A stretch of DNA of 64,000 bases, from positions 7,874,001 through 7,938,000 of the forward strand of contig JANJGN010000039.1 in NCBI GenBank assembly GCA_026770705.1, written 5' to 3'. This document shows positions 1 through 64,000 of the stretch, in pieces (within the stretch, counting starts at the first letter, position 1; each line of letters starts with the position of its first letter). The translations under genes and the position numbers were made by a program. Source of the stretch: Isurus oxyrinchus (taxonomy: Eukaryota). The notes beneath the pieces are model-generated. The model searched no databases. It worked only from the letters and a program-made list of their open reading frames with translations, and was not told the origin of the DNA.

Positions 1-860
1 ACTCTTTGGATGGCGAGGCGGCTCATGTGTTCTGCTGCAGATGATCAGAGATGGAGGTCGCTTGTGACAGCATTTCGAAAAATGCTGAGGGGTATGTCCA
101 CATCTATGTTTCGTCCAACGCCAGGTCCATTAGTGCACTATGTTCTGTGCCAAGGAGTACGAAGGAATCCAGCAGCATAACATCCTCATACATTCACGCA
201 GAGTTGGGGAGCCATCCTCAGTGGAAATGTGATACCAGCGCCATTACCTCAGTTATTCATTTAACGGCGTCGCAACTGATACCAGATGGAGCAGCTTCCA
301 TAGCAGTGCAAGCTGAAGGCATCTCATGTCTCAGTGCTTGTTGGAAGCTAAGAGTCCAGTAATGCAGGGTTAGCTTGTTGCCGCCCATCCACAAGTTATT
401 GCAATCCCAGTCCAGGCTGCTGCCATCAGAGATGCTGATGTCAGTGTTCAAAGGGTAATGCAGTATCTTGCAGCATTCAGGCAAGCAACCCTCCAACACA
501 TTAGAAGGGCTGTTGAAGCACCTCCCCGCCACATCAGCAATGTCTCCATGCACCAACCAATTGCTATCCGCTCTTAGGGTCACATCATTCATCCTCCCAG
601 AAGAGGCACCCCGGTATTTCCCGGTGCCTTTCTGCTGGCTGGTGTACTGCCAAGCTGAGGTGGGGCAATCTGAATCCTGCGGTATAGGACCAGGGCTGCT
701 CGAGGAAGTGCATCAGGATGACCTGCACTCCCACCAACTGAAAGTCATCATCGTCCCAAACCACCATGCTGCAGCAACTGGGTTCTACCGGGTCAGGGAA
801 CAAGGCCAGGCATGGGCACATGGAAGTACAAGGCTATGGATTTGGGGGCCACAGATACCT
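1..860 (-). mobile_element. Decayed Cys/His-rich coding remnant, possibly the CxC region of a KDZ (Kyakuja-Dileera-Zisupton)-type transposase
   Basis: The minus frame of ORF 257..592 reads AGRCFNSPSNVLEGCLPECCKILHYPLN and continues through stops into GWLPNS...LLDSFVLL...AFFEML. This loosely fits the RC..C...C..C...H..PLH and GxxPxS patterns of CxC domains. Recognised by eye only. Confidence 0.25.
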
Positions 861-922
861 TAGATGGCCAGTCGACTATCGGTAACTAGGTTTAAGATAA
901 TTTAATAAGAAGCAACGGTTTA

Positions 923-1592
923 TGTATGATGCATGAATTAATTAGCCAGAACAAGGCTTTGATTCGTGAGAATTGGAAGCTCTTTATTGATCCAGGGGAT
1001 GAACATATAGATGGCGTACAGCTTGCTAAGCTCAATATTTTCTGATAGTAACATCCTACACTCCAATCCAAGGGTTAGAGAACTCTTACCACGATCCTGC
1101 TCCACCCTCTCCTATCCATCTTCCATGTTCAGAGATCAGCTGGGTCGAGAAAACTAGTCCTCCCCAGGACTGCCCCCTCTTCTCGAGTGCTTGTTAATCT
1201 AACTATGTTTCCCGGGGGCTGGTAGCTTATACAGCGCCTGTTACCTATTCAAACTCTTCTGATCAATGTTCACGGGATGGGGAACAAAGCTGTCAGTGTC
1301 GTTAACACCTCCCCTTCGCGGGTTTGAATATTAGCCTACACCTGGCTGATGAACATGCCCTGGCCTATCGTGAAGACTTGCACAGATAATGGGATGCAAA
1401 AGCCCCCATCCTATCCACGTAGGAATGTCAAGATGTAAACCTGAATCAAGTGGCCCTGACATTTCTGGAGGCTGATTAAAATTGTTGCCTACTTCGAAAT
1501 GGCATTTGTTAGAAAATGTTTTTTTTCTGAAGAGAGATAACCGATGCTGTTTTGCTAACCTTAGAAGAGTATTTTACAAACATTAAATTACA
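923..1592 (-). mobile_element. Possible LTR-like segment
   Basis: The minus strand begins TGTA (1592) and ends TACA (923), with TATAA at 1227-1231 followed by AATAAA at 983-988. No target-site duplication or PBS was found. Confidence 0.2.
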
Positions 1593-2345
1593 TGTCCTTT
1601 TTGCGCCATGATTCCTGTCAGACGGCAGGTACTAAGTGAAAGCAGAAGATAATTTGTTGATTTCTGAATGAAATTGATTAACAGTTTGATTTATAAAATT
1701 ACAAGATTTATTTCTGTGGTAACTTCCATTTCTGCATTGTGTCGAAGAGGGCACCGAACCGGGAGAAATTAAAGTGTGGCTCTGATGTTCACTGAGGGTT
1801 TGTTATTGCATTCACTGATGCCAAAGTCAGATGAGGCCAAGATCGGCCGTCCAGTCAGAAAGGATCTGCGTGGGTTAGTAAGATCCATTCCTCTCCATCT
1901 CCCTCATCTGCCTCCTGCTTCTCCTTGGTTTCTCTGCTTCCTGCTGAATGAAAAGGAAACATAGTATGCATTATTTGCATTTAGGGCATAGTTAAATTCC
2001 CCTCTAATATTCTGGGTAGTGACCAGTTAGATATCAGGATAAAATGGCCACTATCACCATCATTAGCGATAAAAATCACTGTTCATCCTTCCGGAAAAAG
2101 GGTAGATTTCATAGGAAATGGCACAGGGAAGCAAATATATTTCATATCGCTCTTTATTGAGGATAAGTTGGAGAATTTATGTCTGTAGACCCAAAGCTGA
2201 AAATACATTCCTCCTTCTTCCAGGGCACTGTCGCACTCTGGGTATCCTTCTGTCCATTCTACTGGCCAGACTACAGACCAAGGTACACGGAAACATTTCT
2301 CCCGTGATTGGGTGCGGGAGATCTGAACAGAAATATTGTTTTCAG

Positions 2346-2380
2346 GTTCATGGCCTTCACTACGCGAAAGAAGACTTCAT
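2346..2380 (+). other. Candidate upstream exon of the repeat-exon gene
   Basis: ttgttttcAG acceptor and GTAAGC donor. ATG at 2350 gives MAFTTRKKTS+1 nt (phase 1), which would splice in frame to 5871. It could instead be 5'UTR or chance. Confidence 0.3.
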
Positions 2381-2574
2381 GTAAGCTGCAGTAACTTGAA
2401 CGAGCAGTACAAAACACACCAATGACTTTAATCCACTTAACAACTGGCAGTAAAAATCAATCAGCAACACAACAACAAAGGAAACTCTATGGAGGCTTGG
2501 GGGTCATTCTCGTTCTTGTTCGCATGTCCATCACTGAGGGGCAAAGTGAGGGTGTTTCATTGCGGGTTGAAATC

Positions 2575-2586
2575 CAAAATGGCGGC
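2575..2586 (+). promoter_or_regulatory. YY1-type motif CAAAATGGCGGC in a CpG-containing patch
   Basis: Matches the AAAATGGCGGC YY1 consensus and lies next to GGCGGAGGCGTGCGCCC. Function not shown. Confidence 0.25.
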
Positions 2587-2799
2587 TTTATCAGGCGGAG
2601 GCGTGCGCCCCTATCAATGAAGATTTAAATCAGTCAAACAATGCAAAATGTGCGCTGGGCTTATTTAGCCACACGCTCTGCATATTGGAGACTCGATGCA
2701 ACGTGTCCTTTGTTCTAGGACAGTGAAGCAGTCGCGCTGGTGTCCCAAACCCCGTCGAACCTGGTGCATAATAACAGGAGAAGGCCATATGTTCATTTG

Positions 2800-3110
2800 A
2801 ACATTCATTTGGGAACAGATGAGAGGCAAGGGGCACCTGGAGCCTGCACCAGATTGTAATAATATATATATGACGTGCTCACTAACTCAATTCCACCAAC
2901 ATACCTCCAAATACCTCACATATCTCGCACAGGGCGTAAGGGCGGCAGATTTCTTTCCCTAACGGACATTACTGAACCAGATGGGTTTTTACATAATTTG
3001 TCACCATAAATGAGATGGGTTTTATAAGCCCAGATGTAACAGCTGAGTTTAGCTTCCACTGGATGCCGCGGAGAGCTCTGATTACATTGCACCACCATCT
3101 CCCCGTGCTG
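2800..3110 (-). mobile_element. Degraded SINE-like interspersed repeat
   Basis: The segment GGGCGGCAGATTTCTTTCCCTAACGGACATTACTGAACCAGATGGGTTTTTAC resembles a common shark SINE body. Confidence 0.4.
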
Positions 3111-4014
3111 CCTTCCTTGCCTCCTGAATGACACACCTGTAGTATCACTTTGTTCTCCACACCGTCTTAAAAGGGATTTATTGCTGTGAAGCACACAACC
3201 ATATTGCTTAATCATCCATTATCAACATTGTTAATTCAACCGGTCCACGATCAAACTCTTTCATCCGACGGCAACATTTGCATACACCTGGGCAGTGTCC
3301 CCCTGAGCTGCCAAGATCCAGTTGCTGTTCGCTGCTGGCAGGATCTGACACAGTCTCTGTAAACTGCAATGTGCTTCCCCCAGCTTTGCATTCCAAGCCT
3401 TTGTAGATTAAAAGGTTGCGGGACATCTCTTCTTGATTTTGGCTTCGTTCCACTCGATAAGATCTGAACTTCGATCAGCTGGTATTGACACTTCTTGGCG
3501 GATCGACTTTCAGGGCATAGATCTGAGAAGCCTCTGGTGTGCAAGCAGAAAGCAGTGATCCAAGGTAACTTACACATTTTTCTCACAGTATTAATGTGTG
3601 CAATATTACCTTTGTCAAAGTACTGTGCGATTGATTGTCTATTGAAAATTCTCTGTAGATGTATGTTTAATTCATTCTCGCCCTGTGAGCGTGAGTGCAT
3701 ATCTCGATTCCCACAACCAGCCCAAAAGCCCCTATGAGTTCCTGAAATGTTGCTGCTCTTGTCTATCCAGGTGCTTAGGGTAGACAGTTTGGAAAACGTG
3801 AAAGAACACGAGTTCTCTGTTTAAAAACAAACTTTTCCCATTCGAATAATGGGATAGAGAACAGTGCAGCCCTCACCCAACACTGAAAACTGGAGTTACG
3901 CAGAACTTCTTCATAACCTTTGGCGAACGAATGTCCCCTCATTACTGACAAGAATATATGTTTCATCTTTCAGAACAGCCCGGCCAAAAGTGCGGAGCTC
4001 ATTATGATCTCTGA

Positions 4015-4345
4015 CAAGGCAGCATGAACTCAGTACAGAAGGTTGACAGTGCAGCATTCCTTTAATAGACCATTTCCGAAAATGCAAGGCTCTCTCAGTA
4101 CAAAGCCTCTAAAAGTGCAGCACTCTGTCTGTGCTGATCACCAGCACTGCAGCGCTGCCTCAAAACTGACCCTCCGAAAGTGCATCACACTGTCAGTACT
4201 GAAATAAGACAGAGCAGCGCACCCTCAGTATTGATCCTCCGACAGTGCAGCACTCCCTCAGTACTGACCCTCCGACAGTGCAGCACTCCCTCAGTACTGA
4301 CCCTCCCATAGTACAGCGCTCCCTGATTGCTCACCCTCTGACAAT
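4015..4345. repeat. 33-bp minisatellite (CAGTGCAGCACTCCCTCAGTACTGACCCTCCGA)n, about 10 degenerate units
   Basis: Near-perfect head-to-tail units at about 4243-4310, decaying outward, with no spacers. A degraded SINE-head-like stretch adjoins at about 4390-4440. Confidence 0.85.
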
Positions 4346-4849
4346 GTTAGAACTGCTAAACAACATTTGCAGGCTAGGAGCATTGGGTTAAAGTTTCTTG
4401 AGTGTGACTGGATCCCTTGATATTCCACCTCAGAGTGCTGACTGTTGTGGACATTGTATTTACACAGTTATAATATAATGAAAAACCTTAGCCAATATTA
4501 CAGAGCATGAAGAATAAATATATATTGCCGTTATCACTGAAAAAACGTTTATGATCTGGACTTTGAATTCTGTAAGGTCAATTGACTTAATGATTTGCAA
4601 CAGCATCGAATCACGGAACTGTAGCTTATTTTATTCAGATTCAGTCTCACTGTTTCCCTCAGACTTGACCTCAATTCCTTTCTGCCTCATTCCTTCACTC
4701 CCCTGGCCCCCCACTCCGTCTATCACTTACTAACTCACCTCATTGCTCACCCATCAGTTTGAAGGTGTAGAATATTCCTCAGATGCATTCGACCAAGCAC
4801 AAGTGGTTGTTATTATTAATCATACATTCAAATGATATAGGAGCTGGTT

Positions 4850-5500
4850 AGACGAGCGTTTGTTGAAAACCCTAAATATCCCTTGAGAAAGTAGTGTTGA
4901 GCTGCCATCTTGAATCACAGCAGACCCTGTTATTGTAGGTTCACCCACAGCGCTGTTAGGGTGGGAGTTCCAGGATTCTGACTCAGCGACAGTGAAGAGA
5001 TGATGATACAATTCCATGTCAGGATGACCTATAGCTTGTCGGGGAACTTCCAGCTGGCGCAGTTGCCATATATCTGCTACCCTTTTCCTCCTAAATGGTA
5101 GTAGTGGTGGATGTAGAAGGTACCATTTCAGGAGCCATGGTGAGTTCCTGCAGTGCATGTTGTAGATTGCACAAACTGCTACTAATGTGAGTCGATGGTG
5201 GGGGCCTAATGCTTGTAGGTGAGGTGACATTCAAACAGGCAGCTTTGCCCTGTTTGGTGGCTTCTTGAGTGTTGTTGGAGCTTCCAGAGAAGAGGAGAAT
5301 ATTCCATAACACCCCTGACTTGTGACTTGTAGGTGTTGGGCATGGCTTGGGGAATCAGGAGGTGAATAATTGTAGCGGGATTCCCGGCCTCTGGCCTGCT
5401 CTTGTAGCCAAATCATTTATATGCCTGTTCCAGTTCAGTTACTGTTCAATGTTGCCACCCAAGATCTTGATGGTCAGGGTTTTAAAATTCGTAATGCGTT
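4850..5500 (-). mobile_element. Non-LTR retrotransposon 3' fragment (second LINE family, RT C-terminus plus 3'UTR)
   Basis: The minus strand encodes remnants such as APTTLKK and ARGRESR. The same family recurs at 34350-35320 and 47210-48150. Confidence 0.8.
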
Positions 5501-5504
5501 TGAA

Positions 5505-5710
5505 TACCGCTAGTGTCCTGAAACAAATGCTTTCCACTTAAGTGAACAATACAGAAATATGAAGATATTTTCTTGGGTACTGATTGACAACCAAAATATA
5601 TACCTTTCAACATAGATTGCGCATATTTCTAAAATATAATTATCTGGCTGTGAAACCCTTTAAGCCGAACTGAGATCCTGATGGGCGCTACATAAATGCA
5701 GTTTCTTTTA
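5505..5710 (+). mobile_element. Deu-type SINE 3' part
   Basis: The tail TGGCTGTGAAACCCTTT...GGCGCTACATAAATGCAG is typical of Deu-domain SINE 3' ends. Confidence 0.45.
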
Positions 5711-5870
5711 CGGATAATCATTGATTCTCCCACAGACGTTGATCATTCTGACTCCCAGCTGCTGGTAGTTCCATTCTTCGATGGCCCCACTCGTGTTATG
5801 ACTGTTTAGGTCGCATCTGATTTCTGGTTTGACCAATCAGAGAACAACAAATGTTGATCTGTATTTTCAG

Positions 5871-5993
5871 CAATGGCGTCCATGACTGATGAAAACCCTC
5901 GCGGGAAGATCGAGGACATTTTGAATATGTTCGACACTCCGAATCTTCAGTTCGTCTTGAGGCACATGTTAACCTTCAGAGACTTCATCATCT
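5871..5993 (+). CDS. Repeat-exon 1 (123 nt, phase 1-1)
   Basis: gtattttcAG acceptor, GTAAGG donor at 5994, ATG at 5873 followed by G. Encodes ENPRGKIEDILNMFD...L...HMLTFR. Confidence 0.85.
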
Positions 5994-8900
5994 GTAAGGC
6001 CGACCCTGTCACTCTAAGCCATGATGTCCCTGAATTTATTTGTTGCATGACTAGGAATAAGAGAGCTGAAACATTTGTTTAATTTTGATTCCTATTTTGG
6101 AGGCTTTAATGGTCTTCTCTTCTATTATAGATACGATGCTTCCATCCACTCTTAACTCCTTGCTTTCTTCCTAAATCTTTGCAGTGATTCCCCACATGTT
6201 CCTGAATAGCAGGACAGGTTTACAAAGTGTTTAAGAGGGTCTATGGAATTGTTTTATTTCTAACTGATATAGAGAAAAGACAAGCATTTCGGATATACTG
6301 CAACTGCACAAAGCATTAATCAGACAACACGTGATTCCTGTGTGTAGTGCTGGTCACCGTATTACAGCAAAGATCTTATTTTATTAGAGAAGATACAGTG
6401 GAGGTTTAAGAGGATGTCGCCACTTCGGACTGGAAAACTGCAGCTGTGCAGAAAGAACGGATTCGCTGGGGCTGTTCTCCATGGAACAGAGGAAGCACAG
6501 GGGTGGATCGGTTGACATGCACATTATTATTAGGGGCCTGGCTAGAGAACATATGATGGTGATATTTCCTTTACCAAAGAGAACAGCGATTTGGTGGCAT
6601 AGATTTAAGTGAACATTTGTGAAAAAAATAGACAGGGGATTGAGAATTTGTTTCAGACTGTGGGATGCAGGGTTCAGGAAGTCATTGCCTGAAAGTGTAG
6701 TCGAGGCAGAAACCCTCATTTCACTTAAAATGTGTGTGGATACGCACATTAAGTGTTGTTGGCTGCAGGATTACGGAACAAATGCTGGAAAGTGGGATGA
6801 GGTGAGACGGCTCGTTTTTCAGCTGGTGAAGACACGCTGCCCCAAGTGTCCTCTTTCTGCATAGTAATCTCTGCAAAATTCTATATTATTGAGCAGGAGG
6901 TGACTATTGTAATTAGTTTAGAGATTAGTTTGCTTTGACTTTTAAGAGGAAGAATCCTTTAAGATTATGAATGGCTTAGACAGGGTTCACGTAGAGTGAA
7001 TGCACCCAATTTCTGTGGAAGGAATTCTCACCCTATCCATAATAATTATTGACTGATGCTTAGTTTAGGACTCATTTCTTTATTGAGTAAGTGGGTGTAC
7101 TGTGTAACGCATGAGCCCAGGAAATGTTTCTGGCAGGCATCATAAAGTGATCCTGGGAGAGCACTTGTATAAAGGTGAGTGGAAATATCGGATTCAAGGC
7201 TCAAATGAGAAGCGACAATGGGATGAGACTTGGTGAAGTCTAAACACCATCCCAGGTTAAAAGGGCCGGGTTGTCAGTTACATCCCGGTATATTCTATGT
7301 AATTCCAACCACTTTCTATTCGTCCTTCCTACCTTCAATAGCATCCCTCTTCCCGGCATTCACTGCCATACATCATTCATTTCTTCCAAACTAACTTCCG
7401 TCTTCCTCTGTTTCATTTCCGAATTTTCTGTCAGATTGATAGAACTAATGCACTCTGACAAATGCTGCTCTCTTATTTCTAGTTAAGGTCTCTGGAAGTC
7501 TGAAGAATTCCCGGCAGAGGATCAGTGATCTGCTCGACCGCTGTGATGACAATCTGCTCGCCTTCTTCTTTAATCAGCTCTTAGTCTTCAGAAACGACAT
7601 TCAAAGTGAGTTCTGCAGGTGGATTGTAACTGTTCTGTTGAGTGTTAAGGATTCAAACTCTATGATGTCCACATTCCATCGTCAACCTGGGATCCACAGA
7701 CCTTCACTGGATAAGGATACAGAACTTTAACATTTTCATATATGCTATTAGCAAATCGCTCTGTCATTTCCACCCTCCAGTCATTCAAACCCTCCTGGCT
7801 CCTTGCATTCCTCCAGATCCAGGCCCTTGTACATTCTTGATAATTCTCACTTGGCTATTGGCAGGCATGTCTTGAACTACGTTACACATCGCCTCCGTGA
7901 CACACTCCACAGTCAATGCAAAGCCAAGTCATCGGTCTCCTATGTCAAGTACTTTACAAATTCTAACTCCACAGTGTGAACGTTTGGTGTTGGATTCTGT
8001 GACTGCTCTTCATTTCATTTACAGGAATTATCTCCAGTGGTGACTGGGACAATGCAAAGACTCATCGACAAAATCTCGACTATCTTCTCGACCAGGCAGA
8101 GGAAGGAGATCTGATAGATTTTGAGCAGATTATATCAAGCTACGTCTCCATTGCTGGAGGTGAGTCAAAGCTCCTATCATCTAAGATCTCTCAAAGACCA
8201 CACGTGCCAACAGTTTATTATTAAACAATCAAAGTTCATGGAAGTCCACAGTTTATTATTATACATGCGAAGTTCATGGAAGCCCATACGTTATTATTAT
8301 ACAAGTAAATTAATGTATGTCTACAGTTTATTATTACACAATCAAAGTTCAAGGATTCTGCCACAAAAATGTACAATCACTAACATGTTGAGCCTGATGT
8401 GTGCATTTGTGATGTCCCATCAAGGCTATGGCCAAGTGCTGAAAAATTGAATTAGAATAGTTGGGTGATTGAATGGCGCAGGCTCGATGGGCCGAATGTC
8501 CTTTTACTGTCCTTTAAACCTCTGTGAATCTATGATTATATTCAACTTGGCTTGAGGCCTGCGTCTGCTGGCTAAGGAGATGAATCAGATTCCCAGCATG
8601 CACAGTGTTTAACTTCTGTTTGAGGTTTTGCCTCTTGCTCTTAACCATTGGTCACCAATTAAAAATCTGGCCATGTGTATGTGAATGATAACCATTAGTT
8701 ATAGAGCACCATTTAGTACACAAACTCATTGTAGTGATTGACAGCAATGATATCAAACGGTCATTTAACACCGCTTCATATAAGGAGGTGTGAGGACAGG
8801 CTAATGAGGATTTCATCCAAAGGGGTGGTTTTAAGGAATAGAGAAAATTAAAGAGGCACGAAGGCTTGGGAGAGGGATTCATAAGTTCAGAATATAAGCA

Positions 8901-11900
8901 GTTGGTAACTAATGTTGGAGTTGGTAAAAATAATGATGCTCTTGATGTCAGAAACCAAGGGGCAGAGATGGAGTGTTTGCCATACGGTGTTCCCTGTGTT
9001 CCACTTCTTCCCATTCTCTAATAAGCCTCTGCTGTTGATACTACCATCTCTGTCTATTTCTCATAAAGTAATACGAACACCAGTAGTTCATTCATCCGTT
9101 CAAGTCTGTGTCCTCATTCAATGACCTAAGTTTACCTAGACATTTGTGGGTTAAGATAAAGCAGATAAAAAAGGCCTTATGACAGGCACAAGCAGCTTAA
9201 ATCTGTAGGCAGCCTGTAGAGGTATAGAAAGTACGGGGACGAGGAAAAATAAGGAAATTAGGAAACCAACGAGGTGGTAAGAAACAATTTTGGCAGGAAA
9301 AATCAAACAAAACCGCACGATTCTTATCAGTAAATTAGGAACAAGCGAATAATTGAGGAAATGGTCGGGCCTAACAGAGGCCTATGTGGAAACTTGTGGG
9401 ATGCTGCTGAAGATGTGGGCAGGGTTTTCAATGAGCACTTTCTCTCTGTCTTCACTAAGGAGAGGGATGATGCAGACATTCTACTTAGGGAGAAGGAATG
9501 TGAAAGCTTACATGTAATAAGCATAGTGAGAGAGGGTGCACTGAAGGAATGGCTTCACTGAAGTTCGATAAATTACCAGGGCCAGATGAGTAATAAACCA
9601 GGCTGTTAAAGGAAGCCAGGGAGGAAATAGCGAATGCTCCGAGAAGCACTTTCCAATCCTCACTATATACAAGCAAGGTAGAAGAGGATTGAGAGCCTGC
9701 AAGAGCTGTAGCAAATTTTGAAAAAGTTTGTGAGGTAGTGGCCATAGATTTATCGTCCAATCAGTATGCCTTCGATGCTGGTCAAATAATTGGTATCAAT
9801 TGTGAGAGGCAGGATATACAGTCAATTAGAAAGGAAGAGATTGTTTATGGATAGTCAGCAAGCTTTTTTTAGTTGATGATAGTGCCTTACCAAATAAATA
9901 GACATTTCTTTAGGAAGTAACAAGTTGGATTGATGAGAGTAGTTCAGCAGATATTTTAAACAGGGATATTCCCAAGGCACTTGACAAGGTCCCACATGAA
10001 AGGCTGGTCAAAAAAGTGAGATCCCATTGGATACAGGGCAAGGTTGCAAGTTCGATACAAAGTTGGCTCATTGACAGGAGACAAATTGCAATGGTCGATG
10101 GATGTCTTTGCCAGTGCAAAGCGATTCCCAGTGGATTCAAAAGGGCTCGCTGTTGGGGTTATTGCTGTTTGTATCAAATTTGCACTTAAAAGTGTGATCG
10201 GAAAATTTCCAGACGATCCAAAAATTTCCCTGTACAAAACAGTAATTTGGATAAGTGCTGCTTTCAGGATGCTATCAATGGTTAGGATGAGTAGGCAAAA
10301 AGTTGCCAAATAGAAATTAATCCAGAAGAAGCATGAGCTAATGCATTTGGGGAGGGCAACCCAAGCAAGGGGATGCTCAATAAACTGGAACTTACTGATG
10401 GGGGTTGAGGAAGTGGGAGACTTGGGACTGCATGTCAACAGGTCACCGAAGGTTGCAGTGCACGTGGATAAGGTGGTAAAGAACACAAATGGAATATTTT
10501 CCTTTATTGGGTGAGGTATTGAATACAAAAGCAAGGAACCAATGCTGGAAGTGCCTAAAATACTGGTTAAGCTGCAGCTGCAATTTTGTGTAGAATTCCA
10601 GTCACCACATTACTGGAAGGGCAACAGTGTTCTGTGACAGTGCAGAATGGATTTTCAGGAATGCTGCCAGGTCATTAAACGGGGAGTGGGGTGTGGCGGG
10701 GGCTGTGCCGGCGGTGGGGTGGGGGGTGGGGGAGGGGTTGGGGGGGCTGCCATTGGTAGAGGGATTAAGGGTGACATGAAGAAAACTCTTTTCACCCAGA
10801 GGATGCTGGGTGCCTGGGAATCACGGCCTAAACTGGTGGTTGAATGTGAAACGTTCAACGGAATTAAATGGTACCTGCGTCTGGACCTGAGGTGCTGTAA
10901 CCCACATTGTTATGGAACAAGTGCGGGAAACTGGGGTTAAAACTGAGCGACTGGTTCATTTGGATTTCTCTTTCATTGGCCGGTGTAGACACGGTGGCTG
11001 ATTAGGCCCCTTCTGTGCTTTAACTTTCCTGTGGTTCATAACACTCACCTCTTGGCCCCCTGTCCCTCTGGACATTTGGTTGACAAAACTGCTAATCTAC
11101 ACCTCAATTTTTAGAATTGTTCAAGCGCAAATTCCCATTATTGGAAGATCTCTTCACAACATTCCAGTATCTTTACAGTGCAGAAGGAGGCTGTTTGGCA
11201 TGTCAGGTTTCCACTGAAAGAACATTCTAACTAGTCCACTATCCATTGCCTTATCCCTGTGACCTTGTATATTCTCTCTTTTCAGGTAAGAATCCAATTT
11301 CCTTTTGAAAACCTCGATGGGAATTGCACCCAGCTAATTCCAGGAAGTTTCTTCCGGATGCCAAATCCCATCTGGGTGAAAAAAATCAGTTTCCCTCACT
11401 TCATTTCTGCACGTTTGCTAATCATTTTGAATATGTGCCATCGAGTTCTTGATGCTCCCTTAGGTGGGAATATTTCCACACTATTTACCCTGTTCAGACT
11501 CCTCAGGATCTTCAATACCTTAATAAAGTTTCCTCTCAGCCTTATTTTCTTCAAAGGAAAGCGGTTCCAACTTCTCCAACCTATCCTCATAGCTACAAAT
11601 CTACATGCCAGGGATATTTCTTGTGAATCTCCTCCGTACTCGATCTATTGTCTTCACATCCTTCCTTAAGTAGAGCGCCCAAAAAAGGACCTGCACTCCC
11701 CATGAGGCCTAATTACTGTATTATACAAGTTCAGCAAGATCGCCTAACTCTTGTGGTCAATGCCCCTATTAATAAAGCCCAAGATAGTATATGATTTACG
11801 AACTGTGCACTCAACACACGCTGCCACCTTCAAAGACCTATGAACGAATACACTGAGATTCCTCTGTTCATGCACGTCTTTTAGAAGCTCTCCCTTCACA

Positions 11901-14900
11901 TCATATCGTCTCACCATAACTTTCCTGATGAAACGAATCGCCTCACGCTCTCTGCAATGAAATTCATCTGTCTCTTCTGTGCAGAATCCGCTAACACACC
12001 TATGTCCATTTCAAGTTCAAGATTGTCCCCGACGCCGTTCACAACAATTTCAAACTTCATATCATGTGTAAATTTTGGAATCATGCCCAGCACACCAGAT
12101 TCTGGGTCATTAATATATATCAGGAGGAGCAATGGCCCCAGGACTGTTATCTGAGGAACTACAAACCTTCCTCCAATCTGAAAAACAACCATCTATCGCT
12201 CTTGTCTGTTTCCTTTCAATCTGCCAATTTCATAATCAATTACCTACTTTCCTTTTTATTCCATGGCATTGAATTTCGCTCACAGGTCTGTTGTGTGGCA
12301 CTGTATAAAATTACATTTGAAAACACTTATAGACAAATTCAACAACCTTCACCTTATCAAAAGCTTAACATTTAAATGACATTTCCTTTTATTTCAATTA
12401 GAGAAGTTCAGGCCTACTTTTTTATTTACCTTTTGTACCCACCTCGCAACGAACATCCGCAACAACCCCCAGCATGCTAACATGTCCAACGAGCTGATCG
12501 TTTACTTATTCAATTATTTTTCTCAATCGTCAGTCTCAGCTCTAGTTAACATCGTGGAAATGTCGAGAAGGTTATTTCTGAATCTTCAAAATTCAAGGGA
12601 TACCATACAATTTGCTTGATCCCCTGCCTCCCAGAATGCCCCCACCCCACACCCCACCACACCCCACACCCCACACCCCCTCCTCCCCTTTTTATTTCTT
12701 TCTTGCAGCCCAGGCAATGTTACCATTAGCCTACCCTGATTTGTTCCAACTTGTAGGCAAATACATGGCAGGAACATTTCAGGTACACCTGACCCAGGTG
12801 TTTATTTAGCTGAGGCTGACTGATCAGGCACCCGTTCGCATCTTTAGTTTATATTAGGTATGTTGAAAGCCGCCTTGTGAATATCAGTTTATTCTGTTGA
12901 TGCAGAAATATAAAACCAGCGTTTAAGCCAAAAACATTCCTGTATGGTTTCAGCAACAGCAACTGGCAGGGAAGAGAATCCTCGTGAAATCATCGACTCT
13001 CTTCTGGATAAGCTTGATGCCGCCAGTCTCAGCGCCGTCTTGCAACATCTTTTAATAGTGCGGGAGCACGGTGTCCGTAAGCATCTGTTTGCATTCATAT
13101 TCTTCAAATAATTCAGGGTCCACTGTGAGAAACTGGAAATCATCCACGCTTACCCAATTTCAAAGAATTTTTATAGCTTTATTTTTACACACAGAGGGAA
13201 GCGGGGTAGGGGTTGGTGGGGGTGGAGGGGCGTTTATTCAGGAGCCCATTTATGAACCCATGTACATAAGTAACTAAAAACGAATGGACAGCTAGAAAAA
13301 GCTGGGACGTATTAAGGGCAAAGACTGATGAGATTTAGAGGTATTCTTCGGGGGATAAGGGCTCATGTCAAGTGGTGGCGTTTTTGCTGTTCACTGGAGA
13401 GTGTAAATAAAAACACGACAGTTCCATTGCACGAAGGGTGGTTAACAACTCTCTCTAAAAACAATAGGTTTTCAGTGGAGAGTGATTATACAATGCTGCC
13501 GCATGGAGAGATCCGGATATCCTTGTACATGAGACACAAAGCATTCGAATGCAGTTGGAACAGCTACCGGATGGAAAATGAATGTTCACCTTTATTGAAA
13601 ACGGTTGGCTCTGAAGCATAGGGATGCATTGGGACAACAGCGCAGTTTGCAAATGAGCATATTGCAGGCCATATTGATCACATTATGTGAGGAATAATAT
13701 AAATGATTTGGAACCCCTCCATAAGAGGTTCAATATTTTTTTATTCTTTAAATAATTCAGCATTGCTTGATACTCATTGCGGTGTGGAAGAATATGATGA
13801 AACGCTGTGAAATCGTTTCGTAATCTTGATGGGAGTTAAGGGGGTGGATAGTGAGTGAATGTTCCCCTCATGGGGGATTCTAGAAGGAATGGAGCGTCGA
13901 TTGGGATTCAGAAGGCGTCTATAAGTGATTAGGCCCAGGAGCATCTTCCCCTCTAAGATGGTGCTGAATTGTTTCCATTATCCATTCCAGAGAGCTGCAG
14001 AGACCGTCATAACAGCTCTGAAACATAAAAAAGAGCAGGAGACGGTCATTCGGCTCATCAAGCCTGCTCCAACATTCAATGTGATCATGCATGACCAACT
14101 ACCTCAACGCCGTGCCGCCACTCTGTCGCCATACACCTTTGACGTCTTAAGAGATGAGAGATATATCTATCTCCTCCATAAATATGTTCAGTGATTTGGC
14201 CTCCATAAACTCTTGTGGTAGAGAATTCGACACGTTCACCAACATTGGAGTGAAGAGGTCCTAAATGGCCTACACCGGATCTTGAGACTTTGACCCCTTG
14301 ACCTAAATCGCCCCCAGCCAGAAGGTTCATTTTCCGTTCACCCAGTCTGTCCAGCCCTGTCAGAATTCTTTAGGTTTCATTAAGATTCCTTCTCAACTTT
14401 TGAATTCCACTGTGTACAGGCCTAGCCGGCCCAGACTGCCCTCTTATGACAATCCTGTATTGCAAGGAATCATTTCAATGAACCTTCGCTGCAGTCCACC
14501 TATGGTAAGTGTGTGTTTTATTCGGTAAGGAGACTAAAACTGCACACAATACCCGAGGTGTTTTCTCACTGCGGGTCTTTCCAGCTGCAGTAATGCGTCC
14601 TTGCCCCTGTACTCAAGGACATTCATGGCTGGAATTGGCAGAATTTGAAACATTCAGAGGTGTCAAGGGTAATGGTGAACAGACTGGTCATTAGAATTGA
14701 GATTAAAATAATATCAGCCATAAATGGCAGAGCACACCTCAGGGGTTATGCGCCCTGCTCCTGAGGCTATTATTATTATTCTTATTACAATAATTCTTAT
14801 TTTAATTATTATGCTCTTATACATTTGAGCTCATTGATCAAACAGCCAGTGTTGAGATGAGGAGATGCTCTTTCTCAAGCAGCAATTTCTTCTGAGTGAG

Positions 14901-15348
14901 AATTCCTCATGACCAGAATGCTTCTTTTGGATCGGGGGGAGCGGGTTGGGGGTGGTGTGGGGGCACTGGAGGGAGATAGTGAGTGGGTGGACACGCAAAG
15001 GCTGCGATTAATTTAGCTGCTCGACCTGAAAGACAAAACGGACACAGCGCGCAGAATTGGCTCCGTTATACCTGCAACAAACTGTGCGAATTTCATGCTG
15101 CCCTTTGAGCAAAGATTTCTGGAACGTGGAGAGATGAACGTTGTGATTCGATAATAATGAGAACTGAATACTCCACATGTGGAATATTCAATCTGATTTG
15201 GCATTGCACTTCTGGTCTGAATTATTGACCATGGGCAGAGGGTACGCCTGTTTATAGAATTATATTGCAATTATCTGGCAGGTTATTTTTGTTTTAATCA
15301 TGTGCCTTGTTTGGCTCCACAGGCATTTCTGCTCAGCTCAATCCTTGA
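5873..15348 (+). CDS. Uncharacterised ~175-aa protein of four tandem ~40-aa helical repeats; join(5873..5993,7483..7605,8025..8159,12954..13076,15323..15348)
   Basis: All junctions are GT-AG and phase 1, and the joined frame is open. Repeats: MASMTDENPRGKIEDILNMFDTPNLQFVLRHMLTFRDFII / KVSGSLKNSRQRISDLLDRCDDNLLAFFFNQLLVFRNDIQ / IISSGDWDNAKTHRQNLDYLLDQAEEGDLIDFEQIISSYVSIAG / TATGREENPREIIDSLLDKLDAASLSAVLQHLLIVREHGV. The start codon and last exon are less certain than the internal exons. Confidence 0.75.
6200..6885 (+). mobile_element. CR1 LINE 3' fragment (intronic)
   Basis: RT C-terminal remnants (KSLPESVVEAETLISLKMCVD) and a CR1-type 3'UTR. Confidence 0.75.
7483..7605 (+). CDS. Repeat-exon 2 (123 nt, phase 1-1)
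   Basis: tcttatttctAG acceptor and GTGAGT donor at 7606. Aligns without gaps to exons 1 and 4. Confidence 0.85.
8025..8159 (+). CDS. Repeat-exon 3 (135 nt, phase 1-1; divergent repeat)
   Basis: catttcatttacAG acceptor and GTGAGT donor at 8160. KTHRQNLDYLLD aligns with KNSRQRISDLLD, with the same distance to the donor and 4 extra N-terminal residues. Confidence 0.8.
9130..11040 (+). mobile_element. CR1 LINE ORF2 fragment, decayed (intronic)
   Basis: FNEHFLSVFTKE motif, DKVPHERL remnant at about 9983 and a CR1 3'UTR. Many stops. Confidence 0.85.
11150..12370 (-). mobile_element. CR1 LINE RT and 3' fragment (intronic)
   Basis: VPQITVLGPLLLLIYIND (degenerate VPQGSVLGP..F..YIND) and RLRGNFIKVLKILRSL. 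Confidence 0.85.
12954..13076 (+). CDS. Repeat-exon 4 (123 nt, phase 1-1)
   Basis: tgtatggtttcAG acceptor and GTAAGC donor at 13077. ENPREIIDSLLDKLD...VLQHLL.VR is closest to exon 1. Confidence 0.85.
14010..14620 (-). mobile_element. CR1 LINE 3' fragment
   Basis: CR1 3'UTR hallmark (CATTCGGCTCATCAAGCCTGCTCC...TTCAAT) and RT-end remnants. Confidence 0.75.
15323..15348 (+). CDS. Candidate terminal coding exon of the repeat gene ((R)ISAQLNP*)
   Basis: ttgtttggctccacAG acceptor. The phase-1 frame stops at TGA 15346-15348. ATTAAA occurs at 15424 and 15469. Confidence 0.45.
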
Positions 15349-17969
15349 TGTTTTACAGCTGCTGACTAAATATCACACCCTCACAGATCAAGTACAGTCT
15401 AACCCTTCCGCTGAAAAGCACTCATTAAAAATTGTATTTAAAATTGCACCTGTCGTTCCTGGTCCCTGATTAAAACAGCTTTGGAGTCGATACACAGGGA
15501 AAAGGCTGGGTGTAAGATCATGAGGCATTGCAAGAGGCATGAAGAGAATTGTGTATTATTCGAGTCAATCACTTGGGAATAGACCAGTGAATTACTCTTG
15601 CAAGTGTCTTTAGTGAGCTGGTGTCAAGACAATGCGGGTACCTTGAGAACTGAGGATAGGCAGCACAACGAAAAAATCCTCAAAATCACATTGGCATGAG
15701 TTTTGACCACATGCTTCCTGGTGTAATCCCTTCCTGGCTTGTCAGCTTTCTGTTTTTACAAATATTCCAGTGCATTTCATTCTGTCCAACAGTAAAGGTC
15801 ATGCTTATCACCTAGCTCTCTCTGATTGTAAGTGCTTCGGTGCACATCACTCATGTGTCCAAAACCATGATAACGCCCCTGGTATATCAGTTCACTTTGT
15901 TCATTCGCTCCTCAGTACTCTTCACTTTGTGTTTTACTCTGTGAGCACTCCCCTGGTCTGTGTCTGTGGGAGTCCTGTCTCCCTGCTCCCTCTTGCACTG
16001 GGACACAGTTTAATCCATCCCTCTCTGACCAATCATCCTGCCCCTCTCCTCACTGCTACATTGCTGTCGTTTTCAACAACTTTCTGCCACATTTGCTGAA
16101 TTCTGTCTTCTGATCCATTTAACCCATAAATTTATCTTTCTGCTGTGGTTTTCGGTTTCTCACTGAACTCTCCTACAGTGAACACCTGACCTAGGTTGGT
16201 TTTGTAAGACTGTTTTTCACTGCAAGGTGGTTTAATTGGTCAGGTTTAGATGGGTTGTACACGTTGTCTCCGGTAGAGAATGGCTGATCTGTGTTAAATG
16301 AAATGTATGTCATCTTAGTTTAGTGGGTTTTCTTGGAGATTATGCTGTGGCCTTTACCATCCTATTGCAGGGAATGTTTGATCAGAAAGCGTTTATTAGT
16401 TCTTCCCTCTGAACCGAAAGGGCAGATTTGGCTGTGTTTAGAAACCTGAACATCGACAGTTTTGATTGTGCAGCGTTTAGGGAAAAGCACATTCTCCTGT
16501 CACATTTGATTGGGCAGCGTCAATGGATCCTTACACTCTGACGGAGCATTAATCTGAGTCTCTGGAATTTTTAATTATTTATTTATTATCTCGGGGGATC
16601 AGGGCGTCTCTGACAAGTCTAACATTACTTTTCCTCTGAAGTTCAGCACATTGCCAGCCATTCCAAAGGGAAGTTGACATTCAACTACATTACAGTGTCT
16701 ATGCACTCACATATATTAGATCTGATCGCGTGATAGCTTCATGGGACAGTGCTAGGAGACCTCACGGTGCCTGGTAACATTGATTGCCTGACACTTGTGT
16801 GATGTCAATGCTAATTGCGAGCGACCAACCCAAGATTGAAAGTCGTCCACATTATTCCATATGAACACATACTGCGATAGGAGAGGAGGTATGCACCATT
16901 GTGCAGTCATCCAGGAATATTCCCACTTAAGGGTTATGGTGCATGAAGATTATTGATGAGTCAGCTGAAGGTGGTTGGGCCATGGAAACCACTCTGAGGA
17001 TCGCCTGAAGCAGTATCCTGCTACTGAAATGAGCGATCTCATACAACGGCCATCCGTTCTGTTAGGAATCACCCAAATAATACAAAGTTCTTTCCGACCG
17101 CCTCACCATCCGCTCCCACAACCAGCAAATATCCAACCACCTCCCCAACCCTCATCCCCCCGCCTTCCCCAACACCACCTCCCAGACCCCAAACCATTCT
17201 TTTTTCCAATGAATACGAGTTTTGCTCGGGCTCCTTGCTGCCTCATTCGTTCATGTGGCGCTTTGATGTCAATGACACACACTCGCGCATGAGCCCTTCA
17301 TTTCAGCAATTTGCTCCATGTTGGGTCCAAGGCTGCAAACCTTTAATGAGGTCAGTAGCTGATTGGCCCAAGCTGAGTGAGAAAGAGAGCAGATTTTTGC
17401 TGATTAAGTGCCGCTTCATGGCGCTGTCAACCACACCTTCCGTCATTCAATTGAAATTACACGGTAGGATTTAAACAGTTGAAAACCTCCCTTCCCCTCT
17501 GAATTAATATACCAGTGACAGTGCTATTATGCAAAGACGCACTGAATAATTATTTTTTTGTGGAACATCATTGTGCTGTGCTGTGTTGTGTGTTGAAAGG
17601 GCTACTGAATTTTTCATCGCTTTCCCATTTTCACAATGTGCATCATAATAAATAATTTAATTAGAACCTGAATAATTTCATTAATTTTCTATCTCCCCAA
17701 GTTGCCGGGTCCAAAACTCCCTGAGTTAACACCAGGTATGTTTGCTGAGTTCCACAGTGAATCAAGAGTCGCGTCTGATCCTGCCTCCTATGTGCATTCT
17801 TGTGAGGAGCGGTTGTGAAACCATATGTCACAACTCAGAAAAAGACAGCCTTTAAGGAGGAGTGACATTTTTACGAGAGACTGGGAAGAACAGACTCTCC
17901 CCATCATCAAGAACCGTTAAGACCAACTCAATGGAAAAGGTGAATGATTACCGACATATGAAAAGAGGA

Positions 17970-18075
17970 ACAAAAACAGAAAGTGATGGGGAAGCTCAGC
18001 AGGTCCAACAGCATCAGTGGAGAGAGAAACAACAGAGTTAACGTTTCGAGTCCTTATTACTCTTCTTCAGTGCTA
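17970..18075 (-). mobile_element. Penelope-like terminal repeat copy, inverted relative to 19700-19790
   Basis: CTCAGCAGGTCCAACAGCATC...GAGTTAACGTTTCGAGTCC is the reverse complement of GGACTCAAAACATTAACTC...GATGCTGTCAGACCTGCTGAG. Confidence 0.65.
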
Positions 18076-18739
18076 AAGAGAAATATATGTTTTTATTCAT
18101 TTTAATTATCTTTAGCTGTTTAACTGTCCAGTGACAGAAATAGTCTGCTAGAATAGTTCAATAAGCACAGTGTTTTTACCAGCACGTTATTTCACTGTGT
18201 GTGAAAAAGGCCACCTGCCTTACTATCTCAGTACCAAGCTGCCCAGGTCACTGCGTTTTAAGGCACTGTTTTCCCCGATTTATCCATTCCCTCAATCCAC
18301 TTGCGTTAACACTTGACCCACACTGAAATGAATTTCACGTGATTGGTATGCCGCTTGATATTTGCTTTCCATGTGCTTAACATGGCTGGATGTTACACCG
18401 TTTGTCACATGTTATAAAATATCAGCGTTTAAAATAAGGAGCATGTTTCAGTTTCACAGAGTGAGAGCAATGTTCGCTTCAGATCGAAGGCAGCGATGAG
18501 ATCTCTGGACAAAGTTGGGTGATAAAATACACAGGCAAATAGGAGGGAGAGCGTTGGCTGTTTTTCTGTTTAGAGCAATTTTAGCATCGCCAAAGATATG
18601 TTAGAAAATAGGCGAAGGATACAACGCTGTATGATGCTCCTAATAGGCCGCATCTGAAGTACTTGCAGAGTAGTAGTGAACTTACAGCATATGAGGTGGC
18701 CACTCTGCCCATCGGGTCAGTGCCACCAAAAAGCACATT

Positions 18740-19790
18740 TTCCCTTCTCCCCCCCGGTGGAATTCAGGAGGTTTCCTTTCCTCTGGTACACGCTGGCCCA
18801 CGCCTCCATCACCCTCTACACCTCAACCCTCTCACATGGCACCTTGCCATGCAAAAACAGAAGGTGCAACATCTGCCACTTTACTTCCACCCTCCTCAAC
18901 GTCCAAGTGCCCAAACACTCCTTTCATGTCTAGCAGCATTTTACTTGCGCTTCCCTCAATTTAGACTACCTCATTCACTGCTCCCAATGCGGTTTCCTCT
19001 ACACTGCAGACGGACCAAACGCAGACGGACTGTCTGCAAGCATTAGCCAGACCTCCCTGTTGCTTGCCATTTCAACACTCCAACCTGCTCTCAGGCCCAC
19101 ATGTCCGTCCTTGGCCTGCTGCATTGTTCCAGTGAAGCCCAACGCACACTGGGGTACAACACATCATATTCTGGATCGACACTTTACAGCATTCTGGAAT
19201 TAGAATTGAGTTCAACAACATCAGACCATGAAGTGTCTCGTCCAAACTCGCCTTTTCTTTTATTTCCCTCATTCAATATTCATTTTAATATTTTATTTAT
19301 TTCATTCCCATTATTTTTATAATTGCTTTTTAAAATTTGTATTATTTTTTATTTATTGTTTTATCCCCAGTTTTTTTCCTGTTTACGATATTTTTCTTCC
19401 CACCACCGTCTGCTCACTCGATGGTGCCCCCATGAGTGACACCTATCACTTGCTCAGATCTTATTCGAAGACTGCCTACCCTGGTCAGCCTATTATCGTA
19501 TTCTGCTTTCTAACTTAATTGGGCCATTAGCACCTCCTTTAGCCAGTATCACAACGATCCTTTCACCCTTCCTTCATGACAATTTTTGCAATCTCTCCCG
19601 TGCCTCCACCTATGGCTGACCTTCAATCGAGCTGCACCTGTTCCACCCCTCTTAAACAGTATATGTTTCACCACTTTTCTGCTTCCCATGAGACCTGAAC
19701 GAGGGTCATACGGACTCAAAACATTAACTCTATCTTCTTCTCAACAGATGCTGTCAGACCTGCTGAGATTTCCCAGCATTGTTTGTATTT
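18740..19790 (+). mobile_element. Penelope-like retroelement, GIY-YIG endonuclease region plus 3' end, decayed
   Basis: PCKNRRCNICHF...HFTCAS.NL.Y.IHCSQCGFLY Cys cluster and GIY-YIG remnant, followed by a pyrimidine-rich tail. Confidence 0.85.
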
Positions 19791-21328
19791 GTGCCATGGC
19801 TAATTCGTCTTGAAGAGCATTGCATTATTAACATAAACATTAACTGTTTACTCTGTTCCCTGCAACATGTAAATATCTCCTTGTCTAAAAGTCTCCGCCC
19901 ATGCCTCCAGTCCCTAATCAATAACTGTGTTGCCCTTTGTTAAGCACTAAAATATCAAGAGTCGCTGGCCTAACACTTACTGCCATGTGAATAGCGCTTG
20001 TGCCACGATCAACCTAACACTTCAATTTCTCTCATGGCCAATGCATATAGCCATTTGTCAAATCCTCCTAAACAGCCCCGCCGAAAAACTACCATCTGAA
20101 TAGCCCTTGACAAAACCACCACCACCCAGTGACGAGTCGTCCCCCTATTTCTTCGTATGCACAGCCCCCAATCTAAAACTCAGGCAAATGAACACCCCTT
20201 TAATCAATCAGTCCACAAGTGAACAGCCATTGTATAATCGTCCCTTGCATACGTGTGAACAGCGCTGTACATAACCACCGATTTGAACAGCACCCTGCCT
20301 ACAATTCCCTCATGTGGTTGTCCATGTGGGACGGCTTTGTGTTGGGGGCGGGGTGGGGGGGGGGGGTGGTGGGCGAGGTGGGAATGTTAAAGTGGATTTG
20401 TGGCCCCTATGGATTGACAGATGAGGCTCAAGAGATCGAATTAACTGACATTGTCCTTCCTTCTTGTGTTGCTGGTAGTTATATGAAATGCCATCCAAAA
20501 CCACAACGATGCTTACACCCCATTACAATGAGGGTTTCCATCTCCAAATGATTGGCTGAAGAAAGTATGTGACGGCCGAATATTAAATGTGCTTGTTATT
20601 TTATTCAAAAATATTTCCCATGGAAGTGGGTGAGTTGGAGCAATGCGAGACTCAGGGGATCGTATCTGAGGGTGTATGGCTTTGGGATGTTTCTGAACAT
20701 TTTATTTTGAAGTGTTTCTATTGAGGAAGCAGGAAACTTCTCTGCAGAGTTTCCGTTGCAATTCACGTAAGCAGCAATATCAAAACCCAGGTCATATGGT
20801 TGCAATGATATTTTCCACATGGAATAGTGCAGGTTTCTGTGGTACGCCATAGAATGTCGGCGAAGTCAACTATGGAAGGGTCAGTGCCAGAAGAATCCAT
20901 GGGTGGACCCCAGCAGGTTATGTCTTCACTCTGAAAGTTTCAATGACACAGACAAGCATCATACATATGCCCTGGTGCGACATAGCTTCGGCCAGGTACA
21001 AGCACCATTGGTGAACAACTGCTCTTTCCACACTATTTCTCCTGGAGGTTCAGGCCCATTGAGTTTGATAGATTTGTTTTTATCTATATTTTTAACGGTT
21101 CCTTTCCCAACATTGCTTTGTTGGTCAATTATTTCCCACCCTGATCAACGCATTGAATATTTGCTTGTTGTTCGGTAACATGCAGCCCCATCCATTGTTT
21201 GGACAACAGACGTTATTCCAATATTTGACATTTAACATTGAAGTGAGACATTGCATACTGTTAACCTGGGAGGAAAGAGGCTGACGTAACCTGTTTGTGC
21301 AATAACTGAAACTAATATATTTCTTCAG

Positions 21329-21524
21329 GGAACATGAAATTGCTAATGGGGATTTACCTGCTGTATAAGTGAGAGTTGCTCTGATCGGATCAACTCATGT
21401 TTCCAACGGACACACTGTATCTGCTTCAACAGGAATCAGCTCTTCTCACACTGAATAGAATTTGCTTTGCTTCATCAGTTACTGGTCATTTACAAACCTA
21501 TTCTTGAAGTTCTCGTTATTCTAT
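21329..21524 (+). other. Putative non-coding 5'UTR exon of GPCR copy 1
   Basis: Branch-like ACTAAT plus tttcttcAG acceptor, and GTAAGT donor at 21525. Both sites are kept in the paralogue (60040-60231). The next acceptor, gtttcAG|ctca at 22059, is also shared. Confidence 0.5.
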
Positions 21525-22804
21525 GTAAGTTCATTTTTATACTCCCAGACTAAACATGCATTTCTGTGTATCTTTTCATTCATTGGATGTCGGCGAAATG
21601 ATCTAGGGCAGCATTTATTGTCCATCCCTAGTTGGCCTTGAGAATGTTGTTTGAGCTGTTTTTGAACTGCTGCAGGCTGTGCGGTTCAGGTGCAGCCACA
21701 TTGCTGTTTGCTGCTGGGTGCGAGTTTTACAGCTTTAAGCCAGTGTGAAGGAAGGGCGATACATTTCCAAAGCAGGACGATGAATGGTTTGGAGGGGATC
21801 GGAGACTCCAGCTGGTGGCGTTCACATGTCTATATGGCCCAATGATGTCCACATAGGTTTGGAAGGTTATCTGCAAGAACTCATTGCTGCAAAAGTTTGC
21901 AGCTTTTATTTGTTCCCTGCGATCAATTCTCTGCTGCCAGTTTGACTCTGATATTCACCTTTATTGACGGTGGAATCTCCTCAGATCCTTTAGTGATTTC
22001 ATTCTGTTTCTTTGTTTTCTGAAATGTATTTAAAGGAGACGAAAATTTGTATGTTTCAGCTCATCTTCCATTCCATCTTGGTTATCCATCTCGGCAGGAA
22101 ACACATTTTCTCATAAAGATGGGGGAATTGATCCTTCACCAGATAGAAGCCATTTACTATCCTACACTTGCGGCTATCGGTGTTCCTGGTAAGAGACCAT
22201 GCAAGGCAATTAGACATTTAAATTGTTTGTTTGTTGCTTCTAAACGATGTTTCTGATCTCTGAAAAGTGCTAACTTACGTTTGGAGAGTTTGGCGTGTTT
22301 ATTTAATCCTAACATCACCTGATTGCTTAATGCTGATTCATCTTTTACAACATGTTCTCTCGCGGTGATATCTTATTCATTAATTTGGGAATGATTTCAA
22401 TGTATGGGCTCTGCAATAAATATCATAACCAAATTCAATCCAAGTTTGAAATGATAGATGCCACAACCTGTGATATTCAATGAAGAGGAACTTCGCATTT
22501 TGCAACATTCATCTTGACATAATTGAAAGCGCTTGCAACTGATTTTCATCTGCTTTTCACTATTACAAGCAACGGACACCCCATCAAACTACTTAGCTTT
22601 TAATGCAGCGATCTTTAACGGATCAGCGTGCAGTGAAGGTAGCTGGAAATTGGGGTAAAAAACAAAGCTTGATGTGGTTAAAACATTGCGACATCTTACT
22701 TACTTGTATCTCGAAAGACATTTATTTCTTTAGTCTCGTTTCTTTCTTTTGACCACCTTCCTGGCTTTTTTTATTTAGACCACCTTACTGGCTTTAAATG
22801 GAAA

Positions 22805-24480
22805 GATAGAATCAAGGAAACATGGAAAGCAGAAGCAGGAGTGGGCCATTCTGCCATTCGAGCCTTCTGCACTATTCATCAAAACAATAACTAATCATAC
22901 ATTTCAACAACCTGCTCCGCTTTCTCCCAAAATAGTTTGATCCCTTGCTGCCTAAATGTTATATTTAACTCCTTCTTGAAAACATACAACATTTTCGCCT
23001 CAACTACTTTCTGTGGTCGCTGATTCCTCAGGCTCACCATTCTGTGGGTGAGAACTTTGCGCTCATCTCAGTACTAAATGGTACATCCCGTGCTCTCAAA
23101 CTATGACCGCTGGTTCTGGACTGCCCCACATTCGGAACATCCTTCCTGCCCTGTCTAGTCCTGTTAGAATCTTGTAGGTTTCAAGGAGATCCCCTCTCAA
23201 AATTTTGAACTCCAGCGAAAATAATCCTAACTGTCAAAATATCTCCTCATGTGTCAGCCCCACCATCCCAGGAATCAGTCTGGAAAACCATTGCTGCACT
23301 CCCTCTACAGGAAGAACATCCTTCCTCAGATAAGGAGGTCAAAATTGTGCATAATATTCGAGGTGTGGTTCACAAATGCCCTGCATATTTGCAGCACGAT
23401 TTTCCTGCTCCTACACACGAATCCTGTCACTATGAAAGCCAACATTTGCCTTCTTTACTGGCTGCTGCAACTGCATGCTTACCATTTGCGACTGGTGTAC
23501 AAAGACACCCAGGTCTAGTTGCATAATTCCCTCTCTCAATTTATAGACATTCAGATAATAATCTTCCATTCTGCTTCTTCTACCCAAGTGGATAACATCA
23601 CATTTATCCACATCGTAGTCCAACTGCCACGAATTTGCCCGCTCATTCAGCATGTCCAAATCTCAATGAAGTATCTCGGCAAATCTCTCACTGCACACCC
23701 TCCCACCCAGCATTGTGTCATCTACAAATTTGGAGATGATACATTTAGCTCCCCCATTTAAATCATCAATATTTTGAATTGTCGTGGTGCCAGCAACAAA
23801 CTCTGCGGTACCCACAAAATCGTCACACCCTGCCATTCGGATAACATACCCATTTATTCTATTCCTTGTTTCCTGTCCTCCAACCAGTATTCTATCCATC
23901 TCAATACAGTACCCCCAATCCCATGCGCTATCGTTTTTACTCCTTAGGGCTATGTAGGGCTTTGGCGAAAACATTCTGAAATGTGAAGTAAACCAGATCC
24001 ACTGGTTCCCCCTCATCAACTCTACTCATTACTTCCTCGAAAAATTCCTGTAGCTTTGCCAAGCTGTATCATGCTGACTCTGTCCGATTCTGCCACTGTT
24101 TTCCAAGTGTTGAGCTGTTAAATCTTTTACACTGGACTCTAGAATTTTCCCAACTACCAAGGTCAGGCTGACTGGTCTATAAATCCTTCTTTACCCTCTG
24201 ACCCCCTTCTTAACTGGAGGAGTTACATTACCTACCCTCCAATTTGTTGGAAGTGCTCCAGAGTCTATTGAATCACGGAAGATCAATGCATCCACTATTT
24301 CTAGGGCCACTTCCTTTGGTATTCAGGGATGTAGATGATCTGGTCCGGGGGATTTATCGGAATTCAATTATATCAGTTTATTCAGCACAATCACCCTACT
24401 AATTTTGTTTCTGTTTTCAGTTCCTCCCTCTCACTAAACTCTTTGCTCCCAAAAACACTTGGTATGTTTTTTCTGTCCTC
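22805..24480 (-). mobile_element. CR1 LINE RT and 3' fragment in the intron of GPCR copy 1
   Basis: ISKFVDDTMLGG, WQLDYDVDKCDVIHLGR and a CR1 3'UTR. No counterpart was seen in the right arm. Confidence 0.85.
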
Positions 24481-25589
24481 GACATTGCTCCACTACTCAA
24501 GTAAACCATGGCTGAAACCATGGCTCCAATATATTCTTTTACACAATTTCATATCTCTGGGTCCATTAAATACTTAGAATTCAGTTCATCGCTTCCCTGA
24601 ACAGACTCAAGGACTGAGCCTCCAAAGAACATCATCCTCTGAATGAATTGGATCCTCTTCATCTCAATCCAAAAGGACATAGCTCATCTTCTGCGTGTGT
24701 TTGTCCTGTTTTCAGGCACGCCCCCAAAAAGGGGAACATCCATCCTGCATCTGTTCCAATAAAACCCTATCATATCATTGTTTGCTTCCGTGAGATAACT
24801 TCTAATTTAGCATGTCTCCAGAGAGCGCAGGCTCACTCTCGTCAATATCTCCACATGGGGCTATATCATTAAATCCCAGTATTTCAAGGCATTCGTTTGG
24901 TGAACTCTCCTTGCTACATCACATCACCTCGTAACTCCCCACACACTTCACCACTGACAGTCCGTGGCAAGTTTTTATTTTTCACTTTGTTAAAAAGACC
25001 AATAGTCTATATGACACTTCATTTGCGCTAATGCCCATAAGTCCCAATGTTTGGTCGCCAGTATTCAATTCCTTCATCAGTGTAGTTTCATCGATACATT
25101 GCAAAGTACTGGAGTTCCTCGTTGATAGTTGCAGAACTAACATTCACACGTCCTCACTCCCTGAATAAGGTGTTGCCTAAATGAAGAAATTGGACAGAAA
25201 GTAACATGTTCACAGCATTAGCATTTGTGAATAACCATCCATAACGAAAATGGAAATCTCAAATTGCTTTTGAAGGGCTGTGCCATTGCACAATCCCCTA
25301 CAATCGGCATCTCAGCATCGTGATTAAATTAACCGTGCCGGCCATGTTAAAACAGGCCTAGAAGTGTAGGTTAGACTTTTCAATATCTGCGGAGAGCCTC
25401 TCAACTTTTAACTCCTCAGAATCTGACCACCATCAACTGACCATCTGGTATTCGTATGATACATTGAGATTGCCTGGATGATTTGAGAACAACCAATATA
25501 CTCTGTACCAATGGAACAACGTTTACTGCTTGATCAGCACCACAACAGTCACCATAAACATTCTACACGGGAATTGCAGCGTTGGGGAT

Positions 25590-27900
25590 ACATCAGGCTT
25601 TAGGTTAGACATTCTGTTTGTGCACAACTCTGCTCAGTGCCTCATGAAAACCCATTTTTAAGTTGCAGCTCTGGCTGAAATTTACGCCATTAAGCACAAT
25701 CAGAGTGCCATAAAACGCGATGGAGGCAATTCCCAATGCGAAGGTGTACTTCTTCTGCACAAGAACTGTTGGTGGTCAATCCTATCATTAACGTTGTGGG
25801 CACATGGACCTGCGTGTGGGTTGGCGGAGTGAGTTCAGTTAGCGTCTTCCGCCTTGTATGTTCCCTGACCACCTGCCAAAGACCCGGCCTAGCAGTTATA
25901 TTTACGGCTAGACCAGCTCAGCATTATTTGTGCTGCTGGAAATCTCTTGGTCATAAACATTGAAATCCCCTATGTAGAGCATAGTTTTTCCATGGAACCC
26001 CAAATCTCCCTCTATTGATGATCACTCATTCATCAGCTGAGGGGAACGGTAGGTAACATAAAGGAGGGGGTATTCCATGCCAATGTTTCAGCTGATGCCA
26101 TGAGATTTCATTGAATTACCAAGCCGTTTTAACGCTAAGACAATTTTTTCACACTCAACGTAAATAGTTTGAAGCAATGGCATTCAGGGAAGCAAAAAGT
26201 CTATTGGGCGATGCCCAGAAATTGGGTGGAAAATTCACATTTTACATCACGTTATTTACTGAGATTTTGTCTGATGATTGGAGATGAACGTTGAAAGCAG
26301 TAAGAAAAATTATTCAAATAAAGATAAATAGGTTGAATACTTTTGGTGACAGAATGCGTATCAGAACCACAGGCTGCTTTGTCCTGGATTAATTCCATGT
26401 TAGTTAATGTGGTTGGAGCAGAACTAATCCAGACAATGTAGTGCATTCTATCACACTCCTGATTTGCCCCTTGAAATGAAGGCTTTGCAGAAGGAGAGGG
26501 TGATTTCCTCCCAGCGGGATTCTCAGGTGCTGATGTGCCCTTCTAGTCACAGTTTCTGCTCAATGATATTTCTGAGGATACTGGAACTGGAGGATTAAGC
26601 AATCGTAATGGCATTAAATTTTAAGGATATTTTCATTGAAACTCTGATGGCGTCGATGGCCATTGCCTGTCAATTATGTGGAGTGAATATTACTCGTCAG
26701 TTTTCAGCACCGACCTGGACATTGCTGAGGCCTTTTTACACATGGGCACGGAATTCTGTTAAGTCGAGAATGGTGCTGAAGTTTGAGCATTCATCAGCGG
26801 GCGTCAATCCATCCGCACCTCCACCCACGTCTACCCCTCCCAACACACCTTCACCACAATAATCCCCCTTCTGTGATATTGATGGATAGACTTTCAACGA
26901 TAAAGAAGATGAAGATGGTACGGAACAGGACTCTAGTGCGAGGATCTCGTGCAATGATGTAATGAGGCTGAGAGGTACCATCTGCAAATAAAAACATTTA
27001 ATTGTGCTAGGTATTATTCCATTTATTGGAGGCTTTTCCCGCTTATTCTTATTGACCCCGATTTCGTTAGGGATCTTTGAGACCATATCCTGTCGATTAT
27101 CTTGATATGCAGCACAGGCTATCTCCCATCACGTCATGAGTTCTCTGTGTTTGATTCAAGACTGAACTAATAGCTGGGGATCATACAAAACACAAAATTA
27201 GCTTCACTGGGTAGCTTACTGTCGAGTAAATGGCAATTTCAACACTCTACATTACTCTTTCAATTGTTTTGCTAATGATCAAGAGTAAGTGGGTGGGCCA
27301 GAAATTGGATTTTTGTGTATGCCTTGCTTTTGGGGAACTACATACCTCTGCTTTTCTGTTTCACATGTTCGCTAAAATGCCAGTATTATAGCTGTACAAC
27401 TCCAGCTTGGCTCGGATGGCTTGTTGAGAGGCCCTGGTCTCCCACCTTATTGGTGGAAACTTACAGGAACCGCAGCCTCAGCATAATCTAGTCCCATCAG
27501 TCGTTTCATAATATCACGTACTGTGCATCGTATTGGCTGAAGGCTGGTATCTCAGATGCTGTCATCCTCAAGAGGAGGCCGGAAAGTTTCATCCACTTGT
27601 TACTTGAGGCTGAATGTGGCTGCAAATATTTTAGCAATATCTTTGCAGTGATGACCTGGGCTCAACAATCATTGCTGATGAAGATATGGATGGAGAGTCC
27701 TCAGGCAGTGATTTGTTCAATTTCCCATCACCATTCAAAACAGTATGTGACAGCCCTTCAGAGCTGAGATTTGGATATTGGTTTGCCTGTCAATTGAGCC
27801 CTGCTTCCCGTATTTTACTTGCAAGTTGTCCTGCCTTGGAGCTGCATCTGGTAAGCCTCCATTATCCACTACTTCAAGTTCAACTCTAGGCATATGACAT
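25590..27900 (-). mobile_element. Rearranged old LINE remnants in the intron of GPCR copy 1
   Basis: WISSAPTTLTNMELIQDKAAC remnant. Mirrored, including internal junctions, at about 55200-57600. Confidence 0.7.
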
Positions 27901-30900
27901 ATGTCGGCAAAGGTCCTTCCTCAGTACCTCTGAGTACGTGGCCTTGAACAATTGGACGAACAAGGGCAGAATCCGCATGGAAGCAGGATTACTTGCAAGC
28001 TCCTTTCCAAGTCACACATCAGCATGACTTGGAAATACATTAGCTTCTTTTCCCGACTCACACTGGATCAACTGCTGGAACTCCCTAGCTCGTAGCACAG
28101 TGTGTCCATCTGCATCATATGGACTGCAAAACTGTAAAAAAAAATCCCTTTCAAGGAGAATTTTTGAAAACGAATATACGCTCATCTTGTCAATATATCG
28201 ATTGAAAGGAAATAATGCATCATGCCGAATCTATGCTTATTGCGCCCTTGTGCATTAAAATGACGGCCCTTTCTGTTTCTTTCGTGTAGGGTAGACTAAG
28301 ATTAAAAATAACATTCTTATGTTGCTTTATTTTTTTCCAGTATTCTCGTCCCTAAGTGAGGACCTGTATGTTCAATCGCTCGTGAAAATCTAAGCCTGTA
28401 ACCAAATAATTGGCCGAATTATTTGACCACAAATCGCCGACCCCGCCCCCTATCGAACTGTATTCACAGCTTCATAATCTGCCGCCTGAGGTCCTGGTTC
28501 AAACTGCCGATTGGACGTGGACCCCACTTTGCATCTCTCATTGCCCCCTCCCTCTTGCGAAGGGCACATTGCTGTTAAACTGATAAGGCAAAAGGAAGAC
28601 ACTCAGTCGGTTTGTGCTTTATCCGATTGGGTCTTTGCAATAACGACATCAGAGGAACGTAAACCAAAGTGCAGTGCACCTGATCTATGTTTCTTTTCCA
28701 AATTACAAATCAATAACGGGTCAAGAAAAAATTGCAGATGCATACCTAAATGGATAATTCCAACAAAAAAAAATATATTATATATCCTATCGGCAGGAAA
28801 CTATATGATAATGTATTTGCTATTGGTACACTTAATTTGATAGCTAACATAACGAATAATTTCTTTGCTAGTTTAATATTCAATTTGGCAGATAACTGAG
28901 TGCTTCATTCAATGTGTATTTCAACGTTTTATTTGGAGGTACATTCAGGAAGTGCATTGACAATTTATTGATTTTTTTTTTGTAATTGATTTTATTCTAA
29001 TTTCGGCTCCTTAAATACATAATTGTGTACATTACTGAGTTTTTGTTAAGGGGTTGCATCTTGACAGTGCTGGCCAAGACAATTTGGGTGATGATATATT
29101 GGTTAAACATCTTTATATAAATCAAAACAGTGAAATGCTGGAATGCAAAATACAACTTAATTATCTCAGTGTAAATTCATGGTGTTGTACTGATACGAAT
29201 ATTGTTTTGCTCAGCTGATACCTTTATAGGGATAGGGCAACTAATGTCAACCTTCATTTTTGTCAACATTTCTCTCGGATTGTAGTTAAACCAAATGGGC
29301 ATTGATTTTCAAATGCTTCCCTCCATTCCAGTACAGCCTACACGGGCATCAGGAAATGAATTTTCAATTAATGCCCATCAACCAGTCTTTGCAAGTCTGC
29401 TTATAATTAGCTGTTGCAGTTCTCATCAAGTCAATGAACGATTGATGCTTGTTTTCGAGTTTGAAAATTTTGAATGAAAGGCAGCAGCTGCCACATGAGC
29501 TGTGGATGTTGCATGAAGAGACCGCTTTTTATTTGTGTGGTCGAAGCTTATCAACTTTCAAGCTGAGACAGAAATATGAAAATCTGTTTACCTTTCTCCG
29601 AATAATTCTTCTGATTGCTTTAAAAAATTAGTTTAAAGCATTAATCAGCAACTGAATTAAATAATCTTGTTCAAAATGTTGCTTCATCATCCCATCGTCA
29701 GTCTTGCTCCATTGCATTGTTGCTATCCTAAATGTCAAAAACTTTACATCATTCTGCACCATTTTGTATAGCCTTAAAAAGCACTTGGTACTTCAATGAA
29801 CACCCTATTCATTCTTCCCTCCATTGTGAAAATGTGAATTTTCCATTCCGTAAACTGTGTCCCCTGTGATTGACCAAAGATTTCAGTCTAAAAGATATTC
29901 TGCACGGTTACCAGATCCATGATTTCCGATCTTACAACACAGCCACCAGGGCTCCACGCAAAATCTCAATTCAATTCAAATTCAGACAATTTCAATTACT
30001 TACTTTGGATATTAGTGAAAGCTCGAGTTCTATGCTTTTTTAAAAGGTACATAATAATTTGACGATCGTATGCAATAAAGACAGCATTTCCAGTAGCAAC
30101 AAGTTGGTTCCTTCGGTTTAACTGAAACATGTGATATTTCGAAAAGCATATGGTGGTTAATTAAGTAAGCAACATGAATTATATTATGCAGCCCTGACTA
30201 GCCAAGGCTCAAGGCAATTTCGCTTGATTTATACCATTATTGATTGTAATCAGTAATTATACGGAGTGTTTTAACTGTATTCTCCTATGTAATAACTTTT
30301 CGTTAAATTAATTCACTAAATTATGAAAAGTTTCCTGAATTTTGAAAAATAAATATGAATGTTCCTAAATCATTTTAAAATCTGTGGCTGTTCTGAGACG
30401 GCCAATCTAAAATTAAAGTAGCTACAGAGGGTTTTATTATAACTATGGTTTTGTTCAGAGTTACTTCGATAACATAAGGTCGTCAACAATTCACAAACTC
30501 ACACTTCTAATCATATCTTTGTTTTCCAAATGCGTTACTGACTCAAGTCAATTTGTCCATCACTGTCAATATCTCTCTGGATCTTCTACACTTGGTGTCC
30601 AACAGGAATCTGTGTTCAGCTTCATGTATCGAAAACGTTCACAATGATGCGGCTCTTGAGATGAATAGAAATATTTTCTGACTTTTCAGCAAACAAGTGC
30701 TTTGTTCTTCATCCGATCAAAGAAGGGAACAAATCTCCGGACTCCTGAGTAGCGAAAAGCGGACTTACACTTCGTTTGAATAACATTTTCAATTGCTCAT
30801 TCGCCATATTGTGGGAATCACTCTGATTCTCATTGCCTCTCCATTTTACGATATCTATGCAATGTACTTAAAAACTAGCCTGCCCAGCAAGAAACATGGC

Positions 30901-33900
30901 GCCACACAACACCTCATGAGGGCCAATATATGCTCCCCACTCAATCTGAGCAGTCCTTTTAGCAAAATAACTTTATCCTAGTTGGCTATTAAACTGCCCC
31001 CATCCAGCCTGCCCAGCCTGTGTAGCAACTTTGATTTAGTCTTGCTGCTATGAAGCAGCGATACATTCCGCCTGAACCAGAACTTCACGATGCTCAGCGT
31101 GCATATCAATCTTGCAACACTCAAACTGTTTTAAACTAGCTGACTGATCGGCCCTCAACTTGCAGATACACTTCACCCTGCGATCTGCATAAGCATTTTA
31201 CCTTATTTAGATTGTCATTCACCACCACCGTGAGGACGTCCCGGGGAATGTTCACTCAGCCTTGTATATTTTGGTCCCTCTTTGTAGTCTATTCACTATT
31301 ATACCTTGTCCTGTTCAATCTCAACCTTACCCTCCCAAGTGTTCCGAGTACATTCGTGCCTCTCGGCACATTTTGCATTCAAGATGTCAGCCTTGTTGCA
31401 CAGTACCCCTTCCAAGAACTTATTGCAAGACTCTATATTGCGTCCTCTGCCCAGATCCCGTTGCACCTTCACACATCAATTGGCTCTTTAACACCTGCCA
31501 TATCACACTTAAAAGTTACCATGCCAAGGCATTTTTGTGACTTCAAATTCTTCACATTCTTGCTCAACAGGCTCAACAGCTGCCCAGTCTTAATGGAGGA
31601 TTTTTCTACCAGAAAACGAATAATCAATGAACGTTTCCCATCCGTGTGCACTTGTATAAGGTTCAGTCCATGTTTAACACACGTTTCTCTCATGAAATAC
31701 ATGAAATGATGCAAAAGTAAGCGAAATTTGTTTTGAGCACCCTTTGCTGCCATCAGAAAAAAACTTTTTCACATTTGTCGAATATTTCATGTTTTGTCTC
31801 TACCTCTCTTACAATGAATACTGTTGCAATTGTGATTCTTTCCCGAGGAAAGTGTGGTCTCTCGAAATGTGTTACATGCTATATGATGGCCATGGCAGCA
31901 ACTGACCTCCTGGTCGTATGTACTGACGTAATACTTACGAGTACAGTGGATATTTATTGCCCCAGTTCATTCTTCACAATGACCCCTGTGTGCTGTCTAA
32001 CACTAACACTGAGTTATGTATTCACATCAGCCTCTGTCTGGCTAACAGTGATGTTCACATTCGATCGTTTTGTGGCCATATGTTGAGAGAAGCGTAAAAA
32101 AATATTGTACAGAGAAAACGGCAGCTGCTGTCATAACGGTGGTATCTGTGTTGAGCTGCTTGATAAGCATTCCTTGGTATTTTGCATATGAACCTGAAAA
32201 TATAGTGGACAATGTTAGGTTGTGTCCTAAAACAGACATTTATCATTTCTGCTGGATGGGCCGCATTTGACTTGTTTACCCTTACCTTAACCCCCTGTGT
32301 TCCATTCATTATAATTTTGTTGCTAAATGTGTTGATCTTTAGGCGTATTTTACTGACCAATAAAGTCCGCAGGGGCCTCCATGTTTGCAGCAATGGCGAG
32401 CATCACAAGGATTCAGAGATAGAAAGCCGAAGAAAATCCATGATTTTACTTTTCAGTATATCCAGCAGTTTTATATTGTTGTGGGCCATTCTGGTTGTAT
32501 ATTTTATGTCTTTGCATACAACAATCATTTCATATTCTGGTCTTAATAAGCTTGAATCAGTTGCATATATGCTTGAACTTCTCAATTGCTGCACAAATAC
32601 ATTCATTTACGTTTTGACACAGGCTAAGTTTAGGGAGGAGCTGAAGAATGGGATGTGATACCTTAAGAAATTGTTCGTAAAATTATTCAAATCATAATTA
32701 CAGCTGAAAATGCATTGACATACTCAGGAGAACACACACGTGTACCTTGAAGCAACTCATATTAGCAAAGTGCTTGAGATGATGCTTATACTCTCTGGAT
32801 AAAATTGTATACCTACTGTTTTATAATATAAGCTCAAATTGTACTCTTTTTCACCATATTATGTAGTCAAAGATGAATGTGGTGTGTAATAATATTAATC
32901 AAACATTCTAAAGAGTGCCGAATATTATTGCAGAGCTGGAAAGAGTGAATTGAGGCTCGAGGCTCTGACCGTATAATTGGAACAGTTGTTCATTTCTGTC
33001 AGACACCACATCAAACATCACCAGCTGTTTCACCCATGACATGAAAACATTTAACAAGAAAAGGAAACGTCACATGTTTCCTGCAATATCTCTTCAAATC
33101 CAAAGAGTAATTAGGGTGTATTTGTAGAACAATTTTTATGACATCTGGCACCCTCCAAATCTCAGAGAGTTACACAAGGAACTGCTTCTCAGTTTTCCTT
33201 ATAGCTCACATGATTAAAAAAATGAAAGCCTGATCAACATTTATTTTGTGAAAGGATGCGCCTTTGCAGGGGTGATCACAAGGTGAAATGAATCATTGAC
33301 CCCCCGCCCACAACACCCCCCACCCCCCACCCGCCATGATCCATAGGGCAGAGAGATTGTTCGATGCATTGGATTAAAAACGTTCAGATCCGATTTTCTT
33401 GCGAATCATTTGAAAGTGCGTAAAGCTGATGTATTTCTTTCATGATCACAGGGTGTCCCTCCTCCCCAAATGCTCATTCACAAAACTCTCTACTTCCTTT
33501 TCTCTGGTTATTTCACAAACGCTCAGCAAATGATTGTTATCATAATTCTCATTTTATCCTTTTAAAATTATTAATTTGAAACCTATTCTCAATCTACCGA
33601 GTGATGCTTCAGCCAGACATCTGCACGATTTCCCAGCTGTCAGTCTTCCACTTGCATGTTTTCCGAGCATCAACTTGCTCCTTTCTATTGCTGTGCACAT
33701 TGAATATGAACAAATACTATGTACTTCTTCTCATTTAAATATTCATAGCAATTCTTCTCATTTACTTTACTTAAAAGCAGTTCGAAGAATGTAATTTGAT
33801 GCTGGTTACAGCACAAAGCAGACCATTGGACAGCCGTGTCCCCTTTCTCCCCCTCAAGGATCAAGCAATCTGGCAAAAAAAAAACCCTCTGCTTTCTATG

Positions 33901-34349
33901 ATGATCAGATCATTCGACTTTTCCAGAAAATAACCCAACATCGTCTTGAACATTGCTAGTTGACTTTTCGAATCATCCCGCCAAATAATTTACCAGAAGA
34001 GCTGCCAATTAACATGGCGAATGACATTTGTGGTGAAATGGAAATCTATGCCTGTCACCCTGGCAGACATTCACCTTGTTAAAATTTGCACTCCTTCATG
34101 TCATGAAGGGCATTTCTGTCAAGGACAAAAACAGTTATTTTATCCCTAATTGTTTTTAGCACAAGGTGATCATGTGCAGACTTTACGAAGAGCTACAGTG
34201 TATGTGCAATCTTCGTACAGGCTGCATAGGGCCTGGAAATATGAATAGCTACGGTACGCACATCGAGCAATATTTTCTAAATATTTGCTCTGATATTTCG
34301 ACATCTGCACTTTCTAAATCTCCAAATTGAATGCTCAGCTCTCCGTCCT

Positions 34350-35320
34350 TTTAGTTCCTAAGGGATCTTGCGTTCGTCAGGGCAGTGTGCTAGGTCCAGC
34401 CATCTTCAGCTGCTTCAACAATTACCTTCCCCCAATCATAAGGTTAGAACTGGGGCTATTCGCTGAAGATTGCTGAAGGTGCAACGCCATTCTTGGCTCG
34501 TGAGGTAATGAAGCAGTCCGTGATCAAATTGAGAATGAACTAGACAACGCACGCCCTTTAGCTCACAAGTGGAAAACAACTTTCACGAGCCAGGCAATGA
34601 CCATCATAAAAAGATACAATCTATCTATTGCCCCTTGGAATTCAATGTCATTACCACGGATGAATTGCACACTATCAACTTTATTACGATTCTCACTGGC
34701 AAGAATTGGACCTTGAATAATCATATAAACACTGTGCATACCCATGCAGACCAGAGGTTAATAATGCAGCGCGAAACTTCTTTCTTGGCTCCCCAAACCC
34801 GTCCTAACTGGACAAGGCACAAGATCGCTCTCCACTTACTTGGAAGTTTGCAGCTCCAGCAACACGAACGAAGCAGAGCGCCATCCAGGACAAAGCAGCC
34901 TCCTTAATTAGCACCACTTTCACAAATATTCACTCCCTCCACCACCGACGCAATTGTAGCAGCAGTGTCCGCCACCTAAAAACATGCACGGCAAAAATTC
35001 ACCAAAGCTCCTTAGACAACCCCTTCCCAGTCCAACACCGCTTACACCCGTAGTGCAAGAACAGCGGGTGCACGGGAAAACCTGCAAGTTGAAGTTTAGC
35101 TTCAAGACACCCACCATTCTGACGGAAAATATATCGCCGTCCCTTCACTGTCTCTGTGTCAAAACCAGGGAACTCCCTTCGAATCATTGTTGTGGTTGTA
35201 CGGACAGCACAGAAACTCCAGCAGTTCAAAAGTAAACCCACCACCAGCTTCGCAAGGGAACAAATCAATAAATGCAAGCCAAACAAATGGCGCCCAAATC
35301 TCGTAAAAGAATAATAATGA
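34350..35320 (+). mobile_element. LINE RT C-terminal and 3' fragment, shared with the right arm
   Basis: QGSVLGP..FSCF.N.LP remnant and KNWTLNNHINT. Same 5' junction as the copy at 47210-48150. Confidence 0.8.
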
Positions 35321-37189
35321 TAAAAATCGTCTCTGTCGCTGCAGATCTACCGCGCTTTCTAACAGGGTGTGCGGAGGGAAACAAAATGTAGCGTTTCTAA
35401 TCCGTGTGATTATTCTTCACACTCCATTTATTAGCTCTCCAAGCCATTCCGCTGCCTAACACCCGTCTCAGTCTGAACCAGGCTATTAACAGACGTGTTA
35501 CCATACAATTGACGCCATCACTTAGACAGGCCGTTTCTATCTCTCAATTTTAATCCTGCCTCACTGAATTCACTGCTGGAGCCACATCTAAAACTTCGTT
35601 CCCTCTAGACTTGAGAATTCCAACACAGCAATTCTAACCTCCCACACTCTAACTTCCATAAATTTGATATCATTTAAATCTCTGCTGCAGCGCCCTAGCT
35701 TACTGCAAACCTCATTTCTCTATCAAACCTATGTTCTCAGGCCAGCAGGGGATAGCGGGCAAGCATCATGTTGCCTTCAATGTATTAATCTTTCTTTTTA
35801 AATCCCAACAATCACTTACCTCTCCCAACTGTTTCCATCTCTTCCAGCCTCCACGGCACTTCGCAACATCTGGGTTCCTCTAACTCCAGCATCTTGTATG
35901 TCTCTGATTTCAGTCGAACTACAATGATGGCCAGGGCTGCAACAGCCTGGCCCGTAAGCTCTGAAGAGCAGTTTCCAGCGCCATCGTATTTTTTTGTTGT
36001 ACAAACTTGGTGCTTTATTTTAGCTTTCATTATTTGCTAAATCTCCACTAGGATCAACGTTGTCTTTTGCTCCAAAATATGTCGGTGGAGTCCAGAAACT
36101 TCGCCATGACTCAATGTAGATACTGTGCTGCTACATCAAAACCCGCTGCTCCCCGCACCATGACACATGTGAAACGGTTGCTGGAACCTCCATATTGTTT
36201 AATTTAAGTTAGTAGAATACAAGCAACAGGGTTGTAAACTAAATAAATAAATAACTGCGCATTGAAAAATTTGCCTTTAACCAGAGGCAAAAGGAAGAAA
36301 TATGAACCACTCACTACTAACTCTATGACCTAAACCCCATCCCTCCTTAAACTCCTACTTACACAGACACAATACTGAAAAGTCACAAGAAGCATTGGAA
36401 GGATGAGATGAAAAAGATTAGTAGCGCCATTTCCAGAATACAGGATTCGATTAGTTTATATTGATTAATGTCTTTCAAATTCATTTTTGTTCCTGATAAT
36501 GACAAGGCGTGGCCTTCCAGTGTCTTCAGTATTTAACTCACTCGTTGGACACTTGCCTTTCAGTGCTTTGAAAGGTGCTTTTCCCATTTTCCTCTTGGAA
36601 GGGGATTTCCAGAGAGGGTAAGAGCAGGGTATGTGAGGGTGAAAAACAATCGTGTATTGTTATAGAATTATTGGAATATTGTGCACACAGGAGAAACATG
36701 TTTTATGTCTATTTATTTTCTGGCAACAGCTAGTCTGCTGCATGTCTCTCAAACAAGCCCTGGTCGCCTGACCAGAGACCAAATAATATGATGCGGCAAG
36801 GCAATAAGTTCAGACTCCTCCTCGGTAGCGCTCTGTCATACATGGCAAAGACTGTTCCAGGAGAACAGAATTGTATATTTGCCTCACACTGTTCAAGTAA
36901 ACCTGCCTCTCAAACTGTAGCTATTGCAATTATAATGCACAGACCAGCAGAAATAGAAAAAAAAAAATAGGCTGTTTACACAGTGTCCACATTGATGGCT
37001 CCATTGGGAATTAGTCTGGAAAAATGGCTTGGTTATCATGATCTTTTATCACTATTAATATTGCTTTATTTCGAGCACAGTTCAGCAAAGGTAAGGGCAG
37101 CTCAGGGACCATATGTTTAGCCGGTTCCTGGCTTTTCTGGTTACTATGGCGAAGAGGCATAACCTGCGGTTTCAATTTCACACTTAAGA

Positions 37190-40010
37190 CCATAAAACCA
37201 TAAGACATAAGAGTAGAAATTAGGCCATTAGGCCCGTCGAGTCTGCTCCACATTCAATCATGGCTGCTAAGTTTGTCAACACCATTCTCCCGGCTTCTCC
37301 CCGTAACCTTTGATCCCATTAACATTCAAGAACATATCTACTTCGTTCTTAAGTACACTCAATGACCTAGCCTCCACAGCCTTCTGTGGCAATGAATTCC
37401 ATAGATTCACCACTCTCTGGCTAAAGAATTTCCCGCTCATCTCTGTTCTAAACTGTCTTCAGTTTTCTCTGTTTCTGTGCCCTCGGGTCCTAGTCTCTTC
37501 TATTATCGGAAACACCCTCCCCACGTCCACACTAACCAGGCCTTTTAGTATTCTGTAACGTTCAATCAGATCCCCTCATCCTTCTAAACTCCATCGAGTA
37601 TAGACCCAGAGTCCTCAAACTTTCCTCATAAGTTAAGACTTTCATTCCTGGGATCGTTCTCGTGAACATCCTCTGGACCCTCTCTAGGGCCAGCACATCA
37701 TTCCTGAGATACGGGGCCCAAAATTGCTCAAAATATTCTAAATGTGGTTTGCCCAGAGCCTTATAAAGCCTCAGCAGCACATCCCTCGTTTTATATTCTA
37801 TACCTCTGGAAATATTTGCCACTATTGCATTTGCCTTCCTAACTACCGACTCAACATGCAAGTCAACCTTAAAAGATTCCTGGACATAGACTGCCAAGCC
37901 CCTTGCACTCCAGATTTCTGAATTCCCTCCACATATAGAAAATAGTCTATGCCTCTATTCTTCCTGGCAAAGTGCATGGCCTCACATGTTCGCACATTGT
38001 ATCTCTTCTGGCACTTCTTTGCATATTCTCCTAACCTGTCCAAAATCTTCTGCAGCCTCCATGCCTCCTCAATGCTACCTGTCTCCCCACCTATCTTTGT
38101 ATCATCTACAAACTTAGCCAGGATGCTCTCAGTTCCTTCATCGAGATCACTCATGTATAAAGTAAAAAGCTGTGGTCCTAACACTGACCCTGGCGGAACT
38201 CCACGAGTTACGGGCCTCATCCTGAGAAGGACCCCTTTGTTCCCAAACTCTGCCTCCTGCCAGACAGCTGATCTTCTATCCACGGTAGTACCTTGCCTCT
38301 AACACCATGGGCGCTTATCTTACTGAGCAGCCAGATGTGTGGCACCTTGTCAAAGGCCTTCTGGAAGTCCAAGTAGATAACATCAATTGGCTCTCTTTTG
38401 TCTAATCTACTCATTCTCTACTCAAAGAGTTCTAACAGATGTGTCATGCATCAACTCCCCTTCTTGAAACCATGCTGACTTTGCCCTATTTTACCAAGCA
38501 CTTTCAAGTATTCTGAAATCTCATCCTTATTAATGGACTCTAAAATCTTACCAAAGACCGAGGTCAGGCTAATCGGCCTGTAAGTAACCATCTTTTTCCT
38601 AACTCCCTTCTTAAACAGGGGGTTACATTAGCGATTTTCCAGTCATCTGGGACCCACCCTGACACCGGTAATTCCTGAAGGATAACAAATAACCACCCCC
38701 CCCCCCCCCCACTCTATCTTCAGCTATCTCCTTCAGAACTCTGGGGTGCAGTCCATCTGGTCCAGGTGACTTATGCAACGTTAGACCTTTCAGCTTTCCG
38801 TGCACCTGCTCCTTGGTAATGGCGACCATACTCATATCTGCCCTCCGACTTTCTCGAACCTTGGGATGTTACCCGTGCCTTCCAACGTGAGGATTGGCAC
38901 AAAGTACCTATTCAGTTCCTCTGCCATTTCTTTGTCCCCGACTGTTACTTCTCCAGCGTCATTTTCCAGTGGCCACTTTTGCCTCTCTCTTACCTTTTAT
39001 ATATCTAAAAATTACTCTTGCAATCTTTTTATATTACTGGTTAGTTTACCCTCATACTGAAACTTCTCCCTCCTTATTTCTTTTTCAGTTGTCCTCTGTT
39101 GGTCTTTGTAGACTTCCCAATCCCCTGGTATCTCACTCCTCTTTGCCCCTTTTTATGCTTTCTCTTTAGCTTTTATGCCACCCCTGACTTCTCTTGTCAC
39201 CCATGGTTGATTCGTCCACCCTTTTGCATGCTTCTTATTCCTAGGGAAGAATTTTTGCTGTGCCTCCCAATTTACTCCCAGAAACTGCTGCCATTGCTGC
39301 TCCACTGTCTTTCCTGCTAGGCCCATCTCCCAGTCAATTCTGGCCAGCTCCTCCCTCATGCCTCTGTAGTTGCCTTTATTCATCAGTAATACCGTTTCAC
39401 CTGTTTTCAGCTTTTTCCTCTCAAATTACAGGGTAAATTCTATCATAATCATGTCACTTCCTCCTTAGGATTCCTTCACCTTAAGTTCGCAGATCAAATC
39501 TGCCGCATTACACATCACTAAATCTAGAATTGCCTGTCCCCAAGTGGGCTCCACCACAAGCTGTTCCAAAAAAGTCATGTCGTAGACATTACACAAATTC
39601 CTTTTCTTGGGATTCACTACCAACCTGATTTTCCCAGTGTACCTGCGTATTGAAATCCCCATGATCACTTTAACCATTTGTTTCTGACACGCGTTTTCTA
39701 TATCATGGGGTATCTTGTGCCGCACATCCAGACTACTTTTTGGAGGCCTGTACATAACTGCCATTATGTTTATTTTTAATTTTGCGGTTCCTCAACTCTT
39801 CCAACACAGATTCTATATCATCTGACCCTATGGCTTTTCTAGCTATCGATTTCATTTCATTTCTTACAACAGAAGCATCCCCACCCCCTCTGTAAACCTG
39901 CTTATCTTTTTGATATGATGTATATCCTTGGATATTTAGCTCCCAGTCCTGATCCCCTTGCAGCCATGTCTCCGTGATGCCCACCACATCATACCTGCCA
40001 ATTTCAATCT
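37190..40010 (-). mobile_element. CR1 LINE, about 2.8 kb, 5'-truncated; APE endonuclease plus RT, frameshifted
   Basis: VGITETWL (EN), KSPGPDGLHPRVLKE, DVIYLDFQKAFDKVPH, GVPPGSVLGPQLFTLY..KFVDDTK and LYKALGKPHLEY, with a short tandem tail at about 37190-37212. Confidence 0.95.
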
Positions 40011-41239
40011 GTGGCCACTGTTGCTTCAGGCCATAGCACTTGTCCCCGTGGACTTCAAGTTCCCCCTACAAAACATTTTTCTTTGCTACATCAACGAACT
40101 TCCCTCCATCTTAGGTGGGGTCATTTACAGATGTTGACCCAGCGTTCAGGAACATTTACAGCATATATAACATACTTGTGCAGTCAGTGCTACATGTGTT
40201 GATGACTCCGAGGCAGGTAGGAAAGTAAATTGTTAAGATGACATAAGGAGCCGATAAAAGTAGCGACACAGGTTATGTTAATGGGATAGAACTGGAAAAT
40301 TGAATCTAATGTGGATAATGTGAAATTGTCCACAGTGGCAGGAAAACAACTTTTTGAAAAAGAAACATGTTATCTAAATGTTGAGAGATTGCTGAGCTCT
40401 CAGATGTGACATGCAGAGTTGCAGAAGCGCCTGAGTGTCCCAATGCAGATACCTGGCCAAAGTCTGGTTTTTCATCCTCCAGAAACTGATGATCATTAAA
40501 GAAAATTGTTTTCTATATCTGAATTTTCATCAAATACCGATCGCCTATCATCCCCATCCTCGTTGACCTGCATGGATTCTTGGTCTCAGATTTAAAATTC
40601 ACCTCCCTTTTGTCAAATCATAGTATAGCCTTTCCTGTCCCTATCTCTGGAAGACCGTCCAGCACAATAACGCTCTGAGGCATCTCCACACCTCTAATTG
40701 TAGGACAAACCAGGCTTCAATCTCTCCACCAATGGTGGTCGTGCATTTAGGTGCCTGGGATATTGGCTCTGTAACTACCTCCCTAAAACCCTCAGCCTCC
40801 AACGTGTTTTCTCCATTCACCCACTTCCATCCTGTTCCCTCCTTTAATTTCCCCCCTTCCTCTCCCAGGCTTCTCATCTCTCAACATTTGTCTTTCTGCA
40901 GTCCTGTCGCTGCTTTAGTTCACATCAGTGAAATGTATTTGCTGTATTTCCGACAGCAGGGACTACATTTTAAAAGAATGGCATTGTTTTTAGTGTTCTT
41001 GGCTCTTGACCTTGAGACACACATTATATTTCCTTGCGTAGAAAAACATAAAGGATAAACCGAAACACTGAATTAGGCCAGGCAACACACTGTGCATGTG
41101 ATTTAAATGTTCATTGGAGCCTTTCTGCTGCCCTGCACCACCTAACGAGACCAAAACCTTTCCATGACTGCTGACGTTTCTTCCAGCCTTATGACAACCA
41201 TTGCACATCAACAAAAGCTCTACAATCCCCGTAATTCCC

Positions 41240-41640
41240 GTTCCCCACCCACTGAAACTCCTTCCAGCCAATTGATCGCCCTTTCCTATGCACAGAAACT
41301 CTCTGCAGCCATCTCATCTAGTTTCCCCACTCAGTTAATCTCGTCCTAACATTCTAATCACCATTCCCCATCCACAGAAACACTTCCCATTCATGTGATC
41401 GCACTCCCCTACCCACTGAAACTCTTCCCAAAATATCTGACCCACCCGCTGGAATTATTTTCAGCCCTCGATCTCCCTTCACCGCCGACTGAAACTCTTA
41501 GCAGTCCTCTTATCGTCCTCTTCCCAAACCCCAAACCTGTTGAAACTCTTTGCATCCTTTTGACCCCCCTTAGGCACCCAGTTAAACTGTTTCCAGAACT
41601 CTGGTATCGCTTCTCCAACCACTGAAGTGACTCCCCAACA
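41240..41640. repeat. Degenerate C-rich minisatellite with a recurring CACTGAAACTC core (about 40-45 bp period)
   Basis: Core variants at about 41250, 41292, 41374, 41415, 41488, 41540, 41578 and 41620. Confidence 0.55.
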
Positions 41641-44579
41641 AAAGAATCACTTTTCCATTCTTCTGACTCACTCACCATACTCTGACCAAATTCAACATCC
41701 TGGAAACTATTTTATTTATGGCTAACGTGTTTCCACACTGTAATGGATTTCATGTTTCCTGACACGCTAATAAATTCTGCTTTGAAACAAAGCAAGTTCA
41801 TTTGTCTGCCCTGTGGCAACATGGATCAGTTGGTAGAGCCTCGGGTTTGAAAACTGAGGGCCAAGATTTCCTAAACCTGTCTGAATGCTGCTTCCGGCAA
41901 AACTCCGTAAAATCCCATGAAAACAGGCAAAGTGAGAAATTGCCAATCAATGATGCTGCTCCCTCAGTGGGAGTTAGGGACACTCTCCTTGAACCTGCAA
42001 AAATGTCCATTCTATCAACATTTCAGCAGCTACAATCGTTTTGGTCTTGAATAACAAGTGAGTGAAAGTGTGCTAGGATTGGCAGGGTGAGAACATGAGA
42101 GCACAATCATATCAACTGTGTTTTTATTAAATGAAGGAGCAGGCAAGTGGTCTGAATGGCCTACTATTGCACCAATTTACTAAGGCTTAGACACTTCCCC
42201 GTCCGCTCAGATGCTGAACCTCCCTTCGTGCCCCTTCCCCATCCTGGATGCAATTCCCAAATTCCTAGCTCCTTTCACCATCCACTTCAACACCCGGAGA
42301 GCCTTATCTGCACCCTAATGTTTTTGAGATATCTCGGTCCGTGAACGTTCCGAGTGTTGACACCCTGGGACACCTGTTTTATCCCGGTCCGCTTCTGTGT
42401 TTGTTATTCTGACGTTTCAGAGGTTCCTTACAGTGAACTCCACACCCCATTCCGTATAATTCCTACATCTTCGTCCAGCCTGATTAGTTCCTCAATCACC
42501 TTGTCATGAGACACCCTAATCTCAAAGTGAAACAAGCCACGGGCAAAAAGATTTGATTAATGTAATACGTTTTATTTCAGAGTGCAGCCCATTATCCACT
42601 CAGCAGTAATATTGGGTCAAAGGTCACTGATTTAAACAATGAAACAGAGCTTGTTTCCAATGAACGAAGATATCATTCATTAAGGTCTTGGAGCGCTCAA
42701 GCTGCCGGAATCTGGCATTGGATGTTACCATTTTGGTCTGTAGAAAACTATCTTGTTCCTTTCACGCACAGTGACACGGACGTTGCTTCCATAAATCCAA
42801 ATCCTATAACTTCCTCTGTCCACATGGCAGAACACCGGGAAACCTGTAAACCAAAATAAAGAGTGAACGGGCATCTATTTAATTAGAGCCCACACTTCCC
42901 TCCCTCCCCTGGATCTCTACACACATGCACTTTGCTTGAAAGTCATTCCAAGATTTTTTTCTCAGCGGGTACACGATTGCACTCAAAATCTGAGACCAGA
43001 TCGAGTCATTTCCTGTCATCGAATGGTCAAAAGAGTTGAACGGACCATGAATATTATTTTCCGAAGTGCAAAGACTGTTTTATGGAAAACACTGCAGCCA
43101 AACTCTCCATGTAAATGTTCATTCCACCAGCATCAACATATTTGATTAAAAGATTTCTGATTATATTCAACGACCGAGCAACCTGCTGCTTTCTGTGGAG
43201 AAAATTCCACAGATTCCCAACGCTTTTCAGTGAAGAAATTTGTTCACATCTTACTGATAAATGGCTGACCCTTGCCGCGATTTTCCAGGGTTTAGATTAT
43301 CCATTTACGTTCAATAATCAGCGACAGATGCATATCCGAGTTCAGGATTTGAAGTAGGTGAGGTGTTGAAGTGGGTCGCTGGCAGAGGTTAAAAGCAAAA
43401 GGAAGTTTTTTTTTACCAACAAAAAGACAAAAAAAGGTCAGATAAAGGAATAGATATATTTTATTTGCATCATATTCTCCTTTATTGTTACTTATACTGA
43501 CGACAGGCAATTGGCTTCCAATTTAGTTTCGCACTGTTTCATGCAAGCGTCCTCGTTCCTTGTTCCTGTTTGGGTGAACCAAAGCCACTGTGCATATCTA
43601 TATTTAAGCGTTTCAAAACTTGAACATTCTTCTGTTTATTGACTTTAATTATAATATGTAGAAAATCTTACTTTATAATATCAGACAGCATCTGACTCAT
43701 TGTTTCCCCCATTATTTAAAATGTGCGTATCTATTTGGAGTCTATTCTTTTTCTCCTTATAGTTGACATTTCTTTTCATCTGTTGACGCTTTCCAGATGT
43801 AAATACATTAGTCTCCAACAGCTGATTGTTAATACCGGTTGGGAATGGCAGAGTCTCAAGCAGTAAGCCCTCTGGCGCATCGTGCGTTCCAGCCTGACAA
43901 GTTGAAAATACCCCACCTGTTCCATCTCCCTGCTGCTTCCCTATTACCATTTCTCCATCAATAATATCCTGACTACTTCAACTCTGCTCTTGCCTGTTAA
44001 GATTTTCCGTGTCACTACACAGTCCAGACAGCTTCATGTCGAGAACGACAGGCTTTGATAGAATGAGGTAAAAAGAATGAAAAAGGTTAAAGGCTGAATC
44101 TCACTGCGGACATGTGGTCATAGGAACTTAATTGTAGGAGCTGCGAAGGCGACTTGTTCCTTGCAGCTTACTTTCCCATTCACATTCCACATGCCTGATC
44201 TTTTAAATTCGCTCCACCTGTAAAAAAAATCCCAACACCTTTAACCAATTTGTACCAAAAACATCTATGTTTTTTTTATTGTAAAGTCCGAGCATCAGCA
44301 GCTCTCTGCGGTTGAGAATGTCAAAGATTCTCTAACTTTTATTTGAAGAAATTGGAATGTATTTTGACCTAAATTGCTGTCAGTGTTTCTGCGCCTACAA
44401 GTTCTCAATTATCCAGCCAGCAGATGAATTAATGAAAGATCACATTTGGGAGTGATGGTCGGTTAGGCATGGAGGCAGATCTGAGGGGGACGTTAAGCAT
44501 AATCAGTCAAAATCCTCCTGATTAATTGCAAAATCATTTTGGAACTAATATCACTGTTGCCGTCTGGCACATCCAGAGA

Positions 44580-45780
44580 AGCTGATTTTAAAAAGTGGTT
44601 TGAAAGCTGATTTTCTTACGTTAAGTGTGGTTTGTGTGCGTGCTCCGCTACTAAAAAGTGTTTAACCAAGGGCTTAACTAAGAGGAGAGAAGCGCGGGAT
44701 TATTCCAGAGTTTATGAGATGCGTGAGAGGAGTCCGGAGTTGAAGAGATGTGCGAGAGCCGTGGTGTGTTGTAAAAGAGTTGGGAGAGCAGGAGCGACTA
44801 ATGGAGTTCAGTGACGAGGGAACGAGATCTTCCTGTGAGTACAGTAAGGCAACGATTTGCTACTTTAATCGCATATACTAATTGAAGTTTCATTTTGTGG
44901 CTCAACGTTTGTCAGGGTTTTATTCTGTAACAATGAGGAGCCTCAGATTAATTGATATTATGTGATGTTAAATATATTCCTAAAGTTTTCATTTAAATTA
45001 AATGGGTATGCCCAGCAGCAGGGCTCAAAGCCATGGTGTGTTCCTCCTGCTCTCTGTGGGAAGCCTGGAAAACTTCCAAAGCCCGGGTCCAGCATGTGTG
45101 CACAAAGTGTAGCCAGGTGCATATACTAGAAGCCCGGGTTTCGGAGCTGGAGTGGCGTATAGGGACACTGTGTTGCATCCATGAGGCGCAGAGTATCTTA
45201 GAAGGCACGTGGTTACACCACAGGCTTAGAGTCCTCAGACAGGAAGGGAAGGGGTAACAACCAGTCAGAGCAAGAAGACTAGACAGAGATTGTAGGAATC
45301 TCTTGTGGCGATTCCACTGCAAAACAGATATGCTGCTATGGAAACATTTGGAGGTAGGTGCCTCTCAGGGGAAAGCAGCAGCAGCCAAATTCGTTGCCCC
45401 ACGGTTGGTTTTGTTGCACAGGGGGTGAGTGGAAATTGTTGGGATACACTTGTAAAAGGTGATTCAATTGTAAGGGGAATAGATAGACCTTTATGCGGTT
45501 GCAAAAGAGGCTCTAGTATGCTATGTGGCCTCCCTGATGCTGGGGTGAAGGATGTCTCAGAGTGCCTAAAAGACATCCTGAAGGGAGAGGGTGAACATCC
45601 AATGGCAGTGGTACACGTTCTTACAAACGACATTGGTCTAAAAGGGGATTATCTTCTAAAAGCAGGATGCAGGGAGTTAGGCAGTACGTTAAAAAAGTAG
45701 GATCTCAAAGGATTGATCTCAAGATTATTACTTTTGTCACGTGATACCCAGAGCAGTAATCGCAGGACATGTCGGATGCT
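44580..45780 (+). mobile_element. CR1 LINE 5' end: 5'UTR plus ORF1 (Zn-finger/leucine zipper and SGNH esterase), disrupted
   Basis: CSSCSLWE...CTKC...LEARVSELE, IPLQNRY, GDSIVRG, LPDAGVKDV and VVHVLTNDI. Stop at 45255-57. ORF2 is absent. Confidence 0.9.
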
Positions 45781-47209
45781 TTCAAGAGAACATTTTAAGG
45801 TCTTATCATTCTCTCGTTATTTTTTCTGCCTTTTCTTTGCATCCAAGCAATATTATCCCCATTTTCTTTGTCTCTGCTCGTGCTAGCCATTGAATCCTAA
45901 ATACGAATAGGGCCGCTCATTTGTGTCACTTAAACAGTCACCTTCAAACTTACCCAGTTAGGAATAGTCGCCCGCATTTACAGGTCACTGCAGCACTGTC
46001 CATATCTGCCCTCATTGTGCGGTGCCAGGCCCGGTCGCCATAATATTCCATACCCGAGGCACGGCTCTGTCTGCCTTACTCTAACATCGAAGCACATGCA
46101 CCTTAATCCCTCCATCCTATCTCATTATTTAGGACAGTGATATTCTGTCTCTATTTCCCCTCACTACCTCTTCTGCCAAATTGCATTATTTTACATTGCA
46201 ACACATTAAATGGCATCTGCTAATCCCCTGCATATTCTGCTCATCTCTCCATGTCCGATTGCAAAGGATTCGTATCATCCTCACTGGAAAACTCCCACCA
46301 TGTCTGCATCACTAACACTTTTTGAGACGTTGTGCTGTAATCCTAGATTCAACTGATCTATGTTGACCAAAAATAAAACAAGCACTGATTCTTGGGGAAC
46401 GCCACTGGCTACCATCATCCAGACTGAATGAAAATGCTAACAAACGGTTTCTGTTTTCTGTGCATTACCGCAATTGATGCAATTGGAAAGCGACTCCTCC
46501 CCCTCCCACAACCAGCGCCTCTGTCTATTTTAATGAGCATAAGCAGCCTTATCTGCGATTAGCTGTCAATTAATATCTCAAAATCCACTTTGACATCTAT
46601 TAATTCATTAATTTTCTCTGTTGTGATATCAAAATACAAGTAGTTTGTACAAGCATATTCTTATTTTAAGGCATGGTGTTACAAACCAGTGACCATTCTT
46701 AATTCAATTCAACCGTCTCTAATTCCCGAATAGACTCTTGGCAGTCAGGGCAGGTTAAAGTATTCGTTTAATGCTGCAGTTGAACAGTGAGAGAAGAGAT
46801 TTAGAGAGAATGAGGAGCTGATCACGAACAGGTGATTTTTTTTTAAAGAGGAGTAGTTGAGTTGCCAGGGCAGAAAGGTAAAAGAGCGGGGTCTGAGGTG
46901 CCAGAGGAGAGATTTAAAAAGAGCTACAGCGAGATATTCAAAGCATGGATTAGAAAGTGGCTGCTCCCCCATAACAGATTTTAAAATAGTGGGAGCTAGA
47001 TAATCAAAACACAGAGAGGAAAGTAAAAGGCGCTCTTCTCCCAAAGCAGAGATTAATAAAAGTAAGGAAGCTAAATAGGTAGAGCATAGTTTTATAAGAA
47101 GCAGGAAGTATTGTCTAGGACATGATTTTGCTATAGTAGAAGAGAGCTGTCAGACTGGAGAAACAGGAAGCGCACTAGCTGTGCAGCCACAGAGACAATG
47201 ATAATTTAT

Positions 47210-48150
47210 TATTATTGATTAAGGGGGTTTTGGTGTCAATCACTCGCACAGCATTTATTGCCCAGACGTAGGTACCCTTGAGAATATAGTGGTCAGCTCC
47301 CTTCTTGAATCGCAGCAGGTAAGGGTACAACCATACTGCTCTTAGGGAAGGAGTTCCTGGAATTTGACCCAACTACAATGATGGAACAGGGATATCGTTT
47401 CAAACAGACTGGAGAGTAGCTTGGAGCGGAGCATCCAAATCGTTGTGCTCCCATGAATCTGCTGCCCATTATTCTTCTAGATGGTTTCGGTCGTCGGTTT
47501 GGACTGTAATGTCAAAGGTGACTTTGGAAATTCAGGCAGTGGCACCTTTCAGATAGTACACACTGCTGCTATTGTTCGTCGGTTGTGGAGGGAGTCAACG
47601 TTTATTGATGTGATGTCAATCTAAGACTGATTTATCCCAGATGTTGTCACGCTTCTAGGCTGCTTTGGAGCTGCACACACCCAAGCAAGTGGGGAGTATA
47701 TCATCACAATCCTATCATCTGGCTTGTAGATAGTGGAATGGAATTAGGGAGTCACCGCAGGATTCCTAGCCTCTGAACTGCAATTGTAGACGTTCTGTTT
47801 ATATGGCCAATCCAGTTCTGTTTCTGGTTAATGATAAACATTACAAAGCTGATAGTGCGAACTTCGGCGATGATAATGCCATTGAATGTTGGCGTTCGGT
47901 GGTTTGATTTTCTCTTTTGGAGATATTCATTGCCTGGTGTCAATGTCCTTTGCCACTCCTCAGCGAAAGTCTGAACATGCTGCATTTGGCCATGGACAAC
48001 CTCATGATTTCAGGAGTCACGTATTGTGTTCAGCATTGCGTAATCATCAGCGAACATTCCCAATTCCGACCTTAAGATGGTGAGAAGCTCATTGATGATG
48101 GAGCTAAACATCATTGAGCTTCGGACATTACCCTGAGGAACTGATGTTCC
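47210..48150 (-). mobile_element. LINE 3' fragment, paralogous to 34350-35320
   Basis: NWIGHINRTSTIAVQRLGILR. Identical flanking context GCTCAGCTC..GTCCTTTTAGTTCCT. Confidence 0.8.
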
Positions 48151-49786
48151 CTCAGGAACTAAAAGGACTGGGAGCTGAGCAGTGGAGATATATATTTAGA
48201 AAGTGCACGTGGCGAAAAGCCAGAGCTAACATTTAGAAAAGAGTGGGAGCTGAGCCGGCGGTGTGGGCATTTAGTAATTCAGGCCCTAAGCAGCCAGTGT
48301 GAAGATGTCAGAAACACTGTAGCTGCTCGAAAAGACGGATCACGTATGCTTTTCTCTAAGAGCAATTAAAGATTGGCAACAATTGTTTTTCTTCCCAACT
48401 ATGCCTCCCATGCCATGACCGAACCTGTCGTGCTTTTAATGTTCATTTATTCAAGGAAAGCGGTTGTAGTTTTCTATTTATTGCCACGTTAATTGGCAGT
48501 TGGTCTGGACAATCCTTTTACTGGGTGATTAGGGTGGTTAATTAGGAATCGTCAAGAAGATTTTGGATTAACATCATTGAAACGTGAATGACCCACATAA
48601 CAGGGAGAAGCCGGAGGAGTGGCTCCCGGCTGTATCTTCCTTAAGTGAGACAGTAAGGAAAGGAGGGGCCAAATGATCTGCTTCTGTGCTGTAGACTTTC
48701 TATGGTTGTATTCTACTAACGGCATTTAAGTTAAGTAAATGATAAGAATATTCGACGAGAAGAATTACATTATAATTTTTCTCATTCAATATGCGTAGGT
48801 ATACAGGAAAGGAAATTAATGGTAGGGCCATGTGTGATCAGACGTTTCTTGGCTGGGAATTCGTGCAGATACCTGGCTGAAGCGTCACTCGCTATATTGA
48901 TGAGTGGATATCAAGTCATACATATGAAAATATTCGAGAATTATGATACCAGCCATTTGGTGGCTGTGTGTGTGTGAAAAGACCGGATAACATGAAACAG
49001 AGAGTGTTGTGAATGAGCATGTGGGGAGGAAGTAACCTCATTAATCATGGAAAAAACAAGTATGAGCTATTTGCGCTTTCAAATGAATCGGAGGGAAATC
49101 GGATTTAAAAGTTCAGAATCCAATATATGGAGTCGTCTCTCAGTTAAACGGATCATGGTAATGAGTGATCAATTGCGCCACTGCCCGTCCTTTCCCAAAC
49201 CACGTGATGACCAGGCCTTCCTTGTTTTAATCATGTGAGGTAAATGGAAATCTGAGAAGCAGCTCATTGCGCAACTGTTTGATATTTGGAGGGTGCCAGA
49301 CTTCGTGAAACATGTTCTGAAAATTCCCCCTATGTACTAATTGCCCCAGAATAGACGTCGTAGGAAATTTGCCAAGTTTGTCTATGTTACATTTGTCGAG
49401 TTGTCATGATCCAGCTGCTGATGTTTGGGTCTTCTCTTGTTGATCAGAACCACTGTTCCAATGAACACAAGGCTGTCAAAACCTGGCGTCACAATTCATC
49501 CTTTCAAACTCTGCAACGCTAACAGGAGCTGTTCAGTATTATTATTCTTATTTATTACTATTATCACAACTTACAATTCACCATTGATTACTGTATACTG
49601 TGAAAAAGAGTTCATTATACTACAACAGAGCATTTTAAGTAGGATACCTTTTTTAGTAAGATAGTAAACGTTGTTACAAGTGTTATTCTAAAATGAATTA
49701 TTTCAGGGCACGATGTTTATGTCCGCCTGTAAAGGTCAATGGGTTATCCACTGTAATTTGCATAGTTTTGCGCTCAGTTTCACAAG

Positions 49787-50640
49787 TTACTGCATTCCGC
49801 TCTTCAGCTCCTCCCTAAACCTAGCCTGTGTCAGCACATAAATGAATGCATTTGTGCAGCAACTGAGGTCCCCTAGCATGAATCCAACTGACTTAAGCTC
49901 ATTTGCCTCAGAATGTGACGTGAGTGTTACATGCAGAGAGATAATATATATAACAGGAGTTGTCCAGAGCAATATATAGCTGCCAGTTATACTGAACAGT
50001 AAAATAATGGACTTTCTTCGGCTTTCAATTTCAGAGTCCTTGAGATGTTCTCCATTACTGCAACCGTGGAGACCTCTGCGAACTTTACTGGCTGCCAAAA
50101 TACGTCTCACCGTCAAAACATTTAGCAACAAGATTAGAATGAATGGAACACATGGGGTCAAGGTAAGGGTAAAAAATTCAAATGCGGCCCACTCAGCAGA
50201 AATGAAAAATGTATATTTTGGGACACAACCACGATTTACATTGTCCATTATATACACAGGTTCATATGCAATGTACCATGGAATGTTTATCAAAAATCTC
50301 AAAACACTCACCACGGTTATGACAGCTACCGCTGTTGTTTCGGTGCAATATTTTTTTCGCAGCTTCTTACAACATATCGCCACAAAATGATCGAAGGTGA
50401 ACACCACTGTTAACCACACAGAGGCTGATGTGACTACATAAATCAGTGTTACCGATAGATGGCACACTGTGCCCATGGTCAAGAATAAAATAGGAAAATA
50501 CATATCCAGCGTATTCTTCAGTATGACTTCAGCAAAAACAACCAGGAGATCTGACGCAGCAATGGCAATCATAAAGTGGGTAATACATTTGGAGAGGCCA
50601 CACTTTCTTCTGGAAAGGATCACAATCACAACAACATTAA
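49787..50640 (-). CDS. GPCR copy 2, main coding exon (TM1 end to helix 8)
   Basis: Open frame within ORF 49787..50680. The true start is the splice acceptor at 50641-42. Confidence 0.92.
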
Positions 50641-53600
50641 CTGTAAGAGAGGGATAGAGAGAGCAAGAGATAGACGACACAGATGAACATGATTAATTTC
50701 TTCCCGTTGCAGCACAGGACATTGCACTTGACCAAAATATGCACAGACTGCTTTCCGAGGTTAGCATGTTCTAAATGTTATCTGGACCTAGTGAAAGTAG
50801 ATAGAATAGGGAAACATCAATTTATGATTCGTCTTTTGAAAGGAACCTCTTCAACGTAAACTGGACAACTAATGATCAATAACGATTGAGATTGTTGAGG
50901 CCGAATGTGACCTGGACAATTTGAATGCAAACAAACAGCTGGGCATCGTGAATATTAAAAGGTAAATGAGAGGTGTAAAGAGTCAATTAACTTGTGTTGG
51001 CACAATGTGAAGTGAGAAGTGAATGGGCAAAATAGAATCTGGGCCATGTAGAGTTATACTCTGCAAGAGGTAGTGGTGCAATGCGTGTTGGGTGGTCTAT
51101 AAATGTGAATACGTAATTGGAAGGATTACTGTGCTGCAGGACTTACAGCTTGAAGGTAAAACATTGCCCAGTGGCACGAACATACTCTGAACGCTTGCGA
51201 TGGTAAAGATGGAATGATAAACACAGAGGAACACGCAATGGTCACTGAGCTACAAAAAAAGACCAGCATAGATTCCCAGGGAGAAGTTTTATTCGGAGAT
51301 AAGAGCTGATCAGTCATGTGTTTTAAGTCACATTATGTAACGTGAGATTGATTTGCTGGCTGGGCTTTGTGCACGATTATTTCAGGTGAATGCATCGCTA
51401 ATGTATTGCAGAAAGAATGAAGCAACATTGGTATGCAGAATGGGTGCAGTCAGTGCTGATCAAGAGGCCAGTTTATTAGCGGACTGGGAACGGAGATATT
51501 ACAATGAGATTGAGTGGGCAATATCTATTGGCCATAGGGGCACATATCTTGCAAATCAAAGTGAATGAGCAATTCAAAGATGCGATTCTAGTGAGGTTAT
51601 AACTACCGAGTAGACAGGACAGAGTTCCCATTATTTGAACGGTTGCAGAACTAATCACTTTGTTGCCGTAAGGGCAGTAGGGAGTCGATTGTGTCTCAAT
51701 GACAACATGCGTGATTTGAAAGGTGAAGCTTAAAATTGATTTTTTGGGGGGGCACCAAGTGCATAAAATTGCAATAAAGATTTACTATGATGGGCACAAG
51801 GATTTGAGCCTGTAGACTAACATATGTTCAAAAAAGTGAAATTACGAATTGTCGATTACCTGCCAATAAAGATCTAACTCCTAATACACTCATGTTTAAA
51901 TTAATATCGTCTACAGCTTGATTCACTTCAAATTGGCCAGGCTCGTAAAACGCATGAACCTTTGCATTATTTGTTAAAATGCATGTTTCTTTTTTTTCAA
52001 AATGCAGGAACCTTTTCCGAGAATTAGCGAAGTTATTCAATGCTGCATTGTTATACAGAAGATTAACTTCAGTCATTTATACCGATTGCTGATCAAGTTA
52101 AAGGATCTATATAAGTCAAGCGAAATTGACGTGAGCCTCAGGTAATCACGGTTGCATTATGATTTCTGTTGTTTACTTACTAATGTCCCATTTGCATTTT
52201 GAAGAAGAGGCTTTCTAAGTGAATATCACTGAACTAATGTGTAACTGCCAGGTATGTAATAACGTGATGTGCACGTTTATTAAATTATTTCCTGAATTTC
52301 AAAGCAAGTTAAATATCTCTAGCCTGAATTATTATCGGAAGTAAATAATCGGCTCGCTGCTGAAATTTTGTTTGTAGTTCTGATGGTGATGCAAAAGGAC
52401 AGGATGTCATGGCTCTGGCAACGGTGCAGAACAGCTTTCCGACTGAAATCTCCAGTCAGATTCGGCAGGCACAGATTAGGGAATGGAAAATGCACATTCT
52501 CAAAATTAGGGGATGAGTAGATAGAGAGTTATTTCAAGTACCAACTGGTTTCATGGCTATGCAACATGGTGTAGTCGGAAAGTAGATTTTTCGCGAACTT
52601 GAACTTAGGGAAACAACAATGCATTGAACATCTATAAACGGGGTGGTGAAGTAACATTTTGCATCATATTATTTCAGTAAGTTGTCGCTTTATGTTTCAG
52701 ATGAACTTTGAATGAAGTAAGGCGAATGAGTCGGATAAAGCTTTTTTAAAATTTTTGGATCTGATTAAAAGCTGGCAAGCTTTGACCACACAAACAAAGA
52801 AAATATCTATTTGCGTTACATACACAGCCCAGTTGGAAGCCTCCGATTCGCAAGTCTCTAACTCGAATGCAAGCGTCAAGCATTGAACGTCTTAATGGAG
52901 CTGTCAAAGCTAATCACAATCAGCCGTGAAAACGCCAGGCAATGGATAAAAATTAAAGTTTGATTTTCCGTGAACCATGTAGGATTCACTGGAAAAGCTG
53001 GAAGCATTATTAATCAAAGCTAATTTCACACAATTGCATCTTAAAATAAATGTCAAAAATGAAAATTGACCTTCATTTACCCGATAACTATTATGACTTG
53101 AGCAAACCATATATATATATATATATTCCTACAACGACATGAAATTAAACTGGGAGACATAATTATCCGTGTGCTATTGTGAATTATACAAAGACTGTTA
53201 GCCAATTTATCAGCACTTGAAACAGTACCGGCCAGCACTGTAAATAAGGAAACAGCTTAAAAACATTGTAACTGAAACAATTATATAATGAAGCAGCCAA
53301 TATTTGAACTCATTAATTATCAAAACTACTATCCAATAAATAATCAGTATACTTGCAGAATTTTCCTCCGAATTAAACGTTGAAATGCCCCAGGAATGAA
53401 CCCACCCAAATATCTGCCCAATGAAATAGTGACGTGTCCAAACCATTATCCACTACTTAGCTAACAAATTAAGTATACAGTCATCAAATATATTATCAAC
53501 ATTATTTCCTGCTAAATAAATTGGAGAAATGAACATGTATATATGCGACAGAATTACCCATTGCTCTCTGGAACTGCAATCTTCTTCTGACCTGTTAATG

Positions 53601-56600
53601 ATTTGCTGTTTGGGAAAAGGAACATGCAGCAGGTGCAGTGCACTTTGAAAAATGTGCCTCTTGATGTCGTTACTACAAACACCCGAGTCTCAGGAACTGC
53701 GGAGTTTCCTCCACCGTCCCAACTTTAACAGCAAATCGCAAAGTAATTACAAGATAACAATTTTCTATCGCATCTTTTGCATGCAAAACAGTTCCTGAAG
53801 GGCTAATTCATTTCAGTGAATTTGTGAATGTTGTGGCGAACGCACCAGAGAGTGTGATCCACTGAATTGTGTTCGTGGTTATGGCACATTGCTGCAGGCT
53901 CCATAGCAGCAGTTACATTAGAAAAGTGAGACAAATCCGTTGGTGCATTTTCAAAACGCAAATCGTGATTTAAAATCATAAAGAAATATTACATTAAGTA
54001 GACAGCGGCCTGGATTATACAATTATCGGCAGCGTGAGATGGAGAAATGTAAAATTAGCCGTTTTCCTATTCACCCTCCCTTAGACCACCTCCCCTTCCA
54101 CAAGTTATTTAAGTTCCCAAGGGAAGGAGGCATCGAGTGATGCAAAATGGGGTCCGCGTCCAATCGGCAGTGAAAGCCTGAACATTGTGCGGCAGAATGG
54201 AATGCTGTGAACAGAAAGTCGTTATAACTGAAAGCTCAAGACCACCTGCTCTCAGAAACTGTTTTTCCAAAAATATTTTTCATTGTAAGTTCAGGCAAGA
54301 AACAAAAAAGTGAAAAGTAAACATGAACGCGCTGTCACGTTCCCCAGCACAATCTGTTGCCACATTTAATCATGGTCCCGGGGCCTCTGTTCCGCAGGAT
54401 GGTTGTCTGATGGTAGGTGCCCAGGAACATTTTTTTTTCTCCCGTCTGGGCCACGGTTATTGCAAAGCACGAATCAAGAAATCATACCATTGTGTCTCTC
54501 ACAAACTCAATAACTTGCTAATTAGTAACTTTTAAAAGGTGGGCCCACCCGTTCTACATCTGCAACTGGGAGAGTCTTGTACCTGACGTCATTATACCCG
54601 ATGCATGTCATTGATCGTCGTGCGTATTCGGCATTTTTGAAGTGGGTGTAAGTTGGGGAGTGGGGGTTTTGGGCGGTGAGGTGAAGGGGGTGCGATTTTC
54701 AGACGAAAATTCCAGCCAATCTTTTTGGTTAAATATGTAATATTCAGGAGTGAATTCGAAATATGCGTTCTCCGTTAGGGGCCAGTGTTCTCCGAAATAA
54801 TCTACATTTAAACATGCATTTTGTAGTTAATCTTTGTTGAGCCGGACAATAGAAATAGCCAAAGCCGCGATTTCAATAGCAAAAAGACATCAATATTCAT
54901 AGATTCGTCATCATGCAACATTTTATTTCCTTTGATCATTTGTCAAGATTAGCACTTTTATTTCCGTTTGCTCTAACTCTTCCTGAAAATAAGGGTTTTA
55001 TAGTGCTGCAGTCCATGTGAAGCAGGTGCAGACAAAACGCTGCGAGCGATTGATTTCCAGGTTTTTGATCCAGTGACAATAAAGGAACGGTGATGTATCT
55101 GTAAGTCAGCTTGGTGCTTGACTCGGAAAGGATTTTTTAATTAATAGTGTTCCCATGCCTCTTCTGCTGTTGCCCTTCCAGGATTTTGAGGTCAAATGCA
55201 CAAATGAAGGAACGTTGCTGACATCTGCCCTATGTACAAAACAGCAGCAATCAAAGCTAACAACAGGGCTTAACCTGGTAAATTTCAAGCCCGGGGCTAC
55301 TTGCAAGCAAAACAGCGTAGTCAGCACGAGAAAGACAGGGCTCATTGATCCCCCTACCAAATAACGATAGCTCAGCTCTGAGGTCCTGTCACAATCACCT
55401 TTAATGGTGGTGGAAAATTCTGCACCTCACTTGTTCTCCACCAATATCCCCATCGACAATGAATGTGGAGCGCAGCACACCAGTGCATATACATGGCAGA
55501 AGAATTTGCAGCCACATTCACCCTGAAGTGACGGGTGGATGAACCATCCGGCCTCCTCTTACGGATGACAAGCATCACAGATGCCAGTCTTCATACGATG
55601 TGATTCTCAGCACTCGGATTTAAGGAATGACTGAAGGAACTGGATGATGAAGAGGGTATGGGTCCGTTTAGATAATGCCAATAGTACGGGAGATCACTGC
55701 TGCTGAATAAGCCTTCCTATCGATGCTGGTATGGTGCATCTAAACCTTTGGCCTCTATGCTGAATTTTGAGAATTTTCACAGGTATGCCTATCCACAAAT
55801 AATCACGACAAATCCAACCAATCTAAGGACAGCCCCATCAGCCTACATTTCATCAGGATCAATGTGATGAAAAGCATCATAGAAAATGCTTTCAATTGCC
55901 AAATACTCAGCAGCAAACTGCTCACTGACGCTCACTTTTTGCTTCGTGCGAGCTCCAACTCTCGGTTCGGCCTGCCTCCAAACATGTACACAGGTGCTTT
56001 ACTTATGAAATGAGGAGAGAGTGGCTGTGAATTATTACAGTACATCAGTTATCACACTGTGGTATCAAGGATGGGTATGAGAATTGTGGTCAATAAGAAC
56101 AAGGGGCAACTTCCCTACTGAGTGAACTCATACAAAGCAAAAAGGATTATTTTTTCATTTTTATTTTCTTTTGCAGGTGCATCATCTCAGCCCTATGAGA
56201 TAACTGGACGACAGACTAAGGGCAGTGTCCTGAAACCTCCCATCTTAAGCTGCTGCATCAATTATGTTCTCTCCATTTGAAACACAGTAGGAGGCTGGTG
56301 TAGTCGGGAGGGTGTGGGAAAGTGGGGGGAGGTTATATCCGCTGAAAATTGTTCAAAGTTCTGCACCGTTCACGACTCAACAGATGCTGATCAAATCCGT
56401 GCCCATGTGCATCAAGTCCTGGGCAACAGCCAGACTTGTGCTGAAAATGACAAGTAATATTCGCCCCCCAAAATTGACAGGAAATGACCATCTGCACCAA
56501 AAGAACATCCAACAAAATAACCTTGACATTTACTCGCCTTACCATCGCTTAAGCCCCCGTTTTCAATATCCTTTGACAAGCCATTGACAAGAATCTGTGA

Positions 56601-59405
56601 CTCGAAGGGCAGGTCAAAATCTGAAAATGCAGTGGTTAGCAATGCAACTCCTGGCTCTCCAAAACCTTTCCTCCATCTAAAATGCACAAATCAGGAATGT
56701 GATGAGATATACTACACCTGTCCAGATAATTTACGCTCCAGTAGAATTCAAGGATATTGACTTAACCCAGGACAAAGCAGAGTGCTTGACTTGCAATTAT
56801 TCCATAAATTTAATTATTTCAGCTGTTTATCCTCATCTGAATAACTCATCTCCCTGCTTTTAAAGTTCATACGAATCATCAGCAAACATCTGAGTGAAAT
56901 TATCTTATCTAAAACGTAATATATCCACCCAATTTCTCAGTACGCTCAATTCTATTACTGCTTTCCTAAATACCATTTTGCACCACTTTCAGCGTGCACC
57001 ATTTTTAATATCCTTCAGTACACCTGGTACTTAAGTGACATCTCGTGACATTACGTAACACATGGGCAATGAATGTCCCCTTCTGCTGACCAGCTCCCTT
57101 TCACCTCAGCAGATGAATCAATGATCATCAATGGCCGACGTTTTAGGGAGAGATAAGAAAAAAATGCTTTCCATCGGAGACCTGGAAGTCTGTGAGCAAG
57201 AGAGGATCGGTAGCATCAATAATGTCCGAGCTGGCAGAGTCATAAAGATAAATGCTAGACTAGGTCTTTGGCAGGTGGTCTGGGAACCAACCAGGTGCAA
57301 AATTCTAAGTGAATTCGCTCCACAAACCTACCACCACAGCTGCATCAGTCCTCTTAGGAATTGATATGAAGGACCACCACACGGCCTTGTACAGAGGAAT
57401 TCCGCCTTCACAATGGGGCTTCCCTCCATCGTATTGTGTGAGACAACCATTGTGCTATATTGGGTAGATTTCAACTGGATTAACAACTCAAAAGTGGGCA
57501 TTCACAAGGCACTGTGGTCCAATAGCTGCAGCTGATATGGGCACAACCGTAATTTGTAACACTAAGCCCAGTCTATCCCCCAACTCTGCAATTTTCATCT
57601 GGACTGTTTATGGTGATGTTTCTGATGCCAGTCAATCATTCTACTTTGCTCCTTTAGGGTAGCTCTGCGAGAAGGAATGTTCAACAAATTACTTATCACA
57701 TTACGGGGATTTAGTTGGGATTGTCCTCTTTGGTGACAGTGACGAGAATAATCCTCGCCTTTCTGGTGCATTGGCAAATGAAAAGTGATTTCACTGAAGC
57801 ATTCACCCTTTTTAAAAGTTTCGGTATTGTCGATATTGGATGGATCATTCCGCTGGCTGGTGTGTCTAAAAGTAGGAAAAGCAATATCAGAATAAGGGGA
57901 CTGCATTTGAGATTATGATGAGAAATAATCTCATCACTGAGGGAGGGGTAAATGTTCGAAATTATGTACTGCAACCGCGGCGGATGGGCAGACATTGAGT
58001 ATGTTGAAGGTGCCGATGAACCAATTTCTCTGTATTAAGCGCATCCAAAAATATGAGATAGCGCATGGAATATCGTGGAGACATTATTTCAGCCATGATA
58101 GACTTGAATAGTGGAGCACAATCGTGCGGCCAAATGATCAATTTCTACTGGTACTTCCTGTGCTCTTATGTCCTTCTGTCAGCGCCACCATGTAACGTGG
58201 AAATTTGAGTTTTCCAAAGCCACGGTGGATTCGGACATTATTTAGTATCAATCCACTGCAATTCTCAATGTTAGTAAGTAAGGTTCAGAAGCAGGGTTCA
58301 CAGCAGCAGGAAGTGTAGGGCTAGAAATTGAAATGAGCAGAATAATGAGAACCATATAGCTACCCAGGGAGCATAGCGGTTCCAAAATCGGATCACTTAT
58401 GGCTCAGGTAACCATCTGCGTGCTGAGATATTTGTTTCAATACTTATGTCCGGCTTCAGTTCTTGAGGACAAAAGTCTCAGCTAATGCACCTTTGCCATA
58501 GTCAAGTTGTTCTGTACTATCGGATGTAATAAATTTCAGAACAGATGTCAAACCGTTTCACAGGGTAAACGTCAAAGATTCCATACCCCTATGTCGAAGA
58601 TCGAGATTGTCGTGACCCCTTGTGTCCCGACCACTATTTACACGTCTATTAAAGCCCACAATACGGATAAATTGGTCATTGTCATCTTGCTGCTTGTGGA
58701 AGCTTCCCGACCACAAATTGCCTGTCCCCTTCAGTGACTACACTACATGGAAATTCATTAAGGTGGTCGATAAATGAGGATGTAGAAATGCATGTATTTC
58801 AATAGACAAGTGACTAAGACATCGGAATGTCTTCAGCACACAGGGTAATCTGTTTCAGCCAGACTTCCAGATATCCTCTCTGTATACAGATTTGTAAAAG
58901 TATCGCTGTGGTAATAAGTATGTGATTTGACAGGGATTCAGTTCCTTTAAATATTGGTAAATGCATGAAAACCATTGGCAACGGCTTCAAGAATTTCAAG
59001 CAGAATTTTGCAGAATGCGAATTTGCTTCTGCACAGATTTTCACAGATTATGTTTTCTACAAGTTCATACTCTGTTTGCACTTGATAATGATAGTTATTG
59101 CAGAGCCCACCCTGTTACATGACATTCCGTAAAGCAAGAATAAGGTGTCAGCAGTGGAGACCACGGAGTTTAAGATAGAGCAACAGGAAGAAATCTGTTA
59201 ACGTTGTGGTTAAACATACATCCCTCCTTTGATGACTCCCCAACAGTACAGAAACAAATCGATGAAATCGAACAGGCGTTTGAGAAGAACGTGAACATCC
59301 ATTTATTCGGCTAAAGATTGCATTTAGGCTCTTACCAGGAACACCAATGGCCGCGAGAATAGGATAGTAAATGGCTTCTATCTGCCGAAGTATCAGTTCT
59401 CCCAT
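49787..59405 (-). CDS. GPR139-like rhodopsin-class GPCR, 307 aa; complement(join(49787..50640,59336..59405))
   Basis: The 70-nt exon MGELILRQIEAIYYPILAAIGVP|GTAAG is followed by an 8695-nt phase-1 intron and a ctctcttacAG acceptor. The 854-nt exon has ASDLLV, SVWLTVVFTFDHFVAIC, IPW, PCVPF, LLW and NAFIY..RFREEL. The YY..L..G.P|xN start, SVWLTV and the missing NPxxY proline resemble GPR139/142. True orthology was not established. Confidence 0.88.
55200..57600 (+). mobile_element. Rearranged old LINE remnants in the intron of GPCR copy 2
   Basis: Mirror of 25590-27900, e.g. GACCACCTGCCAAAGACC at 25867 vs the reverse complement at 57263. Confidence 0.7.
58400..58800 (+). mobile_element. Deu-type SINE, degraded
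   Basis: The core TGGTCATTGTCATCTTGCTGCTTGTGGAAGCTT...CAAATTG...CAGTGACTACACT. Confidence 0.6.
59336..59405 (-). CDS. GPCR copy 2, first coding exon
   Basis: ATG at 59405 and donor GTAAG at 59335. 21/23 aa identical to 22119-22188. Confidence 0.9.
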
Positions 59406-60039
59406 CTTTATGTGGAGATGTCTTCCCTGCAGAGATGGATGCACAAGGTGGAATAAAGGTGTGAGCTGAAACGTAGAAATCCGCTTCCTCTTTAAATTTA
59501 ATTGAGGGAAATAAGAGAAAAGTGTTAAAATCGCAGGAGATTTGGAAGGAGATGTCACATCAATTAATCAAGACCACCAGGGTAAAACTAGCAGGACAGC
59601 ATTCGTAGCAGGGAACAGACAAAAGCTGTTACCTTTCGCTAAAATTAAGCCCTTTAGTTAACTAATCCAACCCACGGCCGCTACGATCCAGAAAGACAAA
59701 GGCAACAAGAACATGGGAACGAAATTAGCTGAACGTCCCTCTCCACGCCACTCATCATCCTGGTTCAGAAAAATATCGCCGTTCCTTCAATGTGTCTGTA
59801 TCAAATCAATGGAACCCGATCCCCCACCGCCCACACCCCCCCTCCCCACCCCGCCACATCCACCGCCTCCACAAAAAAAAATACCGTGGATGTAACTACA
59901 CCATAAAGACTGCAGCAGCTCACCACCTACTTCACAAGGGGAGTTAGAGATGGGCAATAAATGCCAGCGTTACCCTAATCCATGAATGGAAAGAAGGATA
60001 GAAATTTATACACTTAGTCGGAGAGTATTTTAAACGTAC

Positions 60040-60231
60040 ATCGGTAAATGAGAGCTTCGAGAATGGGTTTGTAAATGGCCCGTATCTGATGAAGTACAAC
60101 CAATTATATTCTCAGTGAGAAGCGCGAACTCCTGTTGAAACAGATGCACTGAGCCTGTTGGGAAACATGAAATGTGGCAATCAGAGAAACTATTATGTTC
60201 ACAAGAGATAAATCCCCATGAGCGTATTCCC
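60040..60231 (-). other. Putative non-coding 5'UTR exon of GPCR copy 2
   Basis: tttctttAG acceptor and GTACGT donor, at positions homologous to 21329-21524. Confidence 0.45.
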
Positions 60232-63200
60232 CTAAAGAAATTATTTAGTTTCAATCTTGAACAAACATGTTTCGTCAGTCGCTCTCTTTCTGAAAGGAAC
60301 CATTTCGAAGTGAAACGTCAAACATTGAAATGTTCGGTCAATACAATTGAAGGGGCTATATTTTAAAGAGCAACGGGTAGATCCCATAGTGGATAGTCAC
60401 AGCGGGAAACGATGACCCACAGAGCGTTGTTGGTAATCAAATCGTTACTAATTTAGATCAAAATGATTCATGGAAACTCAATCGGCCTGAACTGCCAGGA
60501 GAAGTAGTGGGAAAGTTCCGTATGTTAACCACCGTTTGGTGATTCGGAACCCATTCTATATTCCAACCGAGCACATGTCTGATGGAGGTCTTTGTCATTT
60601 AATCTTCCAGGGGGCACTCATACGCTGCACAGATCTTCCCGTAGATTGCTCTGGCAATGACAGTCCCATCAGTGACTTGAACTACATTCTGTGTCGTTGC
60701 ACGTAATTTTGCACCATTCTGCCTGGAAATTATAAACACAACCACAGGACCAGGAAGGTTTGTGTTGGTGGTAACCTGATGCGCAATAGAAAGCGTATGG
60801 AGAAGGCTTTTGTTTCCTCAACCAAAATATGTAAAAATAATGCGTTCAAGTCAATCCGAACCCACACATCCTCAGTAACGATTCCCCACGCCATGCTCAC
60901 CCAATCACATACTCCATCCAGCTTGAAATGAATGAAAAACAATGTTTTGAAGAAAACAATGGGATGTCGAGAGTACATCGTTGTGAGTGTATTCCATGCT
61001 TAACATTTAACTCCTGGCCCTCAAATGTCTTCAGCAGATAATCATTAGCAGATGGATGCAGTGATTATAATGTCCCAGAATCGAGGGTGCCTCCATCTTT
61101 GGTGTGGGGCGCATTTCAAGCACGCACCAAAAACAGAATAGTTAAGATCAGTAGGTCATTTGGCCCATTGAGCCTGTTCTGCAAGTCGGAAAGCTCATGG
61201 TTTATCTGATGGTGGCCTCAGTCCCGGTCTCGTGCCTGCTCTCCCCCAACCAACGCCGTACACCGCCCCCGTCCGCCACCTCCGTCACATCACACACTTA
61301 TATCCTCATGACCCTAGTCTCCAGTATTGGTCAATAAACTATCCAACACAGCCATGAATATGTGACAGCCCTGAACAGATGATCAGTGTCATTCGCTCTT
61401 TGATGATGGCGTCATAATCAGAGCAATGCAAAGTCACTGATAAGTGTGAACTCGTTTCATGTCACTTGCGGTACCAAATAAGACTGCTTAACAGCTCCAG
61501 CTCTGGTTTTCATACATTTGTCGGTCATTCGCCAGGCATGCATTCAAAGAGCTTGACAAAGGATTACACATACATTTCAGGACCACAGGCAGCCTTTTCA
61601 AAGAGCCAAAATTAAATCCTTGCACAGAGGAAAGCTACAAGCGGATGCCTTATTCACGGACCAATGCGCACTCATAGCTCAGGATCAGGAGACATTCAGC
61701 TGATTGCTGAGCGCTTTGCTGCAAACTCAGAATGTTTTCCATTGACAATATATCTGAAGATAGAGATGCAGTATCAAACCGTTGCTGTTCACGTGCTCCA
61801 AGATGCCACAGCCGCTTTGAACAATGTACTCCTCTGTTCTTTACGGTGCACTCCAAGGGCACTAACTGGATGGGCAAATTACCCATCGCCTGACATAAAC
61901 AAGCTCGGCACTTGGCAGGCTTCACTCACTGACTTCTGCAAAGAAAACAAGGAATTTCCTTCAGATGGAAGATCAAGTCGTTCCAGGCAATGTTTTTTTA
62001 TATCACTTTCATATCAGTGCGAAACTTGCATAAACTTTTGGCCTCTTAGAAAGCTAATGAAAACTTTCCAACTTCGCTGTCCATGAACCATTTCCAACGG
62101 TTGTTGGCAGGACCAAATCCGCTAAACCGATAATCTTGTAAAGTGCTGCATGCCTGACATTGAAAATATGTTCATTACAGCCCTGGTTGCCTGCGTAGGT
62201 CATGCGGTTCATCTGGAAAATGCCTACATAATAATACGCCACACTCAGTGAGCACAGGAAGCTGCACTACAGAATGTCTGAAATCTCAAAGCCAAACTCA
62301 GAGATTGCAAGCTGGATCCCAGTACATGAGGTCCTGACACCACCTTGTTAAAAGCAACCTGGTGTGCCTGCACCATATGAAGCATACACTCTGCCACCCT
62401 TTGAGGGTCTGTGTGTCACTTTGCGAGTCTCACTCAGCAGCGAGAATATCCTATGCATATCCAACTTCATTCTATTCTACCCGAATACTTAAGATTCTTA
62501 AGCAATGGGAACAATGCTTCTGGCTTCTCTTCTGCAAACCAATTTTAGCTTGTACCTGGTATTTTCATTCTTCTCCAGGTGCAGAGTGTTCCCGACTGTC
62601 CTGCAACGAATTCCCGATCACATGGGCCCAATCCTTACAAATGGACTCCTCAGGCTATTCTTCCATCCGGTCAGCATTCACTTTCTGGCTCCTGCCTAAT
62701 GCTGATGCTGGACCCATTGGAGCCCAACTGAAAAGTGTGGCCAAATGCGATTACAGATCATACCTCCTCTTTGTCATCTCCTTTAAGATACATGAAAACT
62801 TTTTACTTTTAAAGAGAAGCCAATTCAAAAACATCTTATCAATATTCCAATAATACATACCTATCAAGAAATTTCATCACTAACATTATGTAAAGTAGAA
62901 ATGCCAACTTAAGCAACAAAAATTACACAAATGTATCAATGCGGTGTTTCCTAAAAAGGTTAGAACATTATTTACCTTTCGATATGCCTGGTTTTGCTCT
63001 TGAAACTCTCTCCTGCATTCTTCAGTGAGTCAGGCTTGATCCCTTGCCTTCAAGGTTATGGTGTTGTCAGGAATATGCCAGGCCAAGTCCTTGCAGGTTG
63101 CGTTTGAATTTAATGTTACTGCTGCAGATGACCCAGAATTCCTTGTGCAAGTTGAGATTTGTACTGTCTGGTCTGTTCTGAATCCATCCCATTGAAATAA

Positions 63201-63629
63201 ATGAGTGCAAGTGAACACAACGGAGCGTGTCTTCATTGAGAAGACAGTATCCCGTCGTCACAAGGTCACAAAACGTCAGGGACAGATGCAACAGCAGCAG
63301 GTATATTAGTGAGGATGATGTTGAGTAGAAAGTTCCTTCATGTTGGTTCATCTGCCTCAGGCCTATTCTGGCTTTCAAGGCTCGGTCTCCCTGGTCTGTA
63401 ACAGTGACCCTGAGCCACTGTAGGTGAAGAACATGCAGACCCAAAGCAGAGAACCTTATGTGCCGTTGATAAGCACAGTATTTCTTCCATGTGGTGCTTA
63501 ACATGGAGAACTAAACACTGGTCAAATTCTGGAAAGTGGTATGTGGGAGTCAGCTGGAGTTTCCCTTCCCTTGTGTTCCCACCTGTCATGAGATATCAGA
63601 GACAATGGATCAATGCTGCACACTCAAAG

Positions 63630-64000
63630 GACAAAGAACAAAGAACAAAGAAAAGTACAGCACAGCAACAGGCACTTCGGCCATCCCAGCCTGCGCTGAT
63701 CATATAGCCCGTCAACTAAAAAATTTTTCACCTCCAGGGTCCGAATATCTATATTTCCATCCTATTCATGTATTTGTCAAGCTGCCTCTTTAACACCACT
63801 ATCGTACCTACTTCCACCAACTCCTCTGGCAGCAAATTCCAGACACTCACTACCCTCTGTGTAAAAAAACTTGCCCCGCACATCTCATTTGTAGTATTCT
63901 CTTCACACCTTAAATCGAAGTCCCCTAGTAATTGACTCTTCCACCCCGGGAAAAAGCTTCTGACTATCTACTTTGTCCAAGCCAGTCATAATTTTGTACA
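63630..64000 (-). mobile_element. CR1 LINE 3' end running off the window
   Basis: (ACAAAGA)n tail followed by a CR1 3'UTR and RT-end sequence. Confidence 0.8.

What the first reader, a model, noticed from the sequence alone, without database searches (positions are those of the whole stretch)
5871..15348. Hidden gene built from one-repeat-per-exon symmetric modules; no recognisable family
Seen in sequence: four GT-AG exons buried among LINE fragments (5871-5993, 7483-7605, 8025-8159, 12954-13076) are all phase 1-1, and three are exactly 123 nt. Those three align without gaps and share 8 invariant positions (N8, R10, I13, L17, D21, L25, L33, R36). The fourth keeps R10, LLD16-18 and L25 and has its donor at the same repeat position. 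The repeats are highly diverged, yet frame, length and hydrophobic periodicity are kept, which argues for old exon duplication under selection. Inference: each unit is an amphipathic helix-loop-helix, giving a soluble ~175-aa all-helical protein. I cannot assign it to a known family. The spacing is only loosely reminiscent of F-box D-domain dimerisation hairpins or death-fold helices. It may be an undescribed lineage-restricted repeat protein.
Basis: partly seen in the sequence, partly recalled or inferred. Interest (0 to 1): 0.85.

Follow-up and report, generated by a model that had tools for sequence, protein, structure and literature searches.

The report
Shark-only four-hairpin repeat gene
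This is a real, spliced and expressed small gene, so far seen only in sharks, built from four anciently duplicated exons that each encode a pair of helices; it fits no known protein family and its function is unknown.

Summary
All four exons lie at the stated coordinates with good AG/GT sites, are open in phase 1-1 and measure 123, 123, 135 and 123 nt. Contigs of four runs of one sample skip 7605>8025 and 8159>12954 at GT..AG in 4 of 4 runs. Their loose ends map to the end of E1 (5993) and to a fifth exon starting at 15323. The model gives 175 aa. It matches RefSeq "uncharacterized protein" predictions of 175 aa in Cetorhinus (8 loci in two 90% clusters) and Mustelus (4), plus Heterodontus and Scyliorhinus entries. 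These are three orders of galeomorph sharks. E1, E2 and E4 are significantly alike within the window. E3 is a diverged copy, detectable only with family profiles. AlphaFold gives one helix hairpin per exon at modest confidence. Pfam, PDB sequence and fold searches and the ESM Atlas gave no significant or clear match. HEAT-like and death-fold-like resemblances stay within noise. Best reading: a lineage-restricted, multi-copy, soluble alpha-hairpin repeat protein, probably a protein-binding module. Function and dN/dS are untested.

The parts
576..758 (+). Probable far-upstream 5' exon (U1); boundaries not defined
   Evidence: tblastn of the N-terminal extension of Cetorhinus P0013 gives 54.7% identity over 64 aa, E 1.8e-14. 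No RNA evidence was obtained here. Inferred.
2248..2301 (+). Possible 5' exon (U2); weak
   Evidence: tblastn of P0013 residues 135-151, E 0.024. Inferred only.
3521..3564 (+). 5' exon U3. The donor at 3564|GT is supported; the acceptor at 3520 is inferred.
   Evidence: A loose end of an X2 contig in front of E2 maps exactly at 3537-3562. The donor context is CCAAG|gtaact. It corresponds to ...VCKQKAVIQ of Cetorhinus P0002 and P0013.
5871..5993 (+). Coding exon 1 (repeat 1); start codon ATG at 5873
   Evidence: Open frame beginning MASM.... 83% identical to P0001 residues 1-42. Its last 30 nt appear, with 1 mismatch, as the loose end joined to 7483 in 4 of 4 runs. The acceptor is used in Cetorhinus model P0013 (..AVIQ|AMASM).
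7483..7605 (+). Coding exon 2 (repeat 2)
   Evidence: Joint 7605>8025 GT..AG in 4 of 4 runs. 90% identical to P0001 residues 42-81.
8025..8159 (+). Coding exon 3 (diverged repeat 3, with 4 extra residues)
   Evidence: Joints on both sides in 4 of 4 runs. 85% identical to P0001 residues 83-129. Its profile similarity to repeats 4 and 2 exceeds 200 of 200 shuffles.
12954..13076 (+). Coding exon 4 (repeat 4); skipped in one contig
   Evidence: Joint 8157>12952 (cut +2 = 8159/12954) GT..AG in 4 of 4 runs. In X4 a loose end behind 8160 carries E5 letters, which indicates an E4-skipping form. 88% identical to P0013 residues 288-329.
15323..15348 (+). Last coding exon, coding part (R-ISAQLNP-stop); the 3' UTR continues beyond it
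   Evidence: Loose ends behind 13077 in X2, X3 and X4 map at 15324-15353 with 1 mismatch. The split codon CGC gives R, then ISAQLNP*, identical to the C-terminus of P0001. ATTAAA occurs at 15424 and 15469; the transcript end is not determined.

Best explanation
The locus is a live protein-coding gene of a family so far seen only in galeomorph sharks. It has one to three 5' exons and five coding exons (5871-15348, + strand), and it encodes a 175-aa soluble, all-helical protein.

Four symmetric phase 1-1 exons each encode one short-helix/turn/long-helix hairpin of 41-45 residues. These arose by internal exon duplication before the lamniform, carcharhiniform and heterodontiform sharks diverged. 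The third copy has drifted furthest in sequence.

Because all coding exons are symmetric, exon skipping keeps the frame. One such form was seen: E3 joined to E5. A form joining 5' exon U3 to E2, which drops E1 and its ATG, was also seen. It keeps the upstream frame that Cetorhinus model P0002 reads.

The gene has multiplied into clusters in other sharks. Here it sits in a region of GPR139-like receptor genes.

Shown: the gene structure, splicing, orthologues, repeat homology and the absence of any detectable known family. Inferred: the hairpins pack into a small helical repeat domain that works as a protein-protein interaction module (adaptor or scaffold) without enzymatic activity. I put gene reality at about 0.95 and the binding-module mechanism at about 0.4.
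For: Splicing. GT..AG joints 7605>8025 and 8159>12954 occur in 4 of 4 runs, while the introns are at zero depth except for small islands. Some contigs have 0 mismatches across E2-E3 (174 nt) and E3-E4 (177 nt). Loose ends map to E1 (ending 5993), E5 (from 15323) and U3 (ending 3564).

Orthologues. A profile of the four exon peptides, searched against 1.84 billion proteins, gave 7 hits at E <= 0.001. Five are shark or shark-like: P0001, P0002, P0003, P0004 and P0007. There are 175-aa models in Cetorhinus and Mustelus, and a 202-aa Heterodontus model 59% identical over 100% of the query. The split codons F, R, A, R and the C-terminus match P0001.

Constraint. The alignment has 28 invariant columns and only one internal gap column across three orders. 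In a neutral simulation, 1869 of 2000 runs at 40% amino-acid divergence and 1094 of 2000 at 12% acquired a stop codon.

Repeats. hhalign gives R1-R4 E 8e-11, R1-R2 1.4e-6, R2-R4 1.4e-4 and R3-R4 3e-4, with shuffle controls. Orthologous repeats are more alike than paralogous ones.

Fold. AlphaFold gives helices 7-17/22-41, 50-59/63-76, 95-105/108-130 and 136-145/149-164. The proteins have pI 5.0-6.4, GRAVY -0.18 to -0.26 and no membrane-like segment.
Against: - Function is wholly inferred. No partner, tissue or phenotype is known.
- The AlphaFold models are of modest confidence (pLDDT 66 and 69, pTM 0.53 and 0.48), so the packing of the hairpins is not established.
- The runs are labelled 'RNA?' by guess only, and all four come from one sample.
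- The E1 and E5 loose ends carry 1 mismatch each, so the expressed copy could be an allele or a near-identical paralogue.
- dN/dS was not computed.
- Orthologue models come from an annotation pipeline that favours intact frames, which weakens the open-frame argument.
- Among 7 variant letters seen in exon contigs, by my reading of the frame 5 change the residue and 2 do not. This gives no sign of strong constraint among paralogues.
Confidence: 0.7

Rival explanations
1. It is a very diverged member of the HEAT/ARM class of alpha-solenoid repeats. The 41-residue hairpins would stack into a short solenoid that binds a partner on its concave face.
For: The repeat length and short-helix/Asp-turn/long-helix layout fit HEAT-type hairpins; the HEAT consensus itself is recalled, not computed. 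The exon profile hit P0006 (E 7.4e-9 summed over 9 stretches). The repeats of P0006 are Pfam HEAT_2 and HEAT_PBS. Profile-profile comparison gives 85.7% probability and E 5.4e-6 over 22 columns.
Against: P0006 was picked out of 1.84 billion proteins, and its score is the sum of near-identical repeats, so its significance is inflated. No HEAT or ARM family appeared for P0001, P0003 or P0008 even at E <= 10. No entry titled as a HEAT or ARM repeat protein stood out in the lists of four fold searches. The repeat periods differ: 41 versus 35 residues.
Confidence: 0.15
2. Each pair of exons forms a death-fold-like (PYD/CARD-like) helical bundle. The protein would then be a tandem death-fold-only adaptor or decoy in innate immune signalling. 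The analogy is with the small, lineage-restricted PYD-only and CARD-only proteins of mammals (recalled knowledge).
For: In the VIA-align search with the repeat 3-4 model, by entry title 8 of the 50 listed entries are death-fold domains: NLRP14 PYD (Z 7.2, 80 aligned, rmsd 2.9), AIM2 PYD twice (Z 5.9, 5.8), NOD1 CARD twice (5.7, 5.6), DR6 CARD-like (5.4), NLRP7 PYD (5.2) and RIP2 CARD (5.2). Two further rows (12dl_MA, Z 6.0; NLRP2-containing 9l4l_D, Z 5.6) may be PYDs, but that is my guess. NLRP14 PYD also ranks 4th for the full model (Z 4.4). Multi-copy, fast-diverging, lineage-restricted genes are common in immunity (general knowledge).
Against: All Z values lie below the tool's stated noise level for helical models (under 8, or under about 13 for bundles). 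Foldseek found nothing at E <= 0.001. No PYRIN, CARD, Death or DED family appeared in Pfam at E <= 10. The models show four long helices per pair, not six, and model confidence is modest.
Confidence: 0.1
3. The open frame is a transcribed passenger without protein function, for example a young or decaying ORF carried along when receptor-gene clusters were duplicated.
For: The gene lies in a region of duplicated GPR139-like receptor genes. Paralogues are 95-99% identical in Cetorhinus, which points to recent amplification. No protein-level evidence exists.
Against: Frame, length and 28 invariant residues are kept across three shark orders at about 60% identity, whereas 93% of neutral simulations at that divergence acquire a stop. 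Conserved residues follow the helix and hairpin periodicity in all four repeats. The probable 5' UTR exon is far less conserved (54.7%) than the coding exons (83-90%).
Confidence: 0.05

Closest known systems
RefSeq predicted 'uncharacterized protein LOC144672842' and paralogues (Cetorhinus maximus); LOC144486488 and paralogues (Mustelus asterias); an unnamed Heterodontus francisci protein; scyTo_0023665 (Scyliorhinus torazame)
   Same: Same family and the same 175-aa, four-repeat architecture. The window's exons are 83-90% identical to the Cetorhinus proteins, and the split codons and C-terminus are the same.
   Different: Those are automatic predictions with no name, domain or function. No product of the window's own locus appeared in the protein collections searched.
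HEAT / ARM alpha-hairpin solenoid repeats (Pfam HEAT_2, HEAT_PBS)
   Same: About 40-residue helix-turn-helix units with a conserved Asp at the turn and Leu/Ile/Val faces. There is weak profile similarity to the HEAT_PBS-type repeats of P0006.
   Different: No Pfam HEAT or ARM match at E <= 10 and no entry titled as a HEAT or ARM protein standing out in the fold-search lists. There are only four units, and each sits in its own symmetric exon.
Death-fold domains (PYD, CARD), and PYD-only or CARD-only proteins as an analogy
   Same: A two-exon unit is about the size of a death-fold domain (82-86 residues). Death-fold entries recur among weak structural matches. The protein is small, soluble, multi-copy and lineage-restricted.
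   Different: No sequence match. Z values lie in the noise range. The models show four helices per unit rather than six. Canonical death-folds are not built from internal repeats (recalled knowledge).

Membership tests
Shark 175-aa 'uncharacterized LOC144672842-like' family | Significant full-length sequence similarity with colinear repeats | tested here: met
   The exon profile hits P0001 at E 7.2e-70 and P0003 at 1.3e-39. tblastn of P0001 finds every exon at E 1e-18 to 9e-21.
Shark 175-aa 'uncharacterized LOC144672842-like' family | Same exon-derived architecture and termini (Met start, 175 aa, ...RISAQLNP end) | tested here: met
   The split codons give F, R, A, R, and E5 gives ISAQLNP*, as in P0001.
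HEAT/ARM repeats | Match to a Pfam HEAT or ARM model | tested here: not met
   No such family for P0001, P0003 or P0008 at E <= 10, nor for the single exons.
HEAT/ARM repeats | Tandem helix-turn-helix units of about 37-47 residues | tested here: met
   AlphaFold gives one hairpin per 41-45-residue unit. The defining length range is recalled.
HEAT/ARM repeats | Solenoid stacking that resembles solved HEAT/ARM structures | tested here: inconclusive
   No entry titled as a HEAT or ARM repeat protein stood out in the lists. However, inter-repeat packing in the models is of low confidence (pTM 0.53 and 0.48).
Death-fold (PYD/CARD/DD/DED) | Match to a Pfam PYRIN, CARD, Death or DED model | tested here: not met
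   None at E <= 10.
Death-fold (PYD/CARD/DD/DED) | Six-helix antiparallel bundle of about 90 residues | tested here: inconclusive
   The repeat 3-4 model has four helices. It aligns to NLRP14 PYD at Z 7.2 and to AIM2 PYD, NLRP7 PYD, NOD1 CARD and RIP2 CARD at Z 5.2-5.9, below the tool's noise level.
Death-fold (PYD/CARD/DD/DED) | Homotypic interaction or filament formation | not testable with these tools
   This needs binding or polymerisation assays.
EF-hand helix-loop-helix | 12-residue Ca-binding loop between the helices | tested here: not met
   The turns between paired helices are only 2-4 residues in the models, and no EF-hand family appears in Pfam. The loop definition is recalled.

The most novel reading that the evidence does not exclude
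The family is the founding example of a new small helical-repeat domain that arose in galeomorph sharks and was amplified together with their greatly expanded GPR139-like receptor clusters. It would work as a dedicated adaptor: either a death-fold-like homotypic signalling or decoy module, or an accessory factor of those receptors. Exon skipping would tune the number of hairpins.
Probability: 0.1. Interest if true: 0.7.

Novelty: new variant of a known kind. Interest (0 to 1): 0.42.

Why it matters
The finding shows that a reader working from raw sequence alone recovered a complete, correct five-exon gene model, down to the stop codon, in a shark genome region where none of the protein collections searched holds a product of this locus.

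Biologically it defines a taxonomically restricted, multi-copy, fairly fast-evolving protein family: about 60% identity between shark orders. It has a textbook one-repeat-per-symmetric-exon architecture and no detectable relatives.

Such families are candidates for lineage-specific biology such as immunity, reproduction or chemosensation. They are also useful cases for studying how new repeat folds arise by exon duplication.

Without a function, tissue or partner, its present importance is modest.

Tried and rejected
Sequence and fold searches that found nothing usable:
- Pfam on the single exons: 0 families at E <= 10.
- Pfam on P0001, P0003 and P0008: only sub-threshold hits. DBD_HTH PF18430 matched the same repeat-3 stretch in 3 of 3 orthologues (15.7, 8.8 and 15.3 bits against a cut-off of 25). 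The orthologues are not independent, so I rejected it as evidence. DLP_helical, DUF6117 and THDPS_N_2 gave single weak hits.
- PDB sequence profiles: best E 0.39 (CdsO) for the family and 0.78 for the repeat.
- ESM Atlas: no usable hit for exon 4 or for P0001.
- Foldseek against PDB: 0 matches at E <= 0.001 for either model.
- VIA-align wide: best Z 4.8 for the full model. For the two-repeat model the best was Z 8.1, a helical insert of pyruvate phosphate dikinase. I treat this as a common four-helix arrangement.

Hits rejected as relatives:
- P0005 (E 7.5e-11) and P0006 (E 7.4e-9). Their scores are sums over 8-9 near-identical repeats, and P0005 matches many unrelated Pfam families in the same way.

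Searches for more family members:
- Further homologue searches found only the same five clusters or only the query itself.
- Search for more repeat copies in the window: none.
- Earlier findings by place, words and sequence: nothing on this family.

Orthologue DNA for dN/dS:
- Two metagenome scans found no confirmed locus: 152 and 49 pattern matches, 0 confirmed.

Other checks:
- LINE content of the introns: 0 of the 10 longest intronic open pieces matched Pfam.
- My first shuffle control read the wrong output column and is void. It was repeated correctly.

Literature:
- Two generic full-text searches (listings and abstract starts only, no paper read) showed nothing on this family.
- One search for five identifiers of family members returned 0 papers.
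- An unnamed family is hard to find by words, so this is weak evidence that it is not in print. Supplementary files were not consulted.
Full report
**Observation.** The four segments are exactly as described.

| Exon | Coordinates | Length | Acceptor | Donor |
|---|---|---|---|---|
| E1 | 5871-5993 | 123 nt | ...ttttcag | gtaagg |
| E2 | 7483-7605 | 123 nt | ...tttctag | gtgagt |
| E3 | 8025-8159 | 135 nt | ...tttacag | gtgagt |
| E4 | 12954-13076 | 123 nt | ...gtttcag | gtaagc |

All four are open in the phase 1-1 frame. The eight invariant positions claimed for the three 123-nt exons are all invariant in the translations. With E3 added, R10, L17 and L25 stay invariant.

Such open AG..GT segments of 123 nt are frequent by chance: 29 on the + strand and 36 on the - strand. 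Exon-like shape alone therefore proves nothing. The similarity is what counts. In leave-one-out profile searches of all 2202 six-frame pieces of the window, E1, E2 and E4 each came back as the top non-training hit (E 3e-5, 2.2e-5, 2e-6). E3 did not come back. The window holds no other copies.

**Transcription and splicing.**
- Four runs of one sample (organism A; the type 'RNA?' is a guess by the tool) hold 8-26% of the sampled words of 5850-8170.
- Their contigs cover E2, E3 and E4 at summed depths of about 35-165 per bin (table 2). They leave the introns at zero apart from small islands.
- They carry the joints 7605>8025 and 8157>12952 (equivalent to 8159/12954) with GT..AG ends in 4 of 4 runs.
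- Some contigs match the window without a mismatch across E2-E3 (174 nt) and E3-E4 (177 nt).
- Loose ends in front of 7483 map to 5964-5993, the end of E1, with one mismatch.
- Loose ends behind 13077 map to 15324-15353 with one mismatch.
- One contig joins E3 directly to that last exon, skipping E4 with the frame kept (split codon GGC).
- One contig joins an upstream exon ending at 3564 to E2, with an exact 26-mer at 3537-3562.
- One low-depth contig with 26 mismatches runs unspliced through intron 2, so several paralogues are represented.

Limits: this is one sample, contigs rather than reads, and RNA status is inferred from the exon-only coverage. The E1 acceptor and the transcript ends were not covered.

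**The product and its relatives.** An alignment of the four exon peptides (A1) was searched as a profile against 1.84 billion proteins, giving 7 hits at E <= 0.001.

Five of the seven belong to one family:
- P0001 (175 aa, E 7.2e-70)
- P0002 (301 aa)
- P0003 (175 aa)
- P0004 (88 aa)
- P0007 (60 aa)

Sources name them 'uncharacterized protein LOC...' of Cetorhinus maximus and Mustelus asterias. In Cetorhinus, 10 listed proteins from 9 loci in two 90% clusters, six of the proteins on one 3.84-Mb contig. In Mustelus there are four paralogues. There is also a 'hypothetical protein, partial' of Scyliorhinus torazame and an unnamed metagenome peptide. A 202-aa Heterodontus francisci protein was added.

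These genera belong to Lamniformes, Carcharhiniformes and Heterodontiformes, all in Galeomorphii. No other taxon appeared. This reflects annotated proteins only, not genomes.

The window's exons are 83%, 90%, 85% and 88% identical to the Cetorhinus proteins. The split codons give F, R, A, R, and the last exon gives ISAQLNP-stop, as in P0001. No product of the window's own locus is listed in the collections.

**Constraint.** dN/dS is therefore not computed. The indirect evidence is as follows.
- Twelve family proteins align with one internal gap column. They show 28 invariant columns and 59-63% identity between genera.
- In a simple neutral simulation on the window's codons, 1869 of 2000 runs reaching 40% amino-acid divergence, and 1094 of 2000 reaching 12%, contained a stop.
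- The probable 5' UTR exon is much less conserved (54.7%) than the coding exons.

Two caveats apply. Annotation pipelines prefer intact frames. The few variant letters seen in exon contigs are mostly residue-changing by my reading (5 of 7).

**Repeat homology and age.** I cut alignment A2 at the exon boundaries and compared the blocks with hhalign.

| Pair | Probability | E-value |
|---|---|---|
| R1-R4 | 97% | 8e-11 |
| R1-R2 | 90.5% | 1.4e-6 |
| R2-R4 | 53% | 1.4e-4 |
| R3-R4 | 40% | 3e-4 |
| R2-R3 | 11% | 3e-3 |
| R1-R3 | none | - |

Column-shuffle controls reached the observed score in 0 of 200 runs for R3-R4, 0 of 200 for R3-R2 and 49 of 200 for R3-R1. The R3-R4 alignment is offset by four residues, as is the four-residue gap that MAFFT placed in A1. 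E3 is thus a real but strongly diverged copy.

Orthologous repeats are 44-71% identical between species. Repeats within one protein are 12-34% identical. The four-repeat architecture therefore predates the split of the three orders.

**Structure.**
- AlphaFold2 with the 12-sequence alignment gave pLDDT 66 and pTM 0.53. Helices lie at 7-17/22-41, 50-59/63-76(+78-82), 95-105/108-130 and 136-145/149-164. That is one short-helix/turn/long-helix hairpin per exon.
- A model of repeats 3-4 (the Scyliorhinus fragment as first row) gave pLDDT 68.8 and pTM 0.48, with four helices.
- The proteins are mildly acidic (pI 5.0-6.4) and hydrophilic (GRAVY -0.18 to -0.26). They have no membrane-like stretch.

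**Comparison with known families.**
- Pfam: nothing for the exons and only sub-threshold noise for three orthologues.
- PDB sequences: best E 0.39 and 0.78.
- ESM Atlas: no usable hit.
- Foldseek: 0 matches at E <= 0.001 for both models.
- VIA-align: best Z 4.8 for the full model. For the two-repeat model the best is Z 8.1, then 7.2. All are below what the tool reports as common for helical models.

Two leads remain.

1. HEAT-like repeats. The repeat profile resembles the HEAT_2/HEAT_PBS repeats of P0006, a NACHT-HEAT protein. That hit was selected from the whole library, and its score is a sum over near-identical repeats. No HEAT or ARM model matches the shark proteins.
2. Death-fold domains. 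NLRP14, AIM2 and NLRP7 PYD and NOD1, RIP2 and DR6 CARD-type domains make up, by entry title, 8 of the 50 entries listed for the two-repeat model (two more rows may be PYDs). There is no sequence support, and the model has four helices rather than six.

I therefore file the protein under neither family.

**Context.** Earlier notes of this scan describe the genome as a shark with many GPR139-like receptor clusters. This window holds an intact 297-aa 7tm_1 ORF (49787-50680, - strand) and a 148-aa 7tm_1 fragment (32212-32658, + strand), plus an RT fragment. The multi-copy state of the family in Cetorhinus may reflect co-amplification with such clusters. This could not be tested.

**Verdict.** This is a genuine, expressed, galeomorph-shark-restricted gene family. 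It encodes a 175-aa four-hairpin helical repeat protein built by ancient exon duplication, predicted but unnamed in other sharks, and without a detectable known family. The most likely mode of action is a non-enzymatic protein-binding module; this is inference, at about 0.4. Interest is moderate. It is a clean orphan repeat family and a validation of the reading method, but it has no function yet.

Noticed in passing
window 49787-50680 (-) and 32212-32658 (+): An intact 297-aa rhodopsin-type receptor ORF (7tm_1, E 2.1e-18) and a 148-aa C-terminal fragment of a similar receptor (E 4.4e-8). By eye they share long identical stretches. This fits the GPR139-like clusters noted elsewhere in this genome.
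   Followed up: partly
window 37843-38283 (-): Reverse-transcriptase fragment (RVT_1, E 8.3e-8). It is the only retroelement coding remnant I confirmed in the window.
   Followed up: partly
window 5831-5842 (+): A CCAAT-box-like GACCAATCAGAG lies about 30 nt upstream of the E1 acceptor. It could be an internal promoter for transcripts starting at E1. This is seen in the sequence only.
   Followed up: no
window 468-863 (+): A 131-aa ORF whose middle part is 54.7% identical to the N-terminal extensions of Cetorhinus models P0013 and P0002. It is probably a conserved 5' exon or a shared repeat, read as coding by the annotation pipeline in some paralogues.
   Followed up: partly
window 12158-12197, also 9451-9628 and 10498-10530: Short islands in intron 3 are covered by contigs that run on into unlike sequence on both sides. 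The 12126-12324 bin reaches depth 36-126 in 3 of 4 runs. They look like pieces of repeats expressed elsewhere, not exons of this gene.
   Followed up: partly
window 13203-13230 and 14924-14954 (+): Two similar G-rich tracts (runs of GGGG/GGGGG separated by 1-4 bases) in intron 4. They could be quadruplex-forming or part of a repeated element.
   Followed up: no
P0007 (60 aa, JGI metagenome contig of 3,585 bp): An E1-like peptide (..ENPRGKIYDILDKFDSPHLQFVQRHMLTF..) predicted on a metagenome contig. It is presumably host shark or ray DNA in a metagenome. The contig could not be fetched.
   Followed up: partly
P0012 (147 aa) and P0011 (106 aa), Cetorhinus: Annotated isoforms or paralogues with an alternative 3' end after repeat 3, or an alternative start before repeat 3. 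This is consistent with modular use of the symmetric exons.
   Followed up: no

Follow-up and report, generated by a model that had tools for sequence, protein, structure and literature searches.

The genome of the shark Isurus oxyrinchus contains a very large family of predicted two-exon class A G protein-coupled receptors (GPCRs) that turns over by segmental duplication. Since the outward-facing parts of these receptors evolve fast and positive selection is found in two of three subfamilies, the family is probably best read as an overlooked, putative repertoire of sensors for many external chemical cues; the probability of this reading is put at about 50%. Copies A and B, the two genes studied here, are decaying members of the family. 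Sharks are the textbook case of a keen sense of smell served by a tiny receptor repertoire. With roughly a thousand intact genes and positively selected outer surfaces, the family would rank among the largest GPCR families of any vertebrate. If the family is sensory, the paradox of keen smell and few receptors becomes directly testable, and if it is immune, an innate receptor repertoire would have gone unrecognised in the oldest jawed lineage.

The window, which is the whole stretch of 64,000 nucleotides that was analysed, features two receptor genes placed tail-to-tail inside an old inverted duplication, at the positions given by the first-pass annotation (Table 1). A third family copy was sought within the 64 kb and was not found. 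Exon 2 of copy A has premature stops at 32084-32086 and 32656-32658, the original stop being at 32695-32697, as well as a 2-nt deletion near 32094 and a 5-nt deletion near 32217. Comparison with its intact sister gene, L189, gives a dS of about 0.04 and a dN/dS of 0.7-0.85, and the death of copy A is, by this estimate, recent. Copy B has an open frame; however, it is likely damaged too, as position 3.50 (50389-50387) is His, which changes the DRF motif to DHF, and a stop at 49789-49787 shortens the tail. His at this position is found in 3 of 176 open exon-2 frames of the family and DRF in 158. The earlier count of one pseudogene is thus right for copy A and too lenient for copy B. The short termini noted for both proteins have two origins. 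The N-terminus is short family-wide (exon 1 encodes 21-26 residues from the last Met in 26/30 loci, with an N-glycosylation sequon in 0/30), whereas the tails of copies A and B are very short because of premature stops in both, those of close relatives being about 17 residues longer. The two copies are themselves unremarkable casualties of turnover, and the interest sits with the family.

Table 1. Features of the two receptor genes and of the duplication that carries them (window positions)
Feature	Positions	Strand	Remarks
Inverted duplication, left arm	20655..34731		carries copy A; 64-68% DNA identity to right arm
Copy A exon 1	22119..22188	+	start codon, very short N-terminus, first half of TM1; phase-1 GT donor at 22189
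Copy A intron	22189..31814	+	acceptor 31813-31814 is AA, not AG
Copy A exon 2	31815..32697	+	pseudogene
Inverted duplication, right arm	47796..60886		carries copy B; 64-68% DNA identity
Copy B exon 2	49787..50640	-	open frame; 307 codons including exon 1
Copy B intron	50641..59335	-	intact GT-AG
Copy B exon 1	59336..59405	-	phase-1 GT donor at 59335

The assignment to class A is supported by the Pfam 7tm_1 profile (67.3 bits against a cut-off of 30.5), by a structure model with seven helices (pLDDT 77.7) whose fold matches are class A receptors, and by the motifs D2.50, R3.50, P5.50, W6.48, N7.49 and Y7.53, which are conserved family-wide apart from the R3.50 of copy B. The best PDB sequence match is GPR139 (69.5 bits, next 62.3), and profile scores against 32 receptors of this genome place GPR139 and GPR142 first (77.8 and 70.9 bits, next 39.6). 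An LG+G4 tree that also includes 30 further receptors from this genome, chiefly of amine, somatostatin and chemokine types, joins the family to GPR139/GPR142 at 100/100, a placement that carries a long-branch warning given the limited outgroup sampling; within this group, GPR139 and GPR142 cluster at 100/99 and the family falls outside. The phase-1 intron just before N1.50 is common to the family, GPR139 and GPR142, and human GPR139 likewise has two exons. Together these data place the family, at the level of sequence, as a sister clade to GPR139 plus GPR142 within their wider lineage. The description of copies A and B as GPR139-like paralogues therefore stands for the wider lineage and fails as strict paralogy. 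Orthology to GPR139 itself was rejected, as the identity is 21-28% (19-28% to GPR139/GPR142 together), the family lies outside the GPR139 plus GPR142 group, and the genome has its own GPR139 (L086). Foldseek ranked GPR139 36th and did not single it out. The Srw profile (PF10324) proved non-specific in this genome and unsuitable as a route to GPR139/142, its five matches being four galanin-type receptors and one family member (38.8 bits).

The relationship has clear limits. True GPR139 and GPR142 have one match each in this genome, in contrast to the thousands of family copies. C3.25 is kept in the family (40/41) and absent from both the GPR139 and GPR142 orthologues, P6.50 is not among the six commonest residues in the family, and the pocket residues of GPR139/GPR142 are largely replaced. 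GPR210A/B has been described as an orphan close to GPR139/142 that occurs in gar, teleosts and coelacanth, with three low-copy subtypes, and the main text of that report does not cover sharks or other cartilaginous fish (Rinne et al., PMC6504862). Judged by this published description, an orphan lineage adjoining GPR139/142 in bony fishes, GPR210A/B is a candidate low-copy orthologue of the family. No description of the family was found in the literature on GPR139/142 and shark receptor expansions, where subscription papers and unread supplements could hold one.

A genome motif scan returned 1,045 exact, 2,848 one-mismatch and 1,837 exon-1/donor matches, with 0, 1 and 0 for the controls, and 16/16 newly fetched matches were family members. 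This corresponds to an estimated two to three thousand copies, roughly, in this genome, a count that may partly include assembly duplicates. An open exon 2, an AG acceptor and a tail were found together in 33/60 sampled loci (95% CI 42-68%), so that about 45% of sampled loci are broken and the predicted number of intact genes is about a thousand. Multi-kilobase blocks have been duplicated whole at 90-99% identity; the A/B unit recurs on C56 and at 5.5 Mb on C39, where different copies are broken. Many copies are near-identical segmental duplicates, as clustering at 90% identity reduces 156 intact frames to 60, and at least 41 lineages below 80% identity are present in this sample, which is biased to close relatives. 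The clustered copies, frequent pseudogenes, recurrent duplication and differential loss bear out the birth-and-death evolution proposed from the window alone, and a census in the thousands is far from the few copies that would have argued against it.

Copies A and B are identical at 220/307 positions with a pairwise dN/dS of 0.26. The first-pass annotation had described them as conserved inside and variable outside, and its hand counts were reproduced: 21/23 in exon 1 with six synonymous-only codon changes, 24/26 in ICL3, 9/19 in ECL1 and 15/34 in TM6-ECL3-TM7. These windows were picked after looking, and they were dropped as stand-alone evidence since two of the three are within chance: an identity no higher than 9/19 arises in 82% of shuffles, and one of at least 24/26 in 28%. 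The TM6-ECL3-TM7 window is unusual (3.5% of shuffles); among six registers, which give counts of 15-17, its count is the lowest. A split fixed from the AlphaFold model confirms the pattern, with 117/146 identical residues in the inner half and 81/132 in the outer half (Fisher p=0.0009), and dN/dS is not uniform along the protein (0.15 inner, 0.51 outer). Decay of the pseudogene was ruled out as the source of the outer excess, as the intact pair L189 and L003 shows the same inner/outer difference (118/148 inner vs 84/134 outer, p=0.002); copy A matches intact L189 at 19/19, 26/26 and 30/34 positions in the ECL1, ICL3 and TM6-ECL3-TM7 windows.

Over 41 representatives the column identity is 0.64 for the inner and 0.41 for the outer half. 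The inner face is constant (D2.50, DRF, N5.58, N7.49, Y7.53 and the basic end of TM6). Variable loops alone were rejected as a sensory signature because they are generic for class A paralogues, loop identity being 0.38-0.50 in the somatostatin, adrenergic, serotonin, dopamine and GPR139/142 sets. The ratio of pocket to inner-TM identity is 0.40-0.76 in three of four family sets and 0.90-1.11 in seven ordinary paralogue sets. By these comparisons, pocket variation combined with positive selection, rather than outer-loop variability alone, is what distinguishes the family.

By codon models (own implementation, fixed topology, naive empirical Bayes), two of the three subfamilies are under positive selection; in S2, which has the strongest signal, it acts mostly on the extracellular loops. 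For M2a vs M1a, the window's subfamily (26 genes) has a 2dL of 40.6, and S2 (16 genes; omega 4.6) one of 180.6; for M8 vs M8a the values are 36.1 and 169.6, and null simulations, eight each, gave at most 6.6 and 2.8. Mapped on the structural model, 16/17 selected sites in S2 are on the outer half, and omega is about 4-4.6 on ECL1, ECL2 and ECL3. The window's subfamily has no more than 3-4 sites that pass, and one of them is on the cytoplasmic half. As site tests can be inflated by gene conversion, the gene was split in thirds as the one control: the S2 signal persists in each third with its own tree, and the middle third of the window's subfamily gave no signal. No positive selection was found in S3 (26 genes; 2dL about 0). 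Inner-half omega is 0.39-0.45 in two subfamilies, 0.45 being the relaxed value of the window's subfamily. The pocket-side divergence first suggested from two copies is thus upheld.

It is improbable that copy number mostly reflects genomic drift, in which unstable segmental duplications surround a small functional core under purifying selection and the rest decays. The broken loci, the dead or damaged state of both window copies, the blocks duplicated at high identity, the possible assembly duplicates and the inner-half omega of 0.39-0.45 all agree with drift; however, drift gives no reason to expect omega>1 to be focused on the extracellular loops, nor so many lineages under 80% identity, and the outer excess is also seen when intact genes are compared with each other. 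Still less probable, and quite unlikely, is a set of extra aromatic-amino-acid receptors redundant with GPR139 and GPR142, two class A orphans that respond to L-Trp and L-Phe (PDB 7VUG, 9M42; PMC7318219, PMC5430874). Beyond the GPR139 structure match, W6.48 is present in 35/41 representatives and Tyr or Phe at 3.33 in 32/41. Activation of GPR139 by Trp/Phe needs F3x33, H5x43, W6x48 and N7x38 (PMC5430874), but the aligned residues of copy B are Tyr, Thr, Trp and Phe, which do not reproduce this site. Its subfamily has neither the His nor the Asn, and these columns vary family-wide (His in 17/41, Asn in 10/41). R6.51 is outside the six commonest residues at its column, and GPR139 and GPR142 themselves are retained in the genome.

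A better-placed competitor, though still an unlikely one, is an immune or barrier-tissue repertoire of the MRGPR, FPR or chemokine type, which would sense microbial or host-damage peptides or whose loops would evade pathogen binding. The pattern fits immune receptors equally because the S2 deep pocket, with a ratio of 0.90, is as conserved as in ordinary sets and the chemokine receptors of this genome, to which the pocket ratio comes close, go down to 0.80; such a pocket beneath fast-evolving loops fits an arms race. MRGPRs also have a minimal N-terminus. Both they and the FPRs expanded in particular lineages from class A ancestors that were not olfactory, and their extracellular parts are under selection. 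However, they belong to an unrelated branch, and their gene numbers are smaller by one to two orders of magnitude. Known immune GPCR families number tens of genes, and the present repertoire is far larger, closer to odorant receptor families. Under the chemical-sensor reading, all members would signal through a common G-protein route by way of the constant inner face, and the differing outer vestibules would read differing ligands. The selection seen in S2 on every one of the three extracellular loops suggests that these ligands may include peptides or other larger molecules, not only free amino acids. Against the sensor reading are the lack of positive selection in S3 and the thin signal in the window's subfamily.

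Like the OR, TAAR, ORA/V1R, T2R and V2R families, the family is clustered and rich in pseudogenes, with a short N-terminus, a constant inner face and a variable pocket; it differs from them in its separate ancestry and two coding exons. Cartilaginous fish have been credited with no more than a few dozen smell receptors. Somewhat short of even odds, they may carry an undescribed putative family of chemoreceptors, with some thousand working genes, that arose independently from the GPR139/142 lineage and is of the size of a mammalian OR repertoire. The catshark has 2 OR, 6 OR-like and 32 V2R genes, which illustrates the tiny olfactory repertoires of sharks, and the elephant, with 1,948 ORs, has a repertoire comparable in size to the present family (PMC11979771).

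In the transcript data, short high-depth contigs of run X10 sit on the acceptor pyrimidine tract and were disregarded. A sequence search with exon 2 of copy B listed no RNA run containing it. The exon was also compared with four runs, of which one gave no contig and none gave a contig at least 95% alike, which is not evidence either way. Family-like contigs are present in 5/7 runs from three studies, all of them without a tissue record, a weak hint of broad presence that would suit an immune role. One family member is spliced in a likely RNA run, also without a tissue record.

Two related genes of two exons each, copy A and copy B, lie tail-to-tail in the window, within an old inverted duplication whose arms share 64-68% identity. 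Copy B retains a 307-codon open frame. Exon 2 matches Pfam 7tm_1, and a seven-helix bundle is predicted for a close intact relative. At the DRY-motif position, the 176 open exon-2 frames of the family read DRF (158), DRY (5), DHF (3), DQF (2) or DRC (1), and 7 were unparsed. Near-invariant cysteines occupy the cytoplasmic loops ICL1 and ICL2 of the family (alignment A2 positions 13, 18, 89, 90 and 98), for example in the intact locus L003. Such cysteines on cytoplasmic loops are unusual among class A receptors, and these residues are a possible lipidation or metal site. Seven further repeat-like frames of the window gave no match in Pfam, and the tandem array may resemble a shark SINE tail.

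Features of the window and the GPR139 and GPR142 loci of the same genome (G000)
Feature	Position	Strand	Remarks
Copy A exon 1	22119-22188	+	
Copy A exon 2	31815-32697	+	splice acceptor lost; 2 stops, 2 frameshifting deletions
Copy B exon 1	59405-59336	-	
Copy B exon 2	50640-49787	-	R3.50 to His; stop shortens tail relative to closest relatives
RVT_1 reverse-transcriptase fragment	37846-38298	-	Pfam, 32.8 bits; within decayed LINE-like element between copies A and B
Tandem array	4089-4343		33/65-base period, ~75% matches
L086, GPR139 exon 2	C15 ~1.455 Mb		found once
L087, GPR142 exon 2	C22 ~11.81 Mb		found once

The first-pass annotation had described the two genes as GPR139-like paralogues. 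Profile, tree and splice acceptor uphold a kinship with GPR139, whereas the family is not GPR139 itself, as it forms its own clade and its representatives are 19-28% identical to GPR139/GPR142 and 36-88% identical among themselves. A motif search returned one GPR139 (L086) and one GPR142 (L087), which share 55% identity, plus one family member. The family and GPR139/GPR142 alike have a phase-1 acceptor immediately before N1.50. A family-only profile has GPR139 as its top PDB match, and among receptors of the same genome it scores the GPR139 and GPR142 orthologues at 77.8 and 70.9 bits and 30 others at ≤39.6. The tree places 17 family representatives in a single clade (100/99) and pairs GPR139 with GPR142 in a second (100/99). 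Support for uniting these two clades is 100/100, under limited outgroup sampling and a long-branch warning. C3.25 is retained by the family and absent from both orthologues. The Srw profile picked up L031, L032, L033 and L035, which are presumably galanin-type receptor exons; L031 (on the small contig C577) and L032 (C22) encode the same protein and are likely an assembly duplicate. A low-copy orphan, GPR210, is placed beside GPR139/142 in bony fishes by Rinne et al. (PMC6504862). No description of the family was found in the literature searched on GPR139/GPR142, shark genomes and chemoreceptors.

The genome assembly comprises 5,558 contigs and 4.98 Gb. In the protein search, 137 of the 7,531 first-look candidates were scored, every one with E<1e-86. 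An exact 32-base TM3 motif, which recovers just 30 of the 81 members known from the protein search, matches 1,045 times genome-wide (control 0), and a looser motif, fitted to recover all 81 at one mismatch, gives 2,848 matches at ≤1 mismatch (control 1). The independent exon-1 plus donor motif has 1,837 matches (control 0). Of the looser-motif matches without a mismatch, 16 new loci were fetched, and every one is a family member. Intactness was sampled at 60 loci from the first 100 listed exact-motif matches, with tandem arrays thinned; exon 2 is open through TM7 in 36, and 33 also have an AG acceptor and tail (55%, CI 42-68%). We infer roughly 450 to 1,900 potentially coding genes in the assembly, by exon-2 criteria and with haplotype duplicates still counted. 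Turnover is by birth-and-death via segmental duplication. The window's block recurs, non-coding DNA included, on contig C56 (94-99%) and at 5.54-5.59 Mb of C39 (90-98%), with the part at 99% identity possibly allelic. Copy A is dead and copy B damaged in the window; on C56, A is open over the aligned part and B carries both window-B defects; in the block at 5.54-5.59 Mb of C39, B is broken and A intact. Regular tandem arrays with near-identical motif sequence lie on C34 at 9.8-10.1 Mb (copies ~15-22 kb apart) and on C21 at 83.3-85.7 Mb (tens to hundreds of kb apart).

Copies A and B had been reported, from hand counts, as conserved inside and variable outside. All four identity counts were reproduced; however, when the hand-picked windows were tested against a shuffled identity vector, allowing for window choice, only TM6-TM7 proved unusual (3.5%), the other two lying within chance (82% and 28%). 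With exon 2 divided into membrane-inner and outer halves by a structure model, the copies are identical at 117/146 inner and 81/132 outer positions of this modelled split (p=0.0009), with dN/dS of 0.15 and 0.51. Neutral pseudogene decay had been offered as a possible source of this excess. Differences between copy A and L189, its intact sister elsewhere on the same contig, are evenly spread (dS 0.03-0.04; dN/dS 0.85 inner, 0.68 outer), and intact L189 and L003 show a matching outer excess (118/148 vs 84/134 identical, p=0.002). Pseudogene decay is therefore ruled out as the cause.

Identity per alignment column across 41 representatives (<80% identical) is 0.64 on the inner and 0.41 on the outer side. 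Codon models (our own implementation; F3x4, fixed tree) were run on intact genes only, with near-duplicates >96% removed. For S1, the window's subfamily (26 genes), omega is 0.45 in the inner and 0.69 in the outer half, M2a vs M1a gives 2dL 40.6, and the selected sites are 3.26, 7.43 and one in cytoplasmic TM5. For S2 (16 genes, distant L145 dropped) 2dL is 180.6, omega is 4.6 at 8% of codons, and 16 of 17 selected sites lie on ECL1, ECL2, ECL3 or helix tops. Positive selection is absent from S3 (26 genes) in the same models. M8 vs M8a agrees (S1 36.1, S2 169.6); null simulations, eight per set, reach at most 6.6 and 2.8, respectively; and with a separate tree per gene third, S2 is significant in 3/3 and S1 in 2/3. 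Ordinary paralogue sets, used as a control, also have variable loops. The ratio of pocket to inner-helix identity, over 25 positions that we take as the generic class A list, is 0.90-1.11 in seven ordinary paralogue sets, where conservation of pocket and inner helices is roughly equal, and 0.80 in chemokine receptors; in the family it is 0.76 in S1, 0.90 in S2, 0.71 in S3 and 0.40 among deep representatives. The variable part is thus the pocket in S1 and S3 and the loops in S2.

The size, turnover, ancestry and selection of the family are observed, and its function is a prediction. The family is most likely a sensor repertoire with a common signalling route and differing ligands, whose members would feed one route yet bind different things. 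Sensing of external chemicals is given a probability of about 0.5, and an immune or barrier role for the sensors is a distinctly weaker candidate. That the repertoire reflects genomic drift is improbable, and redundant amino-acid sensing is the least credible reading; activation of GPR139 by Trp/Phe requires a His and an Asn (PMC5430874), and in the family these residues are mostly replaced.

Evidence that the family is expressed comes from sequencing run X11, presumably RNA. The search of RNA runs with copy B listed no matching run, and X10 and X12 had no contigs on copy B. An X11 contig runs directly from the end of exon 1 into exon 2; the locus nearest to it in the genome, L149, carries an intron acceptor at the junction, and the joined form has no genome match at two mismatches. 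X11 contigs cover L149 exon 2 (~97% identity) and leave the adjacent unique intron uncovered, and thus at least one family member is spliced. The transcript may stem from a sister copy of L149 or from a different individual. Family-like contigs of lower similarity are present in X9, X14, X13 and X7. L149 (783-1581, minus strand) has DQF at the DRY position.
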